Shown here piece by piece: positions 1-64,000 of a stretch of DNA of 64,000 bases; positions within the stretch are counted from its first letter, which is position 1; the number at the start of each line of letters is the position of its first letter. The position numbers were made by a program, and so were the translations under genes. The DNA is from Patescibacteria group bacterium UBA7435 (GTDB lineage Bacteria; Patescibacteriota; Minisyncoccia; Phycocordibacterales; UBA918): contig DLQJ01000016.1 of assembly GCA_002477545.1 (NCBI GenBank), positions 24,528 through 88,527 on the forward strand, read 5' to 3'. The notes beneath the pieces were generated by a model that saw nothing but the letters and a program-made list of their open reading frames with translations, was not told the origin of the DNA and did no database searches.

Positions 1-156
1 GAGCGACGGGGCAGCGAGTTCTTGTGACTGAAAGGAATTAGAACTGGCGCCAAGTCCGATAGATAAAGCTTCCTCCTTTTTAAAACAAGAATCGGGGGTA
101 CTTAGTAGAAATTATACTTAGTGACTTGTGAGGACCAGAACGACAGACTTCCTCCA

Positions 157-185
157 TAGACCTCCCCCTAAACATATGCTACAAT
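157..185 (+). promoter_or_regulatory. Putative sigma70-like promoter (TAGACC-17-TACAAT) upstream of tRNA-Leu(TAG)
   Basis: TACAAT at 180-185 with a TTGACA-like hexamer 17 nt upstream; the tRNA starts ~30 nt downstream. Confidence 0.3.
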
Positions 186-214
186 CTCGCCACTCTAACA
201 GGGTACGTACACAT

Positions 215-298
215 GCGCGTGTGGCGGAATTGGTAGACGCGCTAGTTTTAGGCACTAGTGAGGCAACTCGTGGAGGTTCAAGTCCTCTCGCGCGCACA
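215..298 (+). tRNA. tRNA-Leu (anticodon TAG), long variable arm
   Basis: Cloverleaf read by eye: acceptor GCGCGTG/CGCGCGC, anticodon loop TTTAGGC, T-arm GGAGGTTCAAGTCCTCT, long variable arm; no encoded CCA. Confidence 0.85.
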
Positions 299-305
299 AA
301 CGGCA

Positions 306-343
306 GACCCAGAAAGCGATGCTTTCTGGGTCTTTGCCGTTTT
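306..343 (+). terminator. Rho-independent terminator after tRNA-Leu
   Basis: Perfect 12-bp stem gacccagaaagc/gctttctgggtc with gat loop, followed by tttgccgtttt. Confidence 0.6.
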
Positions 344-628
344 GACGTGTGAGAGGACTTGAACGGTTCGTTTCGGGGTCCCCCTGGGGTAAACGAACCG
401 CGACCAACGTTCTTATGAACGAAGTGAATTAGATAAGTGGGTCAAGTCCGATAAATATGCTTCTCAATTCTAAAATGTGGGAGTCGCGCCTTACGGGCCG
501 CAGTAGACCTTTTGGTTATATTGATTCGCTCCGCTCTCAATCTACCTCAAAAGCTTTTCGACTCCCACCCAGGAGAAAATAATAAAAGCCTAAAACTCCA
601 AGTATTCGTTTTAGGCTTTCTTATTCTG

Positions 629-701
629 AGTCCTGGGTGGGAGTCGAACCCACGCGTGTCGGTTTTGCAAACCGATGCGTTAACCACTTCGCCACCAGGA
701 C
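629..701 (-). tRNA. tRNA-Cys (anticodon GCA)
   Basis: Minus-strand cloverleaf: acceptor GTCCTGG/CCAGGAC, anticodon stem TCGGT/ACCGA with loop TTGCAAA, T-arm GTGGGTTCGACTCCCAC. Confidence 0.8.
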
Positions 702-769
702 TTTGGTTGCAACACTTTACCATCTATAGCTTACCAAACCAAGTAATTATGTTATCATGGCGCGCATAT

Positions 770-851
770 GCCGGGATGGTGGAATTGGTAGACACGCAGC
801 ACTTAAACTGCTGTGAGGCAACTCGTGCGGGTTCAAGTCCCGCTCCCGGCA
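770..851 (+). tRNA. tRNA-Leu (anticodon TAA)
   Basis: Acceptor GCCGGGA/TCCCGGC, anticodon loop CTTAAAC, long variable arm, T-arm GCGGGTTCAAGTCCCGC. Confidence 0.85.
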
Positions 852-914
852 CCTAAACAAAGCACGCCTCAGGGCGTGTTTTGTTGTGTCAGGAACGGGA
901 TTTAAAAATGAAGA

Positions 915-1937
915 CTACCTCAACTTCATCCGATGCTTCTTAAACGAATCCGGCTTATTCTTAAAATTATTTTGAGTCAGTACCTTTCTCATCTTCGCGG
1001 GCAACCGATCAAACGTCATACACTTGTACGAGCAGTACCCACTCTTCTTTTCGACACATCCCTCACACCCTAAGAAAAGGATATGACACGCTTGGTTCTT
1101 GCAGTGATGATGGGTATCACTTTTATTTTTTGCACATAAGTGACACGTTGAAATAATTTCTTCTCCAATACGTTCTCCCATACGTTCATCAAACACAAAG
1201 TTCTTTCCTTTAAATTTATTCTCAAGGCCCTCTTGCTCTACCTGGTGCTTGTAGTCGATGATCCCTCCCTTAAGGTGTCGTACGTCAGTAAAACCATTAT
1301 GTTTCAACCAAGCACTTGCCTTCTCACAGCGGATACCCCCTGTGCAATACAATGCCACTTTCTTATTCTTGTGAATTTTCAATGTCTCTGGTGTCACCGC
1401 AAGCTCCTCTCTGAAGGTATCAACATCAGGGCAAACAGCATTCTCAAAGTGGCCAATTTCACTCTCATACCCATTACGCATATCAATCACCACAGCCTCC
1501 GGATCCTCTACATACTCATTCATCTCTTTAGCAGTAAGGTACGCTCCTGTATCAGTGACATCAAATGAATCGTCGTCCAAGCCATCAGCCACAATCTTTC
1601 CTTTTACGCGCACCACAAGTTTATAAAACGACGATGCTGACCCTTCCTCAACAGCAATTTTGTATGGGACACCCGCAAACTCCTTCTTTGACTTCATAAA
1701 TGCATCAAACTGATCCCAGTGTTTCTTAGGAACACTCATCTGTGCGTTAATTCCCTCGTGGGCAACATAAATACGACCAAGACATCCTAAACTACCGAAG
1801 CGTTCTAAAAGCTCATTACGAAGCTTCTTAGGCTCAGCAATCTGCACATATTTATAAAACGACAGAGTAACGCGTTCAATACCATCTTTGGCAATTTCCG
1901 CTTTTTTCTCTGCACGAGGTCGTAAATCCTTTTTCAT
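915..1937 (-). CDS. trhO: Rhodanese-domain tRNA U34 hydroxylase TrhO/YceA-like protein with C-terminal Cys-rich zinc ribbon
   Basis: 340-aa ORF; rhodanese active-site region CTGGIRCEKAS; UPF0176-like N-terminus; C-terminal CxxC/HHHC cluster. Confidence 0.7.
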   Translation of the reverse strand: MKKDLRPRAEKKAEIAKDGIERVTLSFYKYVQIAEPKKLRNELLERFGSLGCLGRIYVAHEGINAQMSVPKKHWDQFDAFMKSKKEFAGVPYKIAVEEGSASSFYKLVVRVKGKIVADGLDDDSFDVTDTGAYLTAKEMNEYVEDPEAVVIDMRNGYESEIGHFENAVCPDVDTFREELAVTPETLKIHKNKKVALYCTGGIRCEKASAWLKHNGFTDVRHLKGGIIDYKHQVEQEGLENKFKGKNFVFDERMGERIGEEIISTCHLCAKNKSDTHHHCKNQACHILFLGCEGCVEKKSGYCSYKCMTFDRLPAKMRKVLTQNNFKNKPDSFKKHRMKLR

Positions 1938-1992
1938 ACCTAATTGCCATGCATCATACAGAAACAGTGCGGATTATTCAATCATTTCAATC

Positions 1993-2322
1993 TTACGGAG
2001 CAACTACTGCACCACAACTCACACTAGGAATACCAATGCCAAACGTACCTGCTGCAATACTCAAAAGTGCCATAGCCGAAAGCATTACCAACATTCCAAT
2101 AACACCATAGAGAAGATGCTGTCTGCCAACTTCGCGAGCTGACTCATTATTTGCATTTTTTACATACTCAAACGCACCATACAGAAAGTACAGAAACGCT
2201 AGTGCCATCAATAGTGTAATGAGAGGAAAAAGGATGGCTTCATTAATTCTATTTACAAAACATTGTGCAGCTATTTGTGCATCAGTTGCCTGTGCATGCG
2301 CAGTGTGTATGAGACTAAACAT
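1993..2322 (-). CDS. Pilin-like small membrane protein, paralog 1 of 4 (CPR T4SS-pilin/TrbC-like family)
   Basis: Two hydrophobic helices flank the motif FLYGAFEYVKNANNESAREVGRQ shared with the ORFs at 4894, 5353 and 5603; start chosen at the internal Met (MFSL...). Confidence 0.45.
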   Translation of the reverse strand: MFSLIHTAHAQATDAQIAAQCFVNRINEAILFPLITLLMALAFLYFLYGAFEYVKNANNESAREVGRQHLLYGVIGMLVMLSAMALLSIAAGTFGIGIPSVSCGAVVAP

Positions 2323-2460
2323 AGCTCTATTATACACACCCTTTACACCCACAACGGGTGTTTTCCGCGGAAAACACCCGTTGTGGACTTCTATCAGACA
2401 CTCAAATATCATAATATGGCTATTAATAGACCTTTACCCCTAAAATAACAACCTTTTTCA

Positions 2461-2489
2461 TTGACTTTTAGCTTATTTTGTGCTATTAT
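2461..2489 (+). promoter_or_regulatory. Putative sigma70 promoter TTGACT-17-TATTAT for the 2625 operon
   Basis: Near-consensus -35 and -10 hexamers with 17-nt spacer; AAGGAG RBS 8 nt before the ATG at 2625. Confidence 0.4.
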
Positions 2490-2624
2490 AGTAAGTGGAG
2501 TAGCGTAATGCATCTTCCCCTTTTGGTTTGCATGTGCAGACAAAAACGGAGAGGCGCATCCGCGCTATATATAAATTGTGATTAGTTAACACTGCTCACA
2601 CAGAACCTTGAAAAGGAGCATACT

Positions 2625-4100
2625 ATGTTCTCTAGAACCAAAAAGGCCTTCGCGGCCACCAAGAAACGTTTTACCTCTTTGCGTAAACGTTTTAAAAGAA
2701 CCCCTCGTACTGAGGAAACTTATTACAGGAGGGATCTTACGCGGGTTTGTTTATTTTTGCTTTTTGTCTTCATTACATACACAAAGGTACCAAACCCATT
2801 CTCTGAAATGATCTTCGGTGGTGTCGCTCTGTTGGTATTGCTACCGTTCATTCTTCCGCTGATTCCCGGCTTTGTAAATGCACTTGCAAACAAGCCTAAT
2901 GTTAAGCGGATCAAAACTAATGAGTCCATTGCTGAGCTAAACACGCAAGATGAAGACGAAATTGAACCAATCGTGACAGTTCGAGTTAATACCACAGATG
3001 ACTACAAACCTCACACTCTTGCATTTTTTACCTTCCTTGAACCAGGACGAGCAAAAATAATTGAGCGTGGCGATCGATTCATCCGCATACTTATGCGTTA
3101 TGACGATCATTCGTTTCGTGGAGAGACATCGCTTCGAACAAAAACGAGTACTGGCAAAGATCTTGCAAAAGGGCCTATTGCGCGCAATGAAGCTGCCTTC
3201 TGGGATGTTATAAAAACACCTAAAGGTGAACTTGATACACATCCTATATCAACTTCGTTACGCAGAGGTCATTTCGATCTTGTATGGCTTTGGTCTCGCT
3301 ACGTGTACCGGATCACTGGTGCTGTTTTTACCGGCATACCGCCGTTTCAAACAGTACGAACTTACAAGCTTTCTCGTCTTCTGAAAGTTCCTGCCGAAAA
3401 AGGTGGGTACGACTTTGAAGTAGAGACTGACTACAGTGATCATTTTCGGGCTTCATATTTCCAGTTCTTTGTTCGGATTGATGAGGCAGAAACCCAAGAC
3501 CAAGCGCCTTTGGATATTGACTTTGCCGCGACACTTCGTGTGCAAAATCCATACCAAACAGCGTATGAAGCAGCCGATTGGTCTACCCAATTTACAACTG
3601 CTTTGACTAATGTGATTCTCAATCACATTCGAGGTCTCACCCGTAGTGAGGTTACTGCTGAAGATACTAGTGATGCTAGTTATCATGCCAAAAGGCTTTC
3701 GTCAGCTGGCATGAGAATCAATAAGGGCGATAAAACAAGTCACATCATTGCAATTCCAAAATTTGGACTTAAAATGGATAAACTTGAAACGCTTAGTATC
3801 AAAGTAGCAGACAAGGAGCTTAAGGAAGCTCTTGCCGGGATCGCTAAATCAGAAGCTCGTGCAACTGCACGAGTAAATGAAGGTGACGCAGAGGCTGCAG
3901 CACAAGGAGCACTCATGAAGAAAGCAGCAACTCACGGTCGCTTTGGCGAGCTTGTAGTTACTACCGAACGTGATGTCCGTACAGCAAAAGCTGCGGGCGT
4001 AAACGGTGGTAGCGTAATTGTAAACACAGGAGGACAGCAAGGAGGGGTAGATTCCAAAACTGCATTTCTCCGGGAAAGTCTTGAAAGGATAAACCCATGA
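2625..4100 (+). CDS. Membrane protein with SPFH/band-7 (flotillin-like) domain (tentative)
   Basis: 491 aa with N-terminal TM segment; LEPGRAKIIERGDRFIRIL resembles the start of the SPFH core; C-terminal Ala/Glu-rich coiled region (EARATARVNEGDAEAAAQGA) typical of flotillin-like proteins; strong RBS. Confidence 0.4.
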   Translation: MFSRTKKAFAATKKRFTSLRKRFKRTPRTEETYYRRDLTRVCLFLLFVFITYTKVPNPFSEMIFGGVALLVLLPFILPLIPGFVNALANKPNVKRIKTNESIAELNTQDEDEIEPIVTVRVNTTDDYKPHTLAFFTFLEPGRAKIIERGDRFIRILMRYDDHSFRGETSLRTKTSTGKDLAKGPIARNEAAFWDVIKTPKGELDTHPISTSLRRGHFDLVWLWSRYVYRITGAVFTGIPPFQTVRTYKLSRLLKVPAEKGGYDFEVETDYSDHFRASYFQFFVRIDEAETQDQAPLDIDFAATLRVQNPYQTAYEAADWSTQFTTALTNVILNHIRGLTRSEVTAEDTSDASYHAKRLSSAGMRINKGDKTSHIIAIPKFGLKMDKLETLSIKVADKELKEALAGIAKSEARATARVNEGDAEAAAQGALMKKAATHGRFGELVVTTERDVRTAKAAGVNGGSVIVNTGGQQGGVDSKTAFLRESLERINP

Positions 4101-4843
4101 CAGGAGTAATAGTTGGATTTGTAGTCCTGGGAATTATAGCGTTGATTGTTATACTTTTCGGGACTCTCGTCTTTACCTCCGCCCTTGCGGGCGGAGGCAT
4201 TACTGCAAGATTACCCAACATGGGTAACTTCACAAAGCCTTTTCTCTTACTTCTTGGAATTGGATTAGCTTTGTATTTTGGGCCTACGGTTTTTTCAAGC
4301 CTTAGCTCTAAAAATTGGATGCCTGATATCTCACTCTGGTTAATTATATCTCTGCTGGTAACAGCGGGACTTATCGCAGTTGGATTTCTTGGTCTCTACA
4401 GAGAACCAGAGATCAGCAATGCTGCAATGTGGTTTGTCAGGATTTTGATTGCCATCTTTACACTTATTTCCATCAGCTGGTTCCTTTGGGGATCAGAAGC
4501 TGTGGAAAATCGGTACGAAGATATACAAGATTGGAAATGGGAAAACTCATGGTTTTCTTCAAACCCAACGCCAGGAACCACTGAAGTCACTCAAGTGGTC
4601 TACATGGGTCGTGCAAACGGTTCTGTATATACTTTAAGTGATGAATACTGGACCATGTTTGACTGGCCTGACAACGGCTACTGCGTTCATGTTCCAGGTA
4701 ATACTGCAGGAGTTCTTGACCGTGCTAACGACGGTCGAGATGAATACTCCCTACTTAGTCGTGTTGCTGGGAAGAAAGTACGCGTGTATACGCTTGCTCC
4801 TGGTGAATCGATTGGGGACTATACATGTCCCAAGCTAACATGA
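4097..4843 (+). CDS. Polytopic membrane protein with C-terminal soluble domain (possible NfeD-like partner of the SPFH protein)
   Basis: 248 aa with 4-5 N-terminal TM helices; ATGA stop/start overlap with the upstream ORF indicates translational coupling. Confidence 0.4.
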   Translation: MTGVIVGFVVLGIIALIVILFGTLVFTSALAGGGITARLPNMGNFTKPFLLLLGIGLALYFGPTVFSSLSSKNWMPDISLWLIISLLVTAGLIAVGFLGLYREPEISNAAMWFVRILIAIFTLISISWFLWGSEAVENRYEDIQDWKWENSWFSSNPTPGTTEVTQVVYMGRANGSVYTLSDEYWTMFDWPDNGYCVHVPGNTAGVLDRANDGRDEYSLLSRVAGKKVRVYTLAPGESIGDYTCPKLT

Positions 4844-4847
4844 AAAA

Positions 4848-4879
4848 AGGCCCCGCAAAATGCGGGGCCTTTCTTATTT
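4848..4879. terminator. Bidirectional rho-independent terminator
   Basis: aggccccgcaaaatgcggggcct hairpin flanked by A-run and T-run, between convergent genes. Confidence 0.6.
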
Positions 4880-4893
4880 CAAAAATACTGAAA

Positions 4894-5262
4894 TTATCGG
4901 TTGTTTGAGGGTACATTTGGAATGTTTTGGATATCTTGATCATCTGAGAATCCAAGTCCTCCAGCAATCAAGTTTACAATACCAAATACTGAAACCATGA
5001 TAACGAATCCTACAATCGCGTATACCATCAGTTTCTTTCCTTCTTCCCGTGAGTCTTCGTCTCCACCTCCAAGGATGAAGTACTTGAAGATACCGTAAAT
5101 GAATACAAGTAGTGCAAAAGCAAATACCAACGGGATCAATGTTCCGTTAATAAATGAGGAGATATCATCAACGAAATCGTTGATTCCACCAAACTGTGCA
5201 GCTGCAACACCTGGAAGTACCATAAGTGCCAGTGCCAGCGTATAGATACTAATTTTTTTCAT
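4894..5262 (-). CDS. Pilin-like small membrane protein, paralog 2
   Basis: Signal peptide MKKISIYTLALALMVLPGVAAA, then helix, IYGIFKYFILGGGDEDSREEGKK motif, then helix. Confidence 0.5.
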   Translation of the reverse strand: MKKISIYTLALALMVLPGVAAAQFGGINDFVDDISSFINGTLIPLVFAFALLVFIYGIFKYFILGGGDEDSREEGKKLMVYAIVGFVIMVSVFGIVNLIAGGLGFSDDQDIQNIPNVPSNNR

Positions 5263-5352
5263 ACTCTGCATTATCATAAATTTATAAGTTGATGTGTCTA
5301 TTATACAAGATTTTTACGTATATTAAATGTATATACTCCATTGTGTGCATAT

Positions 5353-5601
5353 CTAGATCAACCCAAAGGAATCTTGCAACAACTGGAGTATACCCCAGAT
5401 ACCAAACATAAACACGAATGCCACTACGGCAGCGACCGCAATCTTCTTCCCTTCTTCAACACTGTTTTCATCCCCCCCATTGATAATCCATGCTTTTATA
5501 ATCCCCCACGCGAAAACAATGAAAGTAAGTGCGAATACAACTGGCACTAACAGTGATATTAATCCGGTAAATACACCAACGAGATCTGCAAAATTATTCA
5601 T
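5353..5601 (-). CDS. Pilin-like small membrane protein, paralog 3
   Basis: 82 aa; helix, then AWGIIKAWIINGGDENSVEEGKK motif, then helix; same architecture as the neighbours. Confidence 0.5.
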   Translation of the reverse strand: MNNFADLVGVFTGLISLLVPVVFALTFIVFAWGIIKAWIINGGDENSVEEGKKIAVAAVVAFVFMFGIWGILQLLQDSFGLI

Positions 5602-5602
5602 A

Positions 5603-6025
5603 TTACGAAGTTATTTGTCCTACAGTACCAGTAATCACTGTAAGTAGCACGTTTGCACCTAAGATCAACAATCCACCAATAAGTGCGTAGAGTAGCGCAT
5701 TATGTGCTCTTTTTATCGTCTCAGCGTTACCTCGTGCGGTTACATACAAGAACCCCGCGTAGATAATAAAGAACACCACAAACGGTATTGCAAAGATTAT
5801 GAGAATATCAATAATCGCTTGGAAGAACGCAGGGATGGTGCTGATACTGGAATCCAGAGGATTAAGCAGCTGACCACTTCCTGGTGTTATGCTAGGCCCT
5901 GAACCTATGCCATCAGTTCCGCTAGGACCGGACCCTGTACCACCACCAGTTCCACTAGAACCAGATCCTAGTTTCCCAAATGTAATTAATGGAAAAAGTA
6001 ACAAGACTATCAAAAAATACTTCAT
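5603..6025 (-). CDS. Pilin-like small membrane protein, paralog 4, with Gly/Ser/Thr-rich N-terminal extension
   Basis: Signal peptide, low-complexity GSGSSGTGGGTGSGPSGTDG linker, then the conserved helix-YAGFLYVTARGNAETIKR-helix module. Confidence 0.5.
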   Translation of the reverse strand: MKYFLIVLLLFPLITFGKLGSGSSGTGGGTGSGPSGTDGIGSGPSITPGSGQLLNPLDSSISTIPAFFQAIIDILIIFAIPFVVFFIIYAGFLYVTARGNAETIKRAHNALLYALIGGLLILGANVLLTVITGTVGQITS

Positions 6026-6026
6026 A

Positions 6027-7331
6027 CTAATATTCCAAAATTAAACGATTAACGGCATCACTCACTGCTTGATTGATAAGAGCACGATTTGAAACAACGT
6101 CCTCTACCATTTGCATCAAGATGCTATCTGAGGCACTTGGATCTGGATCAAGCCAGCCTCGTGCAATAAGTGCACTCTGGAACATCGTTGCTCTAAATGC
6201 ACCGTTGTCACCCTTTCCAATCACGTCACGACGCACTGGCGCCATATTCAAACCAATAGTCAGGTCACTCACAAAGCGCGCAGAAGAAATGGTATTCATT
6301 GCAGTAAATGCACCCTGCGGATTTGCTGAAGCGCGCGGGATTGCAAATCCATAGAAATCACCGTATGTTCGAAGTGCTGTTGCGGAAGTACCCTGCGGAA
6401 CTGTGGTTATATCAAAGTTAAGATTAGGATTCTTCTCATCAATACCCACTGCTTCAGAACCAAGTCCAAAGTAGAGTGCTAAATCACCTGAAATAAAGGC
6501 ATTTTTATCTTCCGGCATTGCACGGTTCCAAGTATACAATGTACTGTTTACATCACTAAAGCCCGTAAAAAAACTCAGCGCACTCTCAAGTGGTGCAGCT
6601 GTAGGCCCTTCAGACTTATTGATACTAACAACATATCCTCGTTCGTTTTCAGTCACCATAGAACTTCCTGTTTGGATCGCTAAAAGTGCGAGAATATCTT
6701 TCGCATGGTTCACGTTTCGGAATTCACCAAAAGAAAGAGCACTTTGTGAAACATTACGACTACTGTCGGTTACGGTAATGCGCGGCACTACTTGTGAGGT
6801 AACTTCAGCCCAATTACGAGGCGCTTGTGCGAAGCCATGTGAAGAGAACGTATCTCTATTCCAATACATAAGCAACGGATCAACTGCAAATGGAATTGCG
6901 TAGATACCATCTCGCAGTGCAAAAATATCAGCGCCGTCTACGTATGTATTACGGTATGTATTTAACGGCACGGATTCATACGGAACAGGAAGCAGTTTCG
7001 CTCGGTGTTTTACTAAGCTATCACTCTTCAGCACAATCATGTCAGGTGAGCGACCTTCTGCAATAGCGTTGATAAGTTCATCATCAAAGTCACGTGCATC
7101 TATCTCGCGATACTGCACGACATTAAACGCCTTATCTTCTTGCGAAATATTGCGAAACGCTGTTTCAAACACAAGAGCTGGCAACGTCCCCCACACAACA
7201 ACGCTGTCACCATAGACAACATCTTCTTCTGAAGGCTTCCCTTGGAAGTTAGCTAACAAAACCAAAGCAAAAAACGCCATGAAACCAAAACCGGCAAGGA
7301 GAATTATTTGGAATGGGCGTAAATTCATCAT
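6027..7331 (-). CDS. Membrane-anchored extracellular solute-binding-protein-like protein (SBP family 1-like)
   Basis: 434 aa with N-terminal TM anchor; VVVWGT...SPDMIVL pattern resembles ABC substrate-binding proteins; directly abuts the pilin-like genes on the same strand. Confidence 0.45.
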   Translation of the reverse strand: MMNLRPFQIILLAGFGFMAFFALVLLANFQGKPSEEDVVYGDSVVVWGTLPALVFETAFRNISQEDKAFNVVQYREIDARDFDDELINAIAEGRSPDMIVLKSDSLVKHRAKLLPVPYESVPLNTYRNTYVDGADIFALRDGIYAIPFAVDPLLMYWNRDTFSSHGFAQAPRNWAEVTSQVVPRITVTDSSRNVSQSALSFGEFRNVNHAKDILALLAIQTGSSMVTENERGYVVSINKSEGPTAAPLESALSFFTGFSDVNSTLYTWNRAMPEDKNAFISGDLALYFGLGSEAVGIDEKNPNLNFDITTVPQGTSATALRTYGDFYGFAIPRASANPQGAFTAMNTISSARFVSDLTIGLNMAPVRRDVIGKGDNGAFRATMFQSALIARGWLDPDPSASDSILMQMVEDVVSNRALINQAVSDAVNRLILEY

Positions 7332-7338
7332 GTGTATA

Positions 7339-7905
7339 TTATATCTTACGTAGTGCTAATCCGTAGTGATGATCCCCCGCATCAAAAGATCGATCAAAGG
7401 TAAAACCTTGTTGTTCAGCAAGTGCCCGAACAGTTTCCTCAGTAACTACAGCATCAGGCTGTGGACCTAAGCCACCAAATGATTCTGACCAGTCAATAAT
7501 AAATAACTTCCCGCCACTGCGTAGTGTCCGAGCAAGCTCTTGCAAGGCAACCGCCTGTTCTTCAAACTGAAAGAAAGTGTTAACCACAATTGCAGTATCA
7601 AGTACGCCATCAGGAACCTTAGTACCTCCAATGTCTTCAACGTCGCCCCATAGTGGCCGCACTTGCGTCAGACCTTTGGTTCGTGCAATTTCGCCAAGTT
7701 TTTCTACTAAGTCTTTTTGAATTTCAGACACATATACCACACCTTCTTTCCCAACAAGCTGTGCGAGCACTTCCATAAAGTACCCACTGCCTGCACCAAA
7801 ATCAGCAACAGTATCTCCCTCTCGAATATGGAAATGTGTAGCAACCACCGCAGGCTCAACAAACCGCCCCTGCAAATTAGGTGTCACCGATGAAGTATCT
7901 AACAT
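7339..7905 (-). CDS. Class I SAM-dependent methyltransferase
   Basis: Motif I DFGAGSGYF and Rossmann-fold pattern. Confidence 0.7.
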   Translation of the reverse strand: MLDTSSVTPNLQGRFVEPAVVATHFHIREGDTVADFGAGSGYFMEVLAQLVGKEGVVYVSEIQKDLVEKLGEIARTKGLTQVRPLWGDVEDIGGTKVPDGVLDTAIVVNTFFQFEEQAVALQELARTLRSGGKLFIIDWSESFGGLGPQPDAVVTEETVRALAEQQGFTFDRSFDAGDHHYGLALRKI

Positions 7906-8063
7906 AGGGATAGTATACCAGTACCGATCTACATATATAGGTGAGGATGTAGAGAACAGTGGTGATCTGTTGTGATTTTTTACAAGGTGTATTATTAAGT
8001 TGTTGGATACCTTAACTGATATACGTCCCTTGGGAAAAGTCTCACGACGCCCTTCAATAATTC

Positions 8064-8094
8064 AAAAGGGATGACCTTGGTCATCCCTTTTTTC
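8064..8094. terminator. Bidirectional terminator hairpin
   Basis: aaaagggatgaccttggtcatcccttttttc. Confidence 0.5.
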
Positions 8095-8128
8095 TATTCA
8101 AATTTTAAAATACAAAGTCCAGTTTGGC

Positions 8129-8255
8129 AAAAATCTCTAGAAATTGCGTGAGATGTGCGGAAGACAAGAAAAAAGACCCGAGCGGGACACGTGTCCAGCG
8201 AGGGTCTTTTTATCGCAGTCTGACAACGCAGATTGCGTGATTTCTAGAGATTTTT
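8129..8255. repeat. MITE-like intergenic repeat, copy A: 16-bp terminal inverted repeats enclosing a terminator-like hairpin; abuts the gyrA stop codon
   Basis: TIRs aaaaatctctagaaat / atttctagagattttt; internal gaagacaagaaaaaaga motif plus ggacacgtgtcc hairpin and T-run; ~75% identical to the copy at 57601-57730. Confidence 0.55.
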
Positions 8256-10728
8256 AGAAATAGACGATTGAAGCGATGGAATCACCCGCTCGCATCTTCA
8301 TCACCTTCACCCCTTGCGTATCTCGTCCAAGCGTCGGAACATCCTTAAGCGGTAGCTTAATCACCTGTCCTTTCTTGCTCATTACCACCAACTCTCCTTC
8401 TTTTCGATCTTCCAGAGTAAGCGCTGCTGCTCCAACTACTTTTCCAGTCTTAGAGGTTACCTTTGCAGTCTTAATACCACTTCCTCCACGATTTTGTGTT
8501 TTGTATTCTTTTGCGTGAGTAGTTTTACCAAATCCATTTTCCATTACCACCAAGATCTCTCGGTCGGCCTCTCCCTTCTTAAGCACATCAGCAGAAACGA
8601 TATGGTCATCCTTCTTCATCTTCATACCCGTAACTCCAGCTGCAGTACGCCCCATTTGACGCACATCTTCTTCTTTAAAGCGGATTGCTTGTCCATTGTA
8701 TGTAATAAGAGACACCTCATCACCTGCACCAACAAATGATGCCGCAATTAACGAGTCTTCTGATTTAAGCGTAATCGCAATAAGTCCGCTTCGTCGTACG
8801 TCCTTAAATGCTGACGCATCAGATTTCTTGATCACACCGTTTTTTGTCACCATCATCAAGCTCCAGTCTCCCTCCCAATCTTCTTTACGTACCGGAAGTA
8901 CCGAAGTAACACGCTCATCAGCGGTCATAGATAAGAAGTTCATGATTGACTTACCTTTAGTTGCTCGACGTCCTTCAGGAATCTCATACATCTTGCATTG
9001 GTATACCTTTCCTTTATCAGTAAAGAACAGAAGGTCACTGTGTGCTGAAGTAGTTAGAAGTGTTGTTACCACATCTTCTTCTTTGGTATTAAGATCAACC
9101 ACACCAACACCACCACGTTTCTGTGTTTTGTATTCTGATGGGTTGGTTCGCTTTACGTATCCACCCTGCGTAAGCACCAATACACTTTCTTCGTCGGCGA
9201 TAAGATCTTCAGGACTCATGTTTTTCACACCTCCCTTTACGATCTTAGTACGTCGATCGTCACCAAACTTCTGTGCAGCCTCAGCAAGCTCGGACTTCAC
9301 AATCCCCATCATCTTCTTCTTGTTCTTAAGAATTGCTTCGAGTTCTTTAATGAGCGTTTGCAGAATTGCTAACTCATCCTCAATCTTCTTACGCTCAAGT
9401 CCTGCGAGCTTCTGCAATCGCATATCAAGAATCGCCTGTGCTTGCACCTCAGAGAATTTAAATTCCTTCATCAATGCAGCGTGTGCTGTTGGCACATCCT
9501 TTGCTGCTCGAATAAGTTTAATGATCTTATCAATATGATCCAGTGCCTTCTTCAGACCAAGCAAGATATGCTCTCGATCTTGTGCCTTAGTCAGGTCGTA
9601 TTGTGTACGACGCTTGATTACATCAGCTCGATGCTTAATGTACTCCTCAAGAATCACCTTTAATGAGAGTGTCTGTGGCACACCGTTAACCAACGCCACC
9701 ATGTTGTAATGGAACGTATCTTCAAGTTGTGTGTGCTTGTATAGTTTATTTAAAACAGTCTGTGGATTTCCAGTAGAACGTAGGTCAATTACTACACGAA
9801 TATCTGAAGTAGACTCATCTCGCATTTCTTTAATACCCTCAATCTTCTTATCGCGCACAAGGTTTGCAATCTTCTCCTGCATGTCCGCCTTGTTCACACG
9901 GAATGGGATAGAGGTAATGATGATTGAGAAGTTTCCTTTCTTGTCTTCTACTATCTCAGCTTCACCACGCACTACCACTCCTCCTTTACCGTTAGCATAT
10001 GCGTGTGCGATTGCCTTTTTATCAAATGCTACTCCTCCCATTGGGAAGTCAGGGCCTTGCACAAACTTAAGTAGATCATTAGTCGATGCTTCAGGGTTGT
10101 CAATCAAATGTTCAACAGCTGCTGCAATTTCTCGCAGGTTGTGAGGAGGGATATTTGTTGCCATTCCTACGGCAATACCAAGAGTACCCATCAAAAGAAG
10201 GTTCGGTAGTCCGGCAGGAAGTACCTCTGGCTCTTTCTTCGTCCCGTCAAAGTTTGGACGCCAGTTTACCGTGTCTTTTTCTAGATCACGTAACATCTCT
10301 TCAGAGATCTTCGACATTTTTGCTTCAGTATATCGATATGCAGCAGCTGAGTCACCATCAATAGAACCAAAGTTTCCTTGTCCGATAACCATTGGGTACC
10401 GAGTGGTAAACTCCTGAGCAAGCTTTACCATTGATTCGTACACAGCTGTGTCCCCATGCGGATGGAAACTACCAAGAACGTCCCCAACTACCGTTGCAGA
10501 CTTTCGAAATTTTGCAGTTGAGGTTAGACCATTAAGACGCATCGAGTATAAAATACGTCGGTGCACAGGCTTCAGACCATCACGAACATCAGGCAGAGCC
10601 CGCGATGTAATCACTGACATTGCGTAATCAAGATATGCTGTACGCATCTCATCAGCGATATTCTGAGGAATGATCCCACGAATGTTTTCAGGTGCTGCGC
10701 TGTCTTCCTTAATAGTCTTTTTCGGCAT
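8254..10728 (-). CDS. gyrA: DNA gyrase subunit A
   Basis: 824 aa; N-terminal GyrA pattern ([26 protein letters not shown]) and C-terminal beta-pinwheel repeats. Confidence 0.95.
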
Positions 10729-10786
10729 AGATTTCTGTAGCTACTAAAATGTCTGAATAAATATGATGATTATTGTAGCATAATCA

Positions 10787-11185
10787 CTACTGTGTTGAAG
10801 TACTCGTCTTCTTTGTGGTGGTTCCAATAAGGACCGTACGTTTTTGTACAGTTGGTTTCTCGACCTCAGGGGCTTCTGATGTGGTTGACGCTACAAAGAA
10901 AGTATTAAAGTCCATGCCGTCAACAATGATTTCTTCTGGGACTTCCGTTTCTTTCTCAGCCTCAGGGGTAGAAATTAAATTACGAAGATCTGAAAAGGTT
11001 CGAGAAACACCGCCTTGCAATTCAACTTCTGGCGTTGCTACCGTATTAAAAAATGCAAGTTTGGCGGGTACACTCACTAACCAGAAAAGTATTATCACCG
11101 AGGTAAACAAAGCTGCCGTCCAGAACGCATATCTGTTTCGGACTTCTTTGGGTGCTTTTCGCAATGCTTCAATTTTTTTTAACAT
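10787..11185 (-). CDS. Hypothetical membrane-anchored protein
   Basis: 132-aa ORF with one TM helix and Thr/Glu-rich tail; no recognisable domain. Confidence 0.4.
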   Translation of the reverse strand: MLKKIEALRKAPKEVRNRYAFWTAALFTSVIILFWLVSVPAKLAFFNTVATPEVELQGGVSRTFSDLRNLISTPEAEKETEVPEEIIVDGMDFNTFFVASTTSEAPEVEKPTVQKRTVLIGTTTKKTSTSTQ

Positions 11186-11384
11186 GAATGAATGAATAAA
11201 GAAGTGTAACGACTATTATGAATTGCCCTAATTTTTAAGAAGACCTCAGTCGACTATAAAAATGGAAATACCCTTGGGGTGCACGTCCCGATTTTTTTCT
11301 CCCCTGAGAAAATCGCTGGACGAAGAAACTCTCAAGTATCACCTAACTTTAAATAGAGATCCTCAGTTACATCATCTTTTCTTT

Positions 11385-12005
11385 TTACGACTTCAACACA
11401 TGAATCTCACCGCTCATCACTGCGACATCCTTCTTCTTAAGTGTCAGTTTATCTTCTGGCTTTCCGTTAGAACTCCCTTCTTCTTTAAGAAAGGCCTCGA
11501 GTGCTGCTTTTTCGTAATGCATTGGGATAATACACTTCGCCTCAAGTTTTGTTGCAAGCTTCGAAGCTTGTGGAACCTCAAGCACATCACCTCCACCAAT
11601 AGGAACAAAGAGAATATCAATATCTCCTAATTCCCCAAGAATCTTTGGGTCAATCTCATGATCGCTTAATGCACCAAGGAACACAATATTCATACCTTCA
11701 AGTGTCACCTGATAGATTGTGTTGTATCGCTCTACTTTATCGTAGGTGGTTTTCACTCCATATCCTCGACCTGTTACGTCACCAATTTCATATTCTCCAG
11801 GGCCGTCAACCACAAATGGTTGCTTATTACCGTGTGCAACTTGATCTGCTCCATTAAAATCAGCGTGCTGCATTGAAATAAACGCAACGTCAGAACCAAA
11901 CTTAACTGCTGATAACTTCGATTTCTTCGAAATAGGGTCAAATGCAAGCGTTGTGTCACCAAATGACACCTTAAAGCACTGCCCACCGTGATGTGTAATT
12001 ACCAT
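11385..12005 (-). CDS. MBL-fold metal-dependent hydrolase (UPF0173-like)
   Basis: MVITHHGGQCFKV N-terminus and metallo-beta-lactamase-like His/Asp pattern; start moved to an internal ATG because the ORF-track start is a TTG. Confidence 0.6.
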   Translation of the reverse strand: MVITHHGGQCFKVSFGDTTLAFDPISKKSKLSAVKFGSDVAFISMQHADFNGADQVAHGNKQPFVVDGPGEYEIGDVTGRGYGVKTTYDKVERYNTIYQVTLEGMNIVFLGALSDHEIDPKILGELGDIDILFVPIGGGDVLEVPQASKLATKLEAKCIIPMHYEKAALEAFLKEEGSSNGKPEDKLTLKKKDVAVMSGEIHVLKS

Positions 12006-12315
12006 AATGGCACTAGTATACAGCAAGACCTACTTTTGTGTATATATTTACAGAATGTGTACATGACTTAAAGTAAAAGCATTATCAGGTCGTAACACTT
12101 TAAAAACTTGACAAATCTGTCTGAAGGTGTTAAAGTAGTTGCAGTAACGAGTATCAAGACGTGTGTATTACGTCTAGTGCCCAGTACCTTAACGATTACT
12201 GACTTGTATGTTAGACGAGTAACGAGTGTTTGAAGACGGAACGCGTATTGTTCCAAATTATTTAGAATACCCTCCTCTCTTCCTGCAATTTGCTGAATTG
12301 TAATTCAGGAAGAAT

Positions 12316-12350
12316 AAAGGCTGTCACAAATTTGTGACAGCCTTTTTTAT
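12316..12350 (+). terminator. Rho-independent terminator on + strand with no upstream + gene (ends a candidate sRNA)
   Basis: aaaggctgtcacaaatttgtgacagcctttttt; putative promoter TTGACA-17-TAAAGT at 12108-12136. Confidence 0.45.
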
Positions 12351-12573
12351 TGCACATTTCACTATATATAGTATAGTAGCGCCACTTCAAATGAAGTTTA
12401 CTACCGAGCGAACGAGCGTCGCAGAAATGTTTACATTTCTATGACCGAGTGAGCGAAGGAAGGAACGCAGTTATTAATTTCTAGCGACACACGTTAAATC
12501 CCGCGCTCACGGACTATGGCCAGAGCATCGGTTGCGCGGACGCGTGTCGTCGGATACAAACACATATTTTATT

Positions 12574-13674
12574 ATGTCAGAAGCAACTACAACAGTTGAG
12601 ACTGGAGCAATGCATACATACATTGCTGAAAGTCCCGCACCACCAAAAGTTGGTGAATTAATCGAAGGAACCGTCTCAGCAATCGGCCGAGCGCGTGTAT
12701 TTATCGACCTACATCCTTTCGGATCAGGTCTAATTTTCGGACGTGAATACATGAACGCACGAGACATCCTGCGAAAAGTATCAGTTGGAGACTCAATCGC
12801 TGCGAAAGTAGTTGATGCAGGAAACCAAGATGGATACATTGAACTATCACTTAAGGAAGCGCGACAAGCACTTATCTGGGGTGACGCTGAAGCTGCAGCA
12901 AAGAGTCAGAACATCCTTTCTCTTGAAGTTAAGGAAGCAAACAAGGGAGGACTTATCATCGAATGGCAAGGCATCATGGGGTTCCTTCCAGCATCACAGC
13001 TTTCTGCTGAAAACTACCCACGGGTAGCTGATGGAGATAAGGATAAAATCCTAACTGCTCTAAACGACTTGGTTGGTAAGAACCTGAACGTGATCATCAT
13101 CACTGCTGATCAGAAGGAAGGAAAACTTATCTTCTCAGAAAAGGGTCCACAAGAAACAAAGGCGAAGGAAGAAAAGGTAAACAAATACGAAGTTGGTAAC
13201 GTACTTAACGGTGAAGTTACTGGAGCAGTAGACTTCGGAGTATTTGTAAAGATCGAAGATGGTCTAGAAGGACTTGTACACATCTCTGAGCTAGATTGGG
13301 GACTTGTAGAAGACACACGTACACTCTTCAAGGTTGGAGATAAGGTACAGGTGAAGGTTATTGAAGTGAAGGACGACAAGATTTCACTCTCAATCAAGCA
13401 ACTACGAGAAAACCCATGGAGCACCGCAGCTTCTAAGTACAAGAAAGATGACTCTGTAAACGGAGTGGTAATCAAGTACAACAAGCATGGTGCACTTGCA
13501 TCAATTGAAGAAGGTGTTGCAGGACTCGTACACATCTCTGAATTTGAAAGTGAAGACGATCTGAAGACACAACTTCCACTTGGAAGTGTGCACCAGTTCA
13601 AGATCTCACTATTTGAACCAAAAGAACAACGAATGACGCTGACGTTCAAGGAGGCAGAGGCTAAAACTGAATAG
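12574..13674 (+). CDS. rpsA: 30S ribosomal protein S1 (short form with four S1-like domains)
   Basis: Repeated S1 OB-fold motifs (e.g. GEVTGAVDFGVFVKI...GLVHISEL); start chosen at internal ATG (MSEATT). Confidence 0.75.
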   Translation: MSEATTTVETGAMHTYIAESPAPPKVGELIEGTVSAIGRARVFIDLHPFGSGLIFGREYMNARDILRKVSVGDSIAAKVVDAGNQDGYIELSLKEARQALIWGDAEAAAKSQNILSLEVKEANKGGLIIEWQGIMGFLPASQLSAENYPRVADGDKDKILTALNDLVGKNLNVIIITADQKEGKLIFSEKGPQETKAKEEKVNKYEVGNVLNGEVTGAVDFGVFVKIEDGLEGLVHISELDWGLVEDTRTLFKVGDKVQVKVIEVKDDKISLSIKQLRENPWSTAASKYKKDDSVNGVVIKYNKHGALASIEEGVAGLVHISEFESEDDLKTQLPLGSVHQFKISLFEPKEQRMTLTFKEAEAKTE

Positions 13675-13687
13675 TCGAGCTCAACAA

Positions 13688-13722
13688 AAAGAAAAGCACC
13701 CAACTGGGTGCTTTTCTTTTTG
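13688..13722. terminator. Bidirectional terminator between rpsA and pth (convergent)
   Basis: gaaaagcacccaactgggtgcttttc flanked by A-run and T-run. Confidence 0.6.
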
Positions 13723-13731
13723 CGTGTGATC

Positions 13732-14313
13732 TTAGTTATATTGATTCATCGTCTTCTCCAGCCCTTCAGTAACCAGACACTCTATCGCCTTTGTTGCATA
13801 CATAAGTGACTGCTCCACATCCTTCTGCTCCCTTTTCTTAAAATCCCCTAGTACATGCTTCGGCAGCCGCGCGCCCTTAGGCCGCTTAGTAGCTCCAAAG
13901 AAACTTACTGGAGCAATACCAACACGCACACGAACAAAATCCTTAGTACCCAACGACGCAATAATAGATTTAATGCCGTTATGTCCTCCATCCCCTCTTC
14001 CTGATGAGACTTTAATCTCACCCGTGGGTAGATCAACATCGTCATACACCACCACAAGATTTCCTTCAGCTCCCTTGGGTACAAGTTTTTTAACTGCGCT
14101 ACCTGACTTATTCATGAACGTGTCTGGGTACAGCAAGGTTACCTCGTGCTCGCCGAGCATTCCTTCAGACACACGTCCCGCAAACTTACTTGAAGTGAAT
14201 GGCGACGGAAGTCCCTTGGTTTCAATTAGATAATTCAAAACCATCCACCCGACGTTGTGTCGGGTGGTTTCATATTCTTTTCCGGGGTTACCTAACCCAA
14301 CGATATAAAACAT
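13732..14313 (-). CDS. pth: Peptidyl-tRNA hydrolase
   Basis: N-terminus MFYIVGLGNPGKEYETTRHNVG and the HNG motif (RGDGGHNGIKS). Confidence 0.9.
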   Translation of the reverse strand: MFYIVGLGNPGKEYETTRHNVGWMVLNYLIETKGLPSPFTSSKFAGRVSEGMLGEHEVTLLYPDTFMNKSGSAVKKLVPKGAEGNLVVVYDDVDLPTGEIKVSSGRGDGGHNGIKSIIASLGTKDFVRVRVGIAPVSFFGATKRPKGARLPKHVLGDFKKREQKDVEQSLMYATKAIECLVTEGLEKTMNQYN

Positions 14314-14332
14314 ACGTGCAGTATAGCAAACG

Positions 14333-14390
14333 AAATGTGTAAGGGTAGTCCTTTCACATCATGATGTGAAAGGACTACCCTTACACATTT
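14333..14390. repeat. Perfect 58-bp palindrome (29-bp arms, no spacer) in the pth/lepB divergent intergenic region
   Basis: aaatgtgtaagggtagtcctttcacatca|tgatgtgaaaggactacccttacacattt, followed on + by acgctttttt and a second small hairpin ttttgctttgaagcaaaa. Confidence 0.8.
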
Positions 14391-14454
14391 ACGCTTTTTT
14401 GCTTTGAAGCAAAATTTCGATTATACTAGTACATAATACATTTCTAACAACGTT

Positions 14455-15105
14455 ATGAGTACCTTACAAAACAACCAAACAGAAGATCAAAACACTGAGG
14501 AGATGGTTGTGAACAAGAAGGAAGGAAAGCAAATACATCCCCTTGCTGAGATTATTCAATTTGCGCTGATCGCACTGATCATCGTTATCCCAGTACGTTG
14601 GTTTATCGCACAACCATTCATCGTCTCAGGAGCTTCAATGGAAAACACCTTCCATTCAGGCGAGTATCTTATTGTTGATCAGTTATCGTATCGCTTTAGC
14701 GAACCAGAAGCAGGAGACGTGATTGTGTTTCGATATCCGCGCAATCCCTCAACTTTCTTTATTAAAAGAATCGTGGGTGCTCCTGGGGACACAATTGCTA
14801 TTGATGGAAATGTAGTAACGATAACCAACGACGAACATCCAAACGGCTATGTACTAGACGAGCCCTATATTGCTGATATGACTCCAAATACCTTCATAAC
14901 CGAAGAATTAGGAGATCGTGAATATTTTGTTATGGGTGACAATCGTGACAAAAGTTCAGACTCACGTGTATGGGGAATACTCCAAAGAGAAAACATCATT
15001 GGCGAAGCATTCTTACGACTCTTCCCTTTCAATGAAATTGATGTACACCCAGGAGAGTACATACTAACAGGAACTGATATAGGAGACGTTACTAACAGTA
15101 ATTAA
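14455..15105 (+). CDS. lepB: Signal peptidase I
   Basis: TM anchor, catalytic Ser box GASMENTF and GDNRDKSSDSR box. Confidence 0.85.
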   Translation: MSTLQNNQTEDQNTEEMVVNKKEGKQIHPLAEIIQFALIALIIVIPVRWFIAQPFIVSGASMENTFHSGEYLIVDQLSYRFSEPEAGDVIVFRYPRNPSTFFIKRIVGAPGDTIAIDGNVVTITNDEHPNGYVLDEPYIADMTPNTFITEELGDREYFVMGDNRDKSSDSRVWGILQRENIIGEAFLRLFPFNEIDVHPGEYILTGTDIGDVTNSN

Positions 15106-15113
15106 TAAATATT

Positions 15114-16292
15114 ATGGATGTCACTGCAACAGATTTTTTGAAACAAGCAACCAGCACCGCTGAATACTTCGGCTTCAAAACCGTCGATGCGGTAAAAAAA
15201 CATCCTGAATGTAAAAGCTGTAAAAAGAAACTGAAACATAGCGCTAGTGCGGTGGACCGTCGTAATGACGCACTACATGGCATGCTTACCTCAGGAATGA
15301 CTTCATTTTGTGATTCAAAGCTACATGAAATTGAAGCACCAGTGCTTTTCTATACCACCGAACAGGTCCCTCGCACCGGTGAGGCTGCTATCACCCTGCA
15401 GGTATTTAACGTAGAAAAAAGTATCGCTGAAGCAATACTCATTCACGCAACAAAGGCACTGGCTACTGATCTTGGCTTTGAAAACCATAGTGTACGTATC
15501 AACTCACTTGGTGATCGTGATTCTTCAGTACGGTACATCCGCGAACTTACTAACTACCTCAAGAAACGCATGGACGATATGCCTGAGGCTGCACGTGAAC
15601 TCATGAAAGAGCATTCTCTAACCGCACTTGCACACCTCATTGAAAAAGACCACGAACTTGCATACAAAACACCAAATCCGCTTGAATACCTTACCGATAA
15701 AAGCCGGAAGCACTTCAGAGAAATTATCGAATACTTAGACCTTGCTGATACCCAGTACGAAATTGATCCAAAACTTATTGGACATCATGAGTGCTATTCT
15801 GATGCATTATTCAGCATCGATATGCTCGACGATGAAGGTTCTCGAATACAACAACCAGAGCTTATGATTAAGGGTGGTCGCTACAACGAATTTGTATATC
15901 GAAACACAGAGCGTCATATTCCGGCTGCAGGAGCAGTGGTGGTATTGCGCGACAAGAAAGGACCCGCGCGCTTCCCTAAGGTAAAGCTCGCAGTGCCATC
16001 AGTATACGTAGTACAACTTGGCTTTGGACCTAAGATCAAAAGCCTTATCCTTGTAGACGAACTACGTAAATCAGGTATTCACGTACATCAAAACCTTGCA
16101 TGTGATTCACTCTCAGAACAATTACGGGATGCAGAAGCCAAAGGAGTCACCTATACTGTCATTACCGGACAAAAAGAGTTTGTAGAAGGTGCAGTGATCC
16201 TCCGCGACATGCGTGCCCGAACACAAGAACAAATCTCAACTGAAGCCTTGCTCACAAGATTACGACGATCTTCCAAAGTAGCGAGTATATAA
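15114..16292 (+). CDS. Histidyl-tRNA synthetase-like class II protein (divergent; canonical motifs 1/2 not recognisable)
   Basis: Class II motif-3-like GGRYN; C-terminal anticodon-binding-domain pattern (VYVVQLG...ILVDELRKSGI...GVTYTVITGQKE); the collinear HisRS-like middle region was judged from recalled E. coli HisRS, not an alignment. Confidence 0.5.
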   Translation: MDVTATDFLKQATSTAEYFGFKTVDAVKKHPECKSCKKKLKHSASAVDRRNDALHGMLTSGMTSFCDSKLHEIEAPVLFYTTEQVPRTGEAAITLQVFNVEKSIAEAILIHATKALATDLGFENHSVRINSLGDRDSSVRYIRELTNYLKKRMDDMPEAARELMKEHSLTALAHLIEKDHELAYKTPNPLEYLTDKSRKHFREIIEYLDLADTQYEIDPKLIGHHECYSDALFSIDMLDDEGSRIQQPELMIKGGRYNEFVYRNTERHIPAAGAVVVLRDKKGPARFPKVKLAVPSVYVVQLGFGPKIKSLILVDELRKSGIHVHQNLACDSLSEQLRDAEAKGVTYTVITGQKEFVEGAVILRDMRARTQEQISTEALLTRLRRSSKVASI

Positions 16293-16294
16293 GT

Positions 16295-16326
16295 AAAAAA
16301 GCCGAGGCGGTTGCCTCGGCTTTTTT
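16295..16326. terminator. Bidirectional terminator
   Basis: aaaaaagccgaggcggttgcctcggctttttt. Confidence 0.65.
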
Positions 16327-16328
16327 GA

Positions 16329-17000
16329 TCACGCTTCCATTAGTGATCGATATAGTGGGTCAGCTCTCATTCGCGCACTGTGTTCTTCAGCACGAATTTC
16401 TTTCATCGTCTGTGCGAACCACTGCATTTCCGAACCAGAGGGATGTCGCATGATCAGGAACTGTGCTGATAATTTTATTGTGACAACACGAGTAAACCAT
16501 TGCCCATCCTTCATGTACCGTTCTCCAACCATTACTTGATGACCTCTAGAGATACGCATAAGAGAGGTCTTAGCATCTTCCCATGCTTCACCCAAAACAA
16601 AGTGTCCATCTCGATAACGATTTGTTGGGTGCATAAGCACTCCACCGACAACCATTTCAAAAGGATCGCCAGTGTACGGATCGCCAAATGGAAGTACTAG
16701 ATTTGATGTGAGGTGTAAGATACAAGCATCTTTCCCTTCATCGCAAAGAACAGAGGTGGGACCTTTACGTACATAACATGCATTGTAGATTCTTTTGTCA
16801 GAACGCTCCGTGTCACTTAAATACAAGCCATCGGTCATGAGGCCCTTTTTTCTTCGTGAGAATTGTTGTTCCAAACAAAAATGTGGAATAAAGCGCACAT
16901 TGCCGTCCACGCAAGCCAATCCTTTTTCAAGGGCTCCGTACTGATTAAGCGTAATACAATTCTGATGAAGTCTACCAATACGGCTATGCTTCTTTTTCAT
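16329..17000 (-). CDS. Hypothetical protein (start uncertain; alternative start at 17075)
   Basis: ORF carrying two H-x-T/S-x motifs (HLTS, HPTN) but with spacing atypical for 2H phosphoesterases; the internal ATG at 17000 has an AAAGGA RBS. Confidence 0.35.
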   Translation of the reverse strand: MKKKHSRIGRLHQNCITLNQYGALEKGLACVDGNVRFIPHFCLEQQFSRRKKGLMTDGLYLSDTERSDKRIYNACYVRKGPTSVLCDEGKDACILHLTSNLVLPFGDPYTGDPFEMVVGGVLMHPTNRYRDGHFVLGEAWEDAKTSLMRISRGHQVMVGERYMKDGQWFTRVVTIKLSAQFLIMRHPSGSEMQWFAQTMKEIRAEEHSARMRADPLYRSLMEA

Positions 17001-17109
17001 GTTTTTTCCTTTCGAACTCAATCTATCAACATATAACCAAAATACACCATAAATAGCAATGGTAAACGCTTGCACTCCTTGGATGAAGATGCTATTCTTG
17101 CGCGCATAT

Positions 17110-17355
17110 ATGGCAATAAACGTTCAAATCGAAAAGAATAATAACGAAAGTAGCGCGAACGTAATTCGGCGTTTTACTAAGCGGGTGCAGGGATCAGGAA
17201 TTATCCCACGTATGCGTAAGAATCGTTATTTCACTCGTTTAAAGAGTGAAAATGTACGAAAGACAGGGCGTCTTAAGAAGCTTAATAAGAAAGCAATATA
17301 CGAGGAACAGTTGAAGCTTGGAAAAATCCAGGAACGACCAGGACGACGACGATAA
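17110..17355 (+). CDS. rpsU: 30S ribosomal protein S21
   Basis: MAINVQIEKNNNESSANVIRRFTKR matches the S21 consensus (V.V.ENE...ALRRFKR) and the basic C-terminus. Confidence 0.7.
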   Translation: MAINVQIEKNNNESSANVIRRFTKRVQGSGIIPRMRKNRYFTRLKSENVRKTGRLKKLNKKAIYEEQLKLGKIQERPGRRR

Positions 17356-17458
17356 GCATCATACAAAGAGCGGTCCTACGGACCGCTCTTTGTATACCCT
17401 TTCTATTACAAGGGCTAGCCTTGTAATCTGCTCATGCTAGACTTTACTCACAAATACT

Positions 17459-17839
17459 ATGGAAACATTTGCCATCACATCAACTGCACGCAGTTATCCA
17501 AAACTACCGTACGAAGCTATAAAAAACGATATTCTGGGCAAGAAATACGATCTTTCTTTGGCTTTTATTGGTGGGATTCGTGCACAAAAACTTAATGAGG
17601 AACATCGGGGTAAGATCTATACGCCAAACGTACTCTCCTTCCCTCTGGATGATGCTATCGGCGAAATATTCATTACACCTACCGTTGCTAAGAAAGAAGC
17701 TCATAAATTCAACCTCTCACACAAAGGGTACATAGGCTTTCTGTTCATTCATGGATGTCTACACCTCAAAGGTCTCCCGCATGGAGATAAAATGGACAAA
17801 CTCGAGCAAAAGTATGTAATGAAGTACAAACTGCGTTAA
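17459..17839 (+). CDS. ybeY: rRNA maturation endoribonuclease YbeY
   Basis: Metal-binding motif HGCLHLKGLPH; size 126 aa. Confidence 0.8.
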   Translation: METFAITSTARSYPKLPYEAIKNDILGKKYDLSLAFIGGIRAQKLNEEHRGKIYTPNVLSFPLDDAIGEIFITPTVAKKEAHKFNLSHKGYIGFLFIHGCLHLKGLPHGDKMDKLEQKYVMKYKLR

Positions 17840-17913
17840 AAGCCGTTATAGACCTATCCACAAGGGTATAGCAAGCCTGGGTGCTATACTATTACTAATA
17901 GAATCTAGGTATT

Positions 17914-19083
17914 ATGGCTGATCGAATTATCACAGGAATTGATGTTGGAACCTACCAAATCAAGGTAGTGATTGTTCGTGTACCCAAAAACAAGGGCGAG
18001 CGTGTACTTCCCCAGATTATAGGTACAGGATATGCTGAAAGTCGTGGCCTACGCAATGGGTACATCATCAATGACACAGACGTAGTTCGCAGTGTTCGTA
18101 GTGCAGTTGCTCAAGCTGAGAAAGCAGCTGGTGTTGAGGTGAAGAAAGCATACGTCGGTATGGGTGGCGTTGGGACCGATGAGATCACCTCACGTGGTGA
18201 AGTCATTACTTCGCGTGCTGATTCAGAAATTACCCACGTCGACCTTGAGAAAGCAATGCAAGACAGCGAAGCACGTATTCTTGAACACATTCCAAACCGA
18301 AAAGTACTGCATGCTATTCCCCTTTCATATCATGTAGATGGTGAATTGGTACTTGGTAAGCCACAGGGCATGCGCGGAACCAAACTTGAGGTTGATTCCC
18401 TTTTTATTACCACCTTCGAACAACACCTTAACGATCTGGTGAACGCAATTGAAAGCACGGGTATCGCAGTTGAAGACATTATGGCCTCATCACTTGCGGC
18501 AAGTTTTGTAATGCTTACCAAAGCACAAAAGCGTGCTGGATGTGTATTGGCAAACATCGGAGCAGAAACCGTTTCAATTGTAGTGTTTGAAAACAGCACC
18601 CCAATTTCAATAAAAGTATTCCCTATCGGATCAAACGATATCACTAACGACATCGCATTAGGGCTCAAGATCCCATTAGAGGAAGCCGAGAAGATTAAAC
18701 GTGGCGGATTAAGTAGTGCAAACTACTCAAAAAGAAAGCTTGATGAGATTGTTGCAGCCCGCCTAACTGACATTTTTGAACTTATCGACGCACACTTGAA
18801 ATCAATCAAACGTGATGGCCTACTCCCTGCTGGGATCATCATCACCGGTGGAGGATCAGGCATCTCAACCATCCAAGACCTTGCACGAGGTGCGCTTAAA
18901 CTCCCCTCTCGCATCGCAACACTCGACCCAGGACAAAATGGAAAGATCCGTGACGCATCATGGGCAGTATCATATGGACTATGTATGTGGGGCACCAGTG
19001 ACGAAGAGGATGAGAGCCCACTAGGAATTGCAAAGCACACTAAGAACAACATCGTGCAGTGGTTCAGTCAGTTTCTGCCATAG
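17914..19083 (+). CDS. ftsA: Cell division protein FtsA
   Basis: Actin-like ATPase pattern (ITGIDVGT...IITGGGSG) and position upstream of ftsZ. Confidence 0.85.
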   Translation: MADRIITGIDVGTYQIKVVIVRVPKNKGERVLPQIIGTGYAESRGLRNGYIINDTDVVRSVRSAVAQAEKAAGVEVKKAYVGMGGVGTDEITSRGEVITSRADSEITHVDLEKAMQDSEARILEHIPNRKVLHAIPLSYHVDGELVLGKPQGMRGTKLEVDSLFITTFEQHLNDLVNAIESTGIAVEDIMASSLAASFVMLTKAQKRAGCVLANIGAETVSIVVFENSTPISIKVFPIGSNDITNDIALGLKIPLEEAEKIKRGGLSSANYSKRKLDEIVAARLTDIFELIDAHLKSIKRDGLLPAGIIITGGGSGISTIQDLARGALKLPSRIATLDPGQNGKIRDASWAVSYGLCMWGTSDEEDESPLGIAKHTKNNIVQWFSQFLP

Positions 19084-19256
19084 TAAATTTTGAAATAAAC
19101 ACAAAAAATGCCTTTCGTAAAACACACGAAAGACATTTTTGTCAATATGGTGACAGATGTAATGGGAGCGTGTATTATGTCGTTACTTACAAGTTATCTG
19201 TTACGGGTTGTAGAGCGTCTGTGCAGTGAGTTAGGTGGTATTTAATATTATATTTT

Positions 19257-20507
19257 ATGGAACAAATTAAATCAGACGTTGAATCATTCGCACGAATTCG
19301 TGTTATCGGTGTAGGAGGATCAGGAAACAATGCAGTGAATCACATGATCTCAAATAAGATCAAAGGTGTTGAGTTCATTGCAATCAACAGTGACGCACAG
19401 GACTTGCATCACTCACTTGCAAAGAAAAAGATTCACGTAGGTAAGAATCTTACCCGTGGTCTTGGTGCTGGAGGAAACCCTGAAATGGGCCGTAAAGCAG
19501 CAGAAGAAACACGAGAGGAAATCTCTAACTCACTAAAGGGTACCGACATGATCTTCATTACTGGAGGAATGGGAGGTGGTACTGGAACAGGTGCAGCTCC
19601 TGTTGTCGCAAAGATCGCTCGTGAAAGTGGTGCACTAACTGTCGGTGTAGTTACTAAGCCTTTCCTATTTGAAGGTCAAGAACGAATGCGACTTGCAATG
19701 CAAGGTATCGAAGAACTCAAAAAAGAAGTAGACGCTCTGATTACTATTCCTAACGATCGACTACTCGCAATCGTTGATAAAGAAACTACAGTCAAGAATG
19801 CATTTGGCATGTGTGACGATATTCTGAAGCAAGCAGTAGAAGGTATCTCTGACTTGATCACTATGCCAGGTATCATTAACGTTGACTTTGCTGACATCCG
19901 TTCTGTTATGGAAAACGCTGGTTCAGCACTTATGGGAATCGGAATGGCTACAGGAGACAAGCGAGCTGAGGAAGCAGCGACTGCTGCGATCAATTCCCCA
20001 CTTCTTGAAGTATCTATCACGGGAGCCAAAGGTGTACTCTTTGCAATTGCCGGAGGTGATGACCTTGGAATGCTTGAGATTCAAGATGCAGCTCGAGTAA
20101 TTACTGAATCTATCGATCCACACGCAAAGGTAATCTTCGGAGCAATTAGGGACGAGAAAATTAAGAAGAATGAACTAAAGGTAACCGTAATTGCGACAGG
20201 ATTCCCTGAGCTTGATGGTACGCCACAAAGTTCGACGGTCGTGCGTACTCCTGCTTCACGTCACAATACTGACGAGCAACCTGAAGAAGAAGGACGTGGA
20301 CGTATCTTTAACTCACTTAGTTCGTCACGAAAGAAAGAGGAGCCAGAAGTTGCCGTAGAAGCAGCATCTGCTCCAGCAGAACGAAAACCAGAACCAGTAA
20401 AATCCGAAATCAAAACCGAACCACGACCAGTGGACCCAATTGATGATGAGGATGATGAGGACTGGGGTGCCGTACCAGCATTTCTGCGACGATCAAAGCT
20501 TAAATAA
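19257..20507 (+). CDS. ftsZ: Cell division protein FtsZ
   Basis: Tubulin signature [23 protein letters not shown] and an acidic C-terminal tail. Confidence 0.95.
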
Positions 20508-20617
20508 GTCTTGACGAGCAAGAAATCTCCTAGAAACCCGTGACAATGTCACCGGTTTCTAGCATCCCACTCTAAAATCCCGTATAATAGGTGAATTATT
20601 TATCTATATATACTGAC

Positions 20618-21541
20618 ATGTACGACTTGATTATCATTGGAGGAGGACCTGGAGGGATCGCAGCAGGAGTATACGCATCACGGAAACAACTTAATACCCT
20701 CTTTGTAACTAAGGAATGGGGTGGACAAAGTATCGTCTCACCTGATATTCAAAACTGGATCGGGACACCCTCTATTTCAGGCGACCAACTTGCAAAAGAT
20801 CTTGAAAACCACCTACGAGCCTATGCGGGTGAGTTTGTTGAAATTAAAGATAAGAATCTTGTAACCAGTATCATCAAGGAAGATGACGGTACTTTTACTG
20901 CAACGTTTGAGGACGAGTCTACAGCACAAGCAAAGGCAATACTTATCGCAACAGGATCAAAACGGCGACAGCTACCGACTCCTGGTGCTGAGCAATTTGA
21001 ACACAAAGGACTCACCTACTGTGCAACCTGTGATGGCCCGCTGTTCTCTGGACAAGACGTTGTAGTGGTTGGGGGTGGGAACGCAGCGTTTGAGACTGCA
21101 GCACAGCTTCTGGCGTACACTAAGAGCGTTACGCTTCTCCAACGAAGCGATTCATACCGTGCAGACCCAGTAACTGTTGAAAAAGTACTTTCTCACGAAA
21201 ATATGACAGGTGTACTTAATGCCGACCTTACTGAGATTAAAGGAGACAACTTCGTATCAGGACTTACCTACAAAGATGCTGACGGAAACGAACAAGAACT
21301 CGCTGTTACAGGAATTTTTGCAGAAATTGGAATGATCCCAAACACTGACTTCCTCGAAGGGGTTATCGAATTAGACGACTACAAACGAGTAACTATCGAT
21401 CCATGGACACAACAGACAAGCGTGCCAGGAATTTGGGCCGCTGGAGATTGCACCAATATTAAGTATCATCAGAATAATATTAGTGCAGGTGACGCGGTAC
21501 GCGCTCTTGAGGATATCTACGTACATCTCAAGACTAAATAA
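20618..21541 (+). CDS. trxB: Thioredoxin-disulfide reductase
   Basis: FAD motif YDLIIIGGGPGG, redox-active CATCDG, NADPH motif VVVVGGGNAA; an alternative GTG start at 20591 is possible. Confidence 0.85.
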   Translation: MYDLIIIGGGPGGIAAGVYASRKQLNTLFVTKEWGGQSIVSPDIQNWIGTPSISGDQLAKDLENHLRAYAGEFVEIKDKNLVTSIIKEDDGTFTATFEDESTAQAKAILIATGSKRRQLPTPGAEQFEHKGLTYCATCDGPLFSGQDVVVVGGGNAAFETAAQLLAYTKSVTLLQRSDSYRADPVTVEKVLSHENMTGVLNADLTEIKGDNFVSGLTYKDADGNEQELAVTGIFAEIGMIPNTDFLEGVIELDDYKRVTIDPWTQQTSVPGIWAAGDCTNIKYHQNNISAGDAVRALEDIYVHLKTK

Positions 21542-21587
21542 CTCCAAAACTACTTCATCGTTACTTTTACACAAACTCTGGTGAATC

Positions 21588-21628
21588 AAAAGAACCCTGC
21601 GCACACGCAGGGTTCTTTTGATTTTGAT
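21588..21628 (+). terminator. Rho-independent terminator after trxB
   Basis: aaaagaaccctgcgcacacgcagggttcttttgattttg. Confidence 0.6.
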
Positions 21629-21974
21629 GTTTCAATTTTTAGAAAAGTGAAAGGGCCTATCGGACAAATGACAAGTCACTTATCCGATAGGCCCTTCCTT
21701 GTACAACGTAGAGCTTTTAGATCTGCACGCCTGTACCTTTGTTAGCCTACAAAGATATAGTATGAATATCACCACCGCGCAAACCTATATACATACTCTC
21801 ACACCAGAAAACAAGGTCAATACCACGCAACTACCCACTGTAAAGGCTTATTTTTAGCCATTATGGGGATAACTAGGGGATAAGTATATGTATAACTACA
21901 GGTACAACTGGGGTAAAACTAGGTGTAAAAGCATGTGTGTAAGTAGAAATGCACATTACACAATATTTTGTGAA

Positions 21975-22733
21975 TTATACCCTAAAAAATGTTCCAACAA
22001 GGAAAGCAATAAGAGCTGCCGCTCCCCCAACTACAAGCACCTCAAAGAGCGACTTGCCAAGACTTGAACCTACAATCTTCCACTTAAGAAGTCCCAGAAG
22101 AACCAACGCAACGAACGTCCCAAAGATAGAGTATTCAAACAAAGCTGCAGTTGATGAGTCACCCCAGAACATAAACGGCAACAACGGAATCGCTCCAAAT
22201 ACTAAGAATGATGCAAAGGTAGCAAATCCTGTGTACACAGGATTGTCTCCGCGAGGATCAGGCATTTCAAGTTCGTGAGTCATCATGAAATCTACCCAGT
22301 ATGTCTCATTAGACTTATAGATATCAGCAAGCGTCGTCGCTTGATCTTCAGTAAATCCCTTTTGCATCATAATAGTAATAGTCTCTACGTATTCCATTTC
22401 AGTATTATTTCGAATCTCATTTACCTCCTTCTTTCGTGCAGCCCTATAGAGATCCTGATCTGACTTAACCGCAAGAAAGTTTCCAAGCCCCATAGACACA
22501 CCATCAGCAAAGAGGTTTGCCAGTCCGAATAGAAGCACTACTAAAAACGAGAGTTGCGTTGTTGTCTCATTCGACAAAGCCGCACCAGAGAATCCGGCTA
22601 CAACCGCAAAAGTAGTTACAATTCCATCAATTCCACCGTAAATTACCTCTTTAAAGTAATCAGCAAGTGGTGATTGGGAATGTTCATCGTGAAGGTGCTG
22701 TGCAAGCGCCTCATCTCGAGTTGTGGTATGCAT
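21975..22733 (-). CDS. VIT1/CCC1-family iron/manganese transporter
   Basis: Hallmark GGIDGIVTTFAVVAG and a C-terminal TM bundle. Confidence 0.75.
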   Translation of the reverse strand: MHTTTRDEALAQHLHDEHSQSPLADYFKEVIYGGIDGIVTTFAVVAGFSGAALSNETTTQLSFLVVLLFGLANLFADGVSMGLGNFLAVKSDQDLYRAARKKEVNEIRNNTEMEYVETITIMMQKGFTEDQATTLADIYKSNETYWVDFMMTHELEMPDPRGDNPVYTGFATFASFLVFGAIPLLPFMFWGDSSTAALFEYSIFGTFVALVLLGLLKWKIVGSSLGKSLFEVLVVGGAAALIAFLVGTFFRV

Positions 22734-22860
22734 GAGAGTATTGTAGCAGAAGTAGTTATATGGAGATACAAGCACTAGCTTTTTTGTGTTTATTTGGTAC
22801 TATATTGGCCACGTTTACTGTTTTCTGTAAACATAAGTAATACTGACCAAAATATAAAAT

Positions 22861-22932
22861 GGTCCCATCGTCTAATGGTTAGGACGCTAGGTTTTCATCC
22901 TAGAAATCGGAGTTCGATTCTCCGTGGGATCA
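22861..22932 (+). tRNA. tRNA-Glu (anticodon TTC)
   Basis: GGTCCCATCGTCTAATGG..., anticodon loop TTTTCAT, T-arm CGGAGTTCGATTCTCCG. Confidence 0.85.
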
Positions 22933-22941
22933 CACAGGAAA

Positions 22942-22983
22942 GATAACAAAACACTACTTCTTAAGAAGTAGTGTTTTGTTATC
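22942..22983 (+). terminator. Perfect 42-bp palindrome/terminator hairpin immediately 3' of tRNA-Glu
   Basis: gataacaaaacactacttctt|aagaagtagtgttttgttatc; a second hairpin gaagctgaactgcttcagcttc follows. Confidence 0.6.
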
Positions 22984-23169
22984 TTAGAAGCTGAACTGCT
23001 TCAGCTTCGGCCTGTGTGATAAGCGCAGACATATTTTTATTATTCATAATATAAAAACAGTCGAGCTGGGGTCGAGAACACTTGGTAGATTCTGAACATA
23101 GTGAAAGAATATACTTAGTGATTTGTGACCATATACAACTCCACAAACCAATTATGGTATTCTTTCCCC

Positions 23170-23910
23170 ATGAAACTAATCTCGATCAACGCTGAGCATT
23201 CAAATCATTTCTCTAAAACGATGCCTTTTCTTACTACTGAAATGGCCGACGTAGTGTGCGTACAAGAATGTACACAGCCAATACAAAATGCGCTGGAGGA
23301 TCTTGGTTACCATACGCACTTTGGTACCACAGTATTACATGATAAAGATGGAAAAGTAGTCCCTGCAGGCAACCTTTTCGCCTCACTAATTCCTGCAGTC
23401 GTATATACTCAATATTATTACGAACCTGCAGAGGAACTCACTGCCTTCGACCCATCACGTGTTCGCGAATCCTTTAAACAGGGTCTTATCAATGCGACAT
23501 TGGTCATAGACGGCACCGAATACACGATTATAACGACTCATTTCACCTGGACTCTTGATGGAAGTGCCCCAAGCAAAAATCAAAAAGATGACCTCGATGC
23601 ATTACTAAAGTACACAGAAAAACTTCCTGAACACATACTTGTTGGTGATTTTAATATTCCACGTTTACACAACCCGCTCTACAAAAAACTAACTGACGTA
23701 TACACGGACCAAATACCAAAAGAATTCAAATCAAGTTTAGATAAAGACCTCCATCGGGTTGGCAACGATCCTGAAAAATCAATTCTCTTCACTGACTACA
23801 TGGTTGACTACCTATTCACCAAAGGTACATACACCGCACCACATGTAGAACTTATTTTTGGTGTTAGTGACCATGCTGCTATTGTTGCAACCATACACAA
23901 GGAGAATTAA
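23170..23910 (+). CDS. Endonuclease/exonuclease/phosphatase (EEP) family protein
   Basis: LISINAEH...VVCVQE N-terminal EEP motif and C-terminal SDHAAIV. Confidence 0.6.
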   Translation: MKLISINAEHSNHFSKTMPFLTTEMADVVCVQECTQPIQNALEDLGYHTHFGTTVLHDKDGKVVPAGNLFASLIPAVVYTQYYYEPAEELTAFDPSRVRESFKQGLINATLVIDGTEYTIITTHFTWTLDGSAPSKNQKDDLDALLKYTEKLPEHILVGDFNIPRLHNPLYKKLTDVYTDQIPKEFKSSLDKDLHRVGNDPEKSILFTDYMVDYLFTKGTYTAPHVELIFGVSDHAAIVATIHKEN

Positions 23911-24485
23911 CGATCACACTCGCCCCACTGTCCAACCTTTTCAAAACGTGCTGACTTTTCTGCATCTCTGTACACTTTTTGGTTTTGGTATGGTTTGATA
24001 AAAGTAAATTCTTCGGCATACCCTTGTGTAATCATCACCTCTCCAAAGTCAGTACCATCTTCCATTTGTATATACGCAAGGACACGATCATACTTGTCGC
24101 GCATGTCTTGCGAGGAATCTGTTTGTATGTGAACCGATGTGTCTGCAAGTAATTCCTGCGCGTATGCAGAAGCCTCAGCACCGTAACACTCTGCCCCCCT
24201 ACTTGAATGTTCAGTTTCAGGAGTATCAATACCAAGTACCCGAATAGTTTCTTGCTGTCCATCAATCTGTAGCTGTACTGTGTCTCCATCAATCACTGAC
24301 AAAATCGGATACGGACCATCGTATGTTTGTACTGTTATTTTATCTGACTGTTCAGATAAAGATTCAAATTGCGTATCTACAGCGTCTTCAATGTACTCCT
24401 TAGGTACATCAAGACCAATATAACCAAGCACTGCGACGATAGTCGCAACCAGCAGTACTTTTATAAGCGGAGTATTCTTTTTCAT
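23907..24485 (-). CDS. Secreted thermonuclease (staphylococcal nuclease-like, SNase fold)
   Basis: Signal peptide MKKNTPLIKVLLVATIVAVLG; SNase motifs VIDGDTV and RVLGIDTPE; start moved from a GTG to the ATG carrying the signal peptide. Confidence 0.7.
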   Translation of the reverse strand: MKKNTPLIKVLLVATIVAVLGYIGLDVPKEYIEDAVDTQFESLSEQSDKITVQTYDGPYPILSVIDGDTVQLQIDGQQETIRVLGIDTPETEHSSRGAECYGAEASAYAQELLADTSVHIQTDSSQDMRDKYDRVLAYIQMEDGTDFGEVMITQGYAEEFTFIKPYQNQKVYRDAEKSARFEKVGQWGECDR

Positions 24486-24518
24486 GTCACAATTATACCG
24501 CACGTAAAAAGGCGATGG

Positions 24519-25307
24519 TTATACCATCGCCTTTATATTATTTTTTACCTTCTGTTTTGCAGTAGCTTCAATCTGTCGCACGCGTTCTCTGGTGATCTTA
24601 TATTTCTTGCCAAGATTTTCAAGTGTCGCAACACTATCCGTGTCACGAGGATAACGTTTGAGTAAGATATCTTTTTCACGATCAGATAAACAATTAAGTG
24701 CCCGATAGTAACACACAAGACGTTCTTCTGTAATCAGCATCTCCAACACTGAAGGTCCTTCTGCTTCAAATGAATCGATAAAATCTCTTTCCTCACTGTC
24801 AAGACCAAAAGTTATTACCGACTGTTCGGAAACCAATTTACCAAAACAAAATGGTAACAGGTCCCGAATCCGGTACTCCTTGACCTTTAGTTTCTCTGCA
24901 AGATTCTGTACCGAAGCCTCACTTCCATCAAGATTGAGTTCTTTGCTTACCTTTTGTATTTCAGCAACCAATTTCCATGCATTAGGAGGAATCTTAACAC
25001 CAGCACTAGTACGGATATAATACTCTCTGATACAGTTCTGAACATGCCAAAAGGAAAATGTGGTGAACTTACCTTTCTGTGGCTGAAATGCTTTCATGTT
25101 TTTGAAAACACTAATCTGAATTTCAGTCAAGAGATCTTCACGGTCTTCTTTTTCAAGAGATTGAAGATTTGGATGATTACGCATTAATTTTAGAAAATAA
25201 AGCGTATGTGTCATTATAATTTTCCACCCGGATTCTTCCGAACCAGCAAGAAAATCTTTTTGTAGTACCTCAACTTCTTCTGAAGAGAGAAATTTTGTTC
25301 TATGCAT
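24519..25307 (-). CDS. RNA polymerase sigma factor, sigma-70 family (group 3/4 size)
   Basis: Region 2-like FTTFSFWHVQNCIREY and a region-4 HTH (ATLENLGKKYKITRERVRQIEATA); AAGGAGGG RBS 4 nt upstream of the chosen ATG. Confidence 0.65.
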   Translation of the reverse strand: MHRTKFLSSEEVEVLQKDFLAGSEESGWKIIMTHTLYFLKLMRNHPNLQSLEKEDREDLLTEIQISVFKNMKAFQPQKGKFTTFSFWHVQNCIREYYIRTSAGVKIPPNAWKLVAEIQKVSKELNLDGSEASVQNLAEKLKVKEYRIRDLLPFCFGKLVSEQSVITFGLDSEERDFIDSFEAEGPSVLEMLITEERLVCYYRALNCLSDREKDILLKRYPRDTDSVATLENLGKKYKITRERVRQIEATAKQKVKNNIKAMV

Positions 25308-25342
25308 TGCGCCCTCCTTCAATTGCACGATCCATTTCCACC

Positions 25343-27157
25343 TTACTCTACAGTCACCGACTTTGCAAGATTTCTAGGCCGATCTACATTCAATCCTTTG
25401 GAAACACCCACATAATAGGCAAAAAGGTACGTCGGGATAACTGAAACAATTGGCTGTACAATCGGATGTACTTTCGGTACATAAATGACGTCGTCTACCA
25501 AATCTGCAATCTGTGTGTCTCCTTGAGTAGCTATGGCTAATACTGGTGCACTGCGCGCTTTTACTTCTTCAATATTTGAAACCATCTTTTCATACACATC
25601 GTCTTGTGGAACTAGAGCGATAACAGGAAAATTTTCATCTAGTAGCGCAATCGAACCATGCTTTAACTCTCCTCCTGCATAGGCCTCAGCGTGAATATAT
25701 GTCACCTCCTTAAGCTTTAATGATCCTTCGTACGCAATTGGTGCATGGAATTTCCTGCCGATGTACATTGCGTTTGTGTAGTGCGCATACTTTTCTGCGA
25801 TCTTCTGAATATCTTTATGTTGGTCGAGCACTTTCTGTACCTGATCAGGCAAGTCTTGCAGTGCTTGCGCAATCTCCTTTCCATCTTCCTGCGTCATTCC
25901 CTTCTCTCGTCCAATCAAAAGTGTCAAAAGAATCATCACCACAATCTGCGACACTACCGCCTTACTCGAGGCAATACTAATCTCAGGACCAGCATGGTTG
26001 TAGACTCCAGCATCAGTCTCGCGCGCGATAGTTGAACCAACGACATTCACAATTCCAAGTGTTAAAAGATCCATCTTTTTTGCTAACCTGATTGCAGCAA
26101 GAGTGTCTGCTGTCTCGCCCGATTGTGTCACTGCAAGTACAGCACTGTTTTTATCTGGAATGACTGTACGATATCGGTATTCACTTGCGAGCTCAGTGTC
26201 CACCGGAAGTTTTGTGTATTCTTCAATAAGATATTTTCCTACTTGAGTAGCGTATGCTGCTGAACCGCATGCAACCATCACTAGACGATTAAGGTTTGTG
26301 AGCTGATCGAGCACTCCCTCTACTCCACCGAGTTTAGCTCGTCCCTTTTCTACCAATAGTCGTCCGCGCGTTGTGTTCTTAATAGCTTGAGGAATCTCCA
26401 TAATTTCCTTTAGGAGATAATGATCATATCCGTCTTTCTGAATTGCCTCTGCTTCCCATTCGACTGTTTCAGTAGACTTCTTTCTCTTTTCACCAGCGAT
26501 AGTCACCACGTCATATCCGTCTTTAGTCACTACTGCAATCTCGCCATCATCGAGATATACCACATCTTTAGTGTGTGCCAACAGTGCTGACGGATCAGAC
26601 GATACGAAGTGACCATCAGTTCCAACACCCAATACAATGGGACTGCCCATGCGTGCCACGATCATCTGCTTCGTATCTTTTTCAGACATCACTGCTATTC
26701 CGTAGGTTCCTCGTACGCGCACCAACGCAGCTTGTACGGCCTTTTTAAGGTCTCCTGCATACAATGTCCCGATAAGCTTCGAGAGTACCTCTGTATCAGT
26801 ATCAGAGTTAAAAGTAATACCTTGTGCAATAAGCCCCTCTCGAAGTTCACGGAAGTTTTCAATAATACCGTTGTGTACAATCCAAACGCCACCACTCATG
26901 TCCTGATGTGGGTGCGCATTCTCTACTGTTGGAGGACCATGTGTTGCCCAACGTGTGTGTGCAATGCCTGAGGTTCCAGGGATAGTTTGAGTGATTTCAG
27001 CTGCTAAATTATCAATAGGGCCAACAGCTTTGACGGCACCAAAACCTGGAACGTAGATACCCGCAGAATCATACCCACGGTATTCAAGTGTTCGCAAACC
27101 TTCAATAAGTATAGGTTCTGCTGTTCTACTTCCTACATATCCAAATATTCCGCACAT
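25343..27157 (-). CDS. glmS: Glutamine--fructose-6-phosphate aminotransferase
   Basis: N-terminal MCGIFGYVG (Ntn Cys), two SIS domains, 604 aa. Confidence 0.95.
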   Translation of the reverse strand: MCGIFGYVGSRTAEPILIEGLRTLEYRGYDSAGIYVPGFGAVKAVGPIDNLAAEITQTIPGTSGIAHTRWATHGPPTVENAHPHQDMSGGVWIVHNGIIENFRELREGLIAQGITFNSDTDTEVLSKLIGTLYAGDLKKAVQAALVRVRGTYGIAVMSEKDTKQMIVARMGSPIVLGVGTDGHFVSSDPSALLAHTKDVVYLDDGEIAVVTKDGYDVVTIAGEKRKKSTETVEWEAEAIQKDGYDHYLLKEIMEIPQAIKNTTRGRLLVEKGRAKLGGVEGVLDQLTNLNRLVMVACGSAAYATQVGKYLIEEYTKLPVDTELASEYRYRTVIPDKNSAVLAVTQSGETADTLAAIRLAKKMDLLTLGIVNVVGSTIARETDAGVYNHAGPEISIASSKAVVSQIVVMILLTLLIGREKGMTQEDGKEIAQALQDLPDQVQKVLDQHKDIQKIAEKYAHYTNAMYIGRKFHAPIAYEGSLKLKEVTYIHAEAYAGGELKHGSIALLDENFPVIALVPQDDVYEKMVSNIEEVKARSAPVLAIATQGDTQIADLVDDVIYVPKVHPIVQPIVSVIPTYLFAYYVGVSKGLNVDRPRNLAKSVTVE

Positions 27158-27266
27158 AATGTAATTATTGTATCACGTTAATTGATATAGCATCGATGCT
27201 ATATAATACTTCCACTTCCCATACTAAGTTACGCCAAGTATACTGTTAATGAAAAGGAGTCACTCC

Positions 27267-27911
27267 ATGATTATAGAAAAAACAATACAATTTGTTCAAG
27301 AAACACTCGGTGGGGCTGAAGGTGGTCACGACTGGTTTCATATTGAGCGTGTCTGGAAAATTGCTAAGCACATTGGTGAAGTTGAAGGTAGCGTAGATAT
27401 GGAAATTGTAGAGCTTGGTGCTCTACTTCACGATATCGCTGATTCCAAATTTCATAACGGGGATGAAGAGATTGGGCCAAAAACTGCAAGGATCTTCCTT
27501 GAGTCGCAGAACTTTACTGAAGAAAAAATTATTGCAGTAGAAAATATCATTCGACATATTTCATTCAAAGGAAGTATCGAGGGTCAGAAGTGGACCTCCC
27601 CTGAGCTGAACATAGTACAAGATGCCGATCGCATCGATGCACTCGGAGCAATCGGTATCGCACGGACCTTTAACTACGGAGGACATAAAGGGCGAGCCCT
27701 CTACAACCCGGCGATCCCTCCGAATCTCAACATGAGTAAGGACGAGTATAAAAAAACTACCGCTCCTACACTCAACCACTTCCAAGAAAAACTATTTCTA
27801 TTAAAAGACTTGATGAACACCAATACAGCGAGGCAGATGGCAGAAAAACGGCATGACTTTATGATTACCTACGTTGATCAGTTCTTGGCAGAATGGGACG
27901 GACAAGAATAA
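27267..27911 (+). CDS. HD-domain phosphohydrolase
   Basis: H...HD motif (GGHDWFHIERVW...LLHDIADS); AAGGAG RBS 7 nt upstream of the chosen ATG. Confidence 0.65.
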   Translation: MIIEKTIQFVQETLGGAEGGHDWFHIERVWKIAKHIGEVEGSVDMEIVELGALLHDIADSKFHNGDEEIGPKTARIFLESQNFTEEKIIAVENIIRHISFKGSIEGQKWTSPELNIVQDADRIDALGAIGIARTFNYGGHKGRALYNPAIPPNLNMSKDEYKKTTAPTLNHFQEKLFLLKDLMNTNTARQMAEKRHDFMITYVDQFLAEWDGQE

Positions 27912-27955
27912 AATAAAAAACGGCACCTACATGGGTGCCGTTTTTATTTTATTCT
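27908..27955. terminator. Bidirectional terminator (extended AT-flanked palindrome)
   Basis: aataaaataaaaaacggcacctacatgggtgccgtttttattttatt. Confidence 0.6.
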
Positions 27956-29748
27956 TGCAAAAACCCTCCTGCTTGATGCTCCCACAATCGCTGATATGTT
28001 CCACCTGACTGAGTCAACTCGTCATGTGAACCATCCTCTACAATCTTCCCTGTTTCCAATACTAGAATTCTGTCCATTTTACGAAGTGTTGAAAGTCGGT
28101 GTGCTACGGCAATCACGGTCTTTCCTTCCATAAGAATTTCTAGTGCTTTCTGGATCTCAACCTCACTCTCACTATCAAGTGCAGAAGTAGCTTCATCAAG
28201 TACTAAGATCGGTGCATCTTTAAGCATCGCGCGCGCGATAGCTACTCGTTGCTTCTGTCCACCAGAAAGCTTAATGCCTCGTTCCCCTACTAACGTATCG
28301 TATCCAGTCTCTAGCTGCATGATGAAATCGTGAGCCTGTGCTTTTTGTGCAACTGCGATAATTTCCTCATCAGTAGCATCAGGTTTTCCATATGCGATAT
28401 TTTCACGAATCGTTCGGTGGAACAATAATGGCTCTTGTGGAACTACTGCAATATTTTCACGTAATGAATCTTGGGTTACTTGTGAAATATTCTGTCCATC
28501 AATCAAAATGTCTCCACTATCAATATCGTGTTGTCGCAGTAAGAGGGAAACGAACGTCGTCTTCCCTGCTCCTGAAGGACCTACCAAACCAATTCGCTGT
28601 CCTGGTTTAATGCTAAGCTCGAAGTTATCAAAAACGGCATTGGTTCCATACTCAAACTGAACCTTATTCCAAGAAATTGCACCCTTTGCAACCACTAAAT
28701 CTGACGCATTTGAAACATCCTTAATTTCCCGATCGACTAATATTTCACGTAAGCCTTCTTCCACATTCCCATATTCTCGAATAAATCGATTCATCGCATG
28801 ACCAATAGTCACAAACATATACGCAATTCGTCCGAGTAAACCAAGGACTAACACGAGTGTGCCTGCAGTCATTGAGCCTTGTGCAAGAAGTGCGTACAGC
28901 AATACCAGTACAACTCCAATCATTATGATAGCGAAGCAGGTGTTAGCGAGCATTATTAATTCACCAAACATTGATTGCTTCATATCTTTATGTGCTCGGT
29001 CAGTGAAGACAGATCCAAGGCGATGTAACTCGAAGCGACGTTGCGAGAATTGTCGAACTGCTGAAATGTTAGTGATGGTGTCCACCCCTTCTCCTCGAGA
29101 TTTCGAAGCGGCGGTAGCATACGAAACCACCAACGGTCGACGTTTTTTAACCGCAATAATGTTGAACACAAGCACTCCCAAGAAAATACTCAGCAAGATA
29201 AATCCGATACGGAAATCAATCGTGAAGAATAACAACAAGGTTACTGTTAAACCAATAGATTCTGAGAAAAAGGTCCACAACAACTGGAACATTAATCCTG
29301 CACTGCTATCAACTGCATTTGAAACCTTATTTGAAAGTGCACCTGCGAAACGATTACTGAAGTAATTATGACTATGAGTAGTTAAATAATCATAAAGTTT
29401 AGAGTATCCGTCTTTATGAAACTTAATGATCCAACGTATTGCAGTAAACCCACTTAATCGATACAAAAGACCGTTACCAGCTGAAACCAGCAAGAACAAT
29501 CCTCCCCATAGATATAGAACTTCTTTTTGCTCCGCCAGTGACTCTGCAAGTGTAAAATTATCAACAAGTTTTGCTGAAACATAAAAGATCATTATGTTTA
29601 ATGTTTCTGCGGCAATAACAAGAGAGAACGATACCAGACCAAGAAATTTATACTTACTCCCCAAATACCACAAAAACCGTAGCGGTGTATTAGGAATACT
29701 TCCCGTATATGGCGCTTTTATAGCGCTCTGTTGTTTTGCAGTATTCAT
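27949..29748 (-). CDS. ABC transporter, fused permease/ATP-binding protein (MsbA-like exporter)
   Basis: Six-TM N-terminal domain; Walker A GPSGAGKTT, signature LSGGQKQRVAIARA, Walker B ILVLDEATSALD. Confidence 0.85.
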   Translation of the reverse strand: MNTAKQQSAIKAPYTGSIPNTPLRFLWYLGSKYKFLGLVSFSLVIAAETLNIMIFYVSAKLVDNFTLAESLAEQKEVLYLWGGLFLLVSAGNGLLYRLSGFTAIRWIIKFHKDGYSKLYDYLTTHSHNYFSNRFAGALSNKVSNAVDSSAGLMFQLLWTFFSESIGLTVTLLLFFTIDFRIGFILLSIFLGVLVFNIIAVKKRRPLVVSYATAASKSRGEGVDTITNISAVRQFSQRRFELHRLGSVFTDRAHKDMKQSMFGELIMLANTCFAIIMIGVVLVLLYALLAQGSMTAGTLVLVLGLLGRIAYMFVTIGHAMNRFIREYGNVEEGLREILVDREIKDVSNASDLVVAKGAISWNKVQFEYGTNAVFDNFELSIKPGQRIGLVGPSGAGKTTFVSLLLRQHDIDSGDILIDGQNISQVTQDSLRENIAVVPQEPLLFHRTIRENIAYGKPDATDEEIIAVAQKAQAHDFIMQLETGYDTLVGERGIKLSGGQKQRVAIARAMLKDAPILVLDEATSALDSESEVEIQKALEILMEGKTVIAVAHRLSTLRKMDRILVLETGKIVEDGSHDELTQSGGTYQRLWEHQAGGFLQE

Positions 29749-29922
29749 ATTGTAAAAACTCTACCTTCGATACCTGTCACCCTGGAGAAAGCGTCGTAAG
29801 TATTTTATGACGTTTATACGGCTGGAATCTTACAATCGAGTGTCATGAGTAAAATGGAAGCTTGCTTACATTTTTGAATAAACGATGATTGCACAAACGT
29901 TGATTTCGTGTGTCTACACAAA

Positions 29923-30519
29923 TCAACGTTTGTCCTGTTGTGCAGACACAACTTCTCCAGAAACACGTCTAATTTCTTCCTCAGAAATATCTCCTTCTCG
30001 CAAAATTGTAACCGTATCGTCAATAATTCGCACAATGGTGGAGGCCAGAGCTTTACGTGGACCATCATCATAAATTTTTTCTATTCTCTGGGCCTTTTCT
30101 CCAAATTGCTGAAGTATTTCCCCAGGAGTTGAGAAGGTTGGTGCTCCATGCACATTGGCACTTGTGCATGTGAGAGGTGCATCATTCTCTTCCATAAAAG
30201 CTTCTATAATTTTTTGAGTAAGTGGGTCTGAAGAAATACGAAAACTAATTTCATTCTCCGTTCCTCGCCGAAAGTCAGGGACTTTATCATTAGCATTCAA
30301 AATCAACGTCAATGATCCCGGTAAAAATTTCTCAATTATTTTTTCTGCTTTAGAAGGAACGTGAGCATACTTCTTAAGATCTTCCACATCACGAACAAGC
30401 CAACTAGAATGCTGTAACATATCTCTACCTTTCAAAGCAAAGAGTTGCTCAACAGCAGCTTCATCAAGCGCATTAACGCCCAGCGCATACAGAGTTTCAG
30501 TTGGGTAGAGAATAATCAT
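29923..30519 (-). CDS. tsaC: L-threonylcarbamoyladenylate synthase TsaC/YrdC family
   Basis: YrdC-like N-terminus (ILYPTETLYALGVNA...), ~199 aa. Confidence 0.7.
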   Translation of the reverse strand: MIILYPTETLYALGVNALDEAAVEQLFALKGRDMLQHSSWLVRDVEDLKKYAHVPSKAEKIIEKFLPGSLTLILNANDKVPDFRRGTENEISFRISSDPLTQKIIEAFMEENDAPLTCTSANVHGAPTFSTPGEILQQFGEKAQRIEKIYDDGPRKALASTIVRIIDDTVTILREGDISEEEIRRVSGEVVSAQQDKR

Positions 30520-30592
30520 TTTTTTAGTATATACCCAAGTTCCTCTAAAATAAAATCTATCCCGTGATAAATAGATACTGTATGATGTAGTT

Positions 30593-31480
30593 ATGAATCC
30601 CGAACGAGCAGCAATGAAAACCATCGACCGAGAAAATCGGGGTGATCACATAAAAGCAACTGCTGAAAAACTTCTTCCTTTACATCCACAAATTGAAAGG
30701 ATTATGAAAAAAATTGCAGTCAAGCCTGAAGACTTTAGTTCTCCTTTTGATGATGAGATGATCGCTGATGATCGAAGACATGTGGAAAAAATGAAGAAGA
30801 AAATTAGGGAACATGATAAAAATCCAGGAGCTGGCGGGTTAACCTTTGGTGAGGTTAGTAAACTTGCTGAAGTGCTTGAGTACCAAGTCATTAAGGGTAT
30901 TAACGTCGGGAAGTGGCTACCATACTGCAAGGCCATTAAAACTTCTGAATACGACGATATCATTAACGGGATAGATCTTGTTGTAGCTTTTACTAAAGGA
31001 GAAAAATCTGACCACCTAGGTATTGGTGTGGATATATCCTTTTCACAAAATCTCAAGGGTAAGTTCCAAAGAATAAAAGACGAAATTGATCAATACGACG
31101 CAGAAGATAACCACCTAGGTACAGTACGGTACTTCCCCTCTGCACAAACAGGTGAACGTAGCCCACTTTTAGACGTCCCTAGAGTTGTAGCCGCACTAGA
31201 CCTCGGTGTAATGGAGGATCTCGCGCGTGTAAAAGACGGAGGTCCTGGACACATAGCACAACATGCAATCATTACTGAAATGGAACGACAACTATCTGTT
31301 TTTGCAGACTACGCCCAGAAGAAAAATCCACTATGTCTCGACCAAATTATGCGTGCGCAAAACTTTGTACATCTCATAAGTCAGCATTTACAATCCGAAG
31401 AGCAGTTACAAAGCTCTGAGTATGGCAAGAACATAAAAATCCAAGAGGCTATCGAAGATGGACTTTCTCTCTTTAGATAG
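30593..31480 (+). CDS. Hypothetical protein (no recognisable domain)
   Basis: 295-aa ORF, soluble, no matches I can recall. Confidence 0.5.
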   Translation: MNPERAAMKTIDRENRGDHIKATAEKLLPLHPQIERIMKKIAVKPEDFSSPFDDEMIADDRRHVEKMKKKIREHDKNPGAGGLTFGEVSKLAEVLEYQVIKGINVGKWLPYCKAIKTSEYDDIINGIDLVVAFTKGEKSDHLGIGVDISFSQNLKGKFQRIKDEIDQYDAEDNHLGTVRYFPSAQTGERSPLLDVPRVVAALDLGVMEDLARVKDGGPGHIAQHAIITEMERQLSVFADYAQKKNPLCLDQIMRAQNFVHLISQHLQSEEQLQSSEYGKNIKIQEAIEDGLSLFR

Positions 31481-31527
31481 ATATTTAAAACGATTTCGGT
31501 ATACTGTTACTCAAATAAACATTGTGT

Positions 31528-31600
31528 GTCCGGTTAGCTCAGCTGGTAGAGCGCCACATTGACATTGTGGAGGTCACAAGTTCAAGTCTTGTACCGGACA
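31528..31600 (+). tRNA. tRNA-Val (anticodon GAC)
   Basis: GTCCGGTTAGCTCAGCTGGTAGAGCG..., anticodon loop TTGACAT, T-arm ACAAGTTCAAGTCTTGT. Confidence 0.85.
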
Positions 31601-31622
31601 CATAGTATTTATTTACATCATT

Positions 31623-32480
31623 ATGGAAACACTCAAAAACACAGTCGTCATCTACCACGCGGATTGCCGTGATGGTTTTGGTAGTGCGTACGCAGCGTGG
31701 AAAAAGTTTGGTGAGGACGCATCGTATATCCCCCAGAAGACTGGGAGCGAGACTCCTCCTGAGGGACTTATCGACAAAGAGGTCTATATCCTTGATTACT
31801 CATACTCTAAGGAGACACTGCAATTACTTCTAGACACCAACAAGTCAGTAATAGTTATTGATCATCACAAGACCGCAAAGGAAGCGGTTGAGAGTTTTGA
31901 AAATAATATCTTTGATAACGATCACTCTGGTGCGGTACTCTCATGGAAATATTTCCATCCTGATACTGAAGTACCTCCCCTCTTAGAATATGTAGAAGAT
32001 CACGATCTGTGGCGATTTGCTCTGCCTGAAAATCGAGAGTACAACGTCGCCCTTGGACAATACGACGTAACGTTTACAGCATGGGATGCGCTTATTGACG
32101 AACTTAAAGATAACGACAAGCTCATCAACTTTATTGCAAAGGGTGCGCTCTTAGCTAAATTTGAAGATCGCCTTGTTTCAAAATTGATGCAATACAAAGA
32201 ACGGGTGCTTTTTGAAGGTCATGAGGTCTGGGCGATCAATGCATCACGTATCTATCGTTCTATTCTTGGTAATCAACTAGCTGAACTTAACCTTGTGGAA
32301 GAACAAACACCAATAGGTATCGTGTACTATCACAACAATGGTGCTGTAAGTATCTCACTACGAAGCATCGGAGAAACAGATGTTTCAGAAATTGCTCAGA
32401 AATACGGAGGTGGTGGACATAAGAATGCTGCAAGTATCAAAGCAAATTCATTTGAAGATCTGCCGTTTACTTTTATATAA
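31623..32480 (+). CDS. DHH-family phosphoesterase (NrnA-like nanoRNase/pAp phosphatase)
   Basis: DHH motif IDHHKT, N-terminal Asp cluster, C-terminal GGGH motif (KYGGGGHKNAAS). Confidence 0.7.
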   Translation: METLKNTVVIYHADCRDGFGSAYAAWKKFGEDASYIPQKTGSETPPEGLIDKEVYILDYSYSKETLQLLLDTNKSVIVIDHHKTAKEAVESFENNIFDNDHSGAVLSWKYFHPDTEVPPLLEYVEDHDLWRFALPENREYNVALGQYDVTFTAWDALIDELKDNDKLINFIAKGALLAKFEDRLVSKLMQYKERVLFEGHEVWAINASRIYRSILGNQLAELNLVEEQTPIGIVYYHNNGAVSISLRSIGETDVSEIAQKYGGGGHKNAASIKANSFEDLPFTFI

Positions 32481-32527
32481 AGCAGTGTAGATTAATATTA
32501 GACAGCAGAAAATGTAAGGAGAGACTC

Positions 32528-32818
32528 ATGTCAATGAATATTTTGCGAGCGGAACTAGTGGAAGCAGCCGCTGTGCGCACTAAAGTGTATTACCATGGCG
32601 CAAGCGATACACATATCGTGCAACAACTCGATGGTACTGAGTTTGGAAGTATGCCCATTAAGGGTTGTGGGAGTTTCGCTGACGATGCCTACCAAGACTA
32701 TCGCAGTAAAGTGTACAAAGCAGTTGAGGACATGAAGCTTGGTGAGATCGGAAAAATGACTGCAAAAATAGGTCGTATTGCACCTGAATGCCTCAACATG
32801 AAAGAAGTACCTGTATAA
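32528..32818 (+). CDS. Hypothetical small protein
   Basis: 96-aa ORF with an AAGGAGAG RBS. Confidence 0.45.
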   Translation: MSMNILRAELVEAAAVRTKVYYHGASDTHIVQQLDGTEFGSMPIKGCGSFADDAYQDYRSKVYKAVEDMKLGEIGKMTAKIGRIAPECLNMKEVPV

Positions 32819-32876
32819 ACACAGAAAGAGCTACCAAATTGGTCGCTCTTTTTCCTTTTTTTGCTATAGTATCCTC

Positions 32877-34052
32877 ATGAATATCCTATCCATTGAAACA
32901 TCGTGTGACGAAACTGCGGTAAGCCTTGTGACGGCTGAAGGTGTGTTTCCTGAAGCTACCTACGAGGTTCTTGGTGACGCACTGCACTCCCAAGTAGATA
33001 TACATGCGACCTATGGAGGTGTGTTCCCTACTATGGCAAAGCGTGAACACATCAAGCGTATTGTTCCACTTATGGAACAAGCACTTGAGCAAGCTGAACT
33101 CCTCCACAAAAGTACCGAGGAAATTCCACAAAACCTGCAAGAAAAACTCTACGAAATTCTCTATCGTGAGGAAGGAGTTGCTGATGCGCTGATTGATTTT
33201 GCACAACGCCATGAACGTCCTGAGATTGATCTTATTGCAGTAACTTCAGGACCAGGCCTTGAACCAGCACTATGGGTTGGTGTTAACTTTGCGAAAGCTC
33301 TTTCAACCTTAATGAACATTCCGGTTGTTGCCGTTAATCACATGGAGGGTCATGTACTTGCATCACTCTTTGATGTTGAAGAAGATGACAAGATTGCACA
33401 AATTCCCTTCCCTGCTATTTCACTTCTTATCTCTGGAGGACATACGGAACTACTTTTAATGAAGAATTGGGGCGAGTACGAAAAAATTGGACAGACACGG
33501 GACGACGCGGTTGGTGAAGCATTTGATAAAGTCGCACGTATGATGGGACTGCCGTACCCAGGTGGACCGGAAATAAGTCGCTTAGCTGGTGAAGGTCGTT
33601 CGCGTGAACTTCCACCCTACGCAGAACTTCCACGACCAATGATTAACTCAGGAGACCTAGATTTCTCATTCTCAGGATTAAAAACAGCAGTGCTCTACGC
33701 AATTGATAGCAAGGAACTTTCTGAAGACGACACGCAGGCACTTGCACGCGACTTTGAAGATGCAGTGGTAGAAGTGCTCCTTAAGAAGACTGCTACAGCG
33801 TTTGACGAGCATGGTGCACAAACACTTATTGTGGGAGGTGGAGTAAGTGCTAGTCAATTCATCCGGCAGTCATTTAATAAATTCTTCCTAGAAAACTATC
33901 CTGATACAACCATATACTTCCCTAACCCCGGTCTTTCTACCGATAATTCGATAATGATCGCTCTTTCAGGGCATGCCAAAAGTATGAATGCATCAAATCC
34001 AGCGGCGGCGAGATTGATGAAGGCGGATGGCAACAAGAGTATTGACGAGTAA
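32877..34052 (+). CDS. tsaD: tRNA N6-adenosine threonylcarbamoyltransferase TsaD (Kae1/Gcp family)
   Basis: N-terminus ILSIETSCDETAVSLV, metal-binding His pair (VNHMEGH), ~390 aa. Confidence 0.9.
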   Translation: MNILSIETSCDETAVSLVTAEGVFPEATYEVLGDALHSQVDIHATYGGVFPTMAKREHIKRIVPLMEQALEQAELLHKSTEEIPQNLQEKLYEILYREEGVADALIDFAQRHERPEIDLIAVTSGPGLEPALWVGVNFAKALSTLMNIPVVAVNHMEGHVLASLFDVEEDDKIAQIPFPAISLLISGGHTELLLMKNWGEYEKIGQTRDDAVGEAFDKVARMMGLPYPGGPEISRLAGEGRSRELPPYAELPRPMINSGDLDFSFSGLKTAVLYAIDSKELSEDDTQALARDFEDAVVEVLLKKTATAFDEHGAQTLIVGGGVSASQFIRQSFNKFFLENYPDTTIYFPNPGLSTDNSIMIALSGHAKSMNASNPAAARLMKADGNKSIDE

Positions 34053-34159
34053 CATCTAGAGAAATCCTAAAGGTCTGAAAAGCTAAGCTTTTCAGACCTT
34101 TTTGGTCTTTAACAAGATAAAAAATCGTGCTACTATCGGTCTCTAACTAAAAGTAATCC

Positions 34160-36316
34160 ATGAACGAGCAAAACAACATTCCAGAGCTGTTTCTAAAACC
34201 ATACGACCCGGCAGAGCACGAGAAAAACATCTACAAAATATGGGAAGATTCTGGGTATTTTAATCCTGACAACCTTCCTGGAGAGCGCGATGAAGCGTTC
34301 ACTATTGTGATGCCTCCGCCAAATGCAAACGGTTCACTACATGCAGGTCATGGCCTGGTGTTCACTATTGAAGACACAATGATGCGGTTTGAACGTATGC
34401 GTGGGAAGAAAGCTCTCTGGCTCCCTGGTGCTGATCATGCTGGATTTGAAACACAGGTGGTATACGAAAAGAAACTCCAGAAAGAAGGTCGCTCACGATT
34501 CGGAATGGATCCTAAAGACCTCTATAACGAAATCATGGATTTCACGATGACAAACAAGACATTCATGGAGAATCAGATTCGTGAACTTGGAGCTTCATGC
34601 GACTGGTCACGCTCACTTTTTACTCTTGATGACCGAGTAATCAAAACGGTATACGATACATTTAAAAAACTTGAGGAAGATGAACTATTGTACCGAGGGG
34701 CACGTATTGTGAACTGGTGCCCGAAACATCAGACTTCCCTGTCAAACCTCGAAACAGAGCACGATGAACGAACATCGAAATTCTACTACTTCCAGTACGG
34801 ACCCTTTGTAATTGGTACAGCACGCCCTGAAACAAAGTTTGGTGATAAGTATGTGGTGATGCACCCAGAGGACGAGCGTTACGCAGAATACAAACACGGA
34901 CAAGAGATTGAACTTGAGTGGATCAATGGACCCATTACTGCAACAGTCATTAAGGATGAGGCCGGCGATCCTGAAATGGGATCGGGTGTGATGACTATTA
35001 CTCCGTGGCACTCTGGAGTCGACTTTGATATTGCAAAACGGCATGACCTCGATTACGAACAAATCATCGACTGGCGAGGGAAGCTCCTTCCTATTGCTGA
35101 TGAGTTTGAAGGGATGACGATCAAAGATGCCCGGGAGAAGATTGTTGAAAAACTTGATGAGAAAGGGCTGTTGGTAAAGATTGATGAGGAATACAAAAAC
35201 TCTGTCCCCTGCTGTTACAAATGCTCACGAGAAATCGAGCCACAGATTCGTGAGCAATGGTTTGTAAAAACAAAGCCACTTGCTGAAAAGGCGCTAGAAG
35301 CTGTTGTAAACAAAGAAGTGACATTTGTAAACGAACGCGACGAACGGGTGTTTAAACACTGGATGGAAAATATCGAAGATTGGAACATCTCACGACAAGT
35401 GGTTTGGGGTATTCCTATTCCTGCAAAGGTCTGCTCAGAATGTGGACATGGCCAGGTGGATCTTGAAGATACTATTACTACGTGTGAGAAATGTGAAGGA
35501 AAGATGGAGCAAGATCCTGACACGTTTGATACATGGTTCTCTTCTGGACAATGGCCATTAGCAACAACTGGATATCCTGATGGTGATGATTTTAAAGACT
35601 ACTACCCTACAAGCACCATGGAGACCGGGAAAGACATCATTTTCTTCTGGGTGGCACGTATGATCATGCTTGGTTTATACCGAACCGGTGAAGTACCGTT
35701 TAAGAAAGTGTACCTACACGGAATGGTACGCGACAAGAAGGGGCTTAAGATGAGTAAGTCTAAGGGAAACGTAACGGCACCGAGCGAAATTCAGGAACGA
35801 TTTGGTACTGATGCATTACGTATGGGGCTGTTGGTAAACAATGCTCCAGGAAACGACATGAACCTTGATCCCGATAAGATCAACGCATACAAAAAATTTG
35901 CAAATAAGATATGGAACATCACACGATTCACACTTGATGCAACAAGCGACATGGACGAGGACGCAACACTCAACGATGAAGACGCGCAGAATATCCAAGA
36001 ACACCTGATCGCACATGTAACTGAAATTACTAAGCAGATGAATGATGACCGGTTTGATATGGCCGCTGAGAATGTATATCACTTCGTGTGGGATTACTTC
36101 GCAAGTACACTTATTGAAGAATCAAAACCACTACTAGCTTCTGAAGATGCTGGTGTGCGTGCGTCACGACAACGACTTCTTACAGAATATCTCACAACAT
36201 CATTGAAGGTACTGCATCCGTTTATGCCATTTGTAACGGAAACAATCTGGCAAGAACTTCCGAAAGAAATGAAGGGGCAAGATATATTGATGGTTGAAAG
36301 TTGGCCCATTGTATAG
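34160..36316 (+). CDS. valS: Class I aminoacyl-tRNA synthetase, most likely valine--tRNA ligase (compact, 718 aa)
   Basis: HIGH-type motif PPPNANGSLHAGHGL, G.DHAG motif PGADHAGFETQ, KMSKS; Val versus Ile is not fully resolved from sequence alone. Confidence 0.55.
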   Translation: MNEQNNIPELFLKPYDPAEHEKNIYKIWEDSGYFNPDNLPGERDEAFTIVMPPPNANGSLHAGHGLVFTIEDTMMRFERMRGKKALWLPGADHAGFETQVVYEKKLQKEGRSRFGMDPKDLYNEIMDFTMTNKTFMENQIRELGASCDWSRSLFTLDDRVIKTVYDTFKKLEEDELLYRGARIVNWCPKHQTSLSNLETEHDERTSKFYYFQYGPFVIGTARPETKFGDKYVVMHPEDERYAEYKHGQEIELEWINGPITATVIKDEAGDPEMGSGVMTITPWHSGVDFDIAKRHDLDYEQIIDWRGKLLPIADEFEGMTIKDAREKIVEKLDEKGLLVKIDEEYKNSVPCCYKCSREIEPQIREQWFVKTKPLAEKALEAVVNKEVTFVNERDERVFKHWMENIEDWNISRQVVWGIPIPAKVCSECGHGQVDLEDTITTCEKCEGKMEQDPDTFDTWFSSGQWPLATTGYPDGDDFKDYYPTSTMETGKDIIFFWVARMIMLGLYRTGEVPFKKVYLHGMVRDKKGLKMSKSKGNVTAPSEIQERFGTDALRMGLLVNNAPGNDMNLDPDKINAYKKFANKIWNITRFTLDATSDMDEDATLNDEDAQNIQEHLIAHVTEITKQMNDDRFDMAAENVYHFVWDYFASTLIEESKPLLASEDAGVRASRQRLLTEYLTTSLKVLHPFMPFVTETIWQELPKEMKGQDILMVESWPIV

Positions 36317-36335
36317 AAATAATATTTGAAGTGCT

Positions 36336-36368
36336 AAAAGACTCTTGTGGTATCAAGAGTCTTTTATT
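36336..36368 (+). terminator. Terminator after the aaRS gene
   Basis: aaaagactcttgtggtatcaagagtcttttattt. Confidence 0.55.
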
Positions 36369-36430
36369 TGACCCAGTTACTCATATATCGTATCTTAAGG
36401 ATAGAAGTCAAGTATTATAGGGGTAAGAAA

Positions 36431-36706
36431 ATGACTCTAGCAGTGAAAATTCTAAATATTTTTCCAGGTGGCCGAGTAGAGTACAAAATAGGTAGCGGCA
36501 GATACAACGACGGCCGACATAAAGGTGAGCGAAAATTTATGGAACATTCATCTTTCGGCAAGCTTGAGCTGAGTAGCGGTGTTTCAGAAACAAATCTGGC
36601 CACACTACAACCCGACTCGGGAACACCATCGTACCAACTAAAAGAAACACCCGCAGAAATTGACGATATGGTTGGAAAAATATATATACACGTACCGAAC
36701 GTGTAA
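36431..36706 (+). CDS. Hypothetical small protein (91 aa)
   Basis: GGGG-type RBS upstream; ORF followed by its own G-U-containing terminator hairpin at ~36716-36750. Confidence 0.3.
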   Translation: MTLAVKILNIFPGGRVEYKIGSGRYNDGRHKGERKFMEHSSFGKLELSSGVSETNLATLQPDSGTPSYQLKETPAEIDDMVGKIYIHVPNV

Positions 36707-36809
36707 CATTCTCTAAAGGGCGCATCAAACGATGTGCCTTTTATTTTGTACTTGTTTTTGCGATACATCTTTGATACGGTACCTTACAGAAACAACAAAG
36801 GATGAGGGC

Positions 36810-37082
36810 ATGGGAAGTCCTACTAATACCGACATTGATTTATATGAAGTAAGTAGTTCAGCAGAAACTCTCTGGGGGCACACAGCAAGTGGGGAGGAAG
36901 TGTTAATCAGCGGGACACTGCTGTATGGTGATTCGGATTCTGTGTTCAAAGGAAGTGTAACCAAAGGACCAAAGGAGCTTCTGCTATTAATTTGCAAAGC
37001 ACACATCGATGATACTCAAGCGCGCGTAATTCTCACACCACCAAAAATAACTGGGGACCTTGGACATTTGTTTAGCGGGTAA
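36810..37082 (+). CDS. Hypothetical small protein (90 aa)
   Basis: AAGGATGAGG RBS; followed by hairpin aaagcgcg...cgcgcttt at ~37100-37128. Confidence 0.3.
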   Translation: MGSPTNTDIDLYEVSSSAETLWGHTASGEEVLISGTLLYGDSDSVFKGSVTKGPKELLLLICKAHIDDTQARVILTPPKITGDLGHLFSG

Positions 37083-37143
37083 ACCCACACCAACCAAAGC
37101 GCGGCATAATTTGTCGCGCTTTGTACTGGTATACTTAAGCAAC

Positions 37144-37854
37144 ATGGAATCAACGCAATTTGCGATAGCTTTTTTAGGTGGACTTATACCTGCTCTTTTC
37201 TGGCTATGGTTTTGGTTGCGCGAGGACAAAGAACGACCTGAGCCATATCTCTTAATCGCACTAGCATTTATCGGTGGAATGATGGTTGTGCCATTAGCCC
37301 TTCCCTTACAACGCCTGGCAATAGAAATCTATTCTGGAGATAATTTAATATTTGCATGGGTTATCATTGAAGAAGTACTCAAATACGCTGCTGCATTAGT
37401 TATCATTCTATGGAACAAAGCAGTAGACGAGCCTATTGATCTTATTATCTACATGGTCACTATCGCACTTGGGTTTGCAGCACTTGAGAATGCATTATTT
37501 ATATTTGATCCGATTGTTGCAGGCGACGCAGTGAAGACCTTAACTACTGGAAAACTTCGATTTTTAGGTGCAACATTACTACATGTATTGGCCTCAGGTA
37601 CCGTTGGAGCATTTTTAGCGCTTGCGTATTACAAGAGCAACCGTATGAAACTCGCATTTGGAACTCTTGGGTTGTTCATTGCTATCGTGTTGCATGCTTT
37701 GTTTAACTTTTTTATAATGGACTCAAGCGGAGAAACTATTTTAGGCGTCTTCCTATTTGTTTGGATGGGCATAATTGTCCTCCTTCTTCTCTTTGAAAAG
37801 GTTAAACTAATAGAAGCACGTCATAACCCAGCACATCAATACACATCATTATGA
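37144..37854 (+). CDS. PrsW-family intramembrane metalloprotease
   Basis: Polytopic membrane protein with EExxK (EEVLKY), FxxxE (GFAALENALF) and HxxxN (HALFN) motifs. Confidence 0.65.
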   Translation: MESTQFAIAFLGGLIPALFWLWFWLREDKERPEPYLLIALAFIGGMMVVPLALPLQRLAIEIYSGDNLIFAWVIIEEVLKYAAALVIILWNKAVDEPIDLIIYMVTIALGFAALENALFIFDPIVAGDAVKTLTTGKLRFLGATLLHVLASGTVGAFLALAYYKSNRMKLAFGTLGLFIAIVLHALFNFFIMDSSGETILGVFLFVWMGIIVLLLLFEKVKLIEARHNPAHQYTSL

Positions 37855-38369
37855 AAAAATTATCATTCCTAGAACGACTCACTGGCTCCGTCACCAACGG
37901 CGAGCAGTATGACGATGTTCTGGACGAAGAACATGAATTTGGTGAAGATGATGAAGTTTCAGTCAAGCACTACGAAGACGATGATTCAGAATTTCATGGA
38001 CAAGAAGACGAACCTGTTGAGGAAGTACAGGAGGGTGAACTACCTGTAGATATGTATCACACAGGTGACGCAGTGGTCATTCGAGCACTTGTTGCTGGAG
38101 TGTCTCCTGATGATTTAGATATTGCTATTACACGTGACATGGTGACCATTAAAGGTATTCGTGAAGAGTACCAAGAAGCAACTAATGATGACTACTATCA
38201 TCGAGAGTTATTCTGGGGTTCATTTACCCGAACACTTCTCCTCCCAGAGGAGGTATTGATTGATGAAGCAGATGCCCAAGAAAAGCATGGTCTGCTTGAA
38301 ATTCGATTGCCTAAGGTAGACAAAGATCGAAGTACTCGCTTGAAGGTAAAGACAAAAATTTCAAAATAA
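37851..38369 (+). CDS. Hsp20/alpha-crystallin family small heat-shock protein
   Basis: Acidic N-terminal region followed by an ACD-like C-terminus (DMYHTGDAVVIRALVAGV...LLEIRLPK); ATGA overlap with prsW. Confidence 0.7.
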   Translation: MKKLSFLERLTGSVTNGEQYDDVLDEEHEFGEDDEVSVKHYEDDDSEFHGQEDEPVEEVQEGELPVDMYHTGDAVVIRALVAGVSPDDLDIAITRDMVTIKGIREEYQEATNDDYYHRELFWGSFTRTLLLPEEVLIDEADAQEKHGLLEIRLPKVDKDRSTRLKVKTKISK

Positions 38370-38406
38370 AGAAAAGACCGATTCTTTGAATCGGTCTTTT
38401 GTTTTA
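38370..38406. terminator. Bidirectional terminator
   Basis: aaaagaccgattctttgaatcggtcttttgtttt. Confidence 0.6.
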
Positions 38407-38410
38407 TGGG

Positions 38411-38698
38411 TCATAGCCCAATGCTCACTTCTGTTTTCAATCCCCCACTGACACCCTTAAAGTGTAGTTGTGGACCAAGGATGTCAGTCCTTGTACTAAA
38501 TACACCTTCAACTAGTATGTTTCTCTTGTAGTTTTCAGTGAGTGCAGTCACTTTCTCCTCAGTGGTTAGTCCTGTCCGATTTGCATATACCTGCATAGTT
38601 TCGGTCAGGGCCTGTGTGACCACATTTAGGTCAAGTGATGTTTTTGGTGTAGTCATCAGCATAAGCTGTACTCCTTTTGCAAGAACATTCTGAGTCAC
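38411..38698 (-). CDS. Hypothetical small protein (GTG start, no RBS)
   Basis: 95-aa ORF only. Confidence 0.3.
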   Translation of the reverse strand: MTQNVLAKGVQLMLMTTPKTSLDLNVVTQALTETMQVYANRTGLTTEEKVTALTENYKRNILVEGVFSTRTDILGPQLHFKGVSGGLKTEVSIGL

Positions 38699-39099
38699 AA
38701 ATTTTACAAATAAAATCCGCCTCAGAGGGCGGATTTTAAATAGAATGGGAGTTTGTTAACAAATACTTAAAAGACGCCTTACAGTGCGGATTTAAGCGTA
38801 CAGGATGTGAAGCTGCTCCAAGTTTGGATTGTGTGGGTGAGTTTCATTGAGTTTATTATACTTTGTGGTGGGTTGATGTCTAGTGGGTTATTCACGGGGC
38901 GGGCTCGTCCTGACGGTCACAAATTCGCTTACGCTCATAAGTAACTACGGGCTCGGTCACGAATCACTAAGTATAATTTCTACTTCGTAAAAATTCTACT
39001 AAGTGTTCGCTACCCCGGCTCATCAGTCGTGCTCGCTTCGCTGTGCGCAACATGGTTCCGCCTTTCAAGCCCGCACGTAACTGGCCTGAGCCAGTTACT

Positions 39100-39163
39100 C
39101 CCCAAGCACCACATATACAAAAGACCACCCTAGGGTGGTCTTTTGTATATGTGGTGCTTGGGG
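39100..39163. repeat. 64-bp near-perfect palindrome whose right arm is the 3' acceptor end (incl. CCA) of tRNA-Phe
   Basis: ccccaagcaccacatatacaaaagaccaccc|ta|gggtggtcttttgtatatgtggtgcttgggg; the inner part is a T-run terminator for the tRNA. Confidence 0.75.
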
Positions 39164-39227
39164 GCGGGCTTGAACCGCCGACCCTTCGAGCTTCAATCGA
39201 ATGCTCTACCAACTGAGCTACCCAAGC
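39152..39227 (-). tRNA. tRNA-Phe (anticodon GAA), CCA encoded
   Basis: GCTTGGGTAGCTCAGTTGGTAGAGCA..., anticodon loop TTGAAGC, T-arm GGCGGTTCAAGCCCGCC, 3' CCCAAGCACCA. Confidence 0.85.
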
Positions 39228-39356
39228 AAATGATGAACAAAGCGCATGCTTGCATGCAGTTTGTTCGAATGTCGCTTAGGAAAGATTCCTCTTACCCAAG
39301 CATGTGCGCTGTGCGTGGGTGCTATTGTACCTGTTTCTCTATTTTTTTCAATACTA

Positions 39357-39677
39357 TTAGTTCCCCTTTCCTGAAGCCATCCATTCTGTAAATTGTTTAA
39401 GTCCAGGAATTTCTTGTATACCCGCTCGGAATACATCATACGAAGATCCCAGCGCAGTAAAGTATGGCTCCAGTACGTAAAAATACAATGCGAACGGAAG
39501 TCCAACCAGTGCGATATACCATACAATCCGGATCCAAAAAGCCCAGAGACCATTACGGTGGATTTTTTTAAGTAAGTGATTGTTCTCCTCAAGCAATTCA
39601 GAGTTTCGTTCCATTAGTTCTTCCATTTTCTTATGAGAAGCATCAATCTGCGCCTGTAGCTGTGTATCTGTTTCCAT
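39357..39677 (-). CDS. Hypothetical membrane protein with N-terminal coiled-coil segment
   Basis: 106 aa with two TM helices; AGGGTGA RBS. Confidence 0.45.
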   Translation of the reverse strand: METDTQLQAQIDASHKKMEELMERNSELLEENNHLLKKIHRNGLWAFWIRIVWYIALVGLPFALYFYVLEPYFTALGSSYDVFRAGIQEIPGLKQFTEWMASGKGN

Positions 39678-39891
39678 GATAATAATTATATCACCCTAAT
39701 ACCCCGAAATAAGTTTTACTGACAGCACTACCACTGTTACTAAGAATATTCTTCGTAACCAAATGTCGCCAATTTTTATAGCGTATTTAGTTCCCAAATA
39801 GGACCCTGCAAACATTCCTGTAAAAAACTAATCCAAACTTCCAATGAAACTTGAGATAAGTCCAATAAAAAATATTGGAAATAGCTCCATG

Positions 39892-39963
39892 TGCTCTCAC
39901 TAGGAATCGAACCTAGATCTAATCCTTAGGAGGGACTCGTTCTATCCATTGAACTACGAGAGC
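39892..39963 (-). tRNA. tRNA-Arg (anticodon CCT)
   Basis: GCTCTCGTAGTTCAATGGATAGAACG..., anticodon loop CTCCTAA, T-arm TAGGTTCGATTCCTA. Confidence 0.8.
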
Positions 39964-39989
39964 GGTTTTGGATGGAAATACTGTAGCAT

Positions 39990-40022
39990 AAAAAGCACTG
40001 CCCGTGGGGCAGTGCTTTTTTA
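39990..40022. terminator. Bidirectional terminator
   Basis: aaaaagcactgccccgtggggcagtgctttttt. Confidence 0.6.
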
Positions 40023-40034
40023 TGTATTTATAAA

Positions 40035-40268
40035 CTAGGCAAGTAGCTCCGCAACCTTTGCTTCATCAAAGCCGACCACAACATCGTCTCCGATTCGGAT
40101 CACTGGCACGCCCATCTGTCCGGTCATTTCGATCATCTCCTGTCGCTTTTCTTGATCAGAAGCAACGTCAATTTCTGTATACTCTACATTATTATCTTTA
40201 AAATATTCCTTCGCAGCCTGGCAAAAATGGCAAACTGGAGTACTGTAAATTGTTACTGTTTTATCCAT
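40035..40268 (-). CDS. Glutaredoxin-like protein (NrdH/YruB-like, CHFC active site)
   Basis: 77 aa, thioredoxin fold: TIYSTPVCHFCQAAKEYF...GVPVI. Confidence 0.65.
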   Translation of the reverse strand: MDKTVTIYSTPVCHFCQAAKEYFKDNNVEYTEIDVASDQEKRQEMIEMTGQMGVPVIRIGDDVVVGFDEAKVAELLA

Positions 40269-40305
40269 AGCAAGAATTATACCATTCTGTTTTAAAAGTG
40301 CGAGA

Positions 40306-40674
40306 CTACCGCCAGAAAAGATACCAAGGAGGGGCTACAGCTTCTTCTGCTTGGACTTCTACAACCTCTTCATTCTCTCCTACAAGAATAATTACCTGTT
40401 CTCCCTCCCGAGCAACGTCAAAATTTTTCCGCATCTCTTCCTCAATTCCTCGTTCTCCTTCTAAATACTCCACTCGATCTTCCAGCTGTACTTTGCGTTC
40501 TTCCATACGATCTAATTCTGCTTCAGACTGTGCTCGTCTGCCGGACATCTCACGCTCTACGGTATACCGTTCGTACACGCTGACTCCCAACGCCACACCA
40601 ATGATAACGAGTACCAGAATAACTGGTCGGGAGTAGAGATATGTCTTATAGTTGTTTTTCTTGCCGAATTGCAT
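40306..40674 (-). CDS. Septum formation initiator (FtsB/DivIC-like) family protein
   Basis: N-terminal TM helix plus coiled-coil (ELDRMEERKVQLEDRVEYLEGE), 122 aa. Confidence 0.5.
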   Translation of the reverse strand: MQFGKKNNYKTYLYSRPVILVLVIIGVALGVSVYERYTVEREMSGRRAQSEAELDRMEERKVQLEDRVEYLEGERGIEEEMRKNFDVAREGEQVIILVGENEEVVEVQAEEAVAPPWYLFWR

Positions 40675-40734
40675 AGATCAGTACTTTTTATGCTATTATT
40701 TTAGCACTTTATAGATTAATCTACGCACACAACT

Positions 40735-40866
40735 ATGAGCTTCATGTATGATAAACGGACTAAAAAGGCAATGAAATGGGTTTGGGTGGTAATCGCCAGC
40801 CTGATTGTGCTTAGCATGATCTTTGCATACTCTGGTGGTGCTTCTCTCCTTGGAGGACACGGATAG
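40735..40866 (+). CDS. Possible small membrane protein (43 aa), below the ORF-track cutoff
   Basis: ATG...TAG ORF MSFMYDKRTKKAMKWVWVVIASLIVLSMIFAYSGGASLLGGHG with a single TM, followed by a terminator. Confidence 0.25.
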   Translation: MSFMYDKRTKKAMKWVWVVIASLIVLSMIFAYSGGASLLGGHG

Positions 40867-40880
40867 CCATCAGAAAATAA

Positions 40881-40912
40881 CAAAAGACCGATACTAAAGT
40901 ATCGGTCTTTTG
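40881..40912. terminator. Bidirectional terminator
   Basis: caaaagaccgatactaaagtatcggtcttttg. Confidence 0.6.
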
Positions 40913-40980
40913 TGTTCCTAGATTGTCGCGCTCCGCTGGCAATGACGATGTGTTTTGCAACAAAGTAATTACTAAATATT

Positions 40981-42774
40981 TTAATCGTCCTTTATCATTT
41001 TCATAAACACGTCAGGGGGTATATGTACATTTCCCATTCCTCTTGCCAGCGCCTTTTTCTTCCCCTTCTTCTGCTTATCCAAAAGTTTATTCTTACGAGA
41101 TACATCTCCTCCATAAAGTCCCGCGGTTACATCCTTACGCATTGCTGAGAGCGAGCGTGATGCAATAATTTTTCCGAGTACTTTTGCTTGTAGTTTTGTT
41201 ACAAACTGCTGTCTCGGCATTGTTTTATACAATTTCTCTACCACTGCCTTTGCATCAAATTCAGCTCGTGCCATCCCTACTACTCGGGAGAACGCTGGGA
41301 CCACCTCTTCAGCAACCAGTACATCAAGTCGTGCCACGTGCGCAGTACGCATTTCGGCAATTTCGTAAGATAGTGATGCATATCCACTTGAAGCATTTTT
41401 CAACTTATCAAAGAATCCCCGCATGAGTTCCCGTAATGGCATTTCGATTGTCAGAAGATTACGCCCGTCCCCAAGTACTTCAGTATCAATAACCCCTGAC
41501 TCATGATCAAAAAGAAGTGTCATGATATTTCCTACATATTCTGGTGGCAAAATAATCTGACCCAAGATCCATGGTTCACGGATAGTAACCTTCGCTCCAT
41601 GATCTGGGAAGCGTGACGCTGCATAAATTTCTTCAACAGTTCCATCATCGTGGGTGATTTCATACGAAATTGATGGTGAAGTAATCACAAGCTCAATATT
41701 AAACTCGCGACGCAGTCGCTCAGTAATGATCTCTAAGTGAAGCATTCCAAGGAACCCACAACGAAACCCTCGCCCGAGTACACCAGATGATTCTTCTTCA
41801 TATGAAAGTGAGGAGTCTGAAAGCTGGAGACGATCGAGTGCTTGGCGGAGCATAGTGAAGTCATCCTGACTTTCAGGAAACACTGACGCCCATACCACTG
41901 GGTGCGCTTTTTGGTATCCCGGAAGTGCTTCAGCGTTACTTTTTTCAAACATCAATGTGTCTCCTACTGCAGCAACCCCGGGTTCTTTAATACCGGTGAC
42001 GATGTATCCAATCTCTCCTTCAGTTAGAAGGTCGGTCGGTACCTCCTCTGGGGCCAACATACCCACCTCAAGGGCCTGAAATGACTTACCACTGATGGCA
42101 AACTTCAGTTTGTCCCCTTTCTTCACCTGTCCGTCGAAAACCCGCTGGTAAACGATAATACCGCGGTGATTAGAATATTGAAAATCAAAGATAAGGCCTC
42201 GATATTGATCTGATCCTGAAACGGTTGGTGCTGGAATACGTTCACAGATTGCGTCCAGTAGTTCTGGCACACCTTCTCCTGTTTTACCTGATGCACATAA
42301 AATATCTTCGAGTTCGCAATCAAGCAGATTAATAAGGTCTTCAGATACTTCGTCGATGCGTGCGTAGGATACATCTACTTTGGTAAGTACGGGAATGATC
42401 TTTAGCTTAAGATCTTTTGCCATCTGGAGTACAGAAAGTGTTTGTGCCTGCACGCCTTGCGTACTGTCTACCAATAAAAGCACTCCCTCAACCGCGTTAA
42501 GTGCTCGTGATACTTCATACGAAAAGTCGATGTGCCCCGGAGTGTCAATCAAGTTCATTTCAAAAGCGACTCCATCTTTGAGGTACTCCATGCGGGCCGG
42601 CTGCATCTTGATGGTAATCCCCCGTTCACGCTCAAGATCCATGGAGTCCAATACTTGGTTTTGCATCTTACGTGCCTCCACGGTCCCTGTCTCCTCCAAC
42701 ATACGGTCAGAAAGCGTCGACTTGCCGTGATCGATATGTGCGATTATAGAAAAATTACGTATTTGTTTAGCCAT
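40981..42774 (-). CDS. lepA: Elongation factor 4 (LepA)
   Basis: GTPase motifs NFSIIAHIDHGKST, DTPGH, NKVD; LepA-specific C-terminal domain; start at internal ATG (MAKQIRN). Confidence 0.95.
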   Translation of the reverse strand: MAKQIRNFSIIAHIDHGKSTLSDRMLEETGTVEARKMQNQVLDSMDLERERGITIKMQPARMEYLKDGVAFEMNLIDTPGHIDFSYEVSRALNAVEGVLLLVDSTQGVQAQTLSVLQMAKDLKLKIIPVLTKVDVSYARIDEVSEDLINLLDCELEDILCASGKTGEGVPELLDAICERIPAPTVSGSDQYRGLIFDFQYSNHRGIIVYQRVFDGQVKKGDKLKFAISGKSFQALEVGMLAPEEVPTDLLTEGEIGYIVTGIKEPGVAAVGDTLMFEKSNAEALPGYQKAHPVVWASVFPESQDDFTMLRQALDRLQLSDSSLSYEEESSGVLGRGFRCGFLGMLHLEIITERLRREFNIELVITSPSISYEITHDDGTVEEIYAASRFPDHGAKVTIREPWILGQIILPPEYVGNIMTLLFDHESGVIDTEVLGDGRNLLTIEMPLRELMRGFFDKLKNASSGYASLSYEIAEMRTAHVARLDVLVAEEVVPAFSRVVGMARAEFDAKAVVEKLYKTMPRQQFVTKLQAKVLGKIIASRSLSAMRKDVTAGLYGGDVSRKNKLLDKQKKGKKKALARGMGNVHIPPDVFMKMIKDD

Positions 42775-42956
42775 ATAGTGTGCGTACTCTACCTTAATCC
42801 GGTACCGAGTGCAAAGAAATATCCCTGTCTTAATCGGCAAAATTCTGAGGATAGTTCGGGAAACTAGTTGAAAACTAGATGAGTCATATTTTATTATATG
42901 GTGAATGAAGTTTTCAATGTAGTGCCGAAGAAATATTCGAGAATTTTGTTGATTAT

Positions 42957-44633
42957 TTAAAGTACATCGTCCTGCGACACCACAACTTCGGTCTTGAACA
43001 AACGTCCTTTAAATGATTTAAAGACTTCAGACAACTCAGGAGAGCGCACTACATAGTATGTTAAAATCACCCCAAGAATACCGGCGAGTGCCCCCATAAA
43101 CCCTTGTAAGAAAATACCAATAAATGTTTCTTCATCAATTCCGAAAATAAAGAAGTTTAATGCGGCGTATGCACAAAATCCTCCAACCACGGCGGCAAGC
43201 ACTGACCGAAACGCGTGTAACGGAATCCATGCTGTGTCGAATGAGAACGTCCGTGCGGCAACAATCATGAGTACGCAGACTTGTAAGATAATTGCGACAC
43301 TGTAGGCGGCGGCAATGGTGAGTACCTCAGAACCAGCAACGGCATTGGTACGCATAAGCACTCCAATAGCAGTGTGTGCCTCAGGAGATGCGACATACCA
43401 TGCATACAAAGAGTACGTAAGCCCAACTGCGCTTATTGATCCAAAGAGCGTCACAAGAAACGGAATCTTGGTATACCCTCCTGCATAAAATACACGCACC
43501 AACAGTAGATTAACTGCCTGTGCAAAAAGCGAAATACACAACAACGCAAGTACTGCGGCAGTTAGACGTGTGTCTCCCCAGTCAAACGCTCCACTTCCAA
43601 GTACCACACGCACCATTTGTGCACGAAGGACAATAATTAATCCAATCACGGGAACGGACCAAAAAATAATATGTCGTAAGGCGGTCACAATGTGTATCCG
43701 AAACGCGTCCATTTTCTTTTGCGCATACAAATCAGCAAGCAAAGGAAACGCAGCTATTGAATAACTCGCTCCAATGATTGCCAGCGGTACTGACTGAAGA
43801 TTGTATGCAAACTGAAACACAGCAACTGACCCAACGGTCATCAAACTTGCAATACCTACCAAAATCAACAAAACAATCTGATGCATTGCCAAGGTTAATG
43901 CGCGAGGAATCGACACCTTGAGTATCGATCCAATAAGTAACCAGTCAAAATTGGTGACTACCCCAAAGGAAAGGTCACTTTGGCGCACCAGTGGGAGCTG
44001 TACGAGCATGTGCCCTAGTGCCCCAAAGACTACTCCCCACGCAATACCAGAGACCCCTATAACAGGATACAGAAAAATAATACCTAGGATAATACCGAGA
44101 TTATAAATTAGCGGACTTATTGCATACAAAACGAATCGATGTCCAATTTGAGTAATCACACCAAAGAGACTTGAGACACCAAGCAGTAACGGTTGCAGCA
44201 ACAGCACACGCAATACTGCAGTAATCTCGGGAACCTGTTCAAGCATGCCAGGGAATACTACTGGCACAATATAGGGTGCCAGTACCCAGACTAATCCAGC
44301 AAGGATCGTGTAGAAAATAAGAAAGAGTGAAAATACTTGCCCGAGCACCAACTTCGCCTGCGAAGAATCGGAAGCGGTAATACGAGAAACAACAAACGGA
44401 ATCAGTACGTACACCGACAGCGTTGACGCGAACAATACATAGAGCAGATCAGGAATACGAAATGCGGCGTAATAGATATCGAGCTCAATACCTGCACCAA
44501 ATTGGTGCGCAAGCATTCGGTCACGCACCAAAGCCAACAACTGAGAACCGAACGCAAATAATGCAAGAACATACGCGGCCTGATGCAGACCGCGTACTTC
44601 TTTATACATCATTTTAATCACCCGCTTCACCAT
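42957..44633 (-). CDS. murJ: Lipid II flippase MurJ (MviN family)
   Basis: 558 aa with 14 predicted TM helices and a MurJ-like N-terminus (LALVRDRMLAHQFGAGIELDIYYAAFRIPDLLYVLF). Confidence 0.85.
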   Translation of the reverse strand: MVKRVIKMMYKEVRGLHQAAYVLALFAFGSQLLALVRDRMLAHQFGAGIELDIYYAAFRIPDLLYVLFASTLSVYVLIPFVVSRITASDSSQAKLVLGQVFSLFLIFYTILAGLVWVLAPYIVPVVFPGMLEQVPEITAVLRVLLLQPLLLGVSSLFGVITQIGHRFVLYAISPLIYNLGIILGIIFLYPVIGVSGIAWGVVFGALGHMLVQLPLVRQSDLSFGVVTNFDWLLIGSILKVSIPRALTLAMHQIVLLILVGIASLMTVGSVAVFQFAYNLQSVPLAIIGASYSIAAFPLLADLYAQKKMDAFRIHIVTALRHIIFWSVPVIGLIIVLRAQMVRVVLGSGAFDWGDTRLTAAVLALLCISLFAQAVNLLLVRVFYAGGYTKIPFLVTLFGSISAVGLTYSLYAWYVASPEAHTAIGVLMRTNAVAGSEVLTIAAAYSVAIILQVCVLMIVAARTFSFDTAWIPLHAFRSVLAAVVGGFCAYAALNFFIFGIDEETFIGIFLQGFMGALAGILGVILTYYVVRSPELSEVFKSFKGRLFKTEVVVSQDDVL

Positions 44634-44640
44634 GATTATA

Positions 44641-47154
44641 TTAGTTTACTTCTTCTACTTCAGCTGGTTCTTCAATTACTTCTTCTTCTGAAGTGTCGTC
44701 AGCCACCGTATTGACCGTACTTACCAATGGAGTATCTGGAGCTTCGGTTGTAGTGACGTTTTCTTCTGATCCAGAAACCGCTTCGGCTTCTTCTATTGGT
44801 TCAGTTGCAGTTTGTGGAGCTTCAAGTGGTGCACCACTTTCTAGCTGTGCCACCAAATCAGCAACATCAGTGTTATCTGGATTTAGTTCAAGTACTACTT
44901 TCATTTGTTCTAATGCCGCATCTGCATTGCCACTTTGAACAAAAGCTAAAGCAAGGAAATATCGTGCGTTTGCATAACTTGGGTCAAGCACTACTGCTTG
45001 AGAAAAAGCAGCAATAGCGCCTTCAATATTTTCAGCTGAAGATTCAAGGATACCGAGTTGATAATATCGTGCAGGGTTATTTGGTTCAAGAGAGATAATT
45101 GCTCGAGTAGTTGCAATTGCATCATCCACATTTCCAGCTGCGATATCAAGCTGTGTCAGGAAAAACAATGCATCGGTGTAGTTCTGCTTAAGTTGCACTG
45201 CTGCAATTGCTGAAGTTCGGGCTCCTTCAAGGTCTCCTGTTCTTGAAGCAAGCTGTGCTTCAAGCAAAGCGTACGACGGGTTTGTTGGATCTAGTAGTCG
45301 CGCTTGCCCAAATGCTTCTTTAGCGCGGTCACTTGCTCCTTCTACACCGGCTGCTGCAAGAATACTAAATACTGCGCCAAGTGTTGAATGATTCAAAGGG
45401 TTCGTTGGATCAGTGTCTACCGCCAACTGTGCAGCGTTTACTCCGTTTGCTGCTGCACTTTGGAATAACTGTTGTTGTTCAGCTGTCGGTTCAGCTAATG
45501 CAAGTAGTGAATTCATCTTTGCAAGTTGATATCCAGCAAGCTGTCGTGCATATACGTCATTTGGATTTACTGCATACGCCTCGGCAATTTTCTGTTCGAC
45601 TGATTCAATGGTTGTGTTCGGAGTTACTTCATTAATTGCCTGTGTAAACGAATACACTGATGCATAGTGGCGACCGGTGTAATAGAGCACGCTTACTGAA
45701 CCAACAATCACCAACATCACAATTGCTACTAAGATAAACCCAGCACGCTTACTTGCAGTAATAGAAACGGAACGTGTTGAAGCGTTGAGGAGCGTACCGT
45801 GAGCTAAGAACATAATGCTAGTAAACATCGCAGCAAGCAATAGAATGGTTGGCCCTGGATTATAAAAGAACGACATTCCCCAGAGATATCCTGAGGCAAC
45901 AAATGATGATGTCCCAATGAAGTACCAAAAACGATCAACATGCACTGTTTTGAAAAGCATGCGGAAGCCTGCAGCCAGAAACAGTACAAAGAACGTAAAC
46001 CAGGCGATTACCCCAAAAATTCCAACGGTTACAAACTGTGTGGTAATAAACCCACTTGCGCTGGTGAAATCAGTTTCCCAAAAAAGCGTTTGGTTAATTG
46101 ACGCGTCTTTATATAAACGCCAGGCATCACTGAATCGGTTTGGCCCGATTCCTACAAATGCATTTTCCTGATACACATTGCGAGCAATATCAACGGTTGC
46201 TTCCAGTGAAGGTCGCACTTCTACATACGACACACCGGTAACGTCAGAAACGATTCCTCCTACAGCTGACCCTCCGATGATGAAGAGTGTGGAAACGACA
46301 AACACCATTGTAGACAACGAAATAGAATAGAGAGAAACGGTGGGTTGCGTATCCAGACCAAGAGATTGTTCTGAGAATCGGTCTTTAGTGAGGGTGTACA
46401 TCAAAAGCACGAGACTCACCAATGCAAGCACGATCCAAATAGCAAAGAAGTTCACCACCATGAGCATCAGCAATGAGACGCTTACTACAGAAGAAAAGAG
46501 AATCTTCCCCCACTTAGTTAATGGAAGTTGCTCAAGGGCAACAAGCGAAAGAAGAATAGAGAGACCGAAGAACAACCCGAGGTCATTCCATCCACCCATA
46601 GGCGTACTCGTAGCACCTCCAAAAACTCCTAAGGATAGGAAACTCTCTCCAAAGAGAATACGAGCTACATGGAAAAGTCCTAGAATTACCGCACTTCCTG
46701 TAAGAAGTACGTACAATCGCATAATCGTTGACTTGGTCTGTCCAAATACCGAAGAAATACTTGCGGTTACTGCCAACAGAAGTGTGAACAACGCCGTTTG
46801 CACGCCAAAGGTATCTCCGATAAACGAATCATACATGTCACCCGAGAGAAGTGCTGACACGGCAGTTACAATGGCTATCCCCCAGAATGCAACAAGTGCC
46901 CATGGCGCAGTAAAGGTAATCTTTCCAGAACGAAGTACTGAAAGACTGAAGAAAATAAGTGCAACGAATACGCCTACAATAATAAATAATGTTTTTGTGT
47001 ATCCAAAAGGTGCATACACCGTTGGGATAAAGAACAATGGTAGTAAACCAAAAATTACTACAATACTATTTTGTGCAATAGTGCGTAGCGAAACTTCAAT
47101 CTTATCCTTCCGTTCTTCTTGTTGCTGTGAAACAGCGTGAAATGATTCCTGCAT
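44641..47154 (-). CDS. O-antigen ligase-like polytopic membrane protein with C-terminal TPR repeats
   Basis: 837 aa; ~12 TM helices (Wzy_C-like) followed by multiple TPR-like repeats and an acidic tail. Confidence 0.65.
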   Translation of the reverse strand: MQESFHAVSQQQEERKDKIEVSLRTIAQNSIVVIFGLLPLFFIPTVYAPFGYTKTLFIIVGVFVALIFFSLSVLRSGKITFTAPWALVAFWGIAIVTAVSALLSGDMYDSFIGDTFGVQTALFTLLLAVTASISSVFGQTKSTIMRLYVLLTGSAVILGLFHVARILFGESFLSLGVFGGATSTPMGGWNDLGLFFGLSILLSLVALEQLPLTKWGKILFSSVVSVSLLMLMVVNFFAIWIVLALVSLVLLMYTLTKDRFSEQSLGLDTQPTVSLYSISLSTMVFVVSTLFIIGGSAVGGIVSDVTGVSYVEVRPSLEATVDIARNVYQENAFVGIGPNRFSDAWRLYKDASINQTLFWETDFTSASGFITTQFVTVGIFGVIAWFTFFVLFLAAGFRMLFKTVHVDRFWYFIGTSSFVASGYLWGMSFFYNPGPTILLLAAMFTSIMFLAHGTLLNASTRSVSITASKRAGFILVAIVMLVIVGSVSVLYYTGRHYASVYSFTQAINEVTPNTTIESVEQKIAEAYAVNPNDVYARQLAGYQLAKMNSLLALAEPTAEQQQLFQSAAANGVNAAQLAVDTDPTNPLNHSTLGAVFSILAAAGVEGASDRAKEAFGQARLLDPTNPSYALLEAQLASRTGDLEGARTSAIAAVQLKQNYTDALFFLTQLDIAAGNVDDAIATTRAIISLEPNNPARYYQLGILESSAENIEGAIAAFSQAVVLDPSYANARYFLALAFVQSGNADAALEQMKVVLELNPDNTDVADLVAQLESGAPLEAPQTATEPIEEAEAVSGSEENVTTTEAPDTPLVSTVNTVADDTSEEEVIEEPAEVEEVN

Positions 47155-47221
47155 ACATGTGCTAATCCATTAATCCCTAAATAATATATACCTAAAGAAT
47201 ACCATATATACAAAAACCCCC

Positions 47222-47578
47222 ATACGGAGGTTTTTTGTATACGCGATAAGCCGGATTTTGTCTAGAAAATTCTAGGATGGTCATATACCTAGGGCATGTA
47301 TTGCTACATACCTCATGCGGCTCTCCTATATAAAATAGGCACGGCCTTGCATGCAAGTAAGGATTTAGCCGTTTCACCCTCGTGGTTGCCCACAAGATTT
47401 ATCCCAAGGGGATATTTTTCCCTTTCGGGTCCAACGTCACTGCTCGCACCTCTGAATACAATGTATTACGACGGGAGTTACCCGCTACCTTTTTTGATCT
47501 ATAAATAGAAAAACATGTCCGGACTTTCCTCTTGTACGTACCATATGATACATACAAGCAACCATCTGCGTGCATGCA
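47222..47578 (-). ncRNA. rnpB: RNase P RNA (bacterial type; rnpB)
   Basis: Minus strand carries P4 5' strand AGGAAAGUCCGGAC, GAGGGUGAAACGGC (J11/12-like), P4 3' strand ACAAAAUCCGGCUUA, pairing P1/P2 strands, an upstream TTGCAA-16-CATAAT promoter and a downstream terminator (47213-47243). Confidence 0.7.
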
Positions 47579-47618
47579 TTATGCCACATTAAAATAAAAT
47601 TGCAATTTTATGAAGGTA

Positions 47619-48101
47619 CTACTGCACAAAGCGGCCAGGGAGCGCCAACTTACTACCGATTTGTATATTAAAATCATCAGTAAAATACGCATTCACCTCA
47701 AGTACATATCGTGCATTTTGTTCTGGCGTAAATACCGTAGGATACGTATCCGGCTTTATGTTTTTTTCTATATGTATTAGCTCTAACTGATCATCAAACC
47801 ACATAATATCTAGGGGGTAGTGCATGTCGTTCATCCAAATGCCGTGCCGATCATTAGTATCAAACACAAATAATTTTCCACCAAACTCTGGTAATGAATC
47901 CGTTCCTGAAAGACCTTTCATTCTTTCACTATGTGTATCAGCAACCGTTGCTGTTACTGTCGCAAGACCAACATGGACCGTGTACAATTCATCTTTCGTA
48001 CTAAATCGTTCTTTGATATTGTCAGAATACAAAGAAAATGCATATACACCGACCACAACAAGTGTAACTACAAAGACTATTTCTAAGAACAATTTAATCA
48101 T
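47619..48101 (-). CDS. DUF192-family protein (COG1430-like)
   Basis: N-terminal TM segment; KLFVFD...GIWMNDMHYPLDIMW pattern. Confidence 0.55.
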   Translation of the reverse strand: MIKLFLEIVFVVTLVVVGVYAFSLYSDNIKERFSTKDELYTVHVGLATVTATVADTHSERMKGLSGTDSLPEFGGKLFVFDTNDRHGIWMNDMHYPLDIMWFDDQLELIHIEKNIKPDTYPTVFTPEQNARYVLEVNAYFTDDFNIQIGSKLALPGRFVQ

Positions 48102-48115
48102 ATGTTATAGATAGT

Positions 48116-48526
48116 TTACCAAGGCCAAAATTCTAAAATAAAAGTACCGAGCATAATAAACAGTACGTAGAACCCTACGCGAATTGCGTAATACTGTAGT
48201 GACCGTCCTTCAAATAGAGTAGGTCCAACTGCAGAAGCAGCTACAAAAAGAGAAATCATCCCAACTGCTTGTATTGCTGTAACAGATAGTAACGGTACGT
48301 ATGCAAGAAAGTACGCAAGTAATCCAAGCATGATTGTGTAACTTACAAATGTAAGAATCATGTGCTTGATCATATGCACTTCCGCTGCTTGTATTTTTTC
48401 TTCGGTGAGACCCGTTTCTTTCATCCAGATCTTGCCAAACAACATCGGTGAATACCAAACAGTAGCCAACGCCATCATAAAGCTCGCGGTTCCCAATACT
48501 GCAAATTCGTGTATCACTTCAAACAT
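48116..48526 (-). CDS. Hypothetical integral membrane protein (DUF1761-like)
   Basis: 136 aa with 4 TM helices. Confidence 0.45.
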   Translation of the reverse strand: MFEVIHEFAVLGTASFMMALATVWYSPMLFGKIWMKETGLTEEKIQAAEVHMIKHMILTFVSYTIMLGLLAYFLAYVPLLSVTAIQAVGMISLFVAASAVGPTLFEGRSLQYYAIRVGFYVLFIMLGTFILEFWPW

Positions 48527-48560
48527 ACCTTTAGGGTTATTTCATTAATATGACTTTAGT

Positions 48561-48605
48561 ATACCAATAAAGGGCACGGCTGTAAGCCGTGCTCTTTATT
48601 GGTAT
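48561..48605 (-). terminator. Terminator hairpin downstream of rsgA
   Basis: ataccaataaagggcacggctgtaagccgtgctctttattggtat (17-bp stem, 1 mismatch). Confidence 0.55.
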
Positions 48606-48610
48606 CCCCT

Positions 48611-49576
48611 CTAGTCCCGCTTCCTCGCGTTCCTCGTCTCAGACTTCCTCGCCTGAAGCTTTACATAATTATCAAAATGCTTCTGATTTATCTCACCAGC
48701 TGTAATCGCGGTTTGTACCGCGCACCCTGCACTTTTAACATGATCACAATTAGGAAATTTACACGCGTAGGTCAAAACTTCAATATCAGCAAAGGTACCA
48801 TCGGTAATATCCTCTTCAGAAACAAACCCGAGTTCGCGCATTCCTGGTGTATCAATTAAATATCCCCCATTAGGAAGTTTAAAGAGTTCACGTGTAGTTG
48901 TTGTGTGCCGACCACGACTATCAAACGACCTAACCTCTTTCGTGTCTTGTGTTTCATTGCCTAGCAAGTGATTTGTGATAGTAGACTTCCCCGCTCCAGA
49001 AGAACCAAGCAGCACTGCCGTTATTTCATCGGTAAAGTACTCATCGAATATTTCCATCCCCGCTCCCGTTATAGCACTCACTGCATGTACAGGAGCTGTC
49101 CCTGCAACTTCAGAAACCTGTCCCACGTACAATGCGATGTTATCAACTACGTCAGATTTGTTGAGAATAATCACAGGAGTTGTATTCGCCTGTTCGGAAA
49201 GCACTAAATATCGCTCAAGACGTCGTAGATTAAAGTCATCATCAAGCCCCATCACAATAAAAACATAATCGACATTGGTAACCATTACCTGAACCGTATC
49301 ATCATGCGCGGACTTACGTTTCACTTCACTTCGACGAGGTTCAATAGATTCAATAATTGCTTTCTCATCCTCAAGTACACTAAGCACCACATAATCTCCC
49401 ACCTTAGGAAATTGTGTCGCCTCACCTTCATGAAAGTGTCCACGAATTGATGCAACATACTCCTTGGAATCCGCTACTACCACGTAGCTTGCTTTATGTT
49501 CAGTGATAACGCGTCCGCGGACTGTTTGAGGAATATCAGTCATCATTAACAGCTTAAACTTCCTCCAATAGGGCAT
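48611..49576 (-). CDS. rsgA: Ribosome small-subunit-dependent GTPase A (RsgA/YjeQ)
   Basis: Circularly permuted GTPase (LLGSSGAGKSTI), OB-fold N-terminus and C-terminal zinc cluster CKFPNCDHVKSAGC. Confidence 0.85.
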   Translation of the reverse strand: MPYWRKFKLLMMTDIPQTVRGRVITEHKASYVVVADSKEYVASIRGHFHEGEATQFPKVGDYVVLSVLEDEKAIIESIEPRRSEVKRKSAHDDTVQVMVTNVDYVFIVMGLDDDFNLRRLERYLVLSEQANTTPVIILNKSDVVDNIALYVGQVSEVAGTAPVHAVSAITGAGMEIFDEYFTDEITAVLLGSSGAGKSTITNHLLGNETQDTKEVRSFDSRGRHTTTTRELFKLPNGGYLIDTPGMRELGFVSEEDITDGTFADIEVLTYACKFPNCDHVKSAGCAVQTAITAGEINQKHFDNYVKLQARKSETRNARKRD

Positions 49577-50130
49577 GGGGATGGAATGCCATCAGACTCA
49601 GGAAGTTCACCAGGTTCCATTCCTGACACAACGTAATCCTCAACTTTTTTCTCGTCCCATTCAGTTTCGTAATTCCACATTTCCCAATCGTATCGCCACT
49701 CATTCCAGCCAACAGTCATCTCTTGCACATACACACCATTTTCCGCAAGGAAGTTTCCTGCCTTGCGTCCATTCATACATGCAGCACTGTAGCAATAAAC
49801 AATCACCTCTTTGTTTTCAGGCAATTCCTTGAAGTCAGCGAGAATAAGATCTAAGTCTCGTGAGGTATCAATGTTAATAGCACCAACAACGTGCTCACGT
49901 TCGTAGTCAGCTTCAGCTCGCACATCAACTAAAATAAAAGCATCGTCACGATGATCAATTCGTTCTCGAATATTATGCGGACTTACCAACGTCGCAACTT
50001 CAGTTGCAAAGTATTGCGCACGCAATTCATCCTGTGTCAGCGTCTTGTCATCCGAAAATTGTACATAAGATAACGCCAGTAATCCTCCCATAAGAATCCC
50101 CGCTGCAAAATGTGTATATTGTGTTTTCAT
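49546..50130 (-). CDS. Rhodanese-like sulfurtransferase, membrane-anchored
   Basis: TM anchor plus rhodanese domain with active-site Cys (IVYCYSAACMNG). Confidence 0.7.
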   Translation of the reverse strand: MKTQYTHFAAGILMGGLLALSYVQFSDDKTLTQDELRAQYFATEVATLVSPHNIRERIDHRDDAFILVDVRAEADYEREHVVGAINIDTSRDLDLILADFKELPENKEVIVYCYSAACMNGRKAGNFLAENGVYVQEMTVGWNEWRYDWEMWNYETEWDEKKVEDYVVSGMEPGELPESDGIPSPCPIGGSLSC

Positions 50131-50168
50131 AAAAGAATTATATCAAAATTACTATCCGGTTTGGAAGT

Positions 50169-50924
50169 TTATTTCAATGCTTTTGGATGTTGTGCAGACC
50201 ACTGATAGAAAGCCACCGCAGCAGAGGCTGATGCATTAAGTGATTCGCAACGTTCATGCATTGGGATACTCACGATCATGTCGCAATGTTCTTTTGTCTT
50301 CTCTCGAATACCTTCACCTTCATTACCAAGCACAAACATGGTTGGCTTTGAAAAATCCTCAGTAACCATACTTGTGTCCCCTCCTCCATCGAGTCCGTAA
50401 ATAAAGAAGCCTTCCTTCTTCATATCTTCAATAGCACGATTCACATTACCAATTTCAACCAACGGAATCTTAAATGCCATTCCTGCAGATACCTTTACCA
50501 CAGTACCGGTCACACCAGCTTGCCGGTGCTTTGGAATAAGTACTGCTGACACACCAAAGGCTGCAGCTGAACGCACCACAGCCCCTACGTTGTGCGGATC
50601 CTGTACTTCGCCAAGGACTGCTAGACAGGTGTCGTTGGTAACTTCGAGTTGTTCTCTAAACTGATCGTATGTAAGGACCAACTTCTGCCGATCAATCTTT
50701 GCGATCATTCCTTGATGAACTGCCTTGCGATCTACCTCAGGTGGGACATTGTCTCCTGAAAAAGTTTTCACAATTTCCACACGCGAAAGAAGTTCACGGG
50801 GTATTTCGTGCTTTACGTCTCCTCGAATTGATAACGAGGCAATAACATCAGGTCGAAACGTTAGTGCTTCGAGTACCGCATGCTTTCCATATATAAATAA
50901 GTATCTTTCATCCATGCACCACAC
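50169..50924 (-). CDS. TrmH/SpoU-family RNA 2'-O-methyltransferase (RlmB-like)
   Basis: SPOUT motifs (LGEVQDPHNVGAVVRSAAAFG; VLGNEGEGI). Confidence 0.8.
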   Translation of the reverse strand: MWCMDERYLFIYGKHAVLEALTFRPDVIASLSIRGDVKHEIPRELLSRVEIVKTFSGDNVPPEVDRKAVHQGMIAKIDRQKLVLTYDQFREQLEVTNDTCLAVLGEVQDPHNVGAVVRSAAAFGVSAVLIPKHRQAGVTGTVVKVSAGMAFKIPLVEIGNVNRAIEDMKKEGFFIYGLDGGGDTSMVTEDFSKPTMFVLGNEGEGIREKTKEHCDMIVSIPMHERCESLNASASAAVAFYQWSAQHPKALK

Positions 50925-50987
50925 AGTACAATAATTTGCAAAAGTAGCAAGTTTTATGGTCTAATTGGCGCACTAGATAATGACTCT

Positions 50988-51716
50988 ATGGCACGGCACG
51001 TAAAAAACAACAAAAACAAGCGACACGGTGTTGCATTCTGGGATCAGGAATACACAAACGCCGAACATCTCTCAATGTCAGTTGAGGCTGGTTCTGATTT
51101 GAAAAAATTTACCCGATGGTTAGAGCGTCAAACCAAGCGAACCTTACTGAACCCAACAAGTTCAGCAATTGACATGGGGTGTGGTAACGGCCGAAACTTA
51201 CTCTATCTTGCCAAGGAATACGGTATGCATGGTGTCGGATACGATTCTTCAAGTGCTGCTATTAAAGAAGCAAAGACAATTTCTGAAGGAACTAATCTCC
51301 GTTATGAAGTGCGCACCATGGCAGGAGCTATTACTGAGCCTGACAATTCTCAAACATTTGCTCTGGATATGATGAGCTCCCACTTCCTCAAAAAAGAGGA
51401 TCGTGCGATGCTACGTGACGAAGTACACCGAGTACTCAAACCAGGTGGTTGGTTGTTTATGAAGACGTTCCTCAAAGATGGTGACATTCACACCAAACGG
51501 CTCATTGCAGAAAAGCCGGGGACCGAAGATGGATCATACATCCATCCAGTAATTGGAGTGCAGGAATTTGCCTACGGTGAACAAGAACTTATTGAATTTC
51601 TTGAAGAGAAATTTATTGTGCACAAGGCCTACCCTTCTCACAAACACGTCTCCAAAGGTAAGGCGCTGAAGCGTCGTACTATTTCCATCTATGTGCAGAA
51701 AGATCCATTTGTATAA
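50988..51716 (+). CDS. Class I SAM-dependent methyltransferase
   Basis: Motif I DMGCGNGRN and motif post-I. Confidence 0.7.
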   Translation: MARHVKNNKNKRHGVAFWDQEYTNAEHLSMSVEAGSDLKKFTRWLERQTKRTLLNPTSSAIDMGCGNGRNLLYLAKEYGMHGVGYDSSSAAIKEAKTISEGTNLRYEVRTMAGAITEPDNSQTFALDMMSSHFLKKEDRAMLRDEVHRVLKPGGWLFMKTFLKDGDIHTKRLIAEKPGTEDGSYIHPVIGVQEFAYGEQELIEFLEEKFIVHKAYPSHKHVSKGKALKRRTISIYVQKDPFV

Positions 51717-51728
51717 AGAGCATGAAGA

Positions 51729-51764
51729 CACAAAAAATCACTGCCCGAGGGCAGTGATTTTTTG
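51729..51764. terminator. Bidirectional terminator
   Basis: acaaaaaatcactgcccgagggcagtgattttttgt. Confidence 0.65.
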
Positions 51765-51777
51765 TGTGTAACGAGGC

Positions 51778-51975
51778 TTACGCCTTAGCTACATTTGTTG
51801 CAGCAGGTCCTTTCGGTCCTTCTTCTACATCAAATGTTACAGCATCTCCATCTTGAAGGTCATTGAATTCTACATCAATAACATCCTTAGCATGGAAGAA
51901 TACGTCCTTGTCGCCTTCATCAGGTGTAATAAACCCGAATCCACGATCTGTAACGCGTGCAATTTTTCCTGTCAT
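51778..51975 (-). CDS. Cold-shock protein (CspA family)
   Basis: RNP motifs KGFGFI and VFFHA. Confidence 0.9.
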   Translation of the reverse strand: MTGKIARVTDRGFGFITPDEGDKDVFFHAKDVIDVEFNDLQDGDAVTFDVEEGPKGPAATNVAKA

Positions 51976-52092
51976 TTTGAAATGAGGATTATCTTCTAAC
52001 TACAAACCTACACTACACCGTTTCAACTTTCCTTTTGAGATTATTTCTTCGAGAGCGCGCTTTGTCCCCGACATTAAAGCACATTCAGGTAT

Positions 52093-52713
52093 TTATGCAA
52101 TAGCACTAGTGCCTTCCTCATCAGAAGCATCAAGGGCTGGCACTTCTTGTGCAATTTTCTGTAGCTGTCCATACAATGCAATTACCGTAAATGTAATCAC
52201 TAACGATCCAACAACCACACCAAGAATCAGTACAAATGCGCTCAATACCACAATCAATAGAGAAAGGAGCATGAAGCCAAATAATTTCCAACGATGCCCT
52301 TCGGTCAAGCTACTACTTGCTTTAAGCGCCTCCAAGGGTTTCATTCCCTTATCGATTACGAGCATTTCTGCAAACATCCAACGCACTGCAAGGTACACTC
52401 CTGGTACAACCAAACAGACAAGTCCAAGCATAATAAACAACCCCTTAATCAGCGCTAAGAATGCAAACGAGATCCATCGTGTGTCAGTAAGTATCATGTC
52501 ATCAAAACGAATCTTCTCTCCACGGTGATGATTAAGTAGTGCAGCGATATACCCTCCGTAGAGAATATATGCCAGCGCAGTTACCACCGCGTTCCCCAAG
52601 GAAATAGCAAAAAGTACAAAAACTCCTAATGTGATACTAAATAAATATCCCGGTCGTCGTGCAAAATCATTCCATCCACTTGCTAATGCTTCTCGTATTT
52701 TAATTTTTTCCAT
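52093..52713 (-). CDS. Hypothetical integral membrane protein
   Basis: ~206 aa with 4 TM helices; start ambiguous (52713 or 52767). Confidence 0.4.
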   Translation of the reverse strand: MEKIKIREALASGWNDFARRPGYLFSITLGVFVLFAISLGNAVVTALAYILYGGYIAALLNHHRGEKIRFDDMILTDTRWISFAFLALIKGLFIMLGLVCLVVPGVYLAVRWMFAEMLVIDKGMKPLEALKASSSLTEGHRWKLFGFMLLSLLIVVLSAFVLILGVVVGSLVITFTVIALYGQLQKIAQEVPALDASDEEGTSAIA

Positions 52714-52723
52714 AGTATTTATA

Positions 52724-53068
52724 TTATACGTCTGACCATACTGCCAACTCGTTTCCGTCAGGATCACTGAAGTGGAAACGTCTTCCTCCCGGGAAGCTGA
52801 ATATTTCTTTTACAATAACCCCTCCTGCTTTGTGTACTGATTCCAATGTTTGTGCAAGATCTTTAGAATACAGGATAACAAGAATACTTCCTTTTACTGG
52901 TTCTCCAAGGGTAAACCCTCCACTGACATGTTCCCCTTCAAAGGCAATGTATTCAGGACCCCAATCTGTAAACAACCAACCAAAACTTTCTGAATAGAAC
53001 TTTTTCGCAACACCAAGATCTTTAGAAAGAAACTCAACATATTGTATTTGTTCATGAATCATTAGCAA
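52724..53068 (-). CDS. VOC-family (glyoxalase/bleomycin-resistance fold) protein
   Basis: 114 aa; paired beta-alpha-beta-beta-beta modules, metal-ligand pattern (HVEF...E). Confidence 0.65.
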   Translation of the reverse strand: MLMIHEQIQYVEFLSKDLGVAKKFYSESFGWLFTDWGPEYIAFEGEHVSGGFTLGEPVKGSILVILYSKDLAQTLESVHKAGGVIVKEIFSFPGGRRFHFSDPDGNELAVWSDV

Positions 53069-53099
53069 AAGTATACCAAAAAATAACGATCACTTATAT

Positions 53100-53756
53100 C
53101 TATAGTCCCATTGGTGCCAGAGGATATTTTTTCATAACGTCGTTCTTAAACCAATCAGTTTCAGTAATTGTTTGTGTCCACTGCGCCACTTTTGGGAAGT
53201 CTGTAAAATCAAACTCCCCACCGCGCGTTCTCATTATCTGCCTGACAAATGGAATGATAGCAATGTCAGCCAGTGAAAGTTTTTCCCCTAAGAGATATCC
53301 TGAAGGAAGTTCGTCTTCAATTTTTTGCACCATTGTCCGCAACCCGTGCACGTGTGTACTATGCATATCTGCATCCATAACCAGATTTTTTCCATATTTA
53401 AAAAGATCAACTTGTTGTTTAAATATTGTGTCACACCAAGTAAACCAGTCGATCATCTTTACATACTCTATACTTTCAACATTGGGAGTATACGTAGGTT
53501 TTCCATCAAGAGCATTAAGCATGCGGTTTATCTCGTTAGACTCAGTGAAGACCCTCTCCGTACCTTCAGCATCAATGCCGCGCAAGATAGGAATCCGAGG
53601 ACGCTCTTTGGCGCGTGTACTCCATTCTTGCATCCAAGTGGTCCATTTTCGCAAAGGTTCTTCTACAACCTCATGCTCAATTCCCTTTAGGTATAACAAT
53701 ATCCGTACCCGTATACAAAATGGACATCGGCGGTAATTATGTAGTATATATTTCAT
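53100..53756 (-). CDS. Glutathione S-transferase-like protein (thioredoxin-like N-domain with CPFC)
   Basis: YILHNYRRCPFCIRVRILL N-terminal GST/glutaredoxin-2-like fold plus alpha-helical C-domain. Confidence 0.55.
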   Translation of the reverse strand: MKYILHNYRRCPFCIRVRILLYLKGIEHEVVEEPLRKWTTWMQEWSTRAKERPRIPILRGIDAEGTERVFTESNEINRMLNALDGKPTYTPNVESIEYVKMIDWFTWCDTIFKQQVDLFKYGKNLVMDADMHSTHVHGLRTMVQKIEDELPSGYLLGEKLSLADIAIIPFVRQIMRTRGGEFDFTDFPKVAQWTQTITETDWFKNDVMKKYPLAPMGL

Positions 53757-53757
53757 A

Positions 53758-54093
53758 TTATTCTGTATTCTGTGCAAGTGCTTCTTGAGCTAGTGCAGTC
53801 ATTTCTTCAGCATTGTCTAAAGCTTTTTCTGGCACTGACCACCAATTTTTAATAATTACTGGATCTTTTTTATCTTTACGCGTATAGGTAAATTGCGTAG
53901 AGCCCATTTTCTTATATTTATCTTGTAGCGCAGGGTCAGTCACTTTGAAATATATTGTTTCCATCAAAATAACCCCAAGTTGTACACCAGACACTTTAAG
54001 TAGTACCCCACCAAACATACGGGTAGTTTGTATAGGCCCGACAGAGGAAAGGAGGTCGAGAGTGTATTCAAGAAACTCTTTTGATGTGCTCAT
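53758..54093 (-). CDS. TfoX N-terminal domain protein
   Basis: TRMFGG motif characteristic of TfoX_N; 111 aa. Confidence 0.55.
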   Translation of the reverse strand: MSTSKEFLEYTLDLLSSVGPIQTTRMFGGVLLKVSGVQLGVILMETIYFKVTDPALQDKYKKMGSTQFTYTRKDKKDPVIIKNWWSVPEKALDNAEEMTALAQEALAQNTE

Positions 54094-54142
54094 ATAAAGT
54101 TAGTATACACAAAACACGGTCTATAGACCGTGTTTTGTTATC

Positions 54143-54634
54143 TTATTCATTTAGATACGAATCAAAATAAATCGCATGGCATGTATATCCCCCTGGATTC
54201 TTCTGCAGATAATCTTGATGATATCCTTCAGCATTCCAAAACCGAGTGTACGGTTCAAGTGTGGTGACAACAGGATCATTCCACCGCGCTGACTCATCAA
54301 CGATATCAATCATTTCTTGTGCAGCCAGTTTCTCCTCTTCAGTTTGGTAGAAGACAGCAGAACGGTACGCAGTTCCTCGATCATTCCCTTGTTGATTCAA
54401 TGTTGTTGGGTTATGAATCTGAAAGAAGAAATCTAAGATATGTTTATAGTCAGTTATTGTGTCGTCATACGTCACTTCAAGAGCTTCTGCATGTCCATTA
54501 TGATTTTCGTATGTTGGATTATCATTGTTTCCTCCCGTATAGCCAGCTTCTGTTTCGAGGATGCCGGGTTGGGTCCTTAGGAGATCTTCGAGTCCCCAGA
54601 AACATCCACCTGCGATATATGCTTTCTTTGTCAT
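54143..54634 (-). CDS. msrA: Peptide-methionine (S)-S-oxide reductase
   Basis: Active site GGCFWG. Confidence 0.9.
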   Translation of the reverse strand: MTKKAYIAGGCFWGLEDLLRTQPGILETEAGYTGGNNDNPTYENHNGHAEALEVTYDDTITDYKHILDFFFQIHNPTTLNQQGNDRGTAYRSAVFYQTEEEKLAAQEMIDIVDESARWNDPVVTTLEPYTRFWNAEGYHQDYLQKNPGGYTCHAIYFDSYLNE

Positions 54635-54635
54635 A

Positions 54636-55022
54636 CTAACTTTCTTTTAAGTCTAACGACACACTATTAATGCAATACCGATCACAGGTATTTCCATTTT
54701 TCTCTGGACCGTCCGGGAATACGTGACCTAGGTGTGCCTCACAATTCTTACATCGTACTTCAGTGCGACGCATCCCGTGACTATCATCTGAAATTAATGT
54801 CACAGCCTCAGTATTTGCAGTGTCAGTAAACGACGGCCACCCGGACTTACTGTCGAACTTCGCTTCTGAAGAAAACAAAGCGGCATCACACACTGCGCAG
54901 TGATACATACCATCAGTCTTCTCATCGACATATGCGCCTGCAAACCGTGCTTCCGTTCCATTTTCTCGAGCTACCTTGTATAGCTCCGGATTGTCTCTCT
55001 TCAATTCTGCATCAGTTTTCAT
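54636..55022 (-). CDS. msrB: Peptide-methionine (R)-S-oxide reductase
   Basis: Zn-binding CxxC pairs and catalytic RCKNCEAHLGHVF. Confidence 0.9.
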   Translation of the reverse strand: MKTDAELKRDNPELYKVARENGTEARFAGAYVDEKTDGMYHCAVCDAALFSSEAKFDSKSGWPSFTDTANTEAVTLISDDSHGMRRTEVRCKNCEAHLGHVFPDGPEKNGNTCDRYCINSVSLDLKES

Positions 55023-55112
55023 ATATGTATATGTTTATTCTTGTAATACTTATTATACGTCGATTATGAGGATATATTTCAAAGAAAATTAGAATTTTAT
55101 AGGTCAGAATGA

Positions 55113-55679
55113 TTATGTATTCTTATTTGCTCGAAATAAGTGGAGACATAAGATAATAAAGAATAAAAAGAGAACCCCTGAAAGAAACGGAAATGTTACG
55201 AACCCAAACACTTCCATAACTTTCTTTGAGCAATCAGCACTACCATCTGCCAAACATGGCAAAAGGCCGGACTCGTGCAGATCTTGTGGTAGCGATTGGT
55301 AGATGTAATGATACACGGCAACAAGTAAGCCGAAGACAGACAGCACTATTGCGTACACTGGAAAATGTTTTGTGTCTTTACGCCTGAACGCAGCCAGCGC
55401 CAAGAAAACCAATGGGTACAAAGCCACGCGCTGAAGCCAGCAAAGAGAGCACGGTATAAAACCAAACACCTCAGAGTAGAGTAAGGTTGTAACAACACCA
55501 CCAATACTTGTGAGCACCAAAATGGGCCATATGTATGGGGCAACAAATTTTTGATAGAGCTTTTGATTATTCGAAACATAATCAAAGATAAGGCCGAGTG
55601 TTAGTGCAAGGACACACAGGCCGGCGATTGCGTATAGGAGGTTTATGGTGTGAATGTTAAAAAGAAGCCAGGTAGTCAT
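55113..55679 (-). CDS. Disulfide bond formation protein B-like (DsbB/BdbC family) membrane oxidoreductase
   Basis: 4 TM helices with CSLCWLQR motif and a second Cys pair in the periplasmic loop. Confidence 0.55.
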   Translation of the reverse strand: MTTWLLFNIHTINLLYAIAGLCVLALTLGLIFDYVSNNQKLYQKFVAPYIWPILVLTSIGGVVTTLLYSEVFGFIPCSLCWLQRVALYPLVFLALAAFRRKDTKHFPVYAIVLSVFGLLVAVYHYIYQSLPQDLHESGLLPCLADGSADCSKKVMEVFGFVTFPFLSGVLFLFFIILCLHLFRANKNT

Positions 55680-55724
55680 ATTTAGATTATATCATTGTTA
55701 ACTACCTGACCAGAGGTCTCTCTC

Positions 55725-55788
55725 GTTACACGAGCAGTATAGGTTGTCGATATTTCTTGAGAAATATCAGGCAACCTTTTCGAGCCCT
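55725..55788. repeat. Small repeat family copy 1 (ttaca-N-cagta-aggttgtc-[hairpin]-aggcaaccttttcgagccct), downstream of tRNA-Gln
   Basis: 20/20 identity of the 3' block with 63590-63609; the hairpin arms differ but stay complementary (gatatttc/gaaatatc vs acgattttac/gtaaaatcgt). Confidence 0.55.
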
Positions 55789-55867
55789 GACGAAACAGTC
55801 TCCCAGACTGTTTCTGTCGCGTAGCACTAAAGTAAAAACACTCCTTGCGGAGTGTTTTTACTAAGTG

Positions 55868-55938
55868 CTACCCGACCAGGGCTCGAACCTGGATTGACTG
55901 CACCAAAAACAGTAGTCCTACCATTAGACGATCGGGTA
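55868..55938 (-). tRNA. tRNA-Gln (anticodon TTG)
   Basis: U1-A72 acceptor TACCCGA/TCGGGTA, 3-bp D-stem, anticodon loop TTTTGGT, T-arm CCAGGTTCGAGCCCTGG. Confidence 0.8.
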
Positions 55939-56012
55939 TGATCACCGGCCGCTAACCTAAATTAGAAGCTTTGTGCGCATTAGAGTACCATAATACTTTA
56001 AAAATTACAGCA

Positions 56013-57002
56013 TCACTTTCCCTGTCCCACTTGCGCATCGGGGTATTTTTTAAACATTAGGAAATGACCACCATTACCAAACAATAGGAGTAGGACTACT
56101 GCAGCAAAGTGTGGAATGTGGCCTGCTAGTTCAATTGGTCCCAGCAGGAACAACGGGATAGTGAATATGATCGCAACAATCAATGCATTGAGTCTAGTTA
56201 CTGCTCCCAAGATAAAGATGATTCCAAATAGTATCTCTACTGATCCTGCAGAAAGTACAAAAAGGTAATCTGAATACGGAAAACCTAGTACCTGCATGAA
56301 ATTCCATTGATGGAGATTGAGGAAATTAATACCAAACTCTGGTGCAAGAATTTTTTCGGATAGTCCAAGCACTACTAATGTTGCGCCAGTTCCTAAACGA
56401 AGGAACGAGAGTGCATATTCTTTAAATGCTTGCAGTTTCTCTCTAAAATATGAGAAAGAGATCAGCGAGAAGTAATCATTTCCCATTACGGCAATGAACA
56501 TTGCTGTTGAGAGAATCCAAACATCTTCCAAGGCTGCAACCCAACCTGCGAAGTAGAAGGTGCTCAGCCATACAAACCCCAAGATAAATGCTGAGGTACG
56601 CGTTGCAATTCCCAACATAAACGCAATACCAATAAAAATCTGAATGAAGATGAGCATATGCGGAATACCTACTTCATGGGTAAGGTTCGGAGAAAAGAGA
56701 TACTCATGCGTCCCTGCAATAAGCAAAAAACTTCCCGTTACCATCGCAAAAGTAGACGCAGCTCGTTCGTACGCATGACTTGCTTTGGGACGAAGAAATC
56801 CTAAGCGGAAATGGTTTCGTTGATGACAAATAATTCCTGCCAGAATCACAATAAGCATGATTGATGCCCAGACTGAAAGATACAGCAGTGTTGGTTCAGT
56901 TGTGACGTATTTTTCTAATGAAGTCTCTGCAAACCAGCGCGTATGAGCCGAGGCGAACATTGGCACAAATAGAGAGAGTGTGAGAAGTGATGCATATTTC
57001 AT
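56013..57002 (-). CDS. Hypothetical polytopic membrane protein (DoxX-like?)
   Basis: 329 aa, ~9 TM helices, signal-like N-terminus. Confidence 0.4.
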   Translation of the reverse strand: MKYASLLTLSLFVPMFASAHTRWFAETSLEKYVTTEPTLLYLSVWASIMLIVILAGIICHQRNHFRLGFLRPKASHAYERAASTFAMVTGSFLLIAGTHEYLFSPNLTHEVGIPHMLIFIQIFIGIAFMLGIATRTSAFILGFVWLSTFYFAGWVAALEDVWILSTAMFIAVMGNDYFSLISFSYFREKLQAFKEYALSFLRLGTGATLVVLGLSEKILAPEFGINFLNLHQWNFMQVLGFPYSDYLFVLSAGSVEILFGIIFILGAVTRLNALIVAIIFTIPLFLLGPIELAGHIPHFAAVVLLLLFGNGGHFLMFKKYPDAQVGQGK

Positions 57003-57109
57003 ATACCCGTAGTATCGCGCTATGTGTGAGAGCGCGCAATGTACTTTGTCCCCTTACTCATACAAAAGACCGACACCAAAGGTGTCGGTCTTTTGTATGT
57101 ACGGTGTCC

Positions 57110-57493
57110 TTAGGCTTTACTTTTCTTGAAACAATCTAAACATTTCAAATTCTCAGTACTTCGTGGTTCAAATGGCAGGCTTGTGATCGCATTTCCACAC
57201 GTTGCGCACTTCCAGTCACCAGCGATTTTTGGCTTCTCGCCTGCTGGTGCCATCTCTTCAAAATCAGGTGCTGGCGGTTGTTCTCCTGCGAGTCCTGCGT
57301 CTTCAGGAAAATCTGGTACCTCGTCTGCAGCAGGCATTGCACCATCAGGCATTTCTGCCGCAGTCCCAGCTTCTGAGTCCTTTTGTTTTCCGTAACACGC
57401 TTTGCACGTTAATCCCGATTCCCCTCTTGGCTGAAATGGTAATTCTGTAATAGCTCCCCCACATTTGCTGCATTTCCAATTTCCCTGAAACAT
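57110..57493 (-). CDS. Duplicated zinc-ribbon protein with acidic Pro/Ala-rich linker
   Basis: Two copies of G(N/D)WKC(S/A)(K/T)CG.AIT.LPF.PR....L.C..C separated by a PDGAMPAADEVPDFPEDAGLAGEQPPAPDFEE linker. Confidence 0.5.
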   Translation of the reverse strand: MFQGNWKCSKCGGAITELPFQPRGESGLTCKACYGKQKDSEAGTAAEMPDGAMPAADEVPDFPEDAGLAGEQPPAPDFEEMAPAGEKPKIAGDWKCATCGNAITSLPFEPRSTENLKCLDCFKKSKA

Positions 57494-57600
57494 AAATTTA
57501 GTCCTTAGTTGTTAGCTTTTAGTCCTTAGATGAACAGTATACACCAACCGAGATAAACAGAAAATGATCCCTTTAAGCAACAAGTATATCTTTCTTACTT

Positions 57601-57730
57601 ATCTAAGTAAGAGAATTGTGTGAGACGCAAGGAAGACAAGAAAAAAGAGCCGAGCCGTACTTAACGTACGGTGAGGCCCTTTTTCTCGTAGTCTAACGAA
57701 GTAGATTGCGTGACTCTGTTACTTAGAGAT
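57601..57730. repeat. MITE-like intergenic repeat, copy B, abutting the pyrG stop codon
   Basis: TIRs atctaagtaagag / ctctgttacttagagat; shares gaagacaagaaaaaaga and gattgcgtga blocks with copy A; internal hairpin ccgtacttaacgtacgg plus T-run. Confidence 0.55.
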
Positions 57731-57733
57731 GAT

Positions 57734-59395
57734 TTATTTGCTTTCGTAACTTGCACGGATGAAAGCTGTGAATAAAGGATGAGGATCCAACGGCCGTGCC
57801 TGCAATTCTGGATGATACTGCACTCCTACAAAAAATGGATGAACTTCTGTTGGTAGCTCCATGGTTTCCATAAGACGTCCGTCTGGTGACTTCCCTGAAA
57901 AGATAAGTCCCTCATTTTCAAGCTCCATGATGTATGCAGGGTTCACTTCATACCGGTGTCGGTGTCGTTCAAGAATATCTGTTTGTTTGTATGCCCTTGC
58001 AACTACTGAACCCTTTTGCAAAACCGCAGGGTACTGCCCAAGACGCATAGAACCTCCCATATCTCCCTTTGCGATTTTCTCTTTCTGTTCATCCATCACG
58101 CCCACAATAAGATTCGCTGCTTTGGGGTTAATTTCTTCGGTACTGGCATCCTTCTTTTTTACTACATTTTGTGCAAATTCAAGCACTGCCAATTGCATAC
58201 CGTAACAAATACCAAAATATGGAATTCGATTTTTTCGCACATACTCGATTACTTTAAGTTTTCCATCAACGCCCGTCTTACCGAACCCTCCAGGAACCAA
58301 GACACCGTCATATTTCTTAAGCTCTTTAAGTTTCTTACTGTCGGCAAAATCGTGTGACGATAAGTATGTAATGTTTGGCTTGAGTCCTAACTTGTATGAT
58401 GAATACTTAATTGCCTCAAGCACTGAAATATATACGTCAGAAAGCACAAAATCTCCTGAACTGAAATACTTACCGATTACCGCGATCTCTACAGTATCCT
58501 TCGTATTTTTAGACTTTGACACAAATCGTTTCCATTCTGAAAGGTCAGATTTTTTAGAACATGAGAGATCAAGCATTTCACACAAACGATCTGAAAGACG
58601 ATCTTTTTCAAGATTTAAAGGAATGTCGTAGATGCTTTCTACATCAGGTGCAGATATGACGTCTTCTGCATGCACATTACAAAACGTTGCGATTTTTTCT
58701 TTACGTTTCTGGTCTACACCAACTGGTGAGCGAGCGATGATAATATTTGCAAAAACTCCTGCGCTATTGAGCATACGTACAGCAGTTTGGGTTGGTTTTG
58801 TTTTCATCTCACCAATACTTCCAGGCACCGGCAGGTAACTAACCATAACCACACCTATATCCTGAGGGTTTTTGGTCTTCATCATACGTATTGCTTCCAA
58901 AAAGAGTACGTTCTGGTATTCGCCGACTGTCCCACCTACTTCAATAAGTACAACGTCCGCACCTGCACCTTCTCCTGCTTTTTGTATACGGGAGATTACC
59001 TCAAGTGGAATATCTGGAACAACCTCTACATTTTTACCCTTGTATCCAAGATTACGCTCTTTTGCGATTACGGCTTGATATACACTCCCTGTGGTCATGT
59101 AATTAATGCCTGGAATATCAATATTTAAAAATCGTTCATAGTTCCCCATGTCTTGATCTGTTTCAAGACCGTCTTTAAGCACAAAACATTCACCATGTTC
59201 AGTAGGGTTCATGGTCCCCGCATCCACATTTACATACGGGTCAATTTTTACTGCGGTAACAGAAAGTCCACGTCCTTGTAGGATTTTTGCGATCGATGAC
59301 GACGCTACTCCCTTTCCAACTCCACTCATTACTCCACCGACGACGAAGATGTATTTTGTGTTCTTCGTCTTCTTTGTCTGTGCTTTCTTAGGCAT
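57734..59395 (-). CDS. pyrG: CTP synthase
   Basis: N-terminal synthetase domain (VVGGVMSGVGKG) and C-terminal GATase (GICYGMQ, His/Glu). Confidence 0.95.
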   Translation of the reverse strand: MPKKAQTKKTKNTKYIFVVGGVMSGVGKGVASSSIAKILQGRGLSVTAVKIDPYVNVDAGTMNPTEHGECFVLKDGLETDQDMGNYERFLNIDIPGINYMTTGSVYQAVIAKERNLGYKGKNVEVVPDIPLEVISRIQKAGEGAGADVVLIEVGGTVGEYQNVLFLEAIRMMKTKNPQDIGVVMVSYLPVPGSIGEMKTKPTQTAVRMLNSAGVFANIIIARSPVGVDQKRKEKIATFCNVHAEDVISAPDVESIYDIPLNLEKDRLSDRLCEMLDLSCSKKSDLSEWKRFVSKSKNTKDTVEIAVIGKYFSSGDFVLSDVYISVLEAIKYSSYKLGLKPNITYLSSHDFADSKKLKELKKYDGVLVPGGFGKTGVDGKLKVIEYVRKNRIPYFGICYGMQLAVLEFAQNVVKKKDASTEEINPKAANLIVGVMDEQKEKIAKGDMGGSMRLGQYPAVLQKGSVVARAYKQTDILERHRHRYEVNPAYIMELENEGLIFSGKSPDGRLMETMELPTEVHPFFVGVQYHPELQARPLDPHPLFTAFIRASYESK

Positions 59396-59413
59396 CGTAT
59401 TCTTATTTATCTA

Positions 59414-60334
59414 TTACACTCGTAGGTACCTTGCAACTGCCAATAAACTTGAGGTAACCCCCATAATAATTCCAGCTCCCACCAAAACCATAAATATGTA
59501 TGCGAAGTCTGAAACAAAGTAATTGAAAAGGTTGAACTGGAAGAACTGCTCAGTCTCTGGACCTATCCAGAGCACAATTGGATACAATATCAAAAGTGCG
59601 AGTACTCCAGCTGCAATACCATACATAATTCCTTGTAGCATAAATGGACCCCGGATAAACATATTACTTGCACCAACTAACCGCATTACTGAAATTTCCT
59701 CACGCGTTGTGTATACCGTTAATCGCACCGTATTAAAGGTGATAAGAATTGCTGCAGCGACCAAAACAATCATAATGGCAAACGTGGCATTCTCAACAGC
59801 CTGAATGATTGCGGTGAGCTTCTCAATTGCCTCTTGGTTCTTAAGGAAGTTTACCTCATCAATCAGAGGATTCTGTGGATCCTCAATTGCTTGTTGTTCG
59901 GAAAGAAACGATGCTATCCCCTCATACTGTGAGGTGTCTTTTGCTCGAATAGACAATGATGATCCCAATGGATTATCCCCCAGCTCTTCAAGACCTTGCA
60001 TGATTGTTTCATCGTTCTGATGACGTTCTGAAAAGGCTTCTAGTGCTGCTTCACGTGAGGTAAAGACTACCTCTTCAACATCAGGCAGTGCTTCAAGTGA
60101 GGTTTGCAATAGATCAACATCAGTCTGTTCAGCAGTGGTAACAAAATATACGTTGATATCTACCTTGTCCTGTACATTCTCAAGAGATACCGCCAAAAGC
60201 GTGTCGATCATCATTGTTGCGCCAATTACAAACAATGCAACTGACATTACGAAGATTGCAGAGAGTGACACAAACGCATTGCGCCAAAATCCTACAAAAC
60301 CTGCTCGAACTATTCGTTTAAATGCTATCCACAT
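59414..60334 (-). CDS. ftsX: Cell division permease-like protein FtsX
   Basis: 4 TM helices and large extracytoplasmic loop; adjacent to ftsE. Confidence 0.85.
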   Translation of the reverse strand: MWIAFKRIVRAGFVGFWRNAFVSLSAIFVMSVALFVIGATMMIDTLLAVSLENVQDKVDINVYFVTTAEQTDVDLLQTSLEALPDVEEVVFTSREAALEAFSERHQNDETIMQGLEELGDNPLGSSLSIRAKDTSQYEGIASFLSEQQAIEDPQNPLIDEVNFLKNQEAIEKLTAIIQAVENATFAIMIVLVAAAILITFNTVRLTVYTTREEISVMRLVGASNMFIRGPFMLQGIMYGIAAGVLALLILYPIVLWIGPETEQFFQFNLFNYFVSDFAYIFMVLVGAGIIMGVTSSLLAVARYLRV

Positions 60335-60339
60335 AATAT

Positions 60340-61023
60340 TTATAATACATATTTACCTTCCGCATCGTCGCGTACGATACGCCCCTCGTCCATAGTAATC
60401 ACCCGACGACCCAACTCATCAATTACTCCCTTGTTGTGTGTAGTCATAATGACCGTTGTTCCAAGATCATTAATTTTGCGAAGGATCTGTACTACTTCAT
60501 ACGTCGCAATTGGATCTAAATTTCCCGTTGGCTCGTCCGCAATAATAATATCTGGCTGATTCACAATCGCACGTGCAATAGCAACTCGTTGTTTCTCTCC
60601 TCCAGAAAGCTCTCCAGGGAAATTCCAGATCTTATCCTCAAGGTCTACTAGTGCCAGTGCCTGCGGTACATTCTCAGCAATCTCATCATCATTGCGGCCA
60701 TTTGCCTCCATCGCGAACGCAATATTTTCGTAAGCAGTTTTATGCGGAAGGAGCTTAAAGTCTTGGAAGACTGTTCCGATCTTTCGTCGATACTTCGGAA
60801 GTTTTGTTCTCGGAATCTGATGGATATCAAGAGATTCAAAAAAGACCTGACCATCGGTTGGTCGATCTTCTGCAATAAGCATTTTTAGGAGTGTTGTTTT
60901 ACCTGCACCAGAATGACCAACAATAGAAACAAATTCTTTAGGAGCTACCTGAAAAGACACACTTTCCAGTGCTGTTCCTTGCCCTCCGTTGTAAGTCTTC
61001 GATACGTTATCGAAATAAATCAT
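60340..61023 (-). CDS. ftsE: Cell division ATP-binding protein FtsE
   Basis: Walker A GHSGAGKTT, signature LSGGEKQRVAIARA, Walker B IIIADEPTGNLD. Confidence 0.9.
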   Translation of the reverse strand: MIYFDNVSKTYNGGQGTALESVSFQVAPKEFVSIVGHSGAGKTTLLKMLIAEDRPTDGQVFFESLDIHQIPRTKLPKYRRKIGTVFQDFKLLPHKTAYENIAFAMEANGRNDDEIAENVPQALALVDLEDKIWNFPGELSGGEKQRVAIARAIVNQPDIIIADEPTGNLDPIATYEVVQILRKINDLGTTVIMTTHNKGVIDELGRRVITMDEGRIVRDDAEGKYVL

Positions 61024-61116
61024 AAGCTAACTTCACTATTATACTGCAATGCTCGTAATAGGCCAAAGACATACCGTGCATTGAGTGTATTACAACATAA
61101 AACCTGTGTCTGTCTT

Positions 61117-61989
61117 CTATAGTTCCGTTGCTGCATCGAGAAATAGCTGGATACCACCGCCCAACACCTCGTCGATCTTACTAGTCTCTGCATTAGTCCG
61201 ATGATCCTTCACCATTTGATACGGATGTAATACATACGATCGAATTTGTGACCCCCATTCAATCTTAACGGTTTTTTCAATAGAAAGACCTTTCATTTCT
61301 CGCTTATGCTGTGCGTCATTAAACGCAAATACCTTACCTGCAAGCAGCTTCATTCCCTTCTCTCTGTTTTGTTGCTGTGAACGTTCAGTTGAAACGTTTA
61401 CTGAGATATTTGTAGGGATATGTTTAATACGAACTGCTGTCTCGCGCTTGTTCACGTTCTGTCCCCCAGCCCCACCACTGCGCGCAAAGCTAATTTCCAA
61501 GTCATCTTCATTAAGGTCAACTTCCTTGAGATCATCTACTTGCGGAGACACTTCAACTAACACAAATGATGTCTGCCGCTTTCCGCTTGAGTTAAAGGGC
61601 GACATGCGTACCAGACGATGTACCCCTGATTCAGTTTGTAACGTTCCGTATGAACCCTTCCCGTGAATTTCAAAAGTGATATTCCGATATCCATTATGTT
61701 CATTGGCATGTGCATCAAGCGTCATAGCTACCCACCCCTGACTTTCAGCATACTTCTGATACATCTCTACAAGCATACGTGCAAAGTCTTCCGCGTCATC
61801 CCCTCCCGCACCTGCCACAACAGTGATCACTGCGTTATTACGATCATATTTCCCCTTACCATCTGCAGCATCCTTTAAATCTTGAAGCTCTTTAATCATC
61901 GCCTGCGCCTTCTGTGGATCATTCCAAAAATCTGCCTGCAGCATGGCAGCGTCGATTTCAGCGATGCGGTTTTGTATGTCCTTAGGCAT
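61117..61989 (-). CDS. prfB: Peptide chain release factor 2 (compact, single-frame, no programmed frameshift)
   Basis: SPF tripeptide (RMSPFNS) and GGQ ([11 protein letters not shown]); 290 aa in one frame. Confidence 0.8.
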
Positions 61990-61996
61990 TAAATAT

Positions 61997-62422
61997 TTAT
62001 CTTACAGTACCAAAATATACTTCTCCAGTCTTGAGTGCTTCTAAACCTTTCTTATCACCAACAATCAAAGGTTCAGGTAAATCACCGATGTCATACCAGC
62101 TCCAACCGTCAAACATTTCAGAATCTAACACCTGAGGCTCGCCGCTAACCCATTGTGCAGTAGCTTCAATATCAACATAATGTGAACCTTTCCAGTGCAG
62201 AGCGTTTAAAAAAGAAACTATTTGTACATTCTCGACAACCAAACCAGTTTCTTCAGTTACTTTTCTCTGAGCGCACTCCTCTAAAGTTTCTCCGAAAGCA
62301 AGATGTCCACCTGGGCCTGCATACTCAAATGCTCCATCTCCTTTTTTTCGCTTACCCAAAAGCACCTTGTCATCTTTTAAAATCAAAACCCCAATGACAA
62401 CCTCCGGATATTTTTTAGTCAT
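61997..62422 (-). CDS. NUDIX hydrolase
   Basis: Nudix box [26 protein letters not shown]. Confidence 0.75.
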
Positions 62423-62423
62423 A

Positions 62424-62846
62424 CTATATTTTCAAAAGATAAAAGTGTGTGTCTTTCTCAGTGTATCCACGTTTTTCATACATTCCTTGCACCGCTTCAC
62501 GGGAACATGTCAAAGCAATATCAGTACAACCCCATTCTCGAGCCTTCTCTTCCAGTGCATCCATAATCACTTTAAACAAACCTTGTCCACGCGCATCTGG
62601 ATGGACCACAATGTTATTAACATATCCAGTGATATTAACTGGATGAACTACCTTACTTATCAACCCCATTCCCAAAAGTCGATCGTCAATAACCACACCG
62701 AAGAAATACGTATGATCATCAAGCGCAGTCTCTTTAAAAAGTTCTGGATTAATATTCTCTGGCACACTCACTAGATGTTTTTGAGCTTCAATGCAATCAG
62801 TCAGGTACTGATCGATATTTTCAGATGTAAGTTGGATGGTTTTCAT
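62424..62846 (-). CDS. GNAT-family N-acetyltransferase
   Basis: Acetyl-CoA-binding motif VVHPDARGQGLFKVIM. Confidence 0.75.
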   Translation of the reverse strand: MKTIQLTSENIDQYLTDCIEAQKHLVSVPENINPELFKETALDDHTYFFGVVIDDRLLGMGLISKVVHPVNITGYVNNIVVHPDARGQGLFKVIMDALEEKAREWGCTDIALTCSREAVQGMYEKRGYTEKDTHFYLLKI

Positions 62847-62925
62847 ATGTTTATGAGTATACCAGTGTATATTTTGTTTTCAATTTTTTCATTCTCTGGT
62901 AGGATGTTGCAATCCAAGAAGATAC

Positions 62926-62998
62926 GCCATCTTAGCTCAGTTGGTAGAGCGCACCCATGGTAAGGGTGAGGTCCGCAGTTCAATTCTGCGAGATGGCT
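62926..62998 (+). tRNA. tRNA-Thr (anticodon GGT)
   Basis: GCCATCTTAGCTCAGTTGGTAGAGCG..., anticodon loop ATGGTAA, T-arm CGCAGTTCAATTCTGCG. Confidence 0.85.
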
Positions 62999-63372
62999 CA
63001 TAAAAACAAAAGTTCCCAAGGGGAGCTTTTTTTATGATCCATCTCAGAAAGTGCCTTAATGGCACTTTCGGCAGAATTGAAAAGCTTTTGTGAAATTTCT
63101 GGAGCTTGCGAACAGAAATCTCCAAAAGGTCTACTGCCCCTGTAAGGGGAAATTATGAAGAAGCTCTCAATTCCACGAGGAATAACTTAGTGATTCGTGG
63201 CCAATTCTGTGTACGGCCAAAGGGACTCGTCCCGTTTATCTAATTCGCTTTTGCTCATAAGAACACTGGACGCGGCTTGTCGACCCAGAGGGTCCCCGAC
63301 TACGCCGTTCGAGCCCCTTCGGCCTGGAGATACAAACAAAAACAACCCTAGCGGGTTGTTTTTGTGTATCTG

Positions 63373-63446
63373 CGCGGCCAAAGGGACTCGAACCCTCAAC
63401 CTCCCGCGTGACAGGCGGGTGCTCTAACCAATTGAGCTATGGCCGC
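63373..63446 (-). tRNA. tRNA-Asp (anticodon GTC)
   Basis: GCGGCCATAGCTCAATTGGTTAGAGCA..., anticodon loop CTGTCAC, discriminator G. Confidence 0.85.
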
Positions 63447-63542
63447 AGGCATAAAACCTGCAAACTTGCATAATCTCTACAAGTGGCAAGAGTATATAGT
63501 TTTTGTGGGGTTTTTGCAATACGTTGGGGGAGGAATTGAACA

Positions 63543-63609
63543 TTACATGTTCAGTACAGGTTGTCACGATTTTACTGAAGTAAAATCGTAGGCAACCTTT
63601 TCGAGCCCT
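63543..63609. repeat. Small repeat family copy 2, downstream of tRNA-Met
   Basis: See the copy at 55725-55788. Confidence 0.55.
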
Positions 63610-63679
63610 CCTGTAAGCCATCCCATGGCTTACCCCGTCGGCACAAACAAAAAACTCCCTCAGGGGAGCATTTTATTTG

Positions 63680-63753
63680 TGTCGACGGGAGGGCTCGAAC
63701 CTCCGACCTCAACTTTATGAGTGTTGCGCTCTAACCAACTGAGCTACGCCGAC
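63680..63753 (-). tRNA. tRNA-Met (anticodon CAT; elongator-type or possibly tRNA-Ile2)
   Basis: GTCGGCGTAGCTCAGTTGGTTAGAGCG..., anticodon loop CTCATAA, T-arm GGAGGTTCGAGCCCTCC; G1-C72 pair, so not an initiator. Confidence 0.75.
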
Positions 63754-63811
63754 ATTTGAATCTGTGAGCAACAGAGTACTATATTTACTTCGTAGAATCA
63801 ATTACTTTCTA

Positions 63812-64000
63812 GGACACAAAATTGTTTCTGCTTTCTCTACATCCTCTGGTCTCCCTACAGAAATCCACATATCCTGCTGCACAACCTGAACTGAGTAATC
63901 CTGCGCAAACTGTGTAAACATGTCAGTTACAAATAATTCACCACTTTCCTCATTTACAGAAACTGAGTACTGGAATATTTTTTGATCTAATACAAAACCA
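63812..64000 (-). CDS. 3' end of a minus-strand gene that starts beyond the window (C-terminal 62 aa)
   Basis: In-frame ORF ending at TAA 63812-63814 (...ISVGRPEDVEKAETILCPRK*); product unassigned. Confidence 0.35.

Follow-up and report, generated by a model that had tools for sequence, protein, structure and literature searches.

Why should a bacterial tRNA gene be followed, on the opposite strand, by a copy of its own 3' half? The question was raised by a 64,000-nt stretch of Patescibacteria group bacterium UBA7435 (GCA_002477545.1 DLQJ01000016.1:24528-88527; hereafter the window), where the initial annotation had reported such copies for eight tRNAs. We find that the antisense copies are genuine, that each such copy (S) forms one arm of a non-coding, hairpin-rich module of 130-200 nt convergent to the tRNA, and that the earlier interpretation was partly supported.

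Antisense copies of tRNA 3' ends

ARAGORN and Rfam returned an identical set of 11 tRNAs in the window. The opposite strand was searched up to 170 nt downstream of each for a copy of 21 positions, comprising the T-loop with the 3' strand of the T-stem (12 nt) and the 3' strand of the acceptor stem (9 nt), with an insert of up to 45 nt allowed before the acceptor part; per-tRNA p values were derived from scores of each flank shuffled 500 times. A copy running from T54 to the 3' end was present in 8 of the 11 tRNAs, 35-80 nt downstream. Scores were 20/21 for Phe and Met, 19/21 for Gln and Thr, 18/21 for Cys and 16/21 for Leu-TAA (p<=0.002 each), and 16/21 for both Leu-TAG (p=0.012) and Asp (p=0.010). 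Glu (13/21, p=0.57), Val (p=0.24) and Arg (p=0.93) were at background. Seven of the eight copies first named thus exceed the shuffled-sequence control that had been suggested for them (p 0.012 or below), but that of Glu does not, and a weak remnant at Leu-TAA (886-906) had been overlooked. On re-mapping, the positions first given were correct within a few bases. The exact 18-nt copy of tRNA-Cys, without a hairpin insert (P4, see below), was borne out at 555-575, and the copy is indeed split by a hairpin in Phe, Gln, Thr and Met. The hairpin described as separating tRNA and copy exists as well; it is an intrinsic terminator, terminator-like on both strands.

When the 3' ends of all 11 tRNAs were compared with all 11 flanks, the own flank was always the best match (22-36 on the diagonal, about 10-16 off it). 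Among the 208 tRNAs of all collected loci, a copy at >=11/12 was found in 35%, as against 1.4% when the sequence of another tRNA was used.

Layout and distribution of the modules

Read on the tRNA strand, the order is X (the tRNA segment from T54 to the 3' end), a bidirectional terminator, S', the core and a direct repeat (DR). S' is an inverted copy of X, often interrupted by hairpin P4 at the junction of T-stem and acceptor parts. The core, conserved over 74 nt, consists, in this order, of hairpin P3, an AGTAC joiner and hairpin P2 with a TTACA loop. X, S and DR all have their limit exactly at T54. This one layout is common to several core families (types I/III and II), and the window contains the following features:

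215-297, + strand: tRNA-Leu(TAG), whose segment from T54 to the 3' end serves as X of the module 304-452
304-334: terminator hairpin between tRNA-Leu(TAG) and its module (inverted repeat I5)
335-364, - strand: S arm of Leu-TAG (T-loop, T-stem 3' and acceptor 3' strands), 25/30 identical (I5, 83%)
365-452, - strand: Leu-TAG type II core with partial T-loop direct repeat (442-452); hairpin 365-399, conserved GTTCTTATGA..GAATTAGATAAG at 409-441
476-554, + strand: Cys module; 5' arm/DR remnant 476-486, P2 with TTAC loop 486-501, type III core 501-554
555-575, + strand: S arm of tRNA-Cys, TTTTCGACTCCCACCCAGGAG, exact 18-nt copy, no P4 insert; matrix score 36
576-627: terminator common to the Cys module and tRNA-Cys
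628-701, - strand: tRNA-Cys(GCA)
770-906, + strand: tRNA-Leu(TAA) (770-853), terminator (855-885) and degenerate S' remnant (886-906, 16/21), without core
38900-39063, + strand: Phe module core; type II-like segment 38900-38945, hairpin 39019-39055
39064-39111, + strand: S arm of tRNA-Phe, split by P4 hairpin 39077-39098, CCA included; 20/21
39100-39163: perfect 32+32 nt palindrome (I1, 100%) of S acceptor part, terminator and tRNA-Phe 3' end
39152-39227, - strand: tRNA-Phe(GAA)
55702-55790, + strand: Gln module, type I, R1 72.1 bits at 55719-55790; decayed 5' arm/DR 55702-55720, P2 55721-55735, joiner (J) AGTAT, P3 55741-55777
55779-55827, + strand: S arm of tRNA-Gln, split by P4 hairpin 55792-55814; 19/21
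55828-55866: terminator common to the Gln module and tRNA-Gln
55867-55938, - strand: tRNA-Gln(TTG)
62926-63035, + strand: tRNA-Thr(GGT) (62926-62999) and terminator (63002-63035)
63036-63179, - strand: Thr module, type III, R1 32.6 bits at 63070-63152; S 63036-63081 (P4 63047-63069), core 63082-63136, P2 63137-63149, decayed DR 63166-63179
63213-63330, + strand: Asp module, type II; core 63230-63275, hairpin 63276-63306, S 63307-63330
63213-63229, + strand: Asp 5' arm/DR, 15/15 to the tRNA end; DR score 14/16
63331-63446, - strand: terminator (63331-63370) and tRNA-Asp(GTC) (63372-63446)
63526-63611, + strand: Met module, type I, R1 78.4 bits at 63536-63611; decayed 5' arm/DR 63526-63540, P2 GAACA-TTACA-TGTTC 63538-63552, J AGTAC, P3 63558-63598
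63600-63644, + strand: S arm of tRNA-Met, split by P4 hairpin 63612-63633; 20/21
63645-63753, - strand: bidirectional terminator (63645-63679) and tRNA-Met(CAT) (63679-63753)

The Leu-TAG core is 75% identical to 63223-63316 of the Asp module, the Phe segment 38901-38956 resembles 63223-63275 of the same module, and the Cys core matches 63074-63147 in reverse and, weakly, the R1 model (484-568).

The R1 model recovered 126 cores in 660 kb. A pattern search added 40 loci, giving 166 copies of one core type from CPR genomes and metagenomes. This sample is biased to type I, and the metagenome pattern forced P3a to be conserved. A convergent tRNA lay within 400 nt of 84 of the 126 R1 cores, and a same-strand tRNA of none; most of the remaining cores examined were at contig ends, in arrays or next to intron-containing tRNAs. 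At least 29 isoacceptors were represented in the first 84 and at least 30 tRNA species in the whole set of 166 copies.

Direct repeats, arrays and structural constraint

The DR matched X at 21/21 positions in 27 of 67 modules (40%) and was decayed in the rest. On the left the DR stops sharply at G53|T54, and its identity continues 0-23 nt into the tRNA trailer, a signature of DNA duplication that selection on an RNA cannot explain. The DR is the former end of the gene, now displaced and decaying, with the ancestral terminator behind it; the tRNA gene stays intact thanks to X and the new terminator. At one locus (L009), for example, the DR retains the ancestral Cys sequence together with its terminator, and the live tRNA carries compensatory changes. 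Islands that split tRNA genes likewise restore the gene and leave a displaced fragment, according to two papers (PMC4383910; PMC9897764).

While the 5' arm decays or even comes from another tRNA, S follows the live tRNA: at sites where X and DR differ, S agreed with X 81 times and with DR 4 times in the T-part, which requires no choice of alignment, and 166 against 8 times over the full length. Serial arrays were also found, with types II, I and III at a Cys locus (L007), two identical units in L010 and further arrays in L083 and L114; their units start straight after the preceding terminator. Occasionally, cargo of 0.5-1 kb with small ORFs lies between module and tRNA, flanked by repeats (L056, L093, L071, L035). 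In L049, cores are 100% identical and arms differ. Other tRNA-gene debris, namely copies of 5' parts and the overwriting of a whole gene in L082, occurs in the same loci.

The stems covary. Pairing in P2 reaches 95.8%, and 4 of its 5 pairs show changes on both sides; P3a is exchanged across subtypes (AGGTTG/CAACCT, ACCTTG/CAAGGT, CTTTTG/CAAAAG); and in two tRNA-Ala(GGC) modules (L090, L095), alignable in their S/terminator region, P4 reads GTAAAC/GTTTAC and GCAAAC/GTTTGC. The module strand is the more stable one in 89 of 114 cores. It folds into several branches, behind which comes a terminator hairpin with its T-tract, and the strand evidence comes from one conserved T.G pair, a single inherited pair that accounts for the excess of G.U pairing.

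Ongoing dynamics were observed in populations. Two contigs (L024 and L082) are 99.4-99.9% identical, yet in L082 tRNA-Leu(TAG) is overwritten by an insertion of 185 nt at the anticodon stem-loop; an inversion that has a breakpoint within a DR distinguishes L021 from L051. About 20 contigs from the same population as the window were identical at the loci checked.

Comparison with known systems

The modules look like an undescribed, recombinase-less relative of tRNA-targeting genomic islands. Like tRNA/tmRNA islands, prophages and ICEs (Islander-type, with T-loop and anticodon-loop sublocations), they target the 3' part of the tRNA, carry a replacement gene end, have the displaced fragment as far-end direct repeat, have their boundary at the T-loop and accrete in tandem at a single tRNA; the event in L082, at the anticodon stem-loop, is a related one. 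However, they measure 130-200 bp rather than kilobases, lack an integrase and usually cargo, contain a conserved core of hairpins, repeat the attachment segment in inverted form, and occupy about one third to two thirds of the examined tRNA genes instead of one or two. Of the three ideas put forward initially, repeated attachment-site scars comes closest, given the direct repeat of the tRNA 3' end, the sharp G53|T54 boundary and the serial arrays. Yet the antisense copy is not itself a scar, but an internal arm of a conserved module (core, S, terminator) that had gone unseen.

Integron attC sites and CTX-phage attP(+), used by XerCD, share with the modules imperfect inverted repeats in which pairing rather than sequence is conserved, and an unpaired or extrahelical feature within the stem, to which P4 would be the counterpart; attC cassettes also line up as short units in arrays, where some units hold one small ORF. 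The modules have their breakpoint at G|TT, which is the recombination point of integrons too. The modules have no IntI, attI or Pc platform, however, their stem is a copy of the target tRNA instead of R/L boxes, and they add a conserved non-palindromic core; any role of Xer or IntI is putative. The IS200/IS605-derived PATEs and REP/REPIN elements (Y1 HUH) are likewise small, non-coding and strand-specific, with hairpins at both ends and an enzyme acting in trans, as proposed here, and the modules are compatible with PATE-type insertion 3' of TYGAA (module strand) without target duplication. In contrast to these, module copies are diverged instead of near-identical, are found only in tRNA genes and have ends with target-derived sequence differing from copy to copy; the available DNA showed no Y1 transposase. 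MITEs and CIMEs are also short, non-autonomous and repeat-flanked and may form tandem arrays with related elements, but the inverted arms of the modules are local tRNA copies, not family-constant terminal repeats, and no fixed-length target-site duplication is present. Finally, the hairpin between tRNA and S is a standard intrinsic bidirectional tRNA terminator, which leaves S, P4, core and direct repeat unexplained.

Origin of the modules

We propose that the modules are non-autonomous, gene-restoring insertion elements in CPR tRNA genes, probably moving via folded single-stranded DNA, and give this reading an even chance of being right. A unit of X, terminator, S' and core would enter the tRNA gene at G53|T54, as do islands that carry a substitute for the gene end. 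The enzyme would have to come in trans, since the module encodes no recombinase. Since P2, P3 and P4 covary and S stays complementary to X, we consider the active form to be single-stranded DNA, where S-X pairing might create an attachment site, or an end resembling double-stranded DNA, that is tipped by the terminator, by analogy with integron attC sites, CTX-phage attP and IS200/IS605 ends. S would also fix which tRNA a module fits.

Several observations count against insertion. No integrase, transposase or HUH enzyme was found in the 64-kb window, where all scanned proteins were housekeeping, in agreement with gene calls of the flanking stretches. Among 148 ORFs near metagenomic copies no recombinase stood out (one weak rve fragment was the sole match), and 857 ORFs screened crudely for the HUH motif gave no match. 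No module copy occurred in 2.9 million viral contigs, and no presence/absence polymorphism of type I-III modules was caught. Copies of the same genome have diverged (Gln and Met modules are 68% identical), which sets them apart from a family of repeats that was active recently. Cores with a decayed DR score as high with R1 as young ones, which suggests selection in place and hence possibly a host function. Nor does insertion account for how a new tRNA specificity is gained without killing the new target.

An alternative is a small-RNA family convergent to the tRNA (5' arm, P2, P3, S with P4, terminator), whose closing helix would copy the acceptor/T-arm minihelix of the neighbouring tRNA and which would serve as mimic or decoy of this tRNA or as its antisense or anti-antisense regulator. 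We consider this unlikely, although the neat multi-branch fold with its T-tract terminator, the covarying stems, the greater stability of the module strand with its conserved T.G wobble, the intact cores beside decayed DRs and a promoter-like motif at 63180-63203, about 10 nt upstream of the Asp 5' arm, all speak for it. The closing helix of 5' arm and S is not maintained, as S follows the live tRNA; the 5' arm identity reaching the trailer points to DNA duplication; and the G.U excess is due to one inherited pair only. Promoter-like enrichment upstream on the module strand was absent, in contrast to upstream of tRNAs (-10-like hexamers at about 0.4 per 70 nt versus about 0.9 for tRNA genes). 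A consensus scan gave no promoter-like site directly upstream of any scanned window module, the sole match on the module strand lying about 145 nt upstream of the Phe module. Terminators enclose the modules, array units begin directly behind a terminator, and no Rfam family matches the modules.

The cis-acting role suggested initially, in which S' of a read-through transcript pairs with the T-arm/acceptor 3' half and the long duplex marks the transcript for cleavage or degradation, or reinforces termination and insulation, appears quite improbable to us. It draws on S continuing to match the end of the live tRNA and not the DR, on the length of the duplex (even perfect in the Phe palindrome), on the terminator that each module brings, predicted to work on both strands, and on the purely housekeeping surroundings. 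But S' lies past an apparently efficient terminator and would be transcribed rarely, on read-through only; 3-4 of the 11 tRNAs of the same genome have no copy; and the S-X match could persist passively through hairpin-templated correction within the palindrome. A lineage-specific terminator or 3'-processing design is not supported as the main explanation, leaving the 74-nt covarying core, its several families, the direct repeat, arrays and cargo unaccounted for. Very unlikely, in our view, is the absence of any dedicated element, with the modules being debris of integrase-borne islands or of foreign-DNA recombination anchored in tRNA genes, to which template switching at terminator hairpins would add inverted copies and longer palindromes. 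Integration-derived tRNA-gene fragments are common in prokaryotes (PMC9897764), 5'-part copies and the L082 overwrite occur at the same loci, perfect palindromes suggest ongoing hairpin-templated correction, and the identical L049 cores with different arms could reflect gene conversion. Nevertheless, the same compact order recurs in 166 instances from many environments and at no fewer than 30 tRNA species, together with the exact limit at T54 and a conserved core that shows compensatory changes. Large islands eroded by random deletions would not arrive at one common layout, and integrase remnants are absent nearby.

If the modules are indeed gene-restoring insertion elements, their side effects would include rearrangements between tRNA loci and the supply of ready-made terminators to tRNA genes.

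Antisense copies of tRNA 3' ends

The window originates from a marine Patescibacteria (CPR) population. Proteins identical to its own are encoded on about 20 metagenome contigs, and the closest genomes are MAGs labelled mostly Paceibacterota, Kaiserbacteria or Minisyncoccia, the few other labels being probably mis-binned. All window proteins checked are housekeeping ones (gyrA, ftsZ, ftsA, pth, tsaD and others), and there are 11 tRNA genes. Taking tRNA ends from ARAGORN calls, we searched the 170 nt downstream of each tRNA for the reverse complement of its segment from T54 to the 3' end. This segment is called X here, and its copy on the opposite strand S. Copies matching at 16-20 of 21 positions lie beside Phe, Met, Gln, Thr, Cys, Leu-TAA, Leu-TAG and Asp, beyond the level of shuffled sequences (p <=0.002 to 0.012), and Glu (p=0.57), Val and Arg are at the shuffle background. 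The initial annotation had listed eight tRNAs with such copies; seven of them stand, Glu was included falsely, and the Leu-TAA remnant was missing. Its coordinates and the hairpins it saw splitting the copies proved correct.

Within the window, the match of each tRNA end is specific to its own flank and does not extend to the flanks of other tRNAs. Among 208 tRNAs in the whole of the DNA retrieved, 35% are accompanied by a copy at >=11/12, versus 1.4% when the sequence of another tRNA is used. These cross-tRNA controls and the shuffles rule out chance or a generic T-loop motif as the source of the matches. The antisense copy is both real and general. We think that it may well be the inner arm of miniature structured modules, an undescribed family whose members insert into tRNA genes and restore them.

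Module layout and core types

Flanks of different tRNAs resemble one another. Those of Gln and Met share 68% identity over 139 nt, and similar groups are formed by Leu-TAG, Asp and part of Phe, and by Cys and Thr. The same module sequences recur, often several consecutively, in relatives sharing the TrhO-linked Leu/Cys/Lys/Leu tRNA cluster. Modules are 130-200 bp long, contain no ORFs and have cores of type I, II or III. On the strand opposite to the tRNA, type I reads: 5' arm (antisense of X), hairpin P2 (GAAnn-TTACA-nnTTC), joiner AGTAC, hairpin P3 (AGGTTGYC ... GGCAACC, inner stem variable), TTT, S (a sense copy of X), terminator, and then the tRNA on the other strand. Type III is a diverged relative of type I, and type II combines the same arms with a different core. 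S is often interrupted after the 3' strand of the T-stem by P4, a hairpin of 20-30 nt. Only the hairpin between tRNA and S has the G+C-rich stem and T-tract of an intrinsic terminator (for example 63655-63668, terminator-like on both strands).

Other palindromic or repeated features of the window are:

14333-14390: perfect palindrome with 29-nt arms
22940-22985: perfect palindrome with 23-nt arms, the tRNA-Glu terminator
8142-8240: ~100-nt module copy just 3' of the gyrA ORF (8254-10728)
57614-57713: ~100-nt module copy just 3' of ORF 57734-59395 (apparently CTP synthase)
99-131 (+): promoter-like motif TAGTAGAAATTATACTTAGTGAYTYGTG, upstream of tRNA-Leu(TAG)
23096-23130 (+): the same motif, upstream of an EEP-family ORF
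38955-38989 (-): the same motif, in the Phe flank
63180-63203 (+): a weaker copy of the motif, immediately upstream of the Asp module

The two ~100-nt copies are 77-83% identical, each a terminator-like hairpin between flanks of ATTGCGTGA.

Further arrangements were seen in the comparison loci and contigs from CPR relatives and metagenomes (handles beginning with L). A conserved sequence of ~150 nt, gtgYcYttatacaac..agctcgMac...ggctcaccgcccgcagc, lies between module terminator and tRNA in L098 (~1290-1450), L083 (~680-830), L037 (~1700-1860), L028 and L114. No Rfam, tRNA or tmRNA match was obtained for this sequence, which may represent a further type of module or an RNA. Upstream of tRNA-Leu genes in L008 (4700-4790) and L011 (11320-11430 and 12300-12520), the 5' part of the tRNA, from D-arm to 5' end, is repeated in direct and inverted copies. 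They are joined by P4-type hairpins (..TCTCCCAGA..), in an arrangement that mirrors the 3'-side architecture.

Stem conservation and the maintained pairing

P2 is paired in 95.8% of cells, with both-side changes at four of five pairs, and P3a underwent whole-helix swaps between subtypes. In P4, a compensatory pair differs between the tRNA-Ala(GGC) modules of L090 and L095, whose S/terminator regions can be aligned. The module strand gives the more stable fold in 89 of 114 cases, an advantage due to a single T.G pair conserved in 93 of the 114 sequences; apart from this inherited pair, a G.U strand test revealed no bias.

The second, direct copy of X at the far end of the module (DR, the 5' arm read on the tRNA strand) could in principle pair with S as a closing helix, the other potential partner of S being X on the far side of the terminator. 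At positions of the T-part where X and DR disagree, S has the base of X 81 times and that of DR 4 times, and the choice of alignment is not involved there; the full-length count is 166 versus 8. The closing helix is therefore rejected as the conserved pairing, as S follows the tRNA and not DR. Among the window modules, DR has decayed at Met, Gln and Thr, and the S arms there still match at 19-20 of 21 positions; in Phe, the palindrome is perfect (32+32 nt). From the tracking of X by S and the intact S arms of the window, it follows that S:X is the maintained relationship, kept either by selection or by hairpin-templated correction. Cores beside decayed DRs are as good as those of young modules, which hints at selection in place.

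Insertion signature, arrays and cargo

Of 67 modules, 27 have a DR identical to X at 21/21 positions. The inner boundary of DR always falls at G53|T54, and its outer boundary lies 0-23 nt beyond the tRNA in the trailer or, in tandem copies, runs through the whole unit. Repeat length ranges from 21 to >40 nt. Identity within the trailer is not attributable to selection on an RNA helix. The origin of DR is illustrated by L009, where the live tRNA-Cys carries two compensatory stem changes and a new terminator. The DR located 130 nt downstream has the ancestral sequence, followed by the ancestral terminator, and is therefore the displaced old gene end. We infer that the arriving unit probably comprised X, the terminator, S' (S read on the tRNA strand) and the core.

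As in Islander-type insertions, the split target gene is rebuilt from a copy that the element carries, and the fragment that it displaces becomes a direct repeat at the far end. Target restoration and a displaced fragment left behind are described for tRNA-gene islands (PMC4383910; PMC9897764); the modules follow the same logic, here shrunk to ~150 bp and without an integrase. Modules also arrived repeatedly, as shown by arrays: types II, I and III occur together in the Cys array of L007, L010 contains two identical units in tandem, and L083 and L114 are arrays too. In four loci (L056, L093, L071 and L035), module and tRNA are separated by 0.5-1 kb that contains a small ORF and is bounded by the repeats. 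Such cargo ORFs encode proteins of no known family or DUFs. Some decayed DRs are arms of other tRNAs after rearrangement.

Distribution

One pattern scan and a covariance model for type I cores yielded 126 cores in 660 kb from marine, freshwater, sediment and sludge metagenomes. This sample is centred on type I, and the metagenome pattern fixed parts of P3a. The pattern was present in a further 40 loci. A convergent tRNA lies within 400 nt of 84 of the 126 cores (median distance 71 nt) and a same-strand tRNA beside none (0/126). Those examined among the other 42 cores are mostly at contig ends, inner members of arrays, or next to intron-bearing tRNAs missed by ARAGORN. At least 30 tRNA species are involved.

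As for the introns, group I introns occupy the anticodon region of tRNA genes adjoining type I modules in L055 (8889-9129), L081 (702-939), L048, L094 (~11000-11420) and L064 (~1630-2170); ARAGORN misses the tRNAs of all five loci. These observations agree with a report of 35/36 introns in Patescibacteria tRNA-Asp/Asn (bioRxiv 10.1101/2025.07.03.662931).

Two type I patterns had no match in viral contigs, and a phage or plasmid origin was rejected on this ground; the 29 matches of a type II pattern there are coding-sequence coincidences. With Rfam 15, tRNAs alone exceeded the gathering thresholds in the window, and a search of 62900-63800 at E<=10 returned nothing credible, T-box, ribozymes, group II fragments and YrlA appearing only as sub-threshold noise. 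In the published literature searched, we found no description of these modules.

Rearrangement and population dynamics

No presence/absence polymorphism of type I-III modules was found, and the contigs of the window's own population are all identical at the loci checked. A related cassette of a different type is polymorphic. The contigs L024 and L082 are 99.4-99.9% identical, and L082 has an extra 185-nt insertion (~1505-1690, versus L024 1260-1268) in the anticodon stem-loop of the resident tRNA-Leu(TAG). The insertion consists of a complete new tRNA-Leu(TAG) allele (acceptor GTGCGCG vs GTGGGCG) with promoter and hairpin, and what remains of the resident gene is a 5' and a 3' fragment. In L011 near 12150, the junction motif GCCTTTTGT..GAAAACGAACAYT is found again. 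Although of a different type, this cassette appears to obey the same overwrite-and-restore logic and shows, as judged from the two contigs, that the process is active.

An inversion relative to the flanks distinguishes L021 from L051; it comprises tRNA-Leu(TAG) and its module, and one of its breakpoints is inside the DR. In the syntenic clusters (L001, L007-L014), tRNA orientation varies between relatives. Furthermore, two type I cores of L049 (376-465 and 1265-1354), adjoining tRNA-Lys(CTT) and tRNA-Leu(TAG), are 100% identical over ~73 nt and have different arms. This could reflect retargeting, with a core copied recently to a new tRNA, or else gene conversion among neighbours.

Comparison with known elements and with expressed RNAs

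No recombinase or transposase is among the window proteins checked. Flanking genes, cargo ORFs and 148 neighbouring ORFs were scanned with Pfam, and no recombinase was detected except a weak rve fragment in L086; no integrase family is among the 25 most frequent Pfam families listed for the 148 neighbours. A crude screen for the HUH motif in 857 ORFs from ~0.9 Mb of flanking DNA found none. The rve match (DDE integrase core, E=1e-4, below the Pfam cut-off) is in an ORF adjoining a module array (L086 106-828); an ORF adjoining another array is a zeta-toxin gene (L022 6928-7662).

Islander-type islands encode their own tyrosine or serine recombinase, whereas the ORF-free modules do not. Integron cassettes have adjacent intI, attI and Pc, whereas module arrays start at tRNA genes and no integrase was found among the neighbouring genes checked. 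attC is a folded imperfect palindrome with unpaired features, conserved in structure rather than sequence. In the modules, S pairs with X in the predicted fold and carries the P4 branch, P4 has the compensatory changes between L090 and L095, and R/L boxes were not identified. Structurally conserved subterminal hairpins, as in IS200/IS605 PATE and REP-RAYT systems, are present (P2 and P3 covary), but those systems have many near-identical copies per genome and the window modules are only 68-75% identical; near-identical copies are exceptional (L049, L010, L043, L083). MITEs have family-constant terminal inverted repeats and a fixed target-site duplication, and the modules have neither; their arms are the local tRNA end and differ from copy to copy.

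Alternatively, the modules might be expressed RNAs, which would make them a large new family of RNAs matched to tRNAs. The Asp module, with a weak promoter-like motif just upstream, speaks for this. However, -10-like hexamers are enriched upstream of tRNA genes but not, either overall or by position, upstream of the 5' arm, and a consensus promoter scan of window modules found no module-strand site directly upstream, the sole module-strand match being ~145 nt upstream of the Phe module. An independent small-RNA gene would be expected to have a promoter of its own and to maintain its closing helix; neither was found, and the 5' arm is not co-maintained with S. Together with the array units, which abut terminators on both sides, the lack of promoters and the adherence of S to X weigh against a small RNA with a tRNA-mimicking closing helix. 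We regard expression as a less probable explanation, and place in the same lower rank both a cis-acting role in read-through transcripts and the view of modules as passive debris.

Proposed mechanism and significance

Returning to insertion into tRNA genes, the unit of X, terminator, S' and core would enter at the stem/loop junction G53|T54 and replace the gene end. Since only the hairpins and S:X complementarity are conserved and no enzyme is encoded, a folded single-stranded intermediate is favoured, in which the S:X pairing would provide the recognisable end, the terminator sitting at the tip and P4 branching off at the side. It can be compared with three model systems on which enzymes act in trans: integron attC, CTX-phage attP and IS200/IS605 ends.

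A bolder proposal, which we consider rather unlikely, is that the modules are an insertion system complete in itself and programmed by nucleic acid. They would then be a new class of mobile element, gene-restoring, reprogrammable and without a recombinase, that is specific to reduced CPR genomes. S paired with X in single-stranded DNA would be the attachment site and fix the target, and a structure-specific enzyme acting in trans would cut the G53|T54 junction; in related overwrite cassettes, the cut would fall at the corresponding junction of the anticodon arm. The modules would be retargeted to >30 tRNA species by copying the end of the new target into S and X.

CPR genomes are ~1 Mb in size and contain very few recognisable mobile elements. 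If the insertion model is true, the modules would therefore be a major hidden part of genome dynamics. In many CPR bacteria, a large proportion of the tRNA genes would then end in module-delivered DNA. The modules would supply tRNA terminators, seed inversions and reshuffling of tRNA clusters, carry small cargo genes, and confound the annotation of tRNAs and pseudo-tRNAs. Finally, how a 150-bp element without a recombinase gene inserts at one phosphodiester bond of >30 tRNA genes and rebuilds each of them is a puzzle whose solution might reveal a new structure-guided or sequence-guided DNA insertion activity.

Follow-up and report, generated by a model that had tools for sequence, protein, structure and literature searches.

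Tandem arrays of VirB2-like pilin genes are a known feature of the Patescibacteria, in which Quinonero-Coronel et al. 2025 catalogued 441 such arrays, of 2–11 genes each, in 383 assemblies (PMC12102498); of 1948 assemblies, only 1135 had pilins in the vicinity of virB4 (PMC12102498). In Southlakia epibionticum ML1 a six-pilin array sits inside an essential T4SS cluster (PMC10633639), and the array is itself essential (PMC10633639; PMC12857230), while in cultured Paceibacteria T4SS pilins rank in the top five by expression among signal-peptide genes without known function (PMC10936435). A 2025 review goes only as far as a 'potential to elaborate conjugative pili' (PMC12857230), and none of the papers examined describes an observed Patescibacteria T4SS pilus.

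Here we describe an array that resembles the published ones in belonging to the same Pfam family (PF18895), in the divergence of its paralogues (18–46% identity, the catalogue average being about 25%), in a tandem layout that may be interrupted by a non-pilin gene, and in its chromosomal location in a monoderm epibiont lineage. The core reading of these genes as pilin family members thus holds but is not new. Unlike the published arrays, this one lies outside any virB4 cluster, makes up the downstream end of an operon that opens with a methyltransferase and a solute-binding protein (SBP)-like gene, and consists of four positionally conserved types, two of them without signal peptides. Moreover, published arrays are reported to be most abundant in Microgenomatia and Saccharimonadia, whereas the array described here is a Paceibacteria-wide locus beside gyrA.

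The features of the locus in the window (the whole 64-kb stretch of DNA that was analysed) are listed below, the operon in its order of transcription.

7339–7905, minus strand: methyltransferase, class I SAM-dependent, 188 aa; first gene of the operon; matches to Methyltransf_31/11/25
6027–7331, minus strand: SBP-like protein, 434 aa; TM-anchored ectodomain of carbohydrate-SBP type
5603–6025, minus strand: pilin-like type D, 140 aa; signal peptide, Gly/Ser/Thr/Pro linker, two-helix core
5353–5601, minus strand: pilin-like type C, 82 aa; without signal peptide; two-helix core, NGGDENSVEEGKK turn
4894–5277, minus strand: pilin-like type B, 127 aa; signal peptide AAA|Q, two-helix core, GGGDEDSREEGKK turn, C-terminal tail
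4843–4875, unstranded: terminator hairpin, bidirectional, separating pilin B from the convergent partner gene
4097–4843, plus strand: polytopic partner, 248 aa; four TM helices and a C-terminal beta domain of ~90 aa, two invariant cysteines
2625–4100, plus strand: SPFH/Band-7 membrane protein, 491 aa; convergent unit outside the pilin operon
2349–2386, unstranded: perfect 38-nt palindrome covering the -35 zone of the pilin A promoter
1993–2322, minus strand: pilin-like type A, 109 aa; without signal peptide; two-helix core, short C-tail

A class-wide operon in the Paceibacteria

The four small membrane ORFs placed on the minus strand at 1993, 4894, 5353 and 5603 by the preliminary description are real genes at those coordinates. 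The type A ORF spans 1993–2412, the ATG at 2322 being the most likely true start (109 aa, matching the JGI gene call), and type B probably starts at M6 (5262). The methyltransferase, SBP-like, D, C and B genes form a tight operon, conserved class-wide in the Paceibacteria, with the order methyltransferase > SBP-like > D > C > B (> A). In the window 7 nt separate the methyltransferase end from the SBP-like start, 1 nt the SBP-like stop from the D start, 1 nt the D stop from the C start, and 75 nt C from B. Neither this operon nor the existence of four fixed paralogue types had been recognized in the preliminary description.

Relatives of the SBP-like protein were confirmed at 208 places in a one-genome-per-species collection. 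Of the related Paceibacteria loci, 65 have at least 1.5 kb of downstream sequence, and in every one of them pilin-like ORFs come immediately 3' of the SBP-like gene (median gap 5 nt). A methyltransferase, which in NCBIfam matches generic models only, occupies position -1 in 69 of 80 loci; its gap to the SBP-like gene has a median of 7 nt over 67 related loci (30 nt or less in 53), and the median gap from gyrA to the methyltransferase is 236 nt. Since the housekeeping flanks (gyrA, trhO, infB) are also syntenic, gene order is weak functional evidence outside this tightly packed core. The pilin array has an SBP-like partner that is conserved across the whole class and has apparently gone undescribed.

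Signals for transcription are found at several points. A TATACT box lies 6 nt 5' of the methyltransferase ATG, pilin B has its own TGTATAAT box at 5307–5300, and a TATAAT box lies 6 nt 5' of the pilin A ATG. The terminator hairpin 3' of B has 15-nt arms (93% complementary), is GC-rich and carries A/T runs on both flanks. The palindrome upstream of pilin A consists of two 19-nt arms, 100% complementary and with zero spacer; it occurs once in the window and, among the fetched loci, only in the two that represent the window's own region (L007/L008). It is missing from the closest relative (L009), although the same -10 and start sequence is kept there, and is possibly an operator or an insertion scar.

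The SBP-like protein had been taken for a lipoprotein. Its fold assignment stands (SBP_bac_8 47.5 bits, SBP_bac_1 43.8 bits in Pfam), and when PDB sequences were searched by profile, its nearest solved relatives proved to be binding proteins for oligosaccharides, maltose and trehalose (4r9f, 2.8e-13; 1eu8, 6.7e-7). The lipoprotein assignment does not: there is no cysteine anywhere in the sequence, and because of this the protein must be TM-anchored, in keeping with a single N-terminal hydrophobic TM helix (residues 6–31), the (P)FQ and TM segment being conserved family-wide. It shares the full-length SBP_bac_1/8 fold with carbohydrate ABC SBPs (family 1: MalE/TMBP/MBP1-like), but differs from them in being TM-anchored, not lipoprotein or periplasmic, in having no cognate permease or ATPase nearby, and in being always co-operonic with pilin-like genes.

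Four types of pilin-like protein

Judged by their profile matches, all four proteins belong, as had been claimed, to the T4SS_pilin family PF18895 described for CPR/Patescibacteria: B scores 39.4, C 26.6, D 26.4 and A 21.0 bits (E-values from 6e-10 to 3.6e-4, the last for A) against a Pfam cut-off of 26.6 bits, which B exceeds and C exactly reaches. Pilin B has 270 homologues, with PF18895 present in all among the 120 listed; one is named 'pilin' by NCBI. In NCBIfam, A, B and D all match NF045849 best, in each case under the model cut-off of 40 (B 37.6 bits, A 26.2 bits). This is the family of Mycoplasma ICE Mbov_0395, likewise pilin-like with two TM segments and part, in a monoderm, of a conjugation system of MPF-FATA type, the class thought to have given rise to the Patescibacteria T4SS. 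Unlike the genes described here, those for Mbov_0395 proteins are single genes inside ICEs, with neither an array nor an SBP-like partner.

The common architecture ascribed to the four paralogues stood only in part. By hydropathy all have two long hydrophobic helices with a short polar turn between them, and the AF2 model of B is a hairpin (helices 32–69 and 74–106). However, a Sec-type signal peptide is found only in B (...VAAA|QF) and D (...TFG|K), being absent from A and C, and the acidic turn GGDE(D/N)S.EEGKK only in B and C, with NANNESAREVGRQ in A and ARGNAETIKRAHN in D, while the aromatic motif F.YG..(E/K)Y of A and B is degenerate in C and D. The one paralogue correctly described as having a Gly/Ser/Thr linker is D, in which a Gly/Ser/Thr/Pro stretch covers residues about 18–57.

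Likeness to classical TrbC/VirB2 pilins (PF04956; Agrobacterium VirB2, MPF-T TrbC) lies in small size, in a pair of hydrophobic helices with a short charged loop between them and, for type B, in a signal peptide cut at AxA|Q and an alignable I..FI.G motif where helix 1 begins. Pilin B also matches TrbC, at 20.9 bits under the cut-off of 27.9. In contrast to the classical proteins, those described here fall under the family cut-off, have a longer, acidic-basic loop, come from a monoderm organism and have no adjoining VirB1, VirB3 or VirB4; all eight genuine VirB2/TrbC genes that we fetched lie immediately upstream of VirB3, seven of them directly after a VirB1/lytic-transglycosylase gene. Profile–profile comparison (hhalign) with these eight proteins gave E 0.006 (probability 6%) and E 0.023 (probability 2%), i.e. 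probabilities of 6% or less, and neither a profile search of PDB sequences nor Foldseek against the PDB returned anything. Any direct link to classical VirB2 is accordingly weak. The signal peptide of classical VirB2/TrbC pilins is missing from A and C, which counts against the pilin reading.

Across related loci, orthologues are 33–69% identical (D 47–66%, C 44–56%, A 53–67%) and paralogues 18–46%; together with the shared PF18895 matches and two-helix layout, this goes far beyond chance. In the closest relative the pilins are 79–96% identical, B being the one at 96%. Of 49 loci, 41 have a D-like gene at the head of the array and 45 an A-like gene at its end. By identity and position, then, the paralogues fall into four orthologous types, each with its conserved place, and do not vary freely. 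A lies directly 3' of B in L001, L005, L015 and L020; in the window and in L009, L011 and L012 the SPFH pair stands between them, so that in the window's lineage pilin A is set apart from the array. In some species the first position of the array is held by an ectodomain fusion of 468–538 aa with a C-terminal T4SS_pilin domain (fn3-like ectodomain in the 538-aa fusion of L060). The occurrence of such fusions directly 3' of the SBP-like gene, together with the C-terminal extensions found on type A proteins, supports surface exposure of the pilins.

The convergent SPFH pair

The call of an SPFH protein in the middle of the interval was correct (Band_7 26.7 bits, Pfam cut-off 23.6), as was its coupling to a polytopic partner, whose start overlaps the SPFH stop in an ATGA at 4097–4100; AAGGAG lies 8 nt 5' of the SPFH ATG at 2625. 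The partner had been thought NfeD-like, which we could not confirm: it has no Pfam match, hence no NfeD match, and the 7-strand beta domain of its AF2 model (residues 167–233 at pLDDT above 90) found no significant match, NfeD and OB included, with Foldseek against the PDB. SPFH/NfeD operons such as E. coli QmcA-YbbJ and B. subtilis NfeD2-FloT also couple an SPFH protein to a polytopic protein ending in a small beta-rich domain. The partner here differs in having no NfeD (PF01957) signal or solved NfeD structure match, in its two invariant cysteines (C196 and C244), and in a family of only 12 relatives among 1.84 billion representatives; the SPFH allele differs in being exchanged between close relatives.

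A word search found only 6 homologues of the SPFH protein. About 19 related loci have an SPFH-like gene at this convergent position (13 genome loci by an iterated SPFH HMM and six more by Band_7 at E<1e-3), and roughly half of the examined loci have no detectable SPFH. In the closest relative the allele is unalignable; the window's own allele resembles instead those of more distant genomes. The pair is a separate, convergent, separately terminated unit that is not demonstrably part of the pilin operon, and these comparisons indicate that it evolves or is swapped very fast.

Possible functions of the operon

No VirB4 or VirD4 is encoded among the ORFs of the window, as the preliminary description had noted; no T4SS ATPase or channel gene is found within 7 kb to its left or 10 kb to its right, and none recurs within 10 kb of the operon in 80 related loci. 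We nevertheless lean, with modest confidence, towards a class-wide Paceibacteria operon in which a methyltransferase and an SBP-like ectodomain protein precede four non-interchangeable VirB2-like paralogues (D, C, B, A) that would feed a T4SS encoded elsewhere. Each pilin-like protein would lodge in the cytoplasmic membrane as a helical hairpin, B and D once the signal peptide is cleaved and A and C via their own helices, and from this pool the patescibacterial MPF-FATA-type T4SS would build a surface filament or conduit for host-cell contact. B is probably the major subunit: its family score is the highest of the four, its sequence is the best conserved, and a strong -10 box of its own lies before it. 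D, with its variable N-terminal ectodomain or linker, and A, with its variable C-terminal tail, probably play specialized roles, as minor, adaptor or tip subunits. The probable ligand of the SBP-like protein is a glycan of the host surface, or one derived from the host, at the contact interface. A T4SS pilus role is what we infer for the four pilins, and the cell-contact role proposed earlier for the cluster seems plausible.

The weak likeness to genuine VirB2 and the consistent separation from virB4 in 80 loci would also suit a T4SS-independent envelope complex, in which PF18895 hairpins serve as membrane anchors or as a scaffold displaying ectodomains (linkers, fn3-like domains, C-terminal tails) and, with the glycan-binding SBP-like protein, form a fixed heteromeric host-adhesion patch. 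Ectodomain–pilin fusions, the family-wide (P)FQ and TM segment, and a stoichiometry that looks fixed, given four conserved types in fixed order, point the same way. Yet PF18895 proteins occur inside essential T4SS clusters in other Patescibacteria classes, type B retains the VirB2-like AxA|Q site and I..FI.G motif, and dispersed T4SS gene sets often encode small components away from virB4, so that we hold this alternative to be rather unlikely. Equally doubtful is the earlier notion that the whole interval 1993–7331 is one interleaved module, with the SPFH protein and its partner as a membrane microdomain or quality-control cage organizing, storing or turning over the pilin pool. A convergent pair (a polytopic protein and one of 330–490 aa with 1–3 TM helices) does follow the array in most loci with enough flank, besides the SPFH-positive loci counted above, and in Firmicutes flotillins are known to scaffold secretion machines, which we take as a lead only. 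The pair is, however, read from the opposite strand, has Shine-Dalgarno sites of its own, and has the bidirectional hairpin as its own, though shared, terminator; its position relative to pilin A varies by lineage, and its allele is unalignable in the closest relative despite the high identity of the pilins there, i.e. both vary independently of the pilins. Nor does PADLOC or any other functional hint mark it out, and the adjoining trhO, rbfA and infB are equally syntenic.

Far less probable still is nutrient uptake, with the SBP-like protein passing host oligosaccharides to a channel of 8–14 pilin TM helices as an SBP-dependent importer without an ABC permease. Patescibacteria do need imported metabolites (PMC10633639), the protein has a full-length carbohydrate-SBP fold, SBP, D and C are translationally coupled, and no ABC importer permease or ATPase lies beside the SBP-like gene in the window or recurs in the 80 loci. 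But an energy-coupling component is absent, the hairpins have no polar or charged intramembrane residues suggesting a translocation path, orphan SBPs commonly use permeases encoded elsewhere or serve as sensors or adhesins, and in other classes the context of PF18895 is the T4SS. For the SBP-like protein, Agrobacterium offers a functional analogy, and only that: ChvE is an SBP that feeds host-sugar information to a T4SS regulon, but it falls in another SBP cluster and acts through VirA, of which there is none here.

Four pilin-like proteins and their relation to T4SS pilins

The window is a housekeeping stretch of chromosome with a G+C content of about 43%, its ORFs including gyrA, ftsA/ftsZ, lepA, murJ, glmS and CTP synthase, besides tRNAs. 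It corresponds to part of the JGI contig Ga0115549_1000032 (109.6 kb), on which window position 1 falls at about 26,132. The four minus-strand ORFs that the preliminary description had grouped as one family of small pilin-like membrane proteins, here called A to D, are present where it had placed them:

1993-2322, minus strand: pilin-like gene A, likely starting at the ATG at 2322, in agreement with the JGI call
4894-5277, minus strand: pilin-like gene B (ORF)
5353-5601, minus strand: pilin-like gene C (ORF)
5603-6025, minus strand: pilin-like gene D (ORF)

The proposed membership of the T4SS pilins is borne out, in that all four proteins match the Pfam family T4SS_pilin (PF18895; gathering cut-off 26.6 bits). 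B (39.4 bits) and C (26.6 bits) meet the cut-off, D (26.4 bits) and A (21.0 bits, E 3.6e-4) lie just under it, and these last two are clear paralogues and orthologues of the scoring members; membership of PF18895 is thus solid. A, B and D also match NF045849, the NCBIfam model of the Mbov_0395 pilin-like conjugal transfer protein of Mycoplasma ICEs, each beneath its cut-off. By hydropathy each of the four has a pair of long hydrophobic helices with a short polar turn between them, and B, modelled by AF2 from 43 homologues, takes the expected two-helix hairpin form, with a predicted signal-peptide helix followed by helices 32-69 and 74-106 that meet at a GGGD joint (core pLDDT 86-94). The uniform architecture first described for the four was overdrawn: Sec-type signal peptides, assigned by eye from the sequence, are predicted in B (…VAAA/QF) and D (…TFG/K) only, with none apparent in A and C, and the GGDE..EEGKK turn is restricted to B and C. 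The long linker attributed to one paralogue is found in D, and is rich in Gly, Ser, Thr and Pro.

The link to the classical conjugative pilins is weaker. Against the TrbC/VirB2 family (PF04956; cut-off 27.9 bits) B scores 20.9 bits (E 4.2e-4), under the cut-off, and A, C and D have no match. In eight genuine VirB2/TrbC genes from plasmids, which served as a comparison set, a VirB3 gene lies immediately downstream in all eight and a VirB1/lytic-transglycosylase gene directly precedes seven. Profile alignment (hhalign) of the B-type proteins with VirB2 is weak (E 0.0061, probability 6%, 26 columns), spanning only the AxA/Q cleavage site and the beginning of helix 1 (‘I..FI.G’), and that of the four window paralogues with VirB2 is likewise weak (E 0.023, probability 2%), extending over 61 columns and both helices. 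A PDB profile search with B returned no conjugative pilin, and a Foldseek search of the PDB with its AF2 model gave non-specific helical matches only (E>1). Direct homology to classical VirB2 is, from these comparisons, only suggestive, and the pilin function attributed to the proteins rests on the published context of PF18895: in Southlakia epibionticum its members are part of the essential T4SS cluster (PMC10633639; PMC12857230), a 2025 survey focused on components near virB4 catalogued 441 arrays of two to 11 genes in 383 assemblies and placed pilins near virB4 in 1135 out of 1948 (PMC12102498), and T4SS pilins rank among the five top-expressed signal-peptide genes of unknown function in cultured Paceibacteria (PMC10936435).

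No T4SS motor was found close to the genes described here. The absence of VirB4 and VirD4 from the window, already noted in the preliminary description, is upheld by its ORFs, and neither the window nor its flanks (7 kb on the left, 10 kb on the right) encode VirB4, VirD4 or VirB6; placement in or near a virB4 cluster, a setting expected of T4SS_pilin genes, is not seen for this array across the window and its readable flanks. Nor does any large ATPase recur within 10 kb among 80 related loci (see below): where Walker-A proteins were checked they proved to be UvrA and an ABC-type ATPase, and a LeuRS fusion and an fn3 surface protein are among the other large neighbours examined. The right flank does hold a type IV pilus cluster, with a prepilin peptidase and N_methyl pilins, and type IV pilus genes are placed near this region of the genome by contigs of the same gene order that carry the cluster just outside the window. 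On one of these, L089, positions 1-2480 encode an A24 prepilin peptidase and three or four N_methyl pilin-like genes, some 6.4-8.8 kb past the right end of the window (equivalent to window 70.4-72.8 kb).

A conserved operon with a solute-binding-like protein

On the minus strand B, C and D close an operon in the order methyltransferase (7905-7339), SBP-like gene (7331-6027), D, C and B, with gaps of 7, 1, 1 and 75 nt, and a GC-rich bidirectional hairpin (4843-4875) lies downstream of B. The solute-binding-like assignment stands, the protein having the full fold (SBP_bac_1 43.8 bits, SBP_bac_8 47.5 bits), and its nearest solved relatives in a PDB profile search are oligosaccharide, maltose and trehalose binding proteins. 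It is not a lipoprotein as had been thought, since none of its 434 residues is a cysteine and it thus has no lipobox; it carries a single N-terminal TM helix, preceded by a conserved (P)FQ motif. Such a protein might belong to an unconventional SBP-dependent uptake device, a reading with which the carbohydrate-type fold would agree; no ABC permease or ATPase partner is adjacent to it in the window or recurs in the 80 loci, and the single ABC protein of the window is an exporter-type fusion (27949-29748).

Relatives were sought with a three-sequence alignment of the SBP-like protein in a scan of a single genome from each species. Their presence was confirmed by tblastn at 208 places, and 80 loci (33-85% identity), labelled mostly as Paceibacter(i)ota, Kaiser-, Taylor-, Zambryski-, Wolfe- or Nomurabacteria, were retained for analysis of their neighbourhoods. 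Pilin-like ORFs follow the SBP-like gene directly and on the same strand in all 65 loci with at least 1.5 kb of downstream sequence, after a median gap of 5 nt, and usually number four to six. Upstream, the methyltransferase is present in 69 of the 80 loci (median gap 7 nt) and gyrA lies further on, at a median separation of 236 nt. The methyltransferase itself (7339-7905), which in most species shares the operon of the SBP-like gene, is of a generic class I SAM type and may modify a pilin or the SBP-like protein.

The pilin-like genes of these operons are four fixed types rather than a free-running family. Five relatives recovered through the SPFH protein (L001-L005) hold the same four genes, and across these and the window orthologues share 33-69% identity and paralogues 18-46%. 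Predicted signal peptides mark types B and D and are lacking in types A and C. Type A has a C-terminal tail that varies from 15 to about 190 aa; type B carries an IPxVP tail; type C measures about 82 aa; and type D combines a variable N-terminal linker with the core ‘IIYAGFLYVTARG’. According to type-specific HMMs a D-like gene comes first in 41 of 49 loci and an A-like gene last in 45 of 49. In some Paceibacteria species the first array position is taken by fusions of an ectodomain to T4SS_pilin (468-538 aa): in L060 (11354-12970) and L082 (11308-12714) the first gene after the SBP-like gene encodes an N-terminal extension with a C-terminal T4SS_pilin domain, and the extension of the L060 protein (538 aa) matches fn3 and purple-acid-phosphatase-N-like models. 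These fusions argue for display of the first-position N-terminus outside the cell. With its low paralogue identity, the D-C-B tandem agrees with the Patescibacteria VirB2 arrays (Quinonero-Coronel 2025), defined as at least two pilin genes of low mutual identity that are in tandem or split by one non-pilin gene; A is set apart from it by the two-gene SPFH unit.

The SPFH pair as a recurrent neighbour

That unit, convergent to the pilin operon, was described earlier as an SPFH/NfeD-like pair:

2625-4100, plus strand: SPFH (Band-7) protein
4097-4843, plus strand: polytopic partner

The SPFH call is confirmed by a Band_7 match (PF01145; 26.7 bits against a cut-off of 23.6) over residues 238-423, and a hydrophobic segment at residues 58-88 forms an N-terminal membrane anchor; an AAGGAG Shine-Dalgarno sequence backs a start giving 491 aa, compared with 430 aa in the public gene call. 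Translational coupling to the partner is evident from an ATGA overlap (4097-4100), and the partner has an AAAGGA Shine-Dalgarno site of its own. Polytopic as described, the partner has four TM helices and a C-terminal domain of about 90 aa with two invariant cysteines; it has no Pfam or NCBIfam match, NfeD (PF01957) included, and only 12 relatives among 1.84 billion representatives. Its beta domain is confidently modelled by AF2 (pLDDT >90), and Foldseek against the PDB gives no significant match, the weak ones being Ig-like or CBM-like and none NfeD, so that ‘NfeD-like’ is an architectural analogy only. PADLOC has no match to the pair, and a defence-system reading was rejected.

Could the SPFH protein be the scaffold of a module that includes the pilin operon? 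A word-based search gave six SPFH homologues, and no close relatives were found in genome contigs; with an iterated SPFH HMM, 13 genome loci are positive, and Band_7 matches at E<1e-3 add another six (11 of 40 in a further count). As about 19 genome loci thus carry SPFH-like genes at this convergent place, we rejected the view that the pair is a lineage-specific insertion. Where the flank is long enough, most loci have a comparable convergent pair after the array. Its exact place varies, lying between B and A in the window, L009, L011 and L012 and after A elsewhere, and so does its sequence. L009, the closest relative, is 94% identical to the window in GyrA, 85% in the SBP-like protein and 96% in pilin B but only 51% in the partner, and no alignment is possible between the proteins that the two have in the SPFH position. 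The alleles at this position in the three closest relatives are unalignable or weakly Band_7-like:

8233-9420 of L009: gene in the SPFH position
12248-13396 of L011: gene in the SPFH position
13231-14307 of L012: gene in the SPFH position

The allele of the window is more like those found in more distant genomes (L013, L020), a pattern that suggests recombinational allele exchange. Position and allele of the pair vary independently of the pilin operon, and we read it as a recurrent, fast-turning-over neighbour, not as a proven part of the module.

Possible roles of the operon and further observations

Patescibacteria, which account for a large part of bacterial diversity, live attached to host cells, and Paceibacteria are their largest class. 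In this class, the four fixed pilin-like types share one operon with a carbohydrate-type binding protein, apart from the ATPase genes. We suggest that the operon would supply a membrane pool of hairpin subunits, which a T4SS encoded elsewhere may extract and build into a filament or conduit on the cell surface where it meets the host; there the SBP-like protein would recognize glycans. B is the likely major subunit, being the most conserved, having the best family score and possessing its own TGTATAAT box (5307-5300); D and A would be specialized subunits with variable extracellular parts, and C a minimal one.

The same proteins could instead form a T4SS-independent surface-display or adhesion complex, with which the ectodomain fusions and the lack of a motor gene nearby would be compatible; the published context of the family speaks for a T4SS, as in the sole genetically tractable species, where T4SS and pilin array are essential (PMC10633639; PMC12857230). 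An extended reading, which we consider unlikely, takes the whole operon including A as a self-contained apparatus found across Paceibacteria. In it a membrane-anchored, glycan-binding SBP-like protein would act with four non-interchangeable VirB2-like subunits, one displaying N-terminal ectodomains and another C-terminal tails, in a heteromeric filament or patch of fixed composition for host contact or host-glycan capture, perhaps without VirB4. This would contrast with the ‘variable pilin array for host range or immune evasion’ suggested in other classes, and the SPFH pair would be the membrane organizer of the apparatus or a conflict hot spot. Were the pilin-like proteins to need no T4SS, the ‘T4SS pilin’ label of a very abundant family would have to be revised. 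The SBP-like gene with four to six pilin genes next to gyrA offers a compact marker for comparative and expression studies.

Pilin arrays of PF18895 in Patescibacteria have already been published, and the finding as originally put is not new. What appears to be new, as far as the literature searched goes, is the class-wide union in one operon of pilin-like genes with those of a methyltransferase and of an SBP-like protein of carbohydrate type that is anchored by a TM helix, the arrangement of four orthologous types in a fixed order (D…A), the position of the array, consistently apart from virB4, and the allele-swapping SPFH neighbour; no paper was found on Patescibacteria combining solute-binding protein, pilin and SPFH.

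Several smaller features deserve mention. Near-consensus -10 boxes lie 6-7 nt before the ATG of A (TATAAT; 2334-2320), of the methyltransferase (TATACT; 7917-7903) and of B at M6 (GATAAT; 5275-5260), with no Shine-Dalgarno sequence (compare the SPFH start, 2610-2627), an arrangement that suggests leaderless mRNAs for these genes. The -35 zone of the A promoter is overlapped by a perfect 38-nt palindrome (2349-2386; two 19-nt arms without spacer) that is unique in the window and absent from L009, whose -10/start sequence is identical; the palindrome is possibly a strain-specific operator or the scar of an insertion. Two terminator-like hairpins separate gyrA from the methyltransferase, one after gyrA (8064-8091) and one (8170-8212; AAAAGGGATGACC..GGTCATCCCTTTT) downstream of a promoter-like site (8130-8102), about 160 nt before the methyltransferase start; neither matches an Rfam family, and an Rfam scan of the whole window gave tRNAs only, so that the operon leader shows no regulatory RNA of a known kind. 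The genes for tRNA-Leu(tag), tRNA-Cys(gca) and tRNA-Leu(taa) are clustered at 215-853, adjoining trhO (915-1937; tRNA U34 hydroxylase), and the ORFs over these tRNAs are spurious. Finally, the two closest public relatives of this locus, L009 (JBLHQB010000022.1) and L011 (JBLIMJ010000013.1), belong to MAGs labelled Patiriisocius sp. (Flavobacteriaceae) and Acidimicrobiales, respectively, and are probably mis-binned contigs, and many other relatives are labelled ‘Candidatus Saccharibacteria’ despite a Paceibacteria-type gene order.

Follow-up and report, generated by a model that had tools for sequence, protein, structure and literature searches.

A small family of long-hairpin repeats at gene ends in CPR bacteria

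Palindromic intergenic repeats of 100-150 bp are known from several bacterial groups, among them the Correia (CREE) elements of Neisseria, the ERIC (IRU) repeats of enterobacteria and the RUP and BOX repeats of Streptococcus; they are co-transcribed with their neighbors and can terminate or stabilise transcripts. The terminal repeats of such families are conserved across copies, in Correia and RUP together with target duplications and IS relatives, and we know of none among the Correia, ERIC and RUP/BOX families that builds its ends from adjacent coding sequence. In bidirectional terminators, including the inverted pairs of DUS (Neisseria) and USS (Haemophilus), an A-tract, a hairpin and a T-tract are shared by convergent genes, and the integron repeats of Vibrio cholerae, at about 125 bp, are similar in length to the element described here. 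The CPR bacteria (Patescibacteria) have tiny, tightly packed genomes, and to our knowledge almost nothing is known about their non-coding elements. Two further systems are close in structure: REPINs form hairpins in ssDNA or RNA, with a spacer that is conserved in structure only, and some of them have been co-opted as terminators (PMC3337134), and attC sites fold on the bottom strand only (PMC2727003).

The window, by which we mean the whole 64-kb stretch of DNA that was analysed, had been described in a first-pass annotation as carrying two copies of a repeat, about 75% identical, at 8129-8255 (copy A) and 57601-57730 (copy B). These coordinates are right, and the identity is about 77% (MAFFT mean column identity), with cores of about 100 nt (8142-8240 and 57614-57713) that are 75-83% identical; the local alignment score of A and B is 50, while 1000 dinucleotide shuffles yield 8.7 +/- 1.4 and a maximum of 15 (z = 29). 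The blocks said to be shared, AATTG(C/T)GTGAGA, GGAAGACAAGAAAAAAGA and AGATTGCGTGA, are all present, and the second of them, an 18-mer exact in both copies, occurs nowhere else in the window. In copy A it occupies 8159-8176 and reads UCUUUUUUCUUGUCUUCC on the mRNA strand, where it is the terminator U-tract; AGAC within it pairs with GTCT at 8219-8222, the corresponding pair in the related contig L063 being AGGC/GCCT. Copy A, which folds better on the + strand, lies antisense to gyrA (824 aa, 8254-10728, minus strand), and copy B, also on the + strand, lies antisense to pyrG (CTP synthase, 553 aa, 57734-59395, minus strand); both genes were identified through precomputed Pfam hits, as were ftsX and ftsE. 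Their proximity to stop codons also stands, as the gyrA TAA (8254-8256) overlaps the right arm of A by 2 nt and the pyrG stop (57734-57736) is 3 nt past the right arm of B. The window is a metagenome contig of a CPR bacterium, and the closest named relatives of its PyrG and GyrA come from Paceibacteria, Kaiserbacteria or Minisyncoccia MAGs.

Copies A and B belong to a small, previously undescribed family of long hairpins of about 130 bases in CPR bacteria. A third copy in the window and eleven in related contigs, all of them Paceibacteria-type metagenome contigs (about 0.4 Mb of related sequence scanned), were recovered with exact patterns and with a covariance model, R1, built from copies A-D, making fourteen copies at five genes (gyrA, pyrG, murJ and those for a methyltransferase and a SpoU methylase) in the window and seven contigs. 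Exact-pattern scans returned copies C and D, each after pyrG, in L046 (a Minisyncoccia MAG) and L062, respectively: one of seven hits in genome_contigs was a true copy, and eight hits in metagenome_contigs included one new copy and a duplicate of A. Copies A and B score 136.5 and 143.3 bits with R1, and a search of the related contigs with this model added copies E and F in L062, after the methyltransferase gene and the SpoU methylase gene, copies at the orthologous gyrA sites of L063, L065 and L075 (two in tandem, 12242-12477), and copies at the pyrG sites of L049 (decayed) and L076 (two in tandem, 3344-3633). The third window copy, G (42831-42955, + strand), is diverged, with a core identity of 37-47% and an R1 score of 28.7 bits obtained on the + strand only and with filters off. 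Its arms, TAATCGGCAAAATTCT (42831-42846) and AGAATTTTGTTGATTA (42940-42955), pair with two G.T wobbles on the + strand, and the stop codon of murJ (558 aa, 42957-44633, minus strand) is 1 nt from its proximal arm. Copies F and G are both diverged (R1 40 and 29 bits), and model-fitted alignments lean towards structure; weaker covariance-model matches (13-23 bits) were discarded as ordinary hairpins.

The core identity is 75% between A and B and 83% between A and C, and paralogous copies are not closer to each other within than between genomes, except for E, which is closest to D; therefore copying between loci occurs, but rarely. Three pattern scans of viral contigs gave chance coding matches and no copy, and blastn gave no match in plasmid and phage collections. 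With Rfam 15, only tRNAs reached the gathering score in the window and no family matched the element, and at E <= 10 the surroundings of copy A yielded weak terminator-driven matches only. The window has eleven tRNA genes, scattered singly.

The whole element is one long hairpin. In the 14-copy model alignment, 93.6% of 516 cells are paired, compared with 36-48% when the partners are slid, and double changes are present at 32 of the 38 pairs, a number reached by none of 500 shuffles; the corresponding values for ten copies aligned with MAFFT are 91.3% of cells (33-48% with slid partners) and 30 of the 38 pairs. It had been noted earlier that the internal hairpin differs in sequence between A and B but still pairs, and that a T-run follows it; this is correct, an A-run precedes it in each copy, and preservation of pairing under sequence change is borne out by covariation of the entire element. 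Stretches of 136-139 nt comprising A and B fold far more stably than their shuffles (z from -6 to -10).

The fold depends strongly on the strand. For copy A, the minimum free energy is -65.6 kcal/mol on the + strand and -49.9 on the - strand (z = -10), for copy G -43.4 versus -29.9 kcal/mol on the other strand, and in 13 of 13 full copies it is lower on the antisense strand, by 2.6 to 24 kcal/mol. There are 61 G.U pairs that form on the antisense strand only, versus 8 on the mRNA strand. Some of the former lie in an 8-bp helix between two TTGCGTGA blocks (8144-8151 and 8233-8240 on the + strand in copy A), which look like a direct repeat but base-pair with each other, and in which four G.U pairs form on the + strand only; without this helix the counts (MAFFT alignment) are 19 antisense versus 7 on the mRNA strand. 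The counterparts in copy E, TTGCGTTAC and GTAACGTGA, show a compensatory change. We rejected the idea that TTGCGTGA is a protein-binding direct repeat or an uptake sequence, as it is not enriched outside the elements and the change in E speaks for a helix. A tandem G.A/A.G loop on the antisense strand (8180-8181 with 8200-8201 in copy A) provides the only near-invariant positions outside the tracts. Both the window GC skew and the fact that D and E face opposite ways within one locus speak against mutation bias as the cause of the asymmetry.

Ten ordinary terminators of the window have no comparable strand bias, and this bears on the simplest explanation, namely that the copies are ordinary intrinsic terminators that became alike by chance or convergence. 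Ordinary terminators here do usually start at stop codons, and several are bidirectional, as is that at 27894-27967, common to the convergent genes 27249-27911 (+, HD domain) and 27949-29748 (-, ABC transporter), with 18-nt arms overlapping both stops. However, the z of 29 for the A/B alignment, the non-stem positions included in the homologous 100-nt cores, covariation of the lower stem well outside the terminator and the strand asymmetry refute this explanation, to which we assign hardly any probability.

Comparison of the copies shows that the strand on which the fold is selected is the complement of the mRNA. Covariation of the lower stem requires one molecule that spans both halves, and the wobble evidence indicates that it has the antisense sequence; it could be ssDNA, antisense RNA or read-through RNA. 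The twofold conservation of TTGCGTGA and that of the G.A loop, at unpaired or wobble positions, hints at a sequence-specific partner. A small protein can be dismissed, since B and C do not preserve the 34-codon ORF found in copy A.

Orthologous sites were also compared. The window and L063 share 94% identity in GyrA, 58.5% at the third codon positions of gyrA and about 50% in the intergenic region downstream; the gyrA element is identical at 120 of 127 positions, and six of the seven differences make up three compensatory pairs, with two compensatory double changes involving the proximal arm. Similarly, the cores of B and D are 88% identical, and pyrG third positions 48.8%. The element evolves far more slowly than synonymous sites, and these comparisons show purifying selection on its entire length as a single long hairpin, not on the terminator alone. 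Orthologous copies predate the saturation of synonymous sites, and by this measure the copies are old and have come down by orthologous descent rather than by recent insertion. Retention is not uniform: the copies of L049 and L065 are decayed (56-57%), the element is absent from the pyrG sites of L052, L053 and L077 and from the gyrA site of L067, a different hairpin occupies the gyrA site of L074, and the L067/L077 genome is without the element at both gyrA and pyrG. In element-free relatives a plain terminator can be found at the same place, as in L067 after gyrA and in the window (51722-51765) at the site corresponding to copy E.

A small treble-clef zinc-finger gene (PF23477; 57110-57493 in the window, 7103-7504 in L062) follows pyrG in most relatives, with or without the element; L062 has extra genes between the two, and a longer lysine/alanine-rich paralogue is present (3932-4681). 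Near the same loci in element-free relatives we also noticed mobile or defence genes (L052 12199-13701, L053 3909-5479, L067 22402-22475, L077 2012-5529), comprising large serine recombinases next to the pyrG zinc-finger gene, a PF01797 Y1 transposase, PemK and AbiEii, and in the same set of loci a DGR-like bAvd and reverse transcriptase beside a 1332-aa protein.

We then considered the origin of the outer arms. Terminal inverted repeats of about 13-16 bp had been reported, and both copies have them: in A the distal arm AAAAATCTCTAGAAA (8129-8143) pairs with the proximal arm TTTCTAGAGATTTTT (8241-8255) at 15 of 15 positions, and in B ATCTAAGTAAGAG (57601-57613) pairs with CTCTGTTACTTAGAGAT (57714-57730) with bulges. 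Their sequences, however, differ between A and B, the distal arm of A also being unlike those of C and D, and the arms of copies A, B, C, D, E, F, G and H1 are different in each case and correspond to the gene end beside them. The arms in L046, L062 (D, E and F) and L076 enclose the native stop codon, and those in L076 are 25 nt long, 96% complementary, and span the last seven pyrG codons and the stop. The C-termini of GyrA (..IVYF*) and PyrG (..YESK*, in the window ...SYESK*) are the conserved native ones, that of GyrA being unaltered by the element, and therefore it is the distal arm that is the copy. The comparison shows the outer stem to be an inverted copy of the stop-codon region of the host gene and not a transposon end. 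Long-range inverted repeats at other gene ends have 10-11-nt arms with a mismatch, which is the chance level.

Some of the arms preserve gene ends other than the live one. The proximal arm of copy B holds a fossil pyrG end at 57719-57727, TCT AAG TAA on the mRNA strand, which can be compared with TCT AAR TAG, the live pyrG end in L046 and L062; the downstream copy in L076 holds a longer one, GCC TCC TAC GAG TCT AAG TAG (21 nt, ASYESK*), from a different pyrG allele. Both fossils sit behind a live pyrG end with different serine codons, which points to recombinational replacement of gene ends and stacking of elements, and the occurrence of the L076 fossil in a tandem pair suggests that gene ends and elements may be swapped together by recombination. 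The methyltransferase adjacent to copy E in L062 (3020-3040) ends in ..TAYE* (ACA GCC TAC GAA TAA), and its window orthologue (51700-51720) in ..DPFV*; the L062 ending is similar to GCN TAC GAR at the end of pyrG, and it looks as though the element had carried a few pyrG codons along.

The host-derived arms are a difficulty for the first-pass annotation's view that the repeat is a MITE, here taken as a non-autonomous element with terminal inverted repeats that was mobilised by a transposase, landed at stop codons and was recruited as a terminator. A dispersed repeat family of small palindromes with inverted ends is real, its presence is polymorphic at orthologous sites, and tandem copies exist. 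Yet the inverted ends vary among copies, no direct target-site duplication was seen at any flank read, with A (..TTTGGC / AGAAATA..), B, C and D sharing none and the duplicated flank of these four copies being inverted, the orientation is always tied to the gene, and the copies are old, orthologous and under selection. Domains of transposases, integrases, HUH enzymes and reverse transcriptases were absent from the 60 window ORFs and ten L062 ORFs scanned, so no cognate transposase came to light in them, and the family had no match in the phage and plasmid collections or viral contigs. The many near-identical copies expected of a burst are not seen either, the window having three in 64 kb with core identities of 37-75%. 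A classical MITE, with two of its defining traits contradicted, is very unlikely.

As to termination, the apices of A and B are credible as good intrinsic terminators in the mRNA direction. The apical hairpin of A with its A- and T-tracts (8169-8211), which contains the tandem G.A/A.G loop, resembles a bidirectional terminator module, with -16.5 kcal/mol in the sense direction, where 8 of the first 9 tail nucleotides are U, and -18.6 kcal/mol and 6 U in 9 in antisense, the direction in which the apices of A and B are rated slightly weaker; that of B (57641-57684) likewise has A- and T-tracts, -16.5 kcal/mol in sense and 8 U in 9. A simple terminator scanner missed both because of their internal loops. 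The earlier claim that the element supplies the terminator of its gene is thus credible, as a prediction, for gyrA and pyrG, but recruitment as a terminator is an overstatement, because the apex of copy G (-8.6 kcal/mol, 4 U in 9) falls short of an intrinsic terminator. Copy G keeps its long hairpin with no usable terminator, indicating that the conserved trait is the hairpin rather than termination alone. Wherever a flank could be read (in all copies but a partial one in L075), a gene reads into the element and its stop codon adjoins or overlaps one and the same side of it. Each copy is oriented with its neighboring gene, and in L062 this is seen for genes on either strand of the contig; at copy D, the stop of a convergent gene is 7 to 13 nt short of the distal arm. 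Ordinary hairpin terminators of the window also start near stop codons, at -12 to +9 nt, and the placement is therefore not special to the element.

Among the known systems, the element resembles the REPIN/REP/BIME repeats of Pseudomonas and enterobacteria in being an extragenic sequence of about 90-130 nt that forms one long near-perfect hairpin with an apex conserved in structure only (PMC3337134), and shares with REPINs a long vertical persistence and, in some of them, flanking A- and T-runs and a co-opted role in termination (PMC3337134). REPINs, however, consist of two inverted conserved REP palindromes, are associated with a RAYT gene and occur in tens to hundreds of copies, whereas in our element the conserved TTGCGTGA blocks are repeated on the same strand and depend on G.U for their pairing, the host gene is the source of the outermost stem, the ORFs scanned in the window and L062 included no RAYT, and there are about three copies per 64 kb. 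With attC it has in common an imperfect palindrome directly after or over a stop codon, a fixed orientation and conservation of structure above sequence (PMC2727003), as well as a functional fold on the strand complementary to the coding strand (PMC2727003), which we take as a working resemblance only. Membership in attC is ruled out by the core sites, as R'' (RYYYAAC) and R' (GTTRRRY) are at neither end of copies A-D; furthermore, neither an integrase among the window ORFs scanned nor a cassette array was found, the copies behind gyrA, pyrG and murJ are 15-35 kb apart, and these hosts are essential housekeeping genes in conserved synteny. Like the Correia, ERIC and RUP families, ours is a small palindromic intergenic repeat, unlike them in its host-gene-derived ends. 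As in DUS and USS terminators, a short conserved word is found on both sides of a hairpin at gene ends, but here the word is not over-represented elsewhere in the window, it is direct rather than inverted, and about 45 nt more per side are conserved and paired. The element lacks what defines MITEs, attC sites and, so far, REPINs; it would work like a terminator-bearing REPIN or an ERIC-type repeat and belongs to neither the REPIN nor the attC family.

These likenesses raise the question of a substrate for an ssDNA enzyme, in which a RAYT-like Y1/HUH transposase or a tyrosine recombinase, its gene lying elsewhere in the genome, would recognise the antisense, or bottom, hairpin and move or recombine it, and the element would be kept only alongside that enzyme. 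Such a substrate would fit the strand-specific fold with its conserved wobble pairs and tandem G.A loop, the conserved blocks near the hairpin base, the patchy, genome-wide all-or-none occurrence (L067/L077), the decay in L049 and L065 versus the strong conservation in L063 and L062, and the tandem pile-ups at the same sites, and it has precedents in REPIN hairpins, some of them terminators (PMC3337134), and in the bottom-strand fold of attC (PMC2727003). Nevertheless, no such enzyme is encoded in the 64-kb window or the ten L062 ORFs scanned, and the sole Y1_Tnp seen (PF01797, in L067) belongs to a genome without the element. The attC core sites are lacking, the hosts are housekeeping genes in conserved synteny rather than cassettes, the apparent copy number is low, and outer arms copied from the host are predicted by no REP or attC mechanism. 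We consider a dependence on such an enzyme improbable, though not to be neglected.

A structured RNA might account for the same fold, either as a cis-acting element of the 3′ UTR or of read-through transcripts (an RNase III site, an mRNA stabiliser or a REP-like ribosome-stalling stem) or as an antisense sRNA ending at the apical terminator. In its degree of covariation the element equals a good RNA family, its G.U and tandem G.A pairs are of a kind typical of RNA, purifying selection exceeds that on synonymous sites, the stem begins at or over the stop codon, and the antisense left block UUGCGUGA is Watson-Crick complementary to UCACGCAA in every element-bearing mRNA. On the other hand, the mRNA strand folds poorly, the favoured strand has no conserved promoter, the apical terminator should keep transcription from either side out of the half beyond it, the host genes have no function in common and no Rfam family matches. 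An antisense sRNA with its own promoter was set aside and kept as a weak rival, given that -35/-10 boxes are inconsistent and the flank differs between A and its 94% orthologue; no promoter outside the palindrome is conserved, and the flanks of A and its L063 counterpart cannot be aligned. A structured RNA is, in our judgment, a rather doubtful explanation.

On balance, and with no great confidence, we think it probable that the copies form a lineage-restricted foldback family of about 130 nt in CPR bacteria of the Paceibacteria/Minisyncoccia type, built around a bidirectional intrinsic terminator and located exactly at gene 3′ ends. Judging from its sequence, the apical GC-based hairpin followed by U6CUUGUCUU would end transcription of the upstream gene, gyrA or pyrG, in the mRNA direction, and, owing to the A-tract before it, this hairpin could also act for a convergent gene if there is one, as at copy D in L062. 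If the terminator works efficiently, transcription from either side would seldom yield the full-length hairpin as RNA. We infer that only rarely would a new copy form, the core being copied onto a different gene end, after which the palindrome might be extended or corrected by intrastrand fold-back (template-switch) synthesis, of which no intermediate was seen, with selection permitting the overwriting of the non-coding side only. Such copying would explain the inverted coding copies, the seemingly compensatory double changes and the absence of target duplications, and would require no transposase. The element would be kept where it is useful or where a partner exists, and would decay or be lost in sister lineages. 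As a structured element it is well supported, and it would tie together transcription termination, palindromic repeats and strand-specific hairpins, which are usually studied apart, and if the antisense-strand fold is a real single-stranded intermediate, it would offer a tractable case of terminators as heritable, copyable modules and show growth of a palindrome by templated copying of coding sequence.

A further possibility, which we hold to be unlikely and put forward tentatively, is a strand-specific hairpin agent in CPR, made of ssDNA or antisense RNA, that would install itself at stop codons, take its outer stem as an inverted copy of the last codons and depend on a sequence-specific partner, as suggested by the TTGCGTGA wobble helix and the tandem G.A loop. 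If true, its mechanism of mobility or maintenance would be distinct from those of MITEs, REPINs and attC sites. For annotation, it should be kept in mind that apparent terminal inverted repeats at gene ends can be host-derived, and a covariance model is now at hand for finding more copies.

Other features of the window are worth mentioning. Directly after copy A, the minus strand has a promoter-like TTGCCA-17-TAAAAT (8130 down to 8102), with a 12-bp hairpin (8064-8091; T-run on +, TTTT on -) right after it, and the whole site (8064-8130), upstream of the methyltransferase gene at 7339-7905, could act as a short leader or attenuator or give rise to a tiny RNA. Three T4SS-pilin-like genes downstream of gyrA and a gene with the TfoX_N domain of competence regulators occupy 1993-2412, 4894-5277, 5603-6025 and 53758-54093. 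Finally, TATA[CA]T boxes, often as TGnTATACT, are located 6-9 nt upstream of the start codons in about 13 of 64 ORFs (for example 7912-7920, 14320-14328, 53070-53078 and 62856-62864 on the minus strand and 37127-37135 on the plus strand); their spacing suggests leaderless or near-leaderless mRNAs, and the motif also precedes the orthologous genes in L046, L065 and L067.
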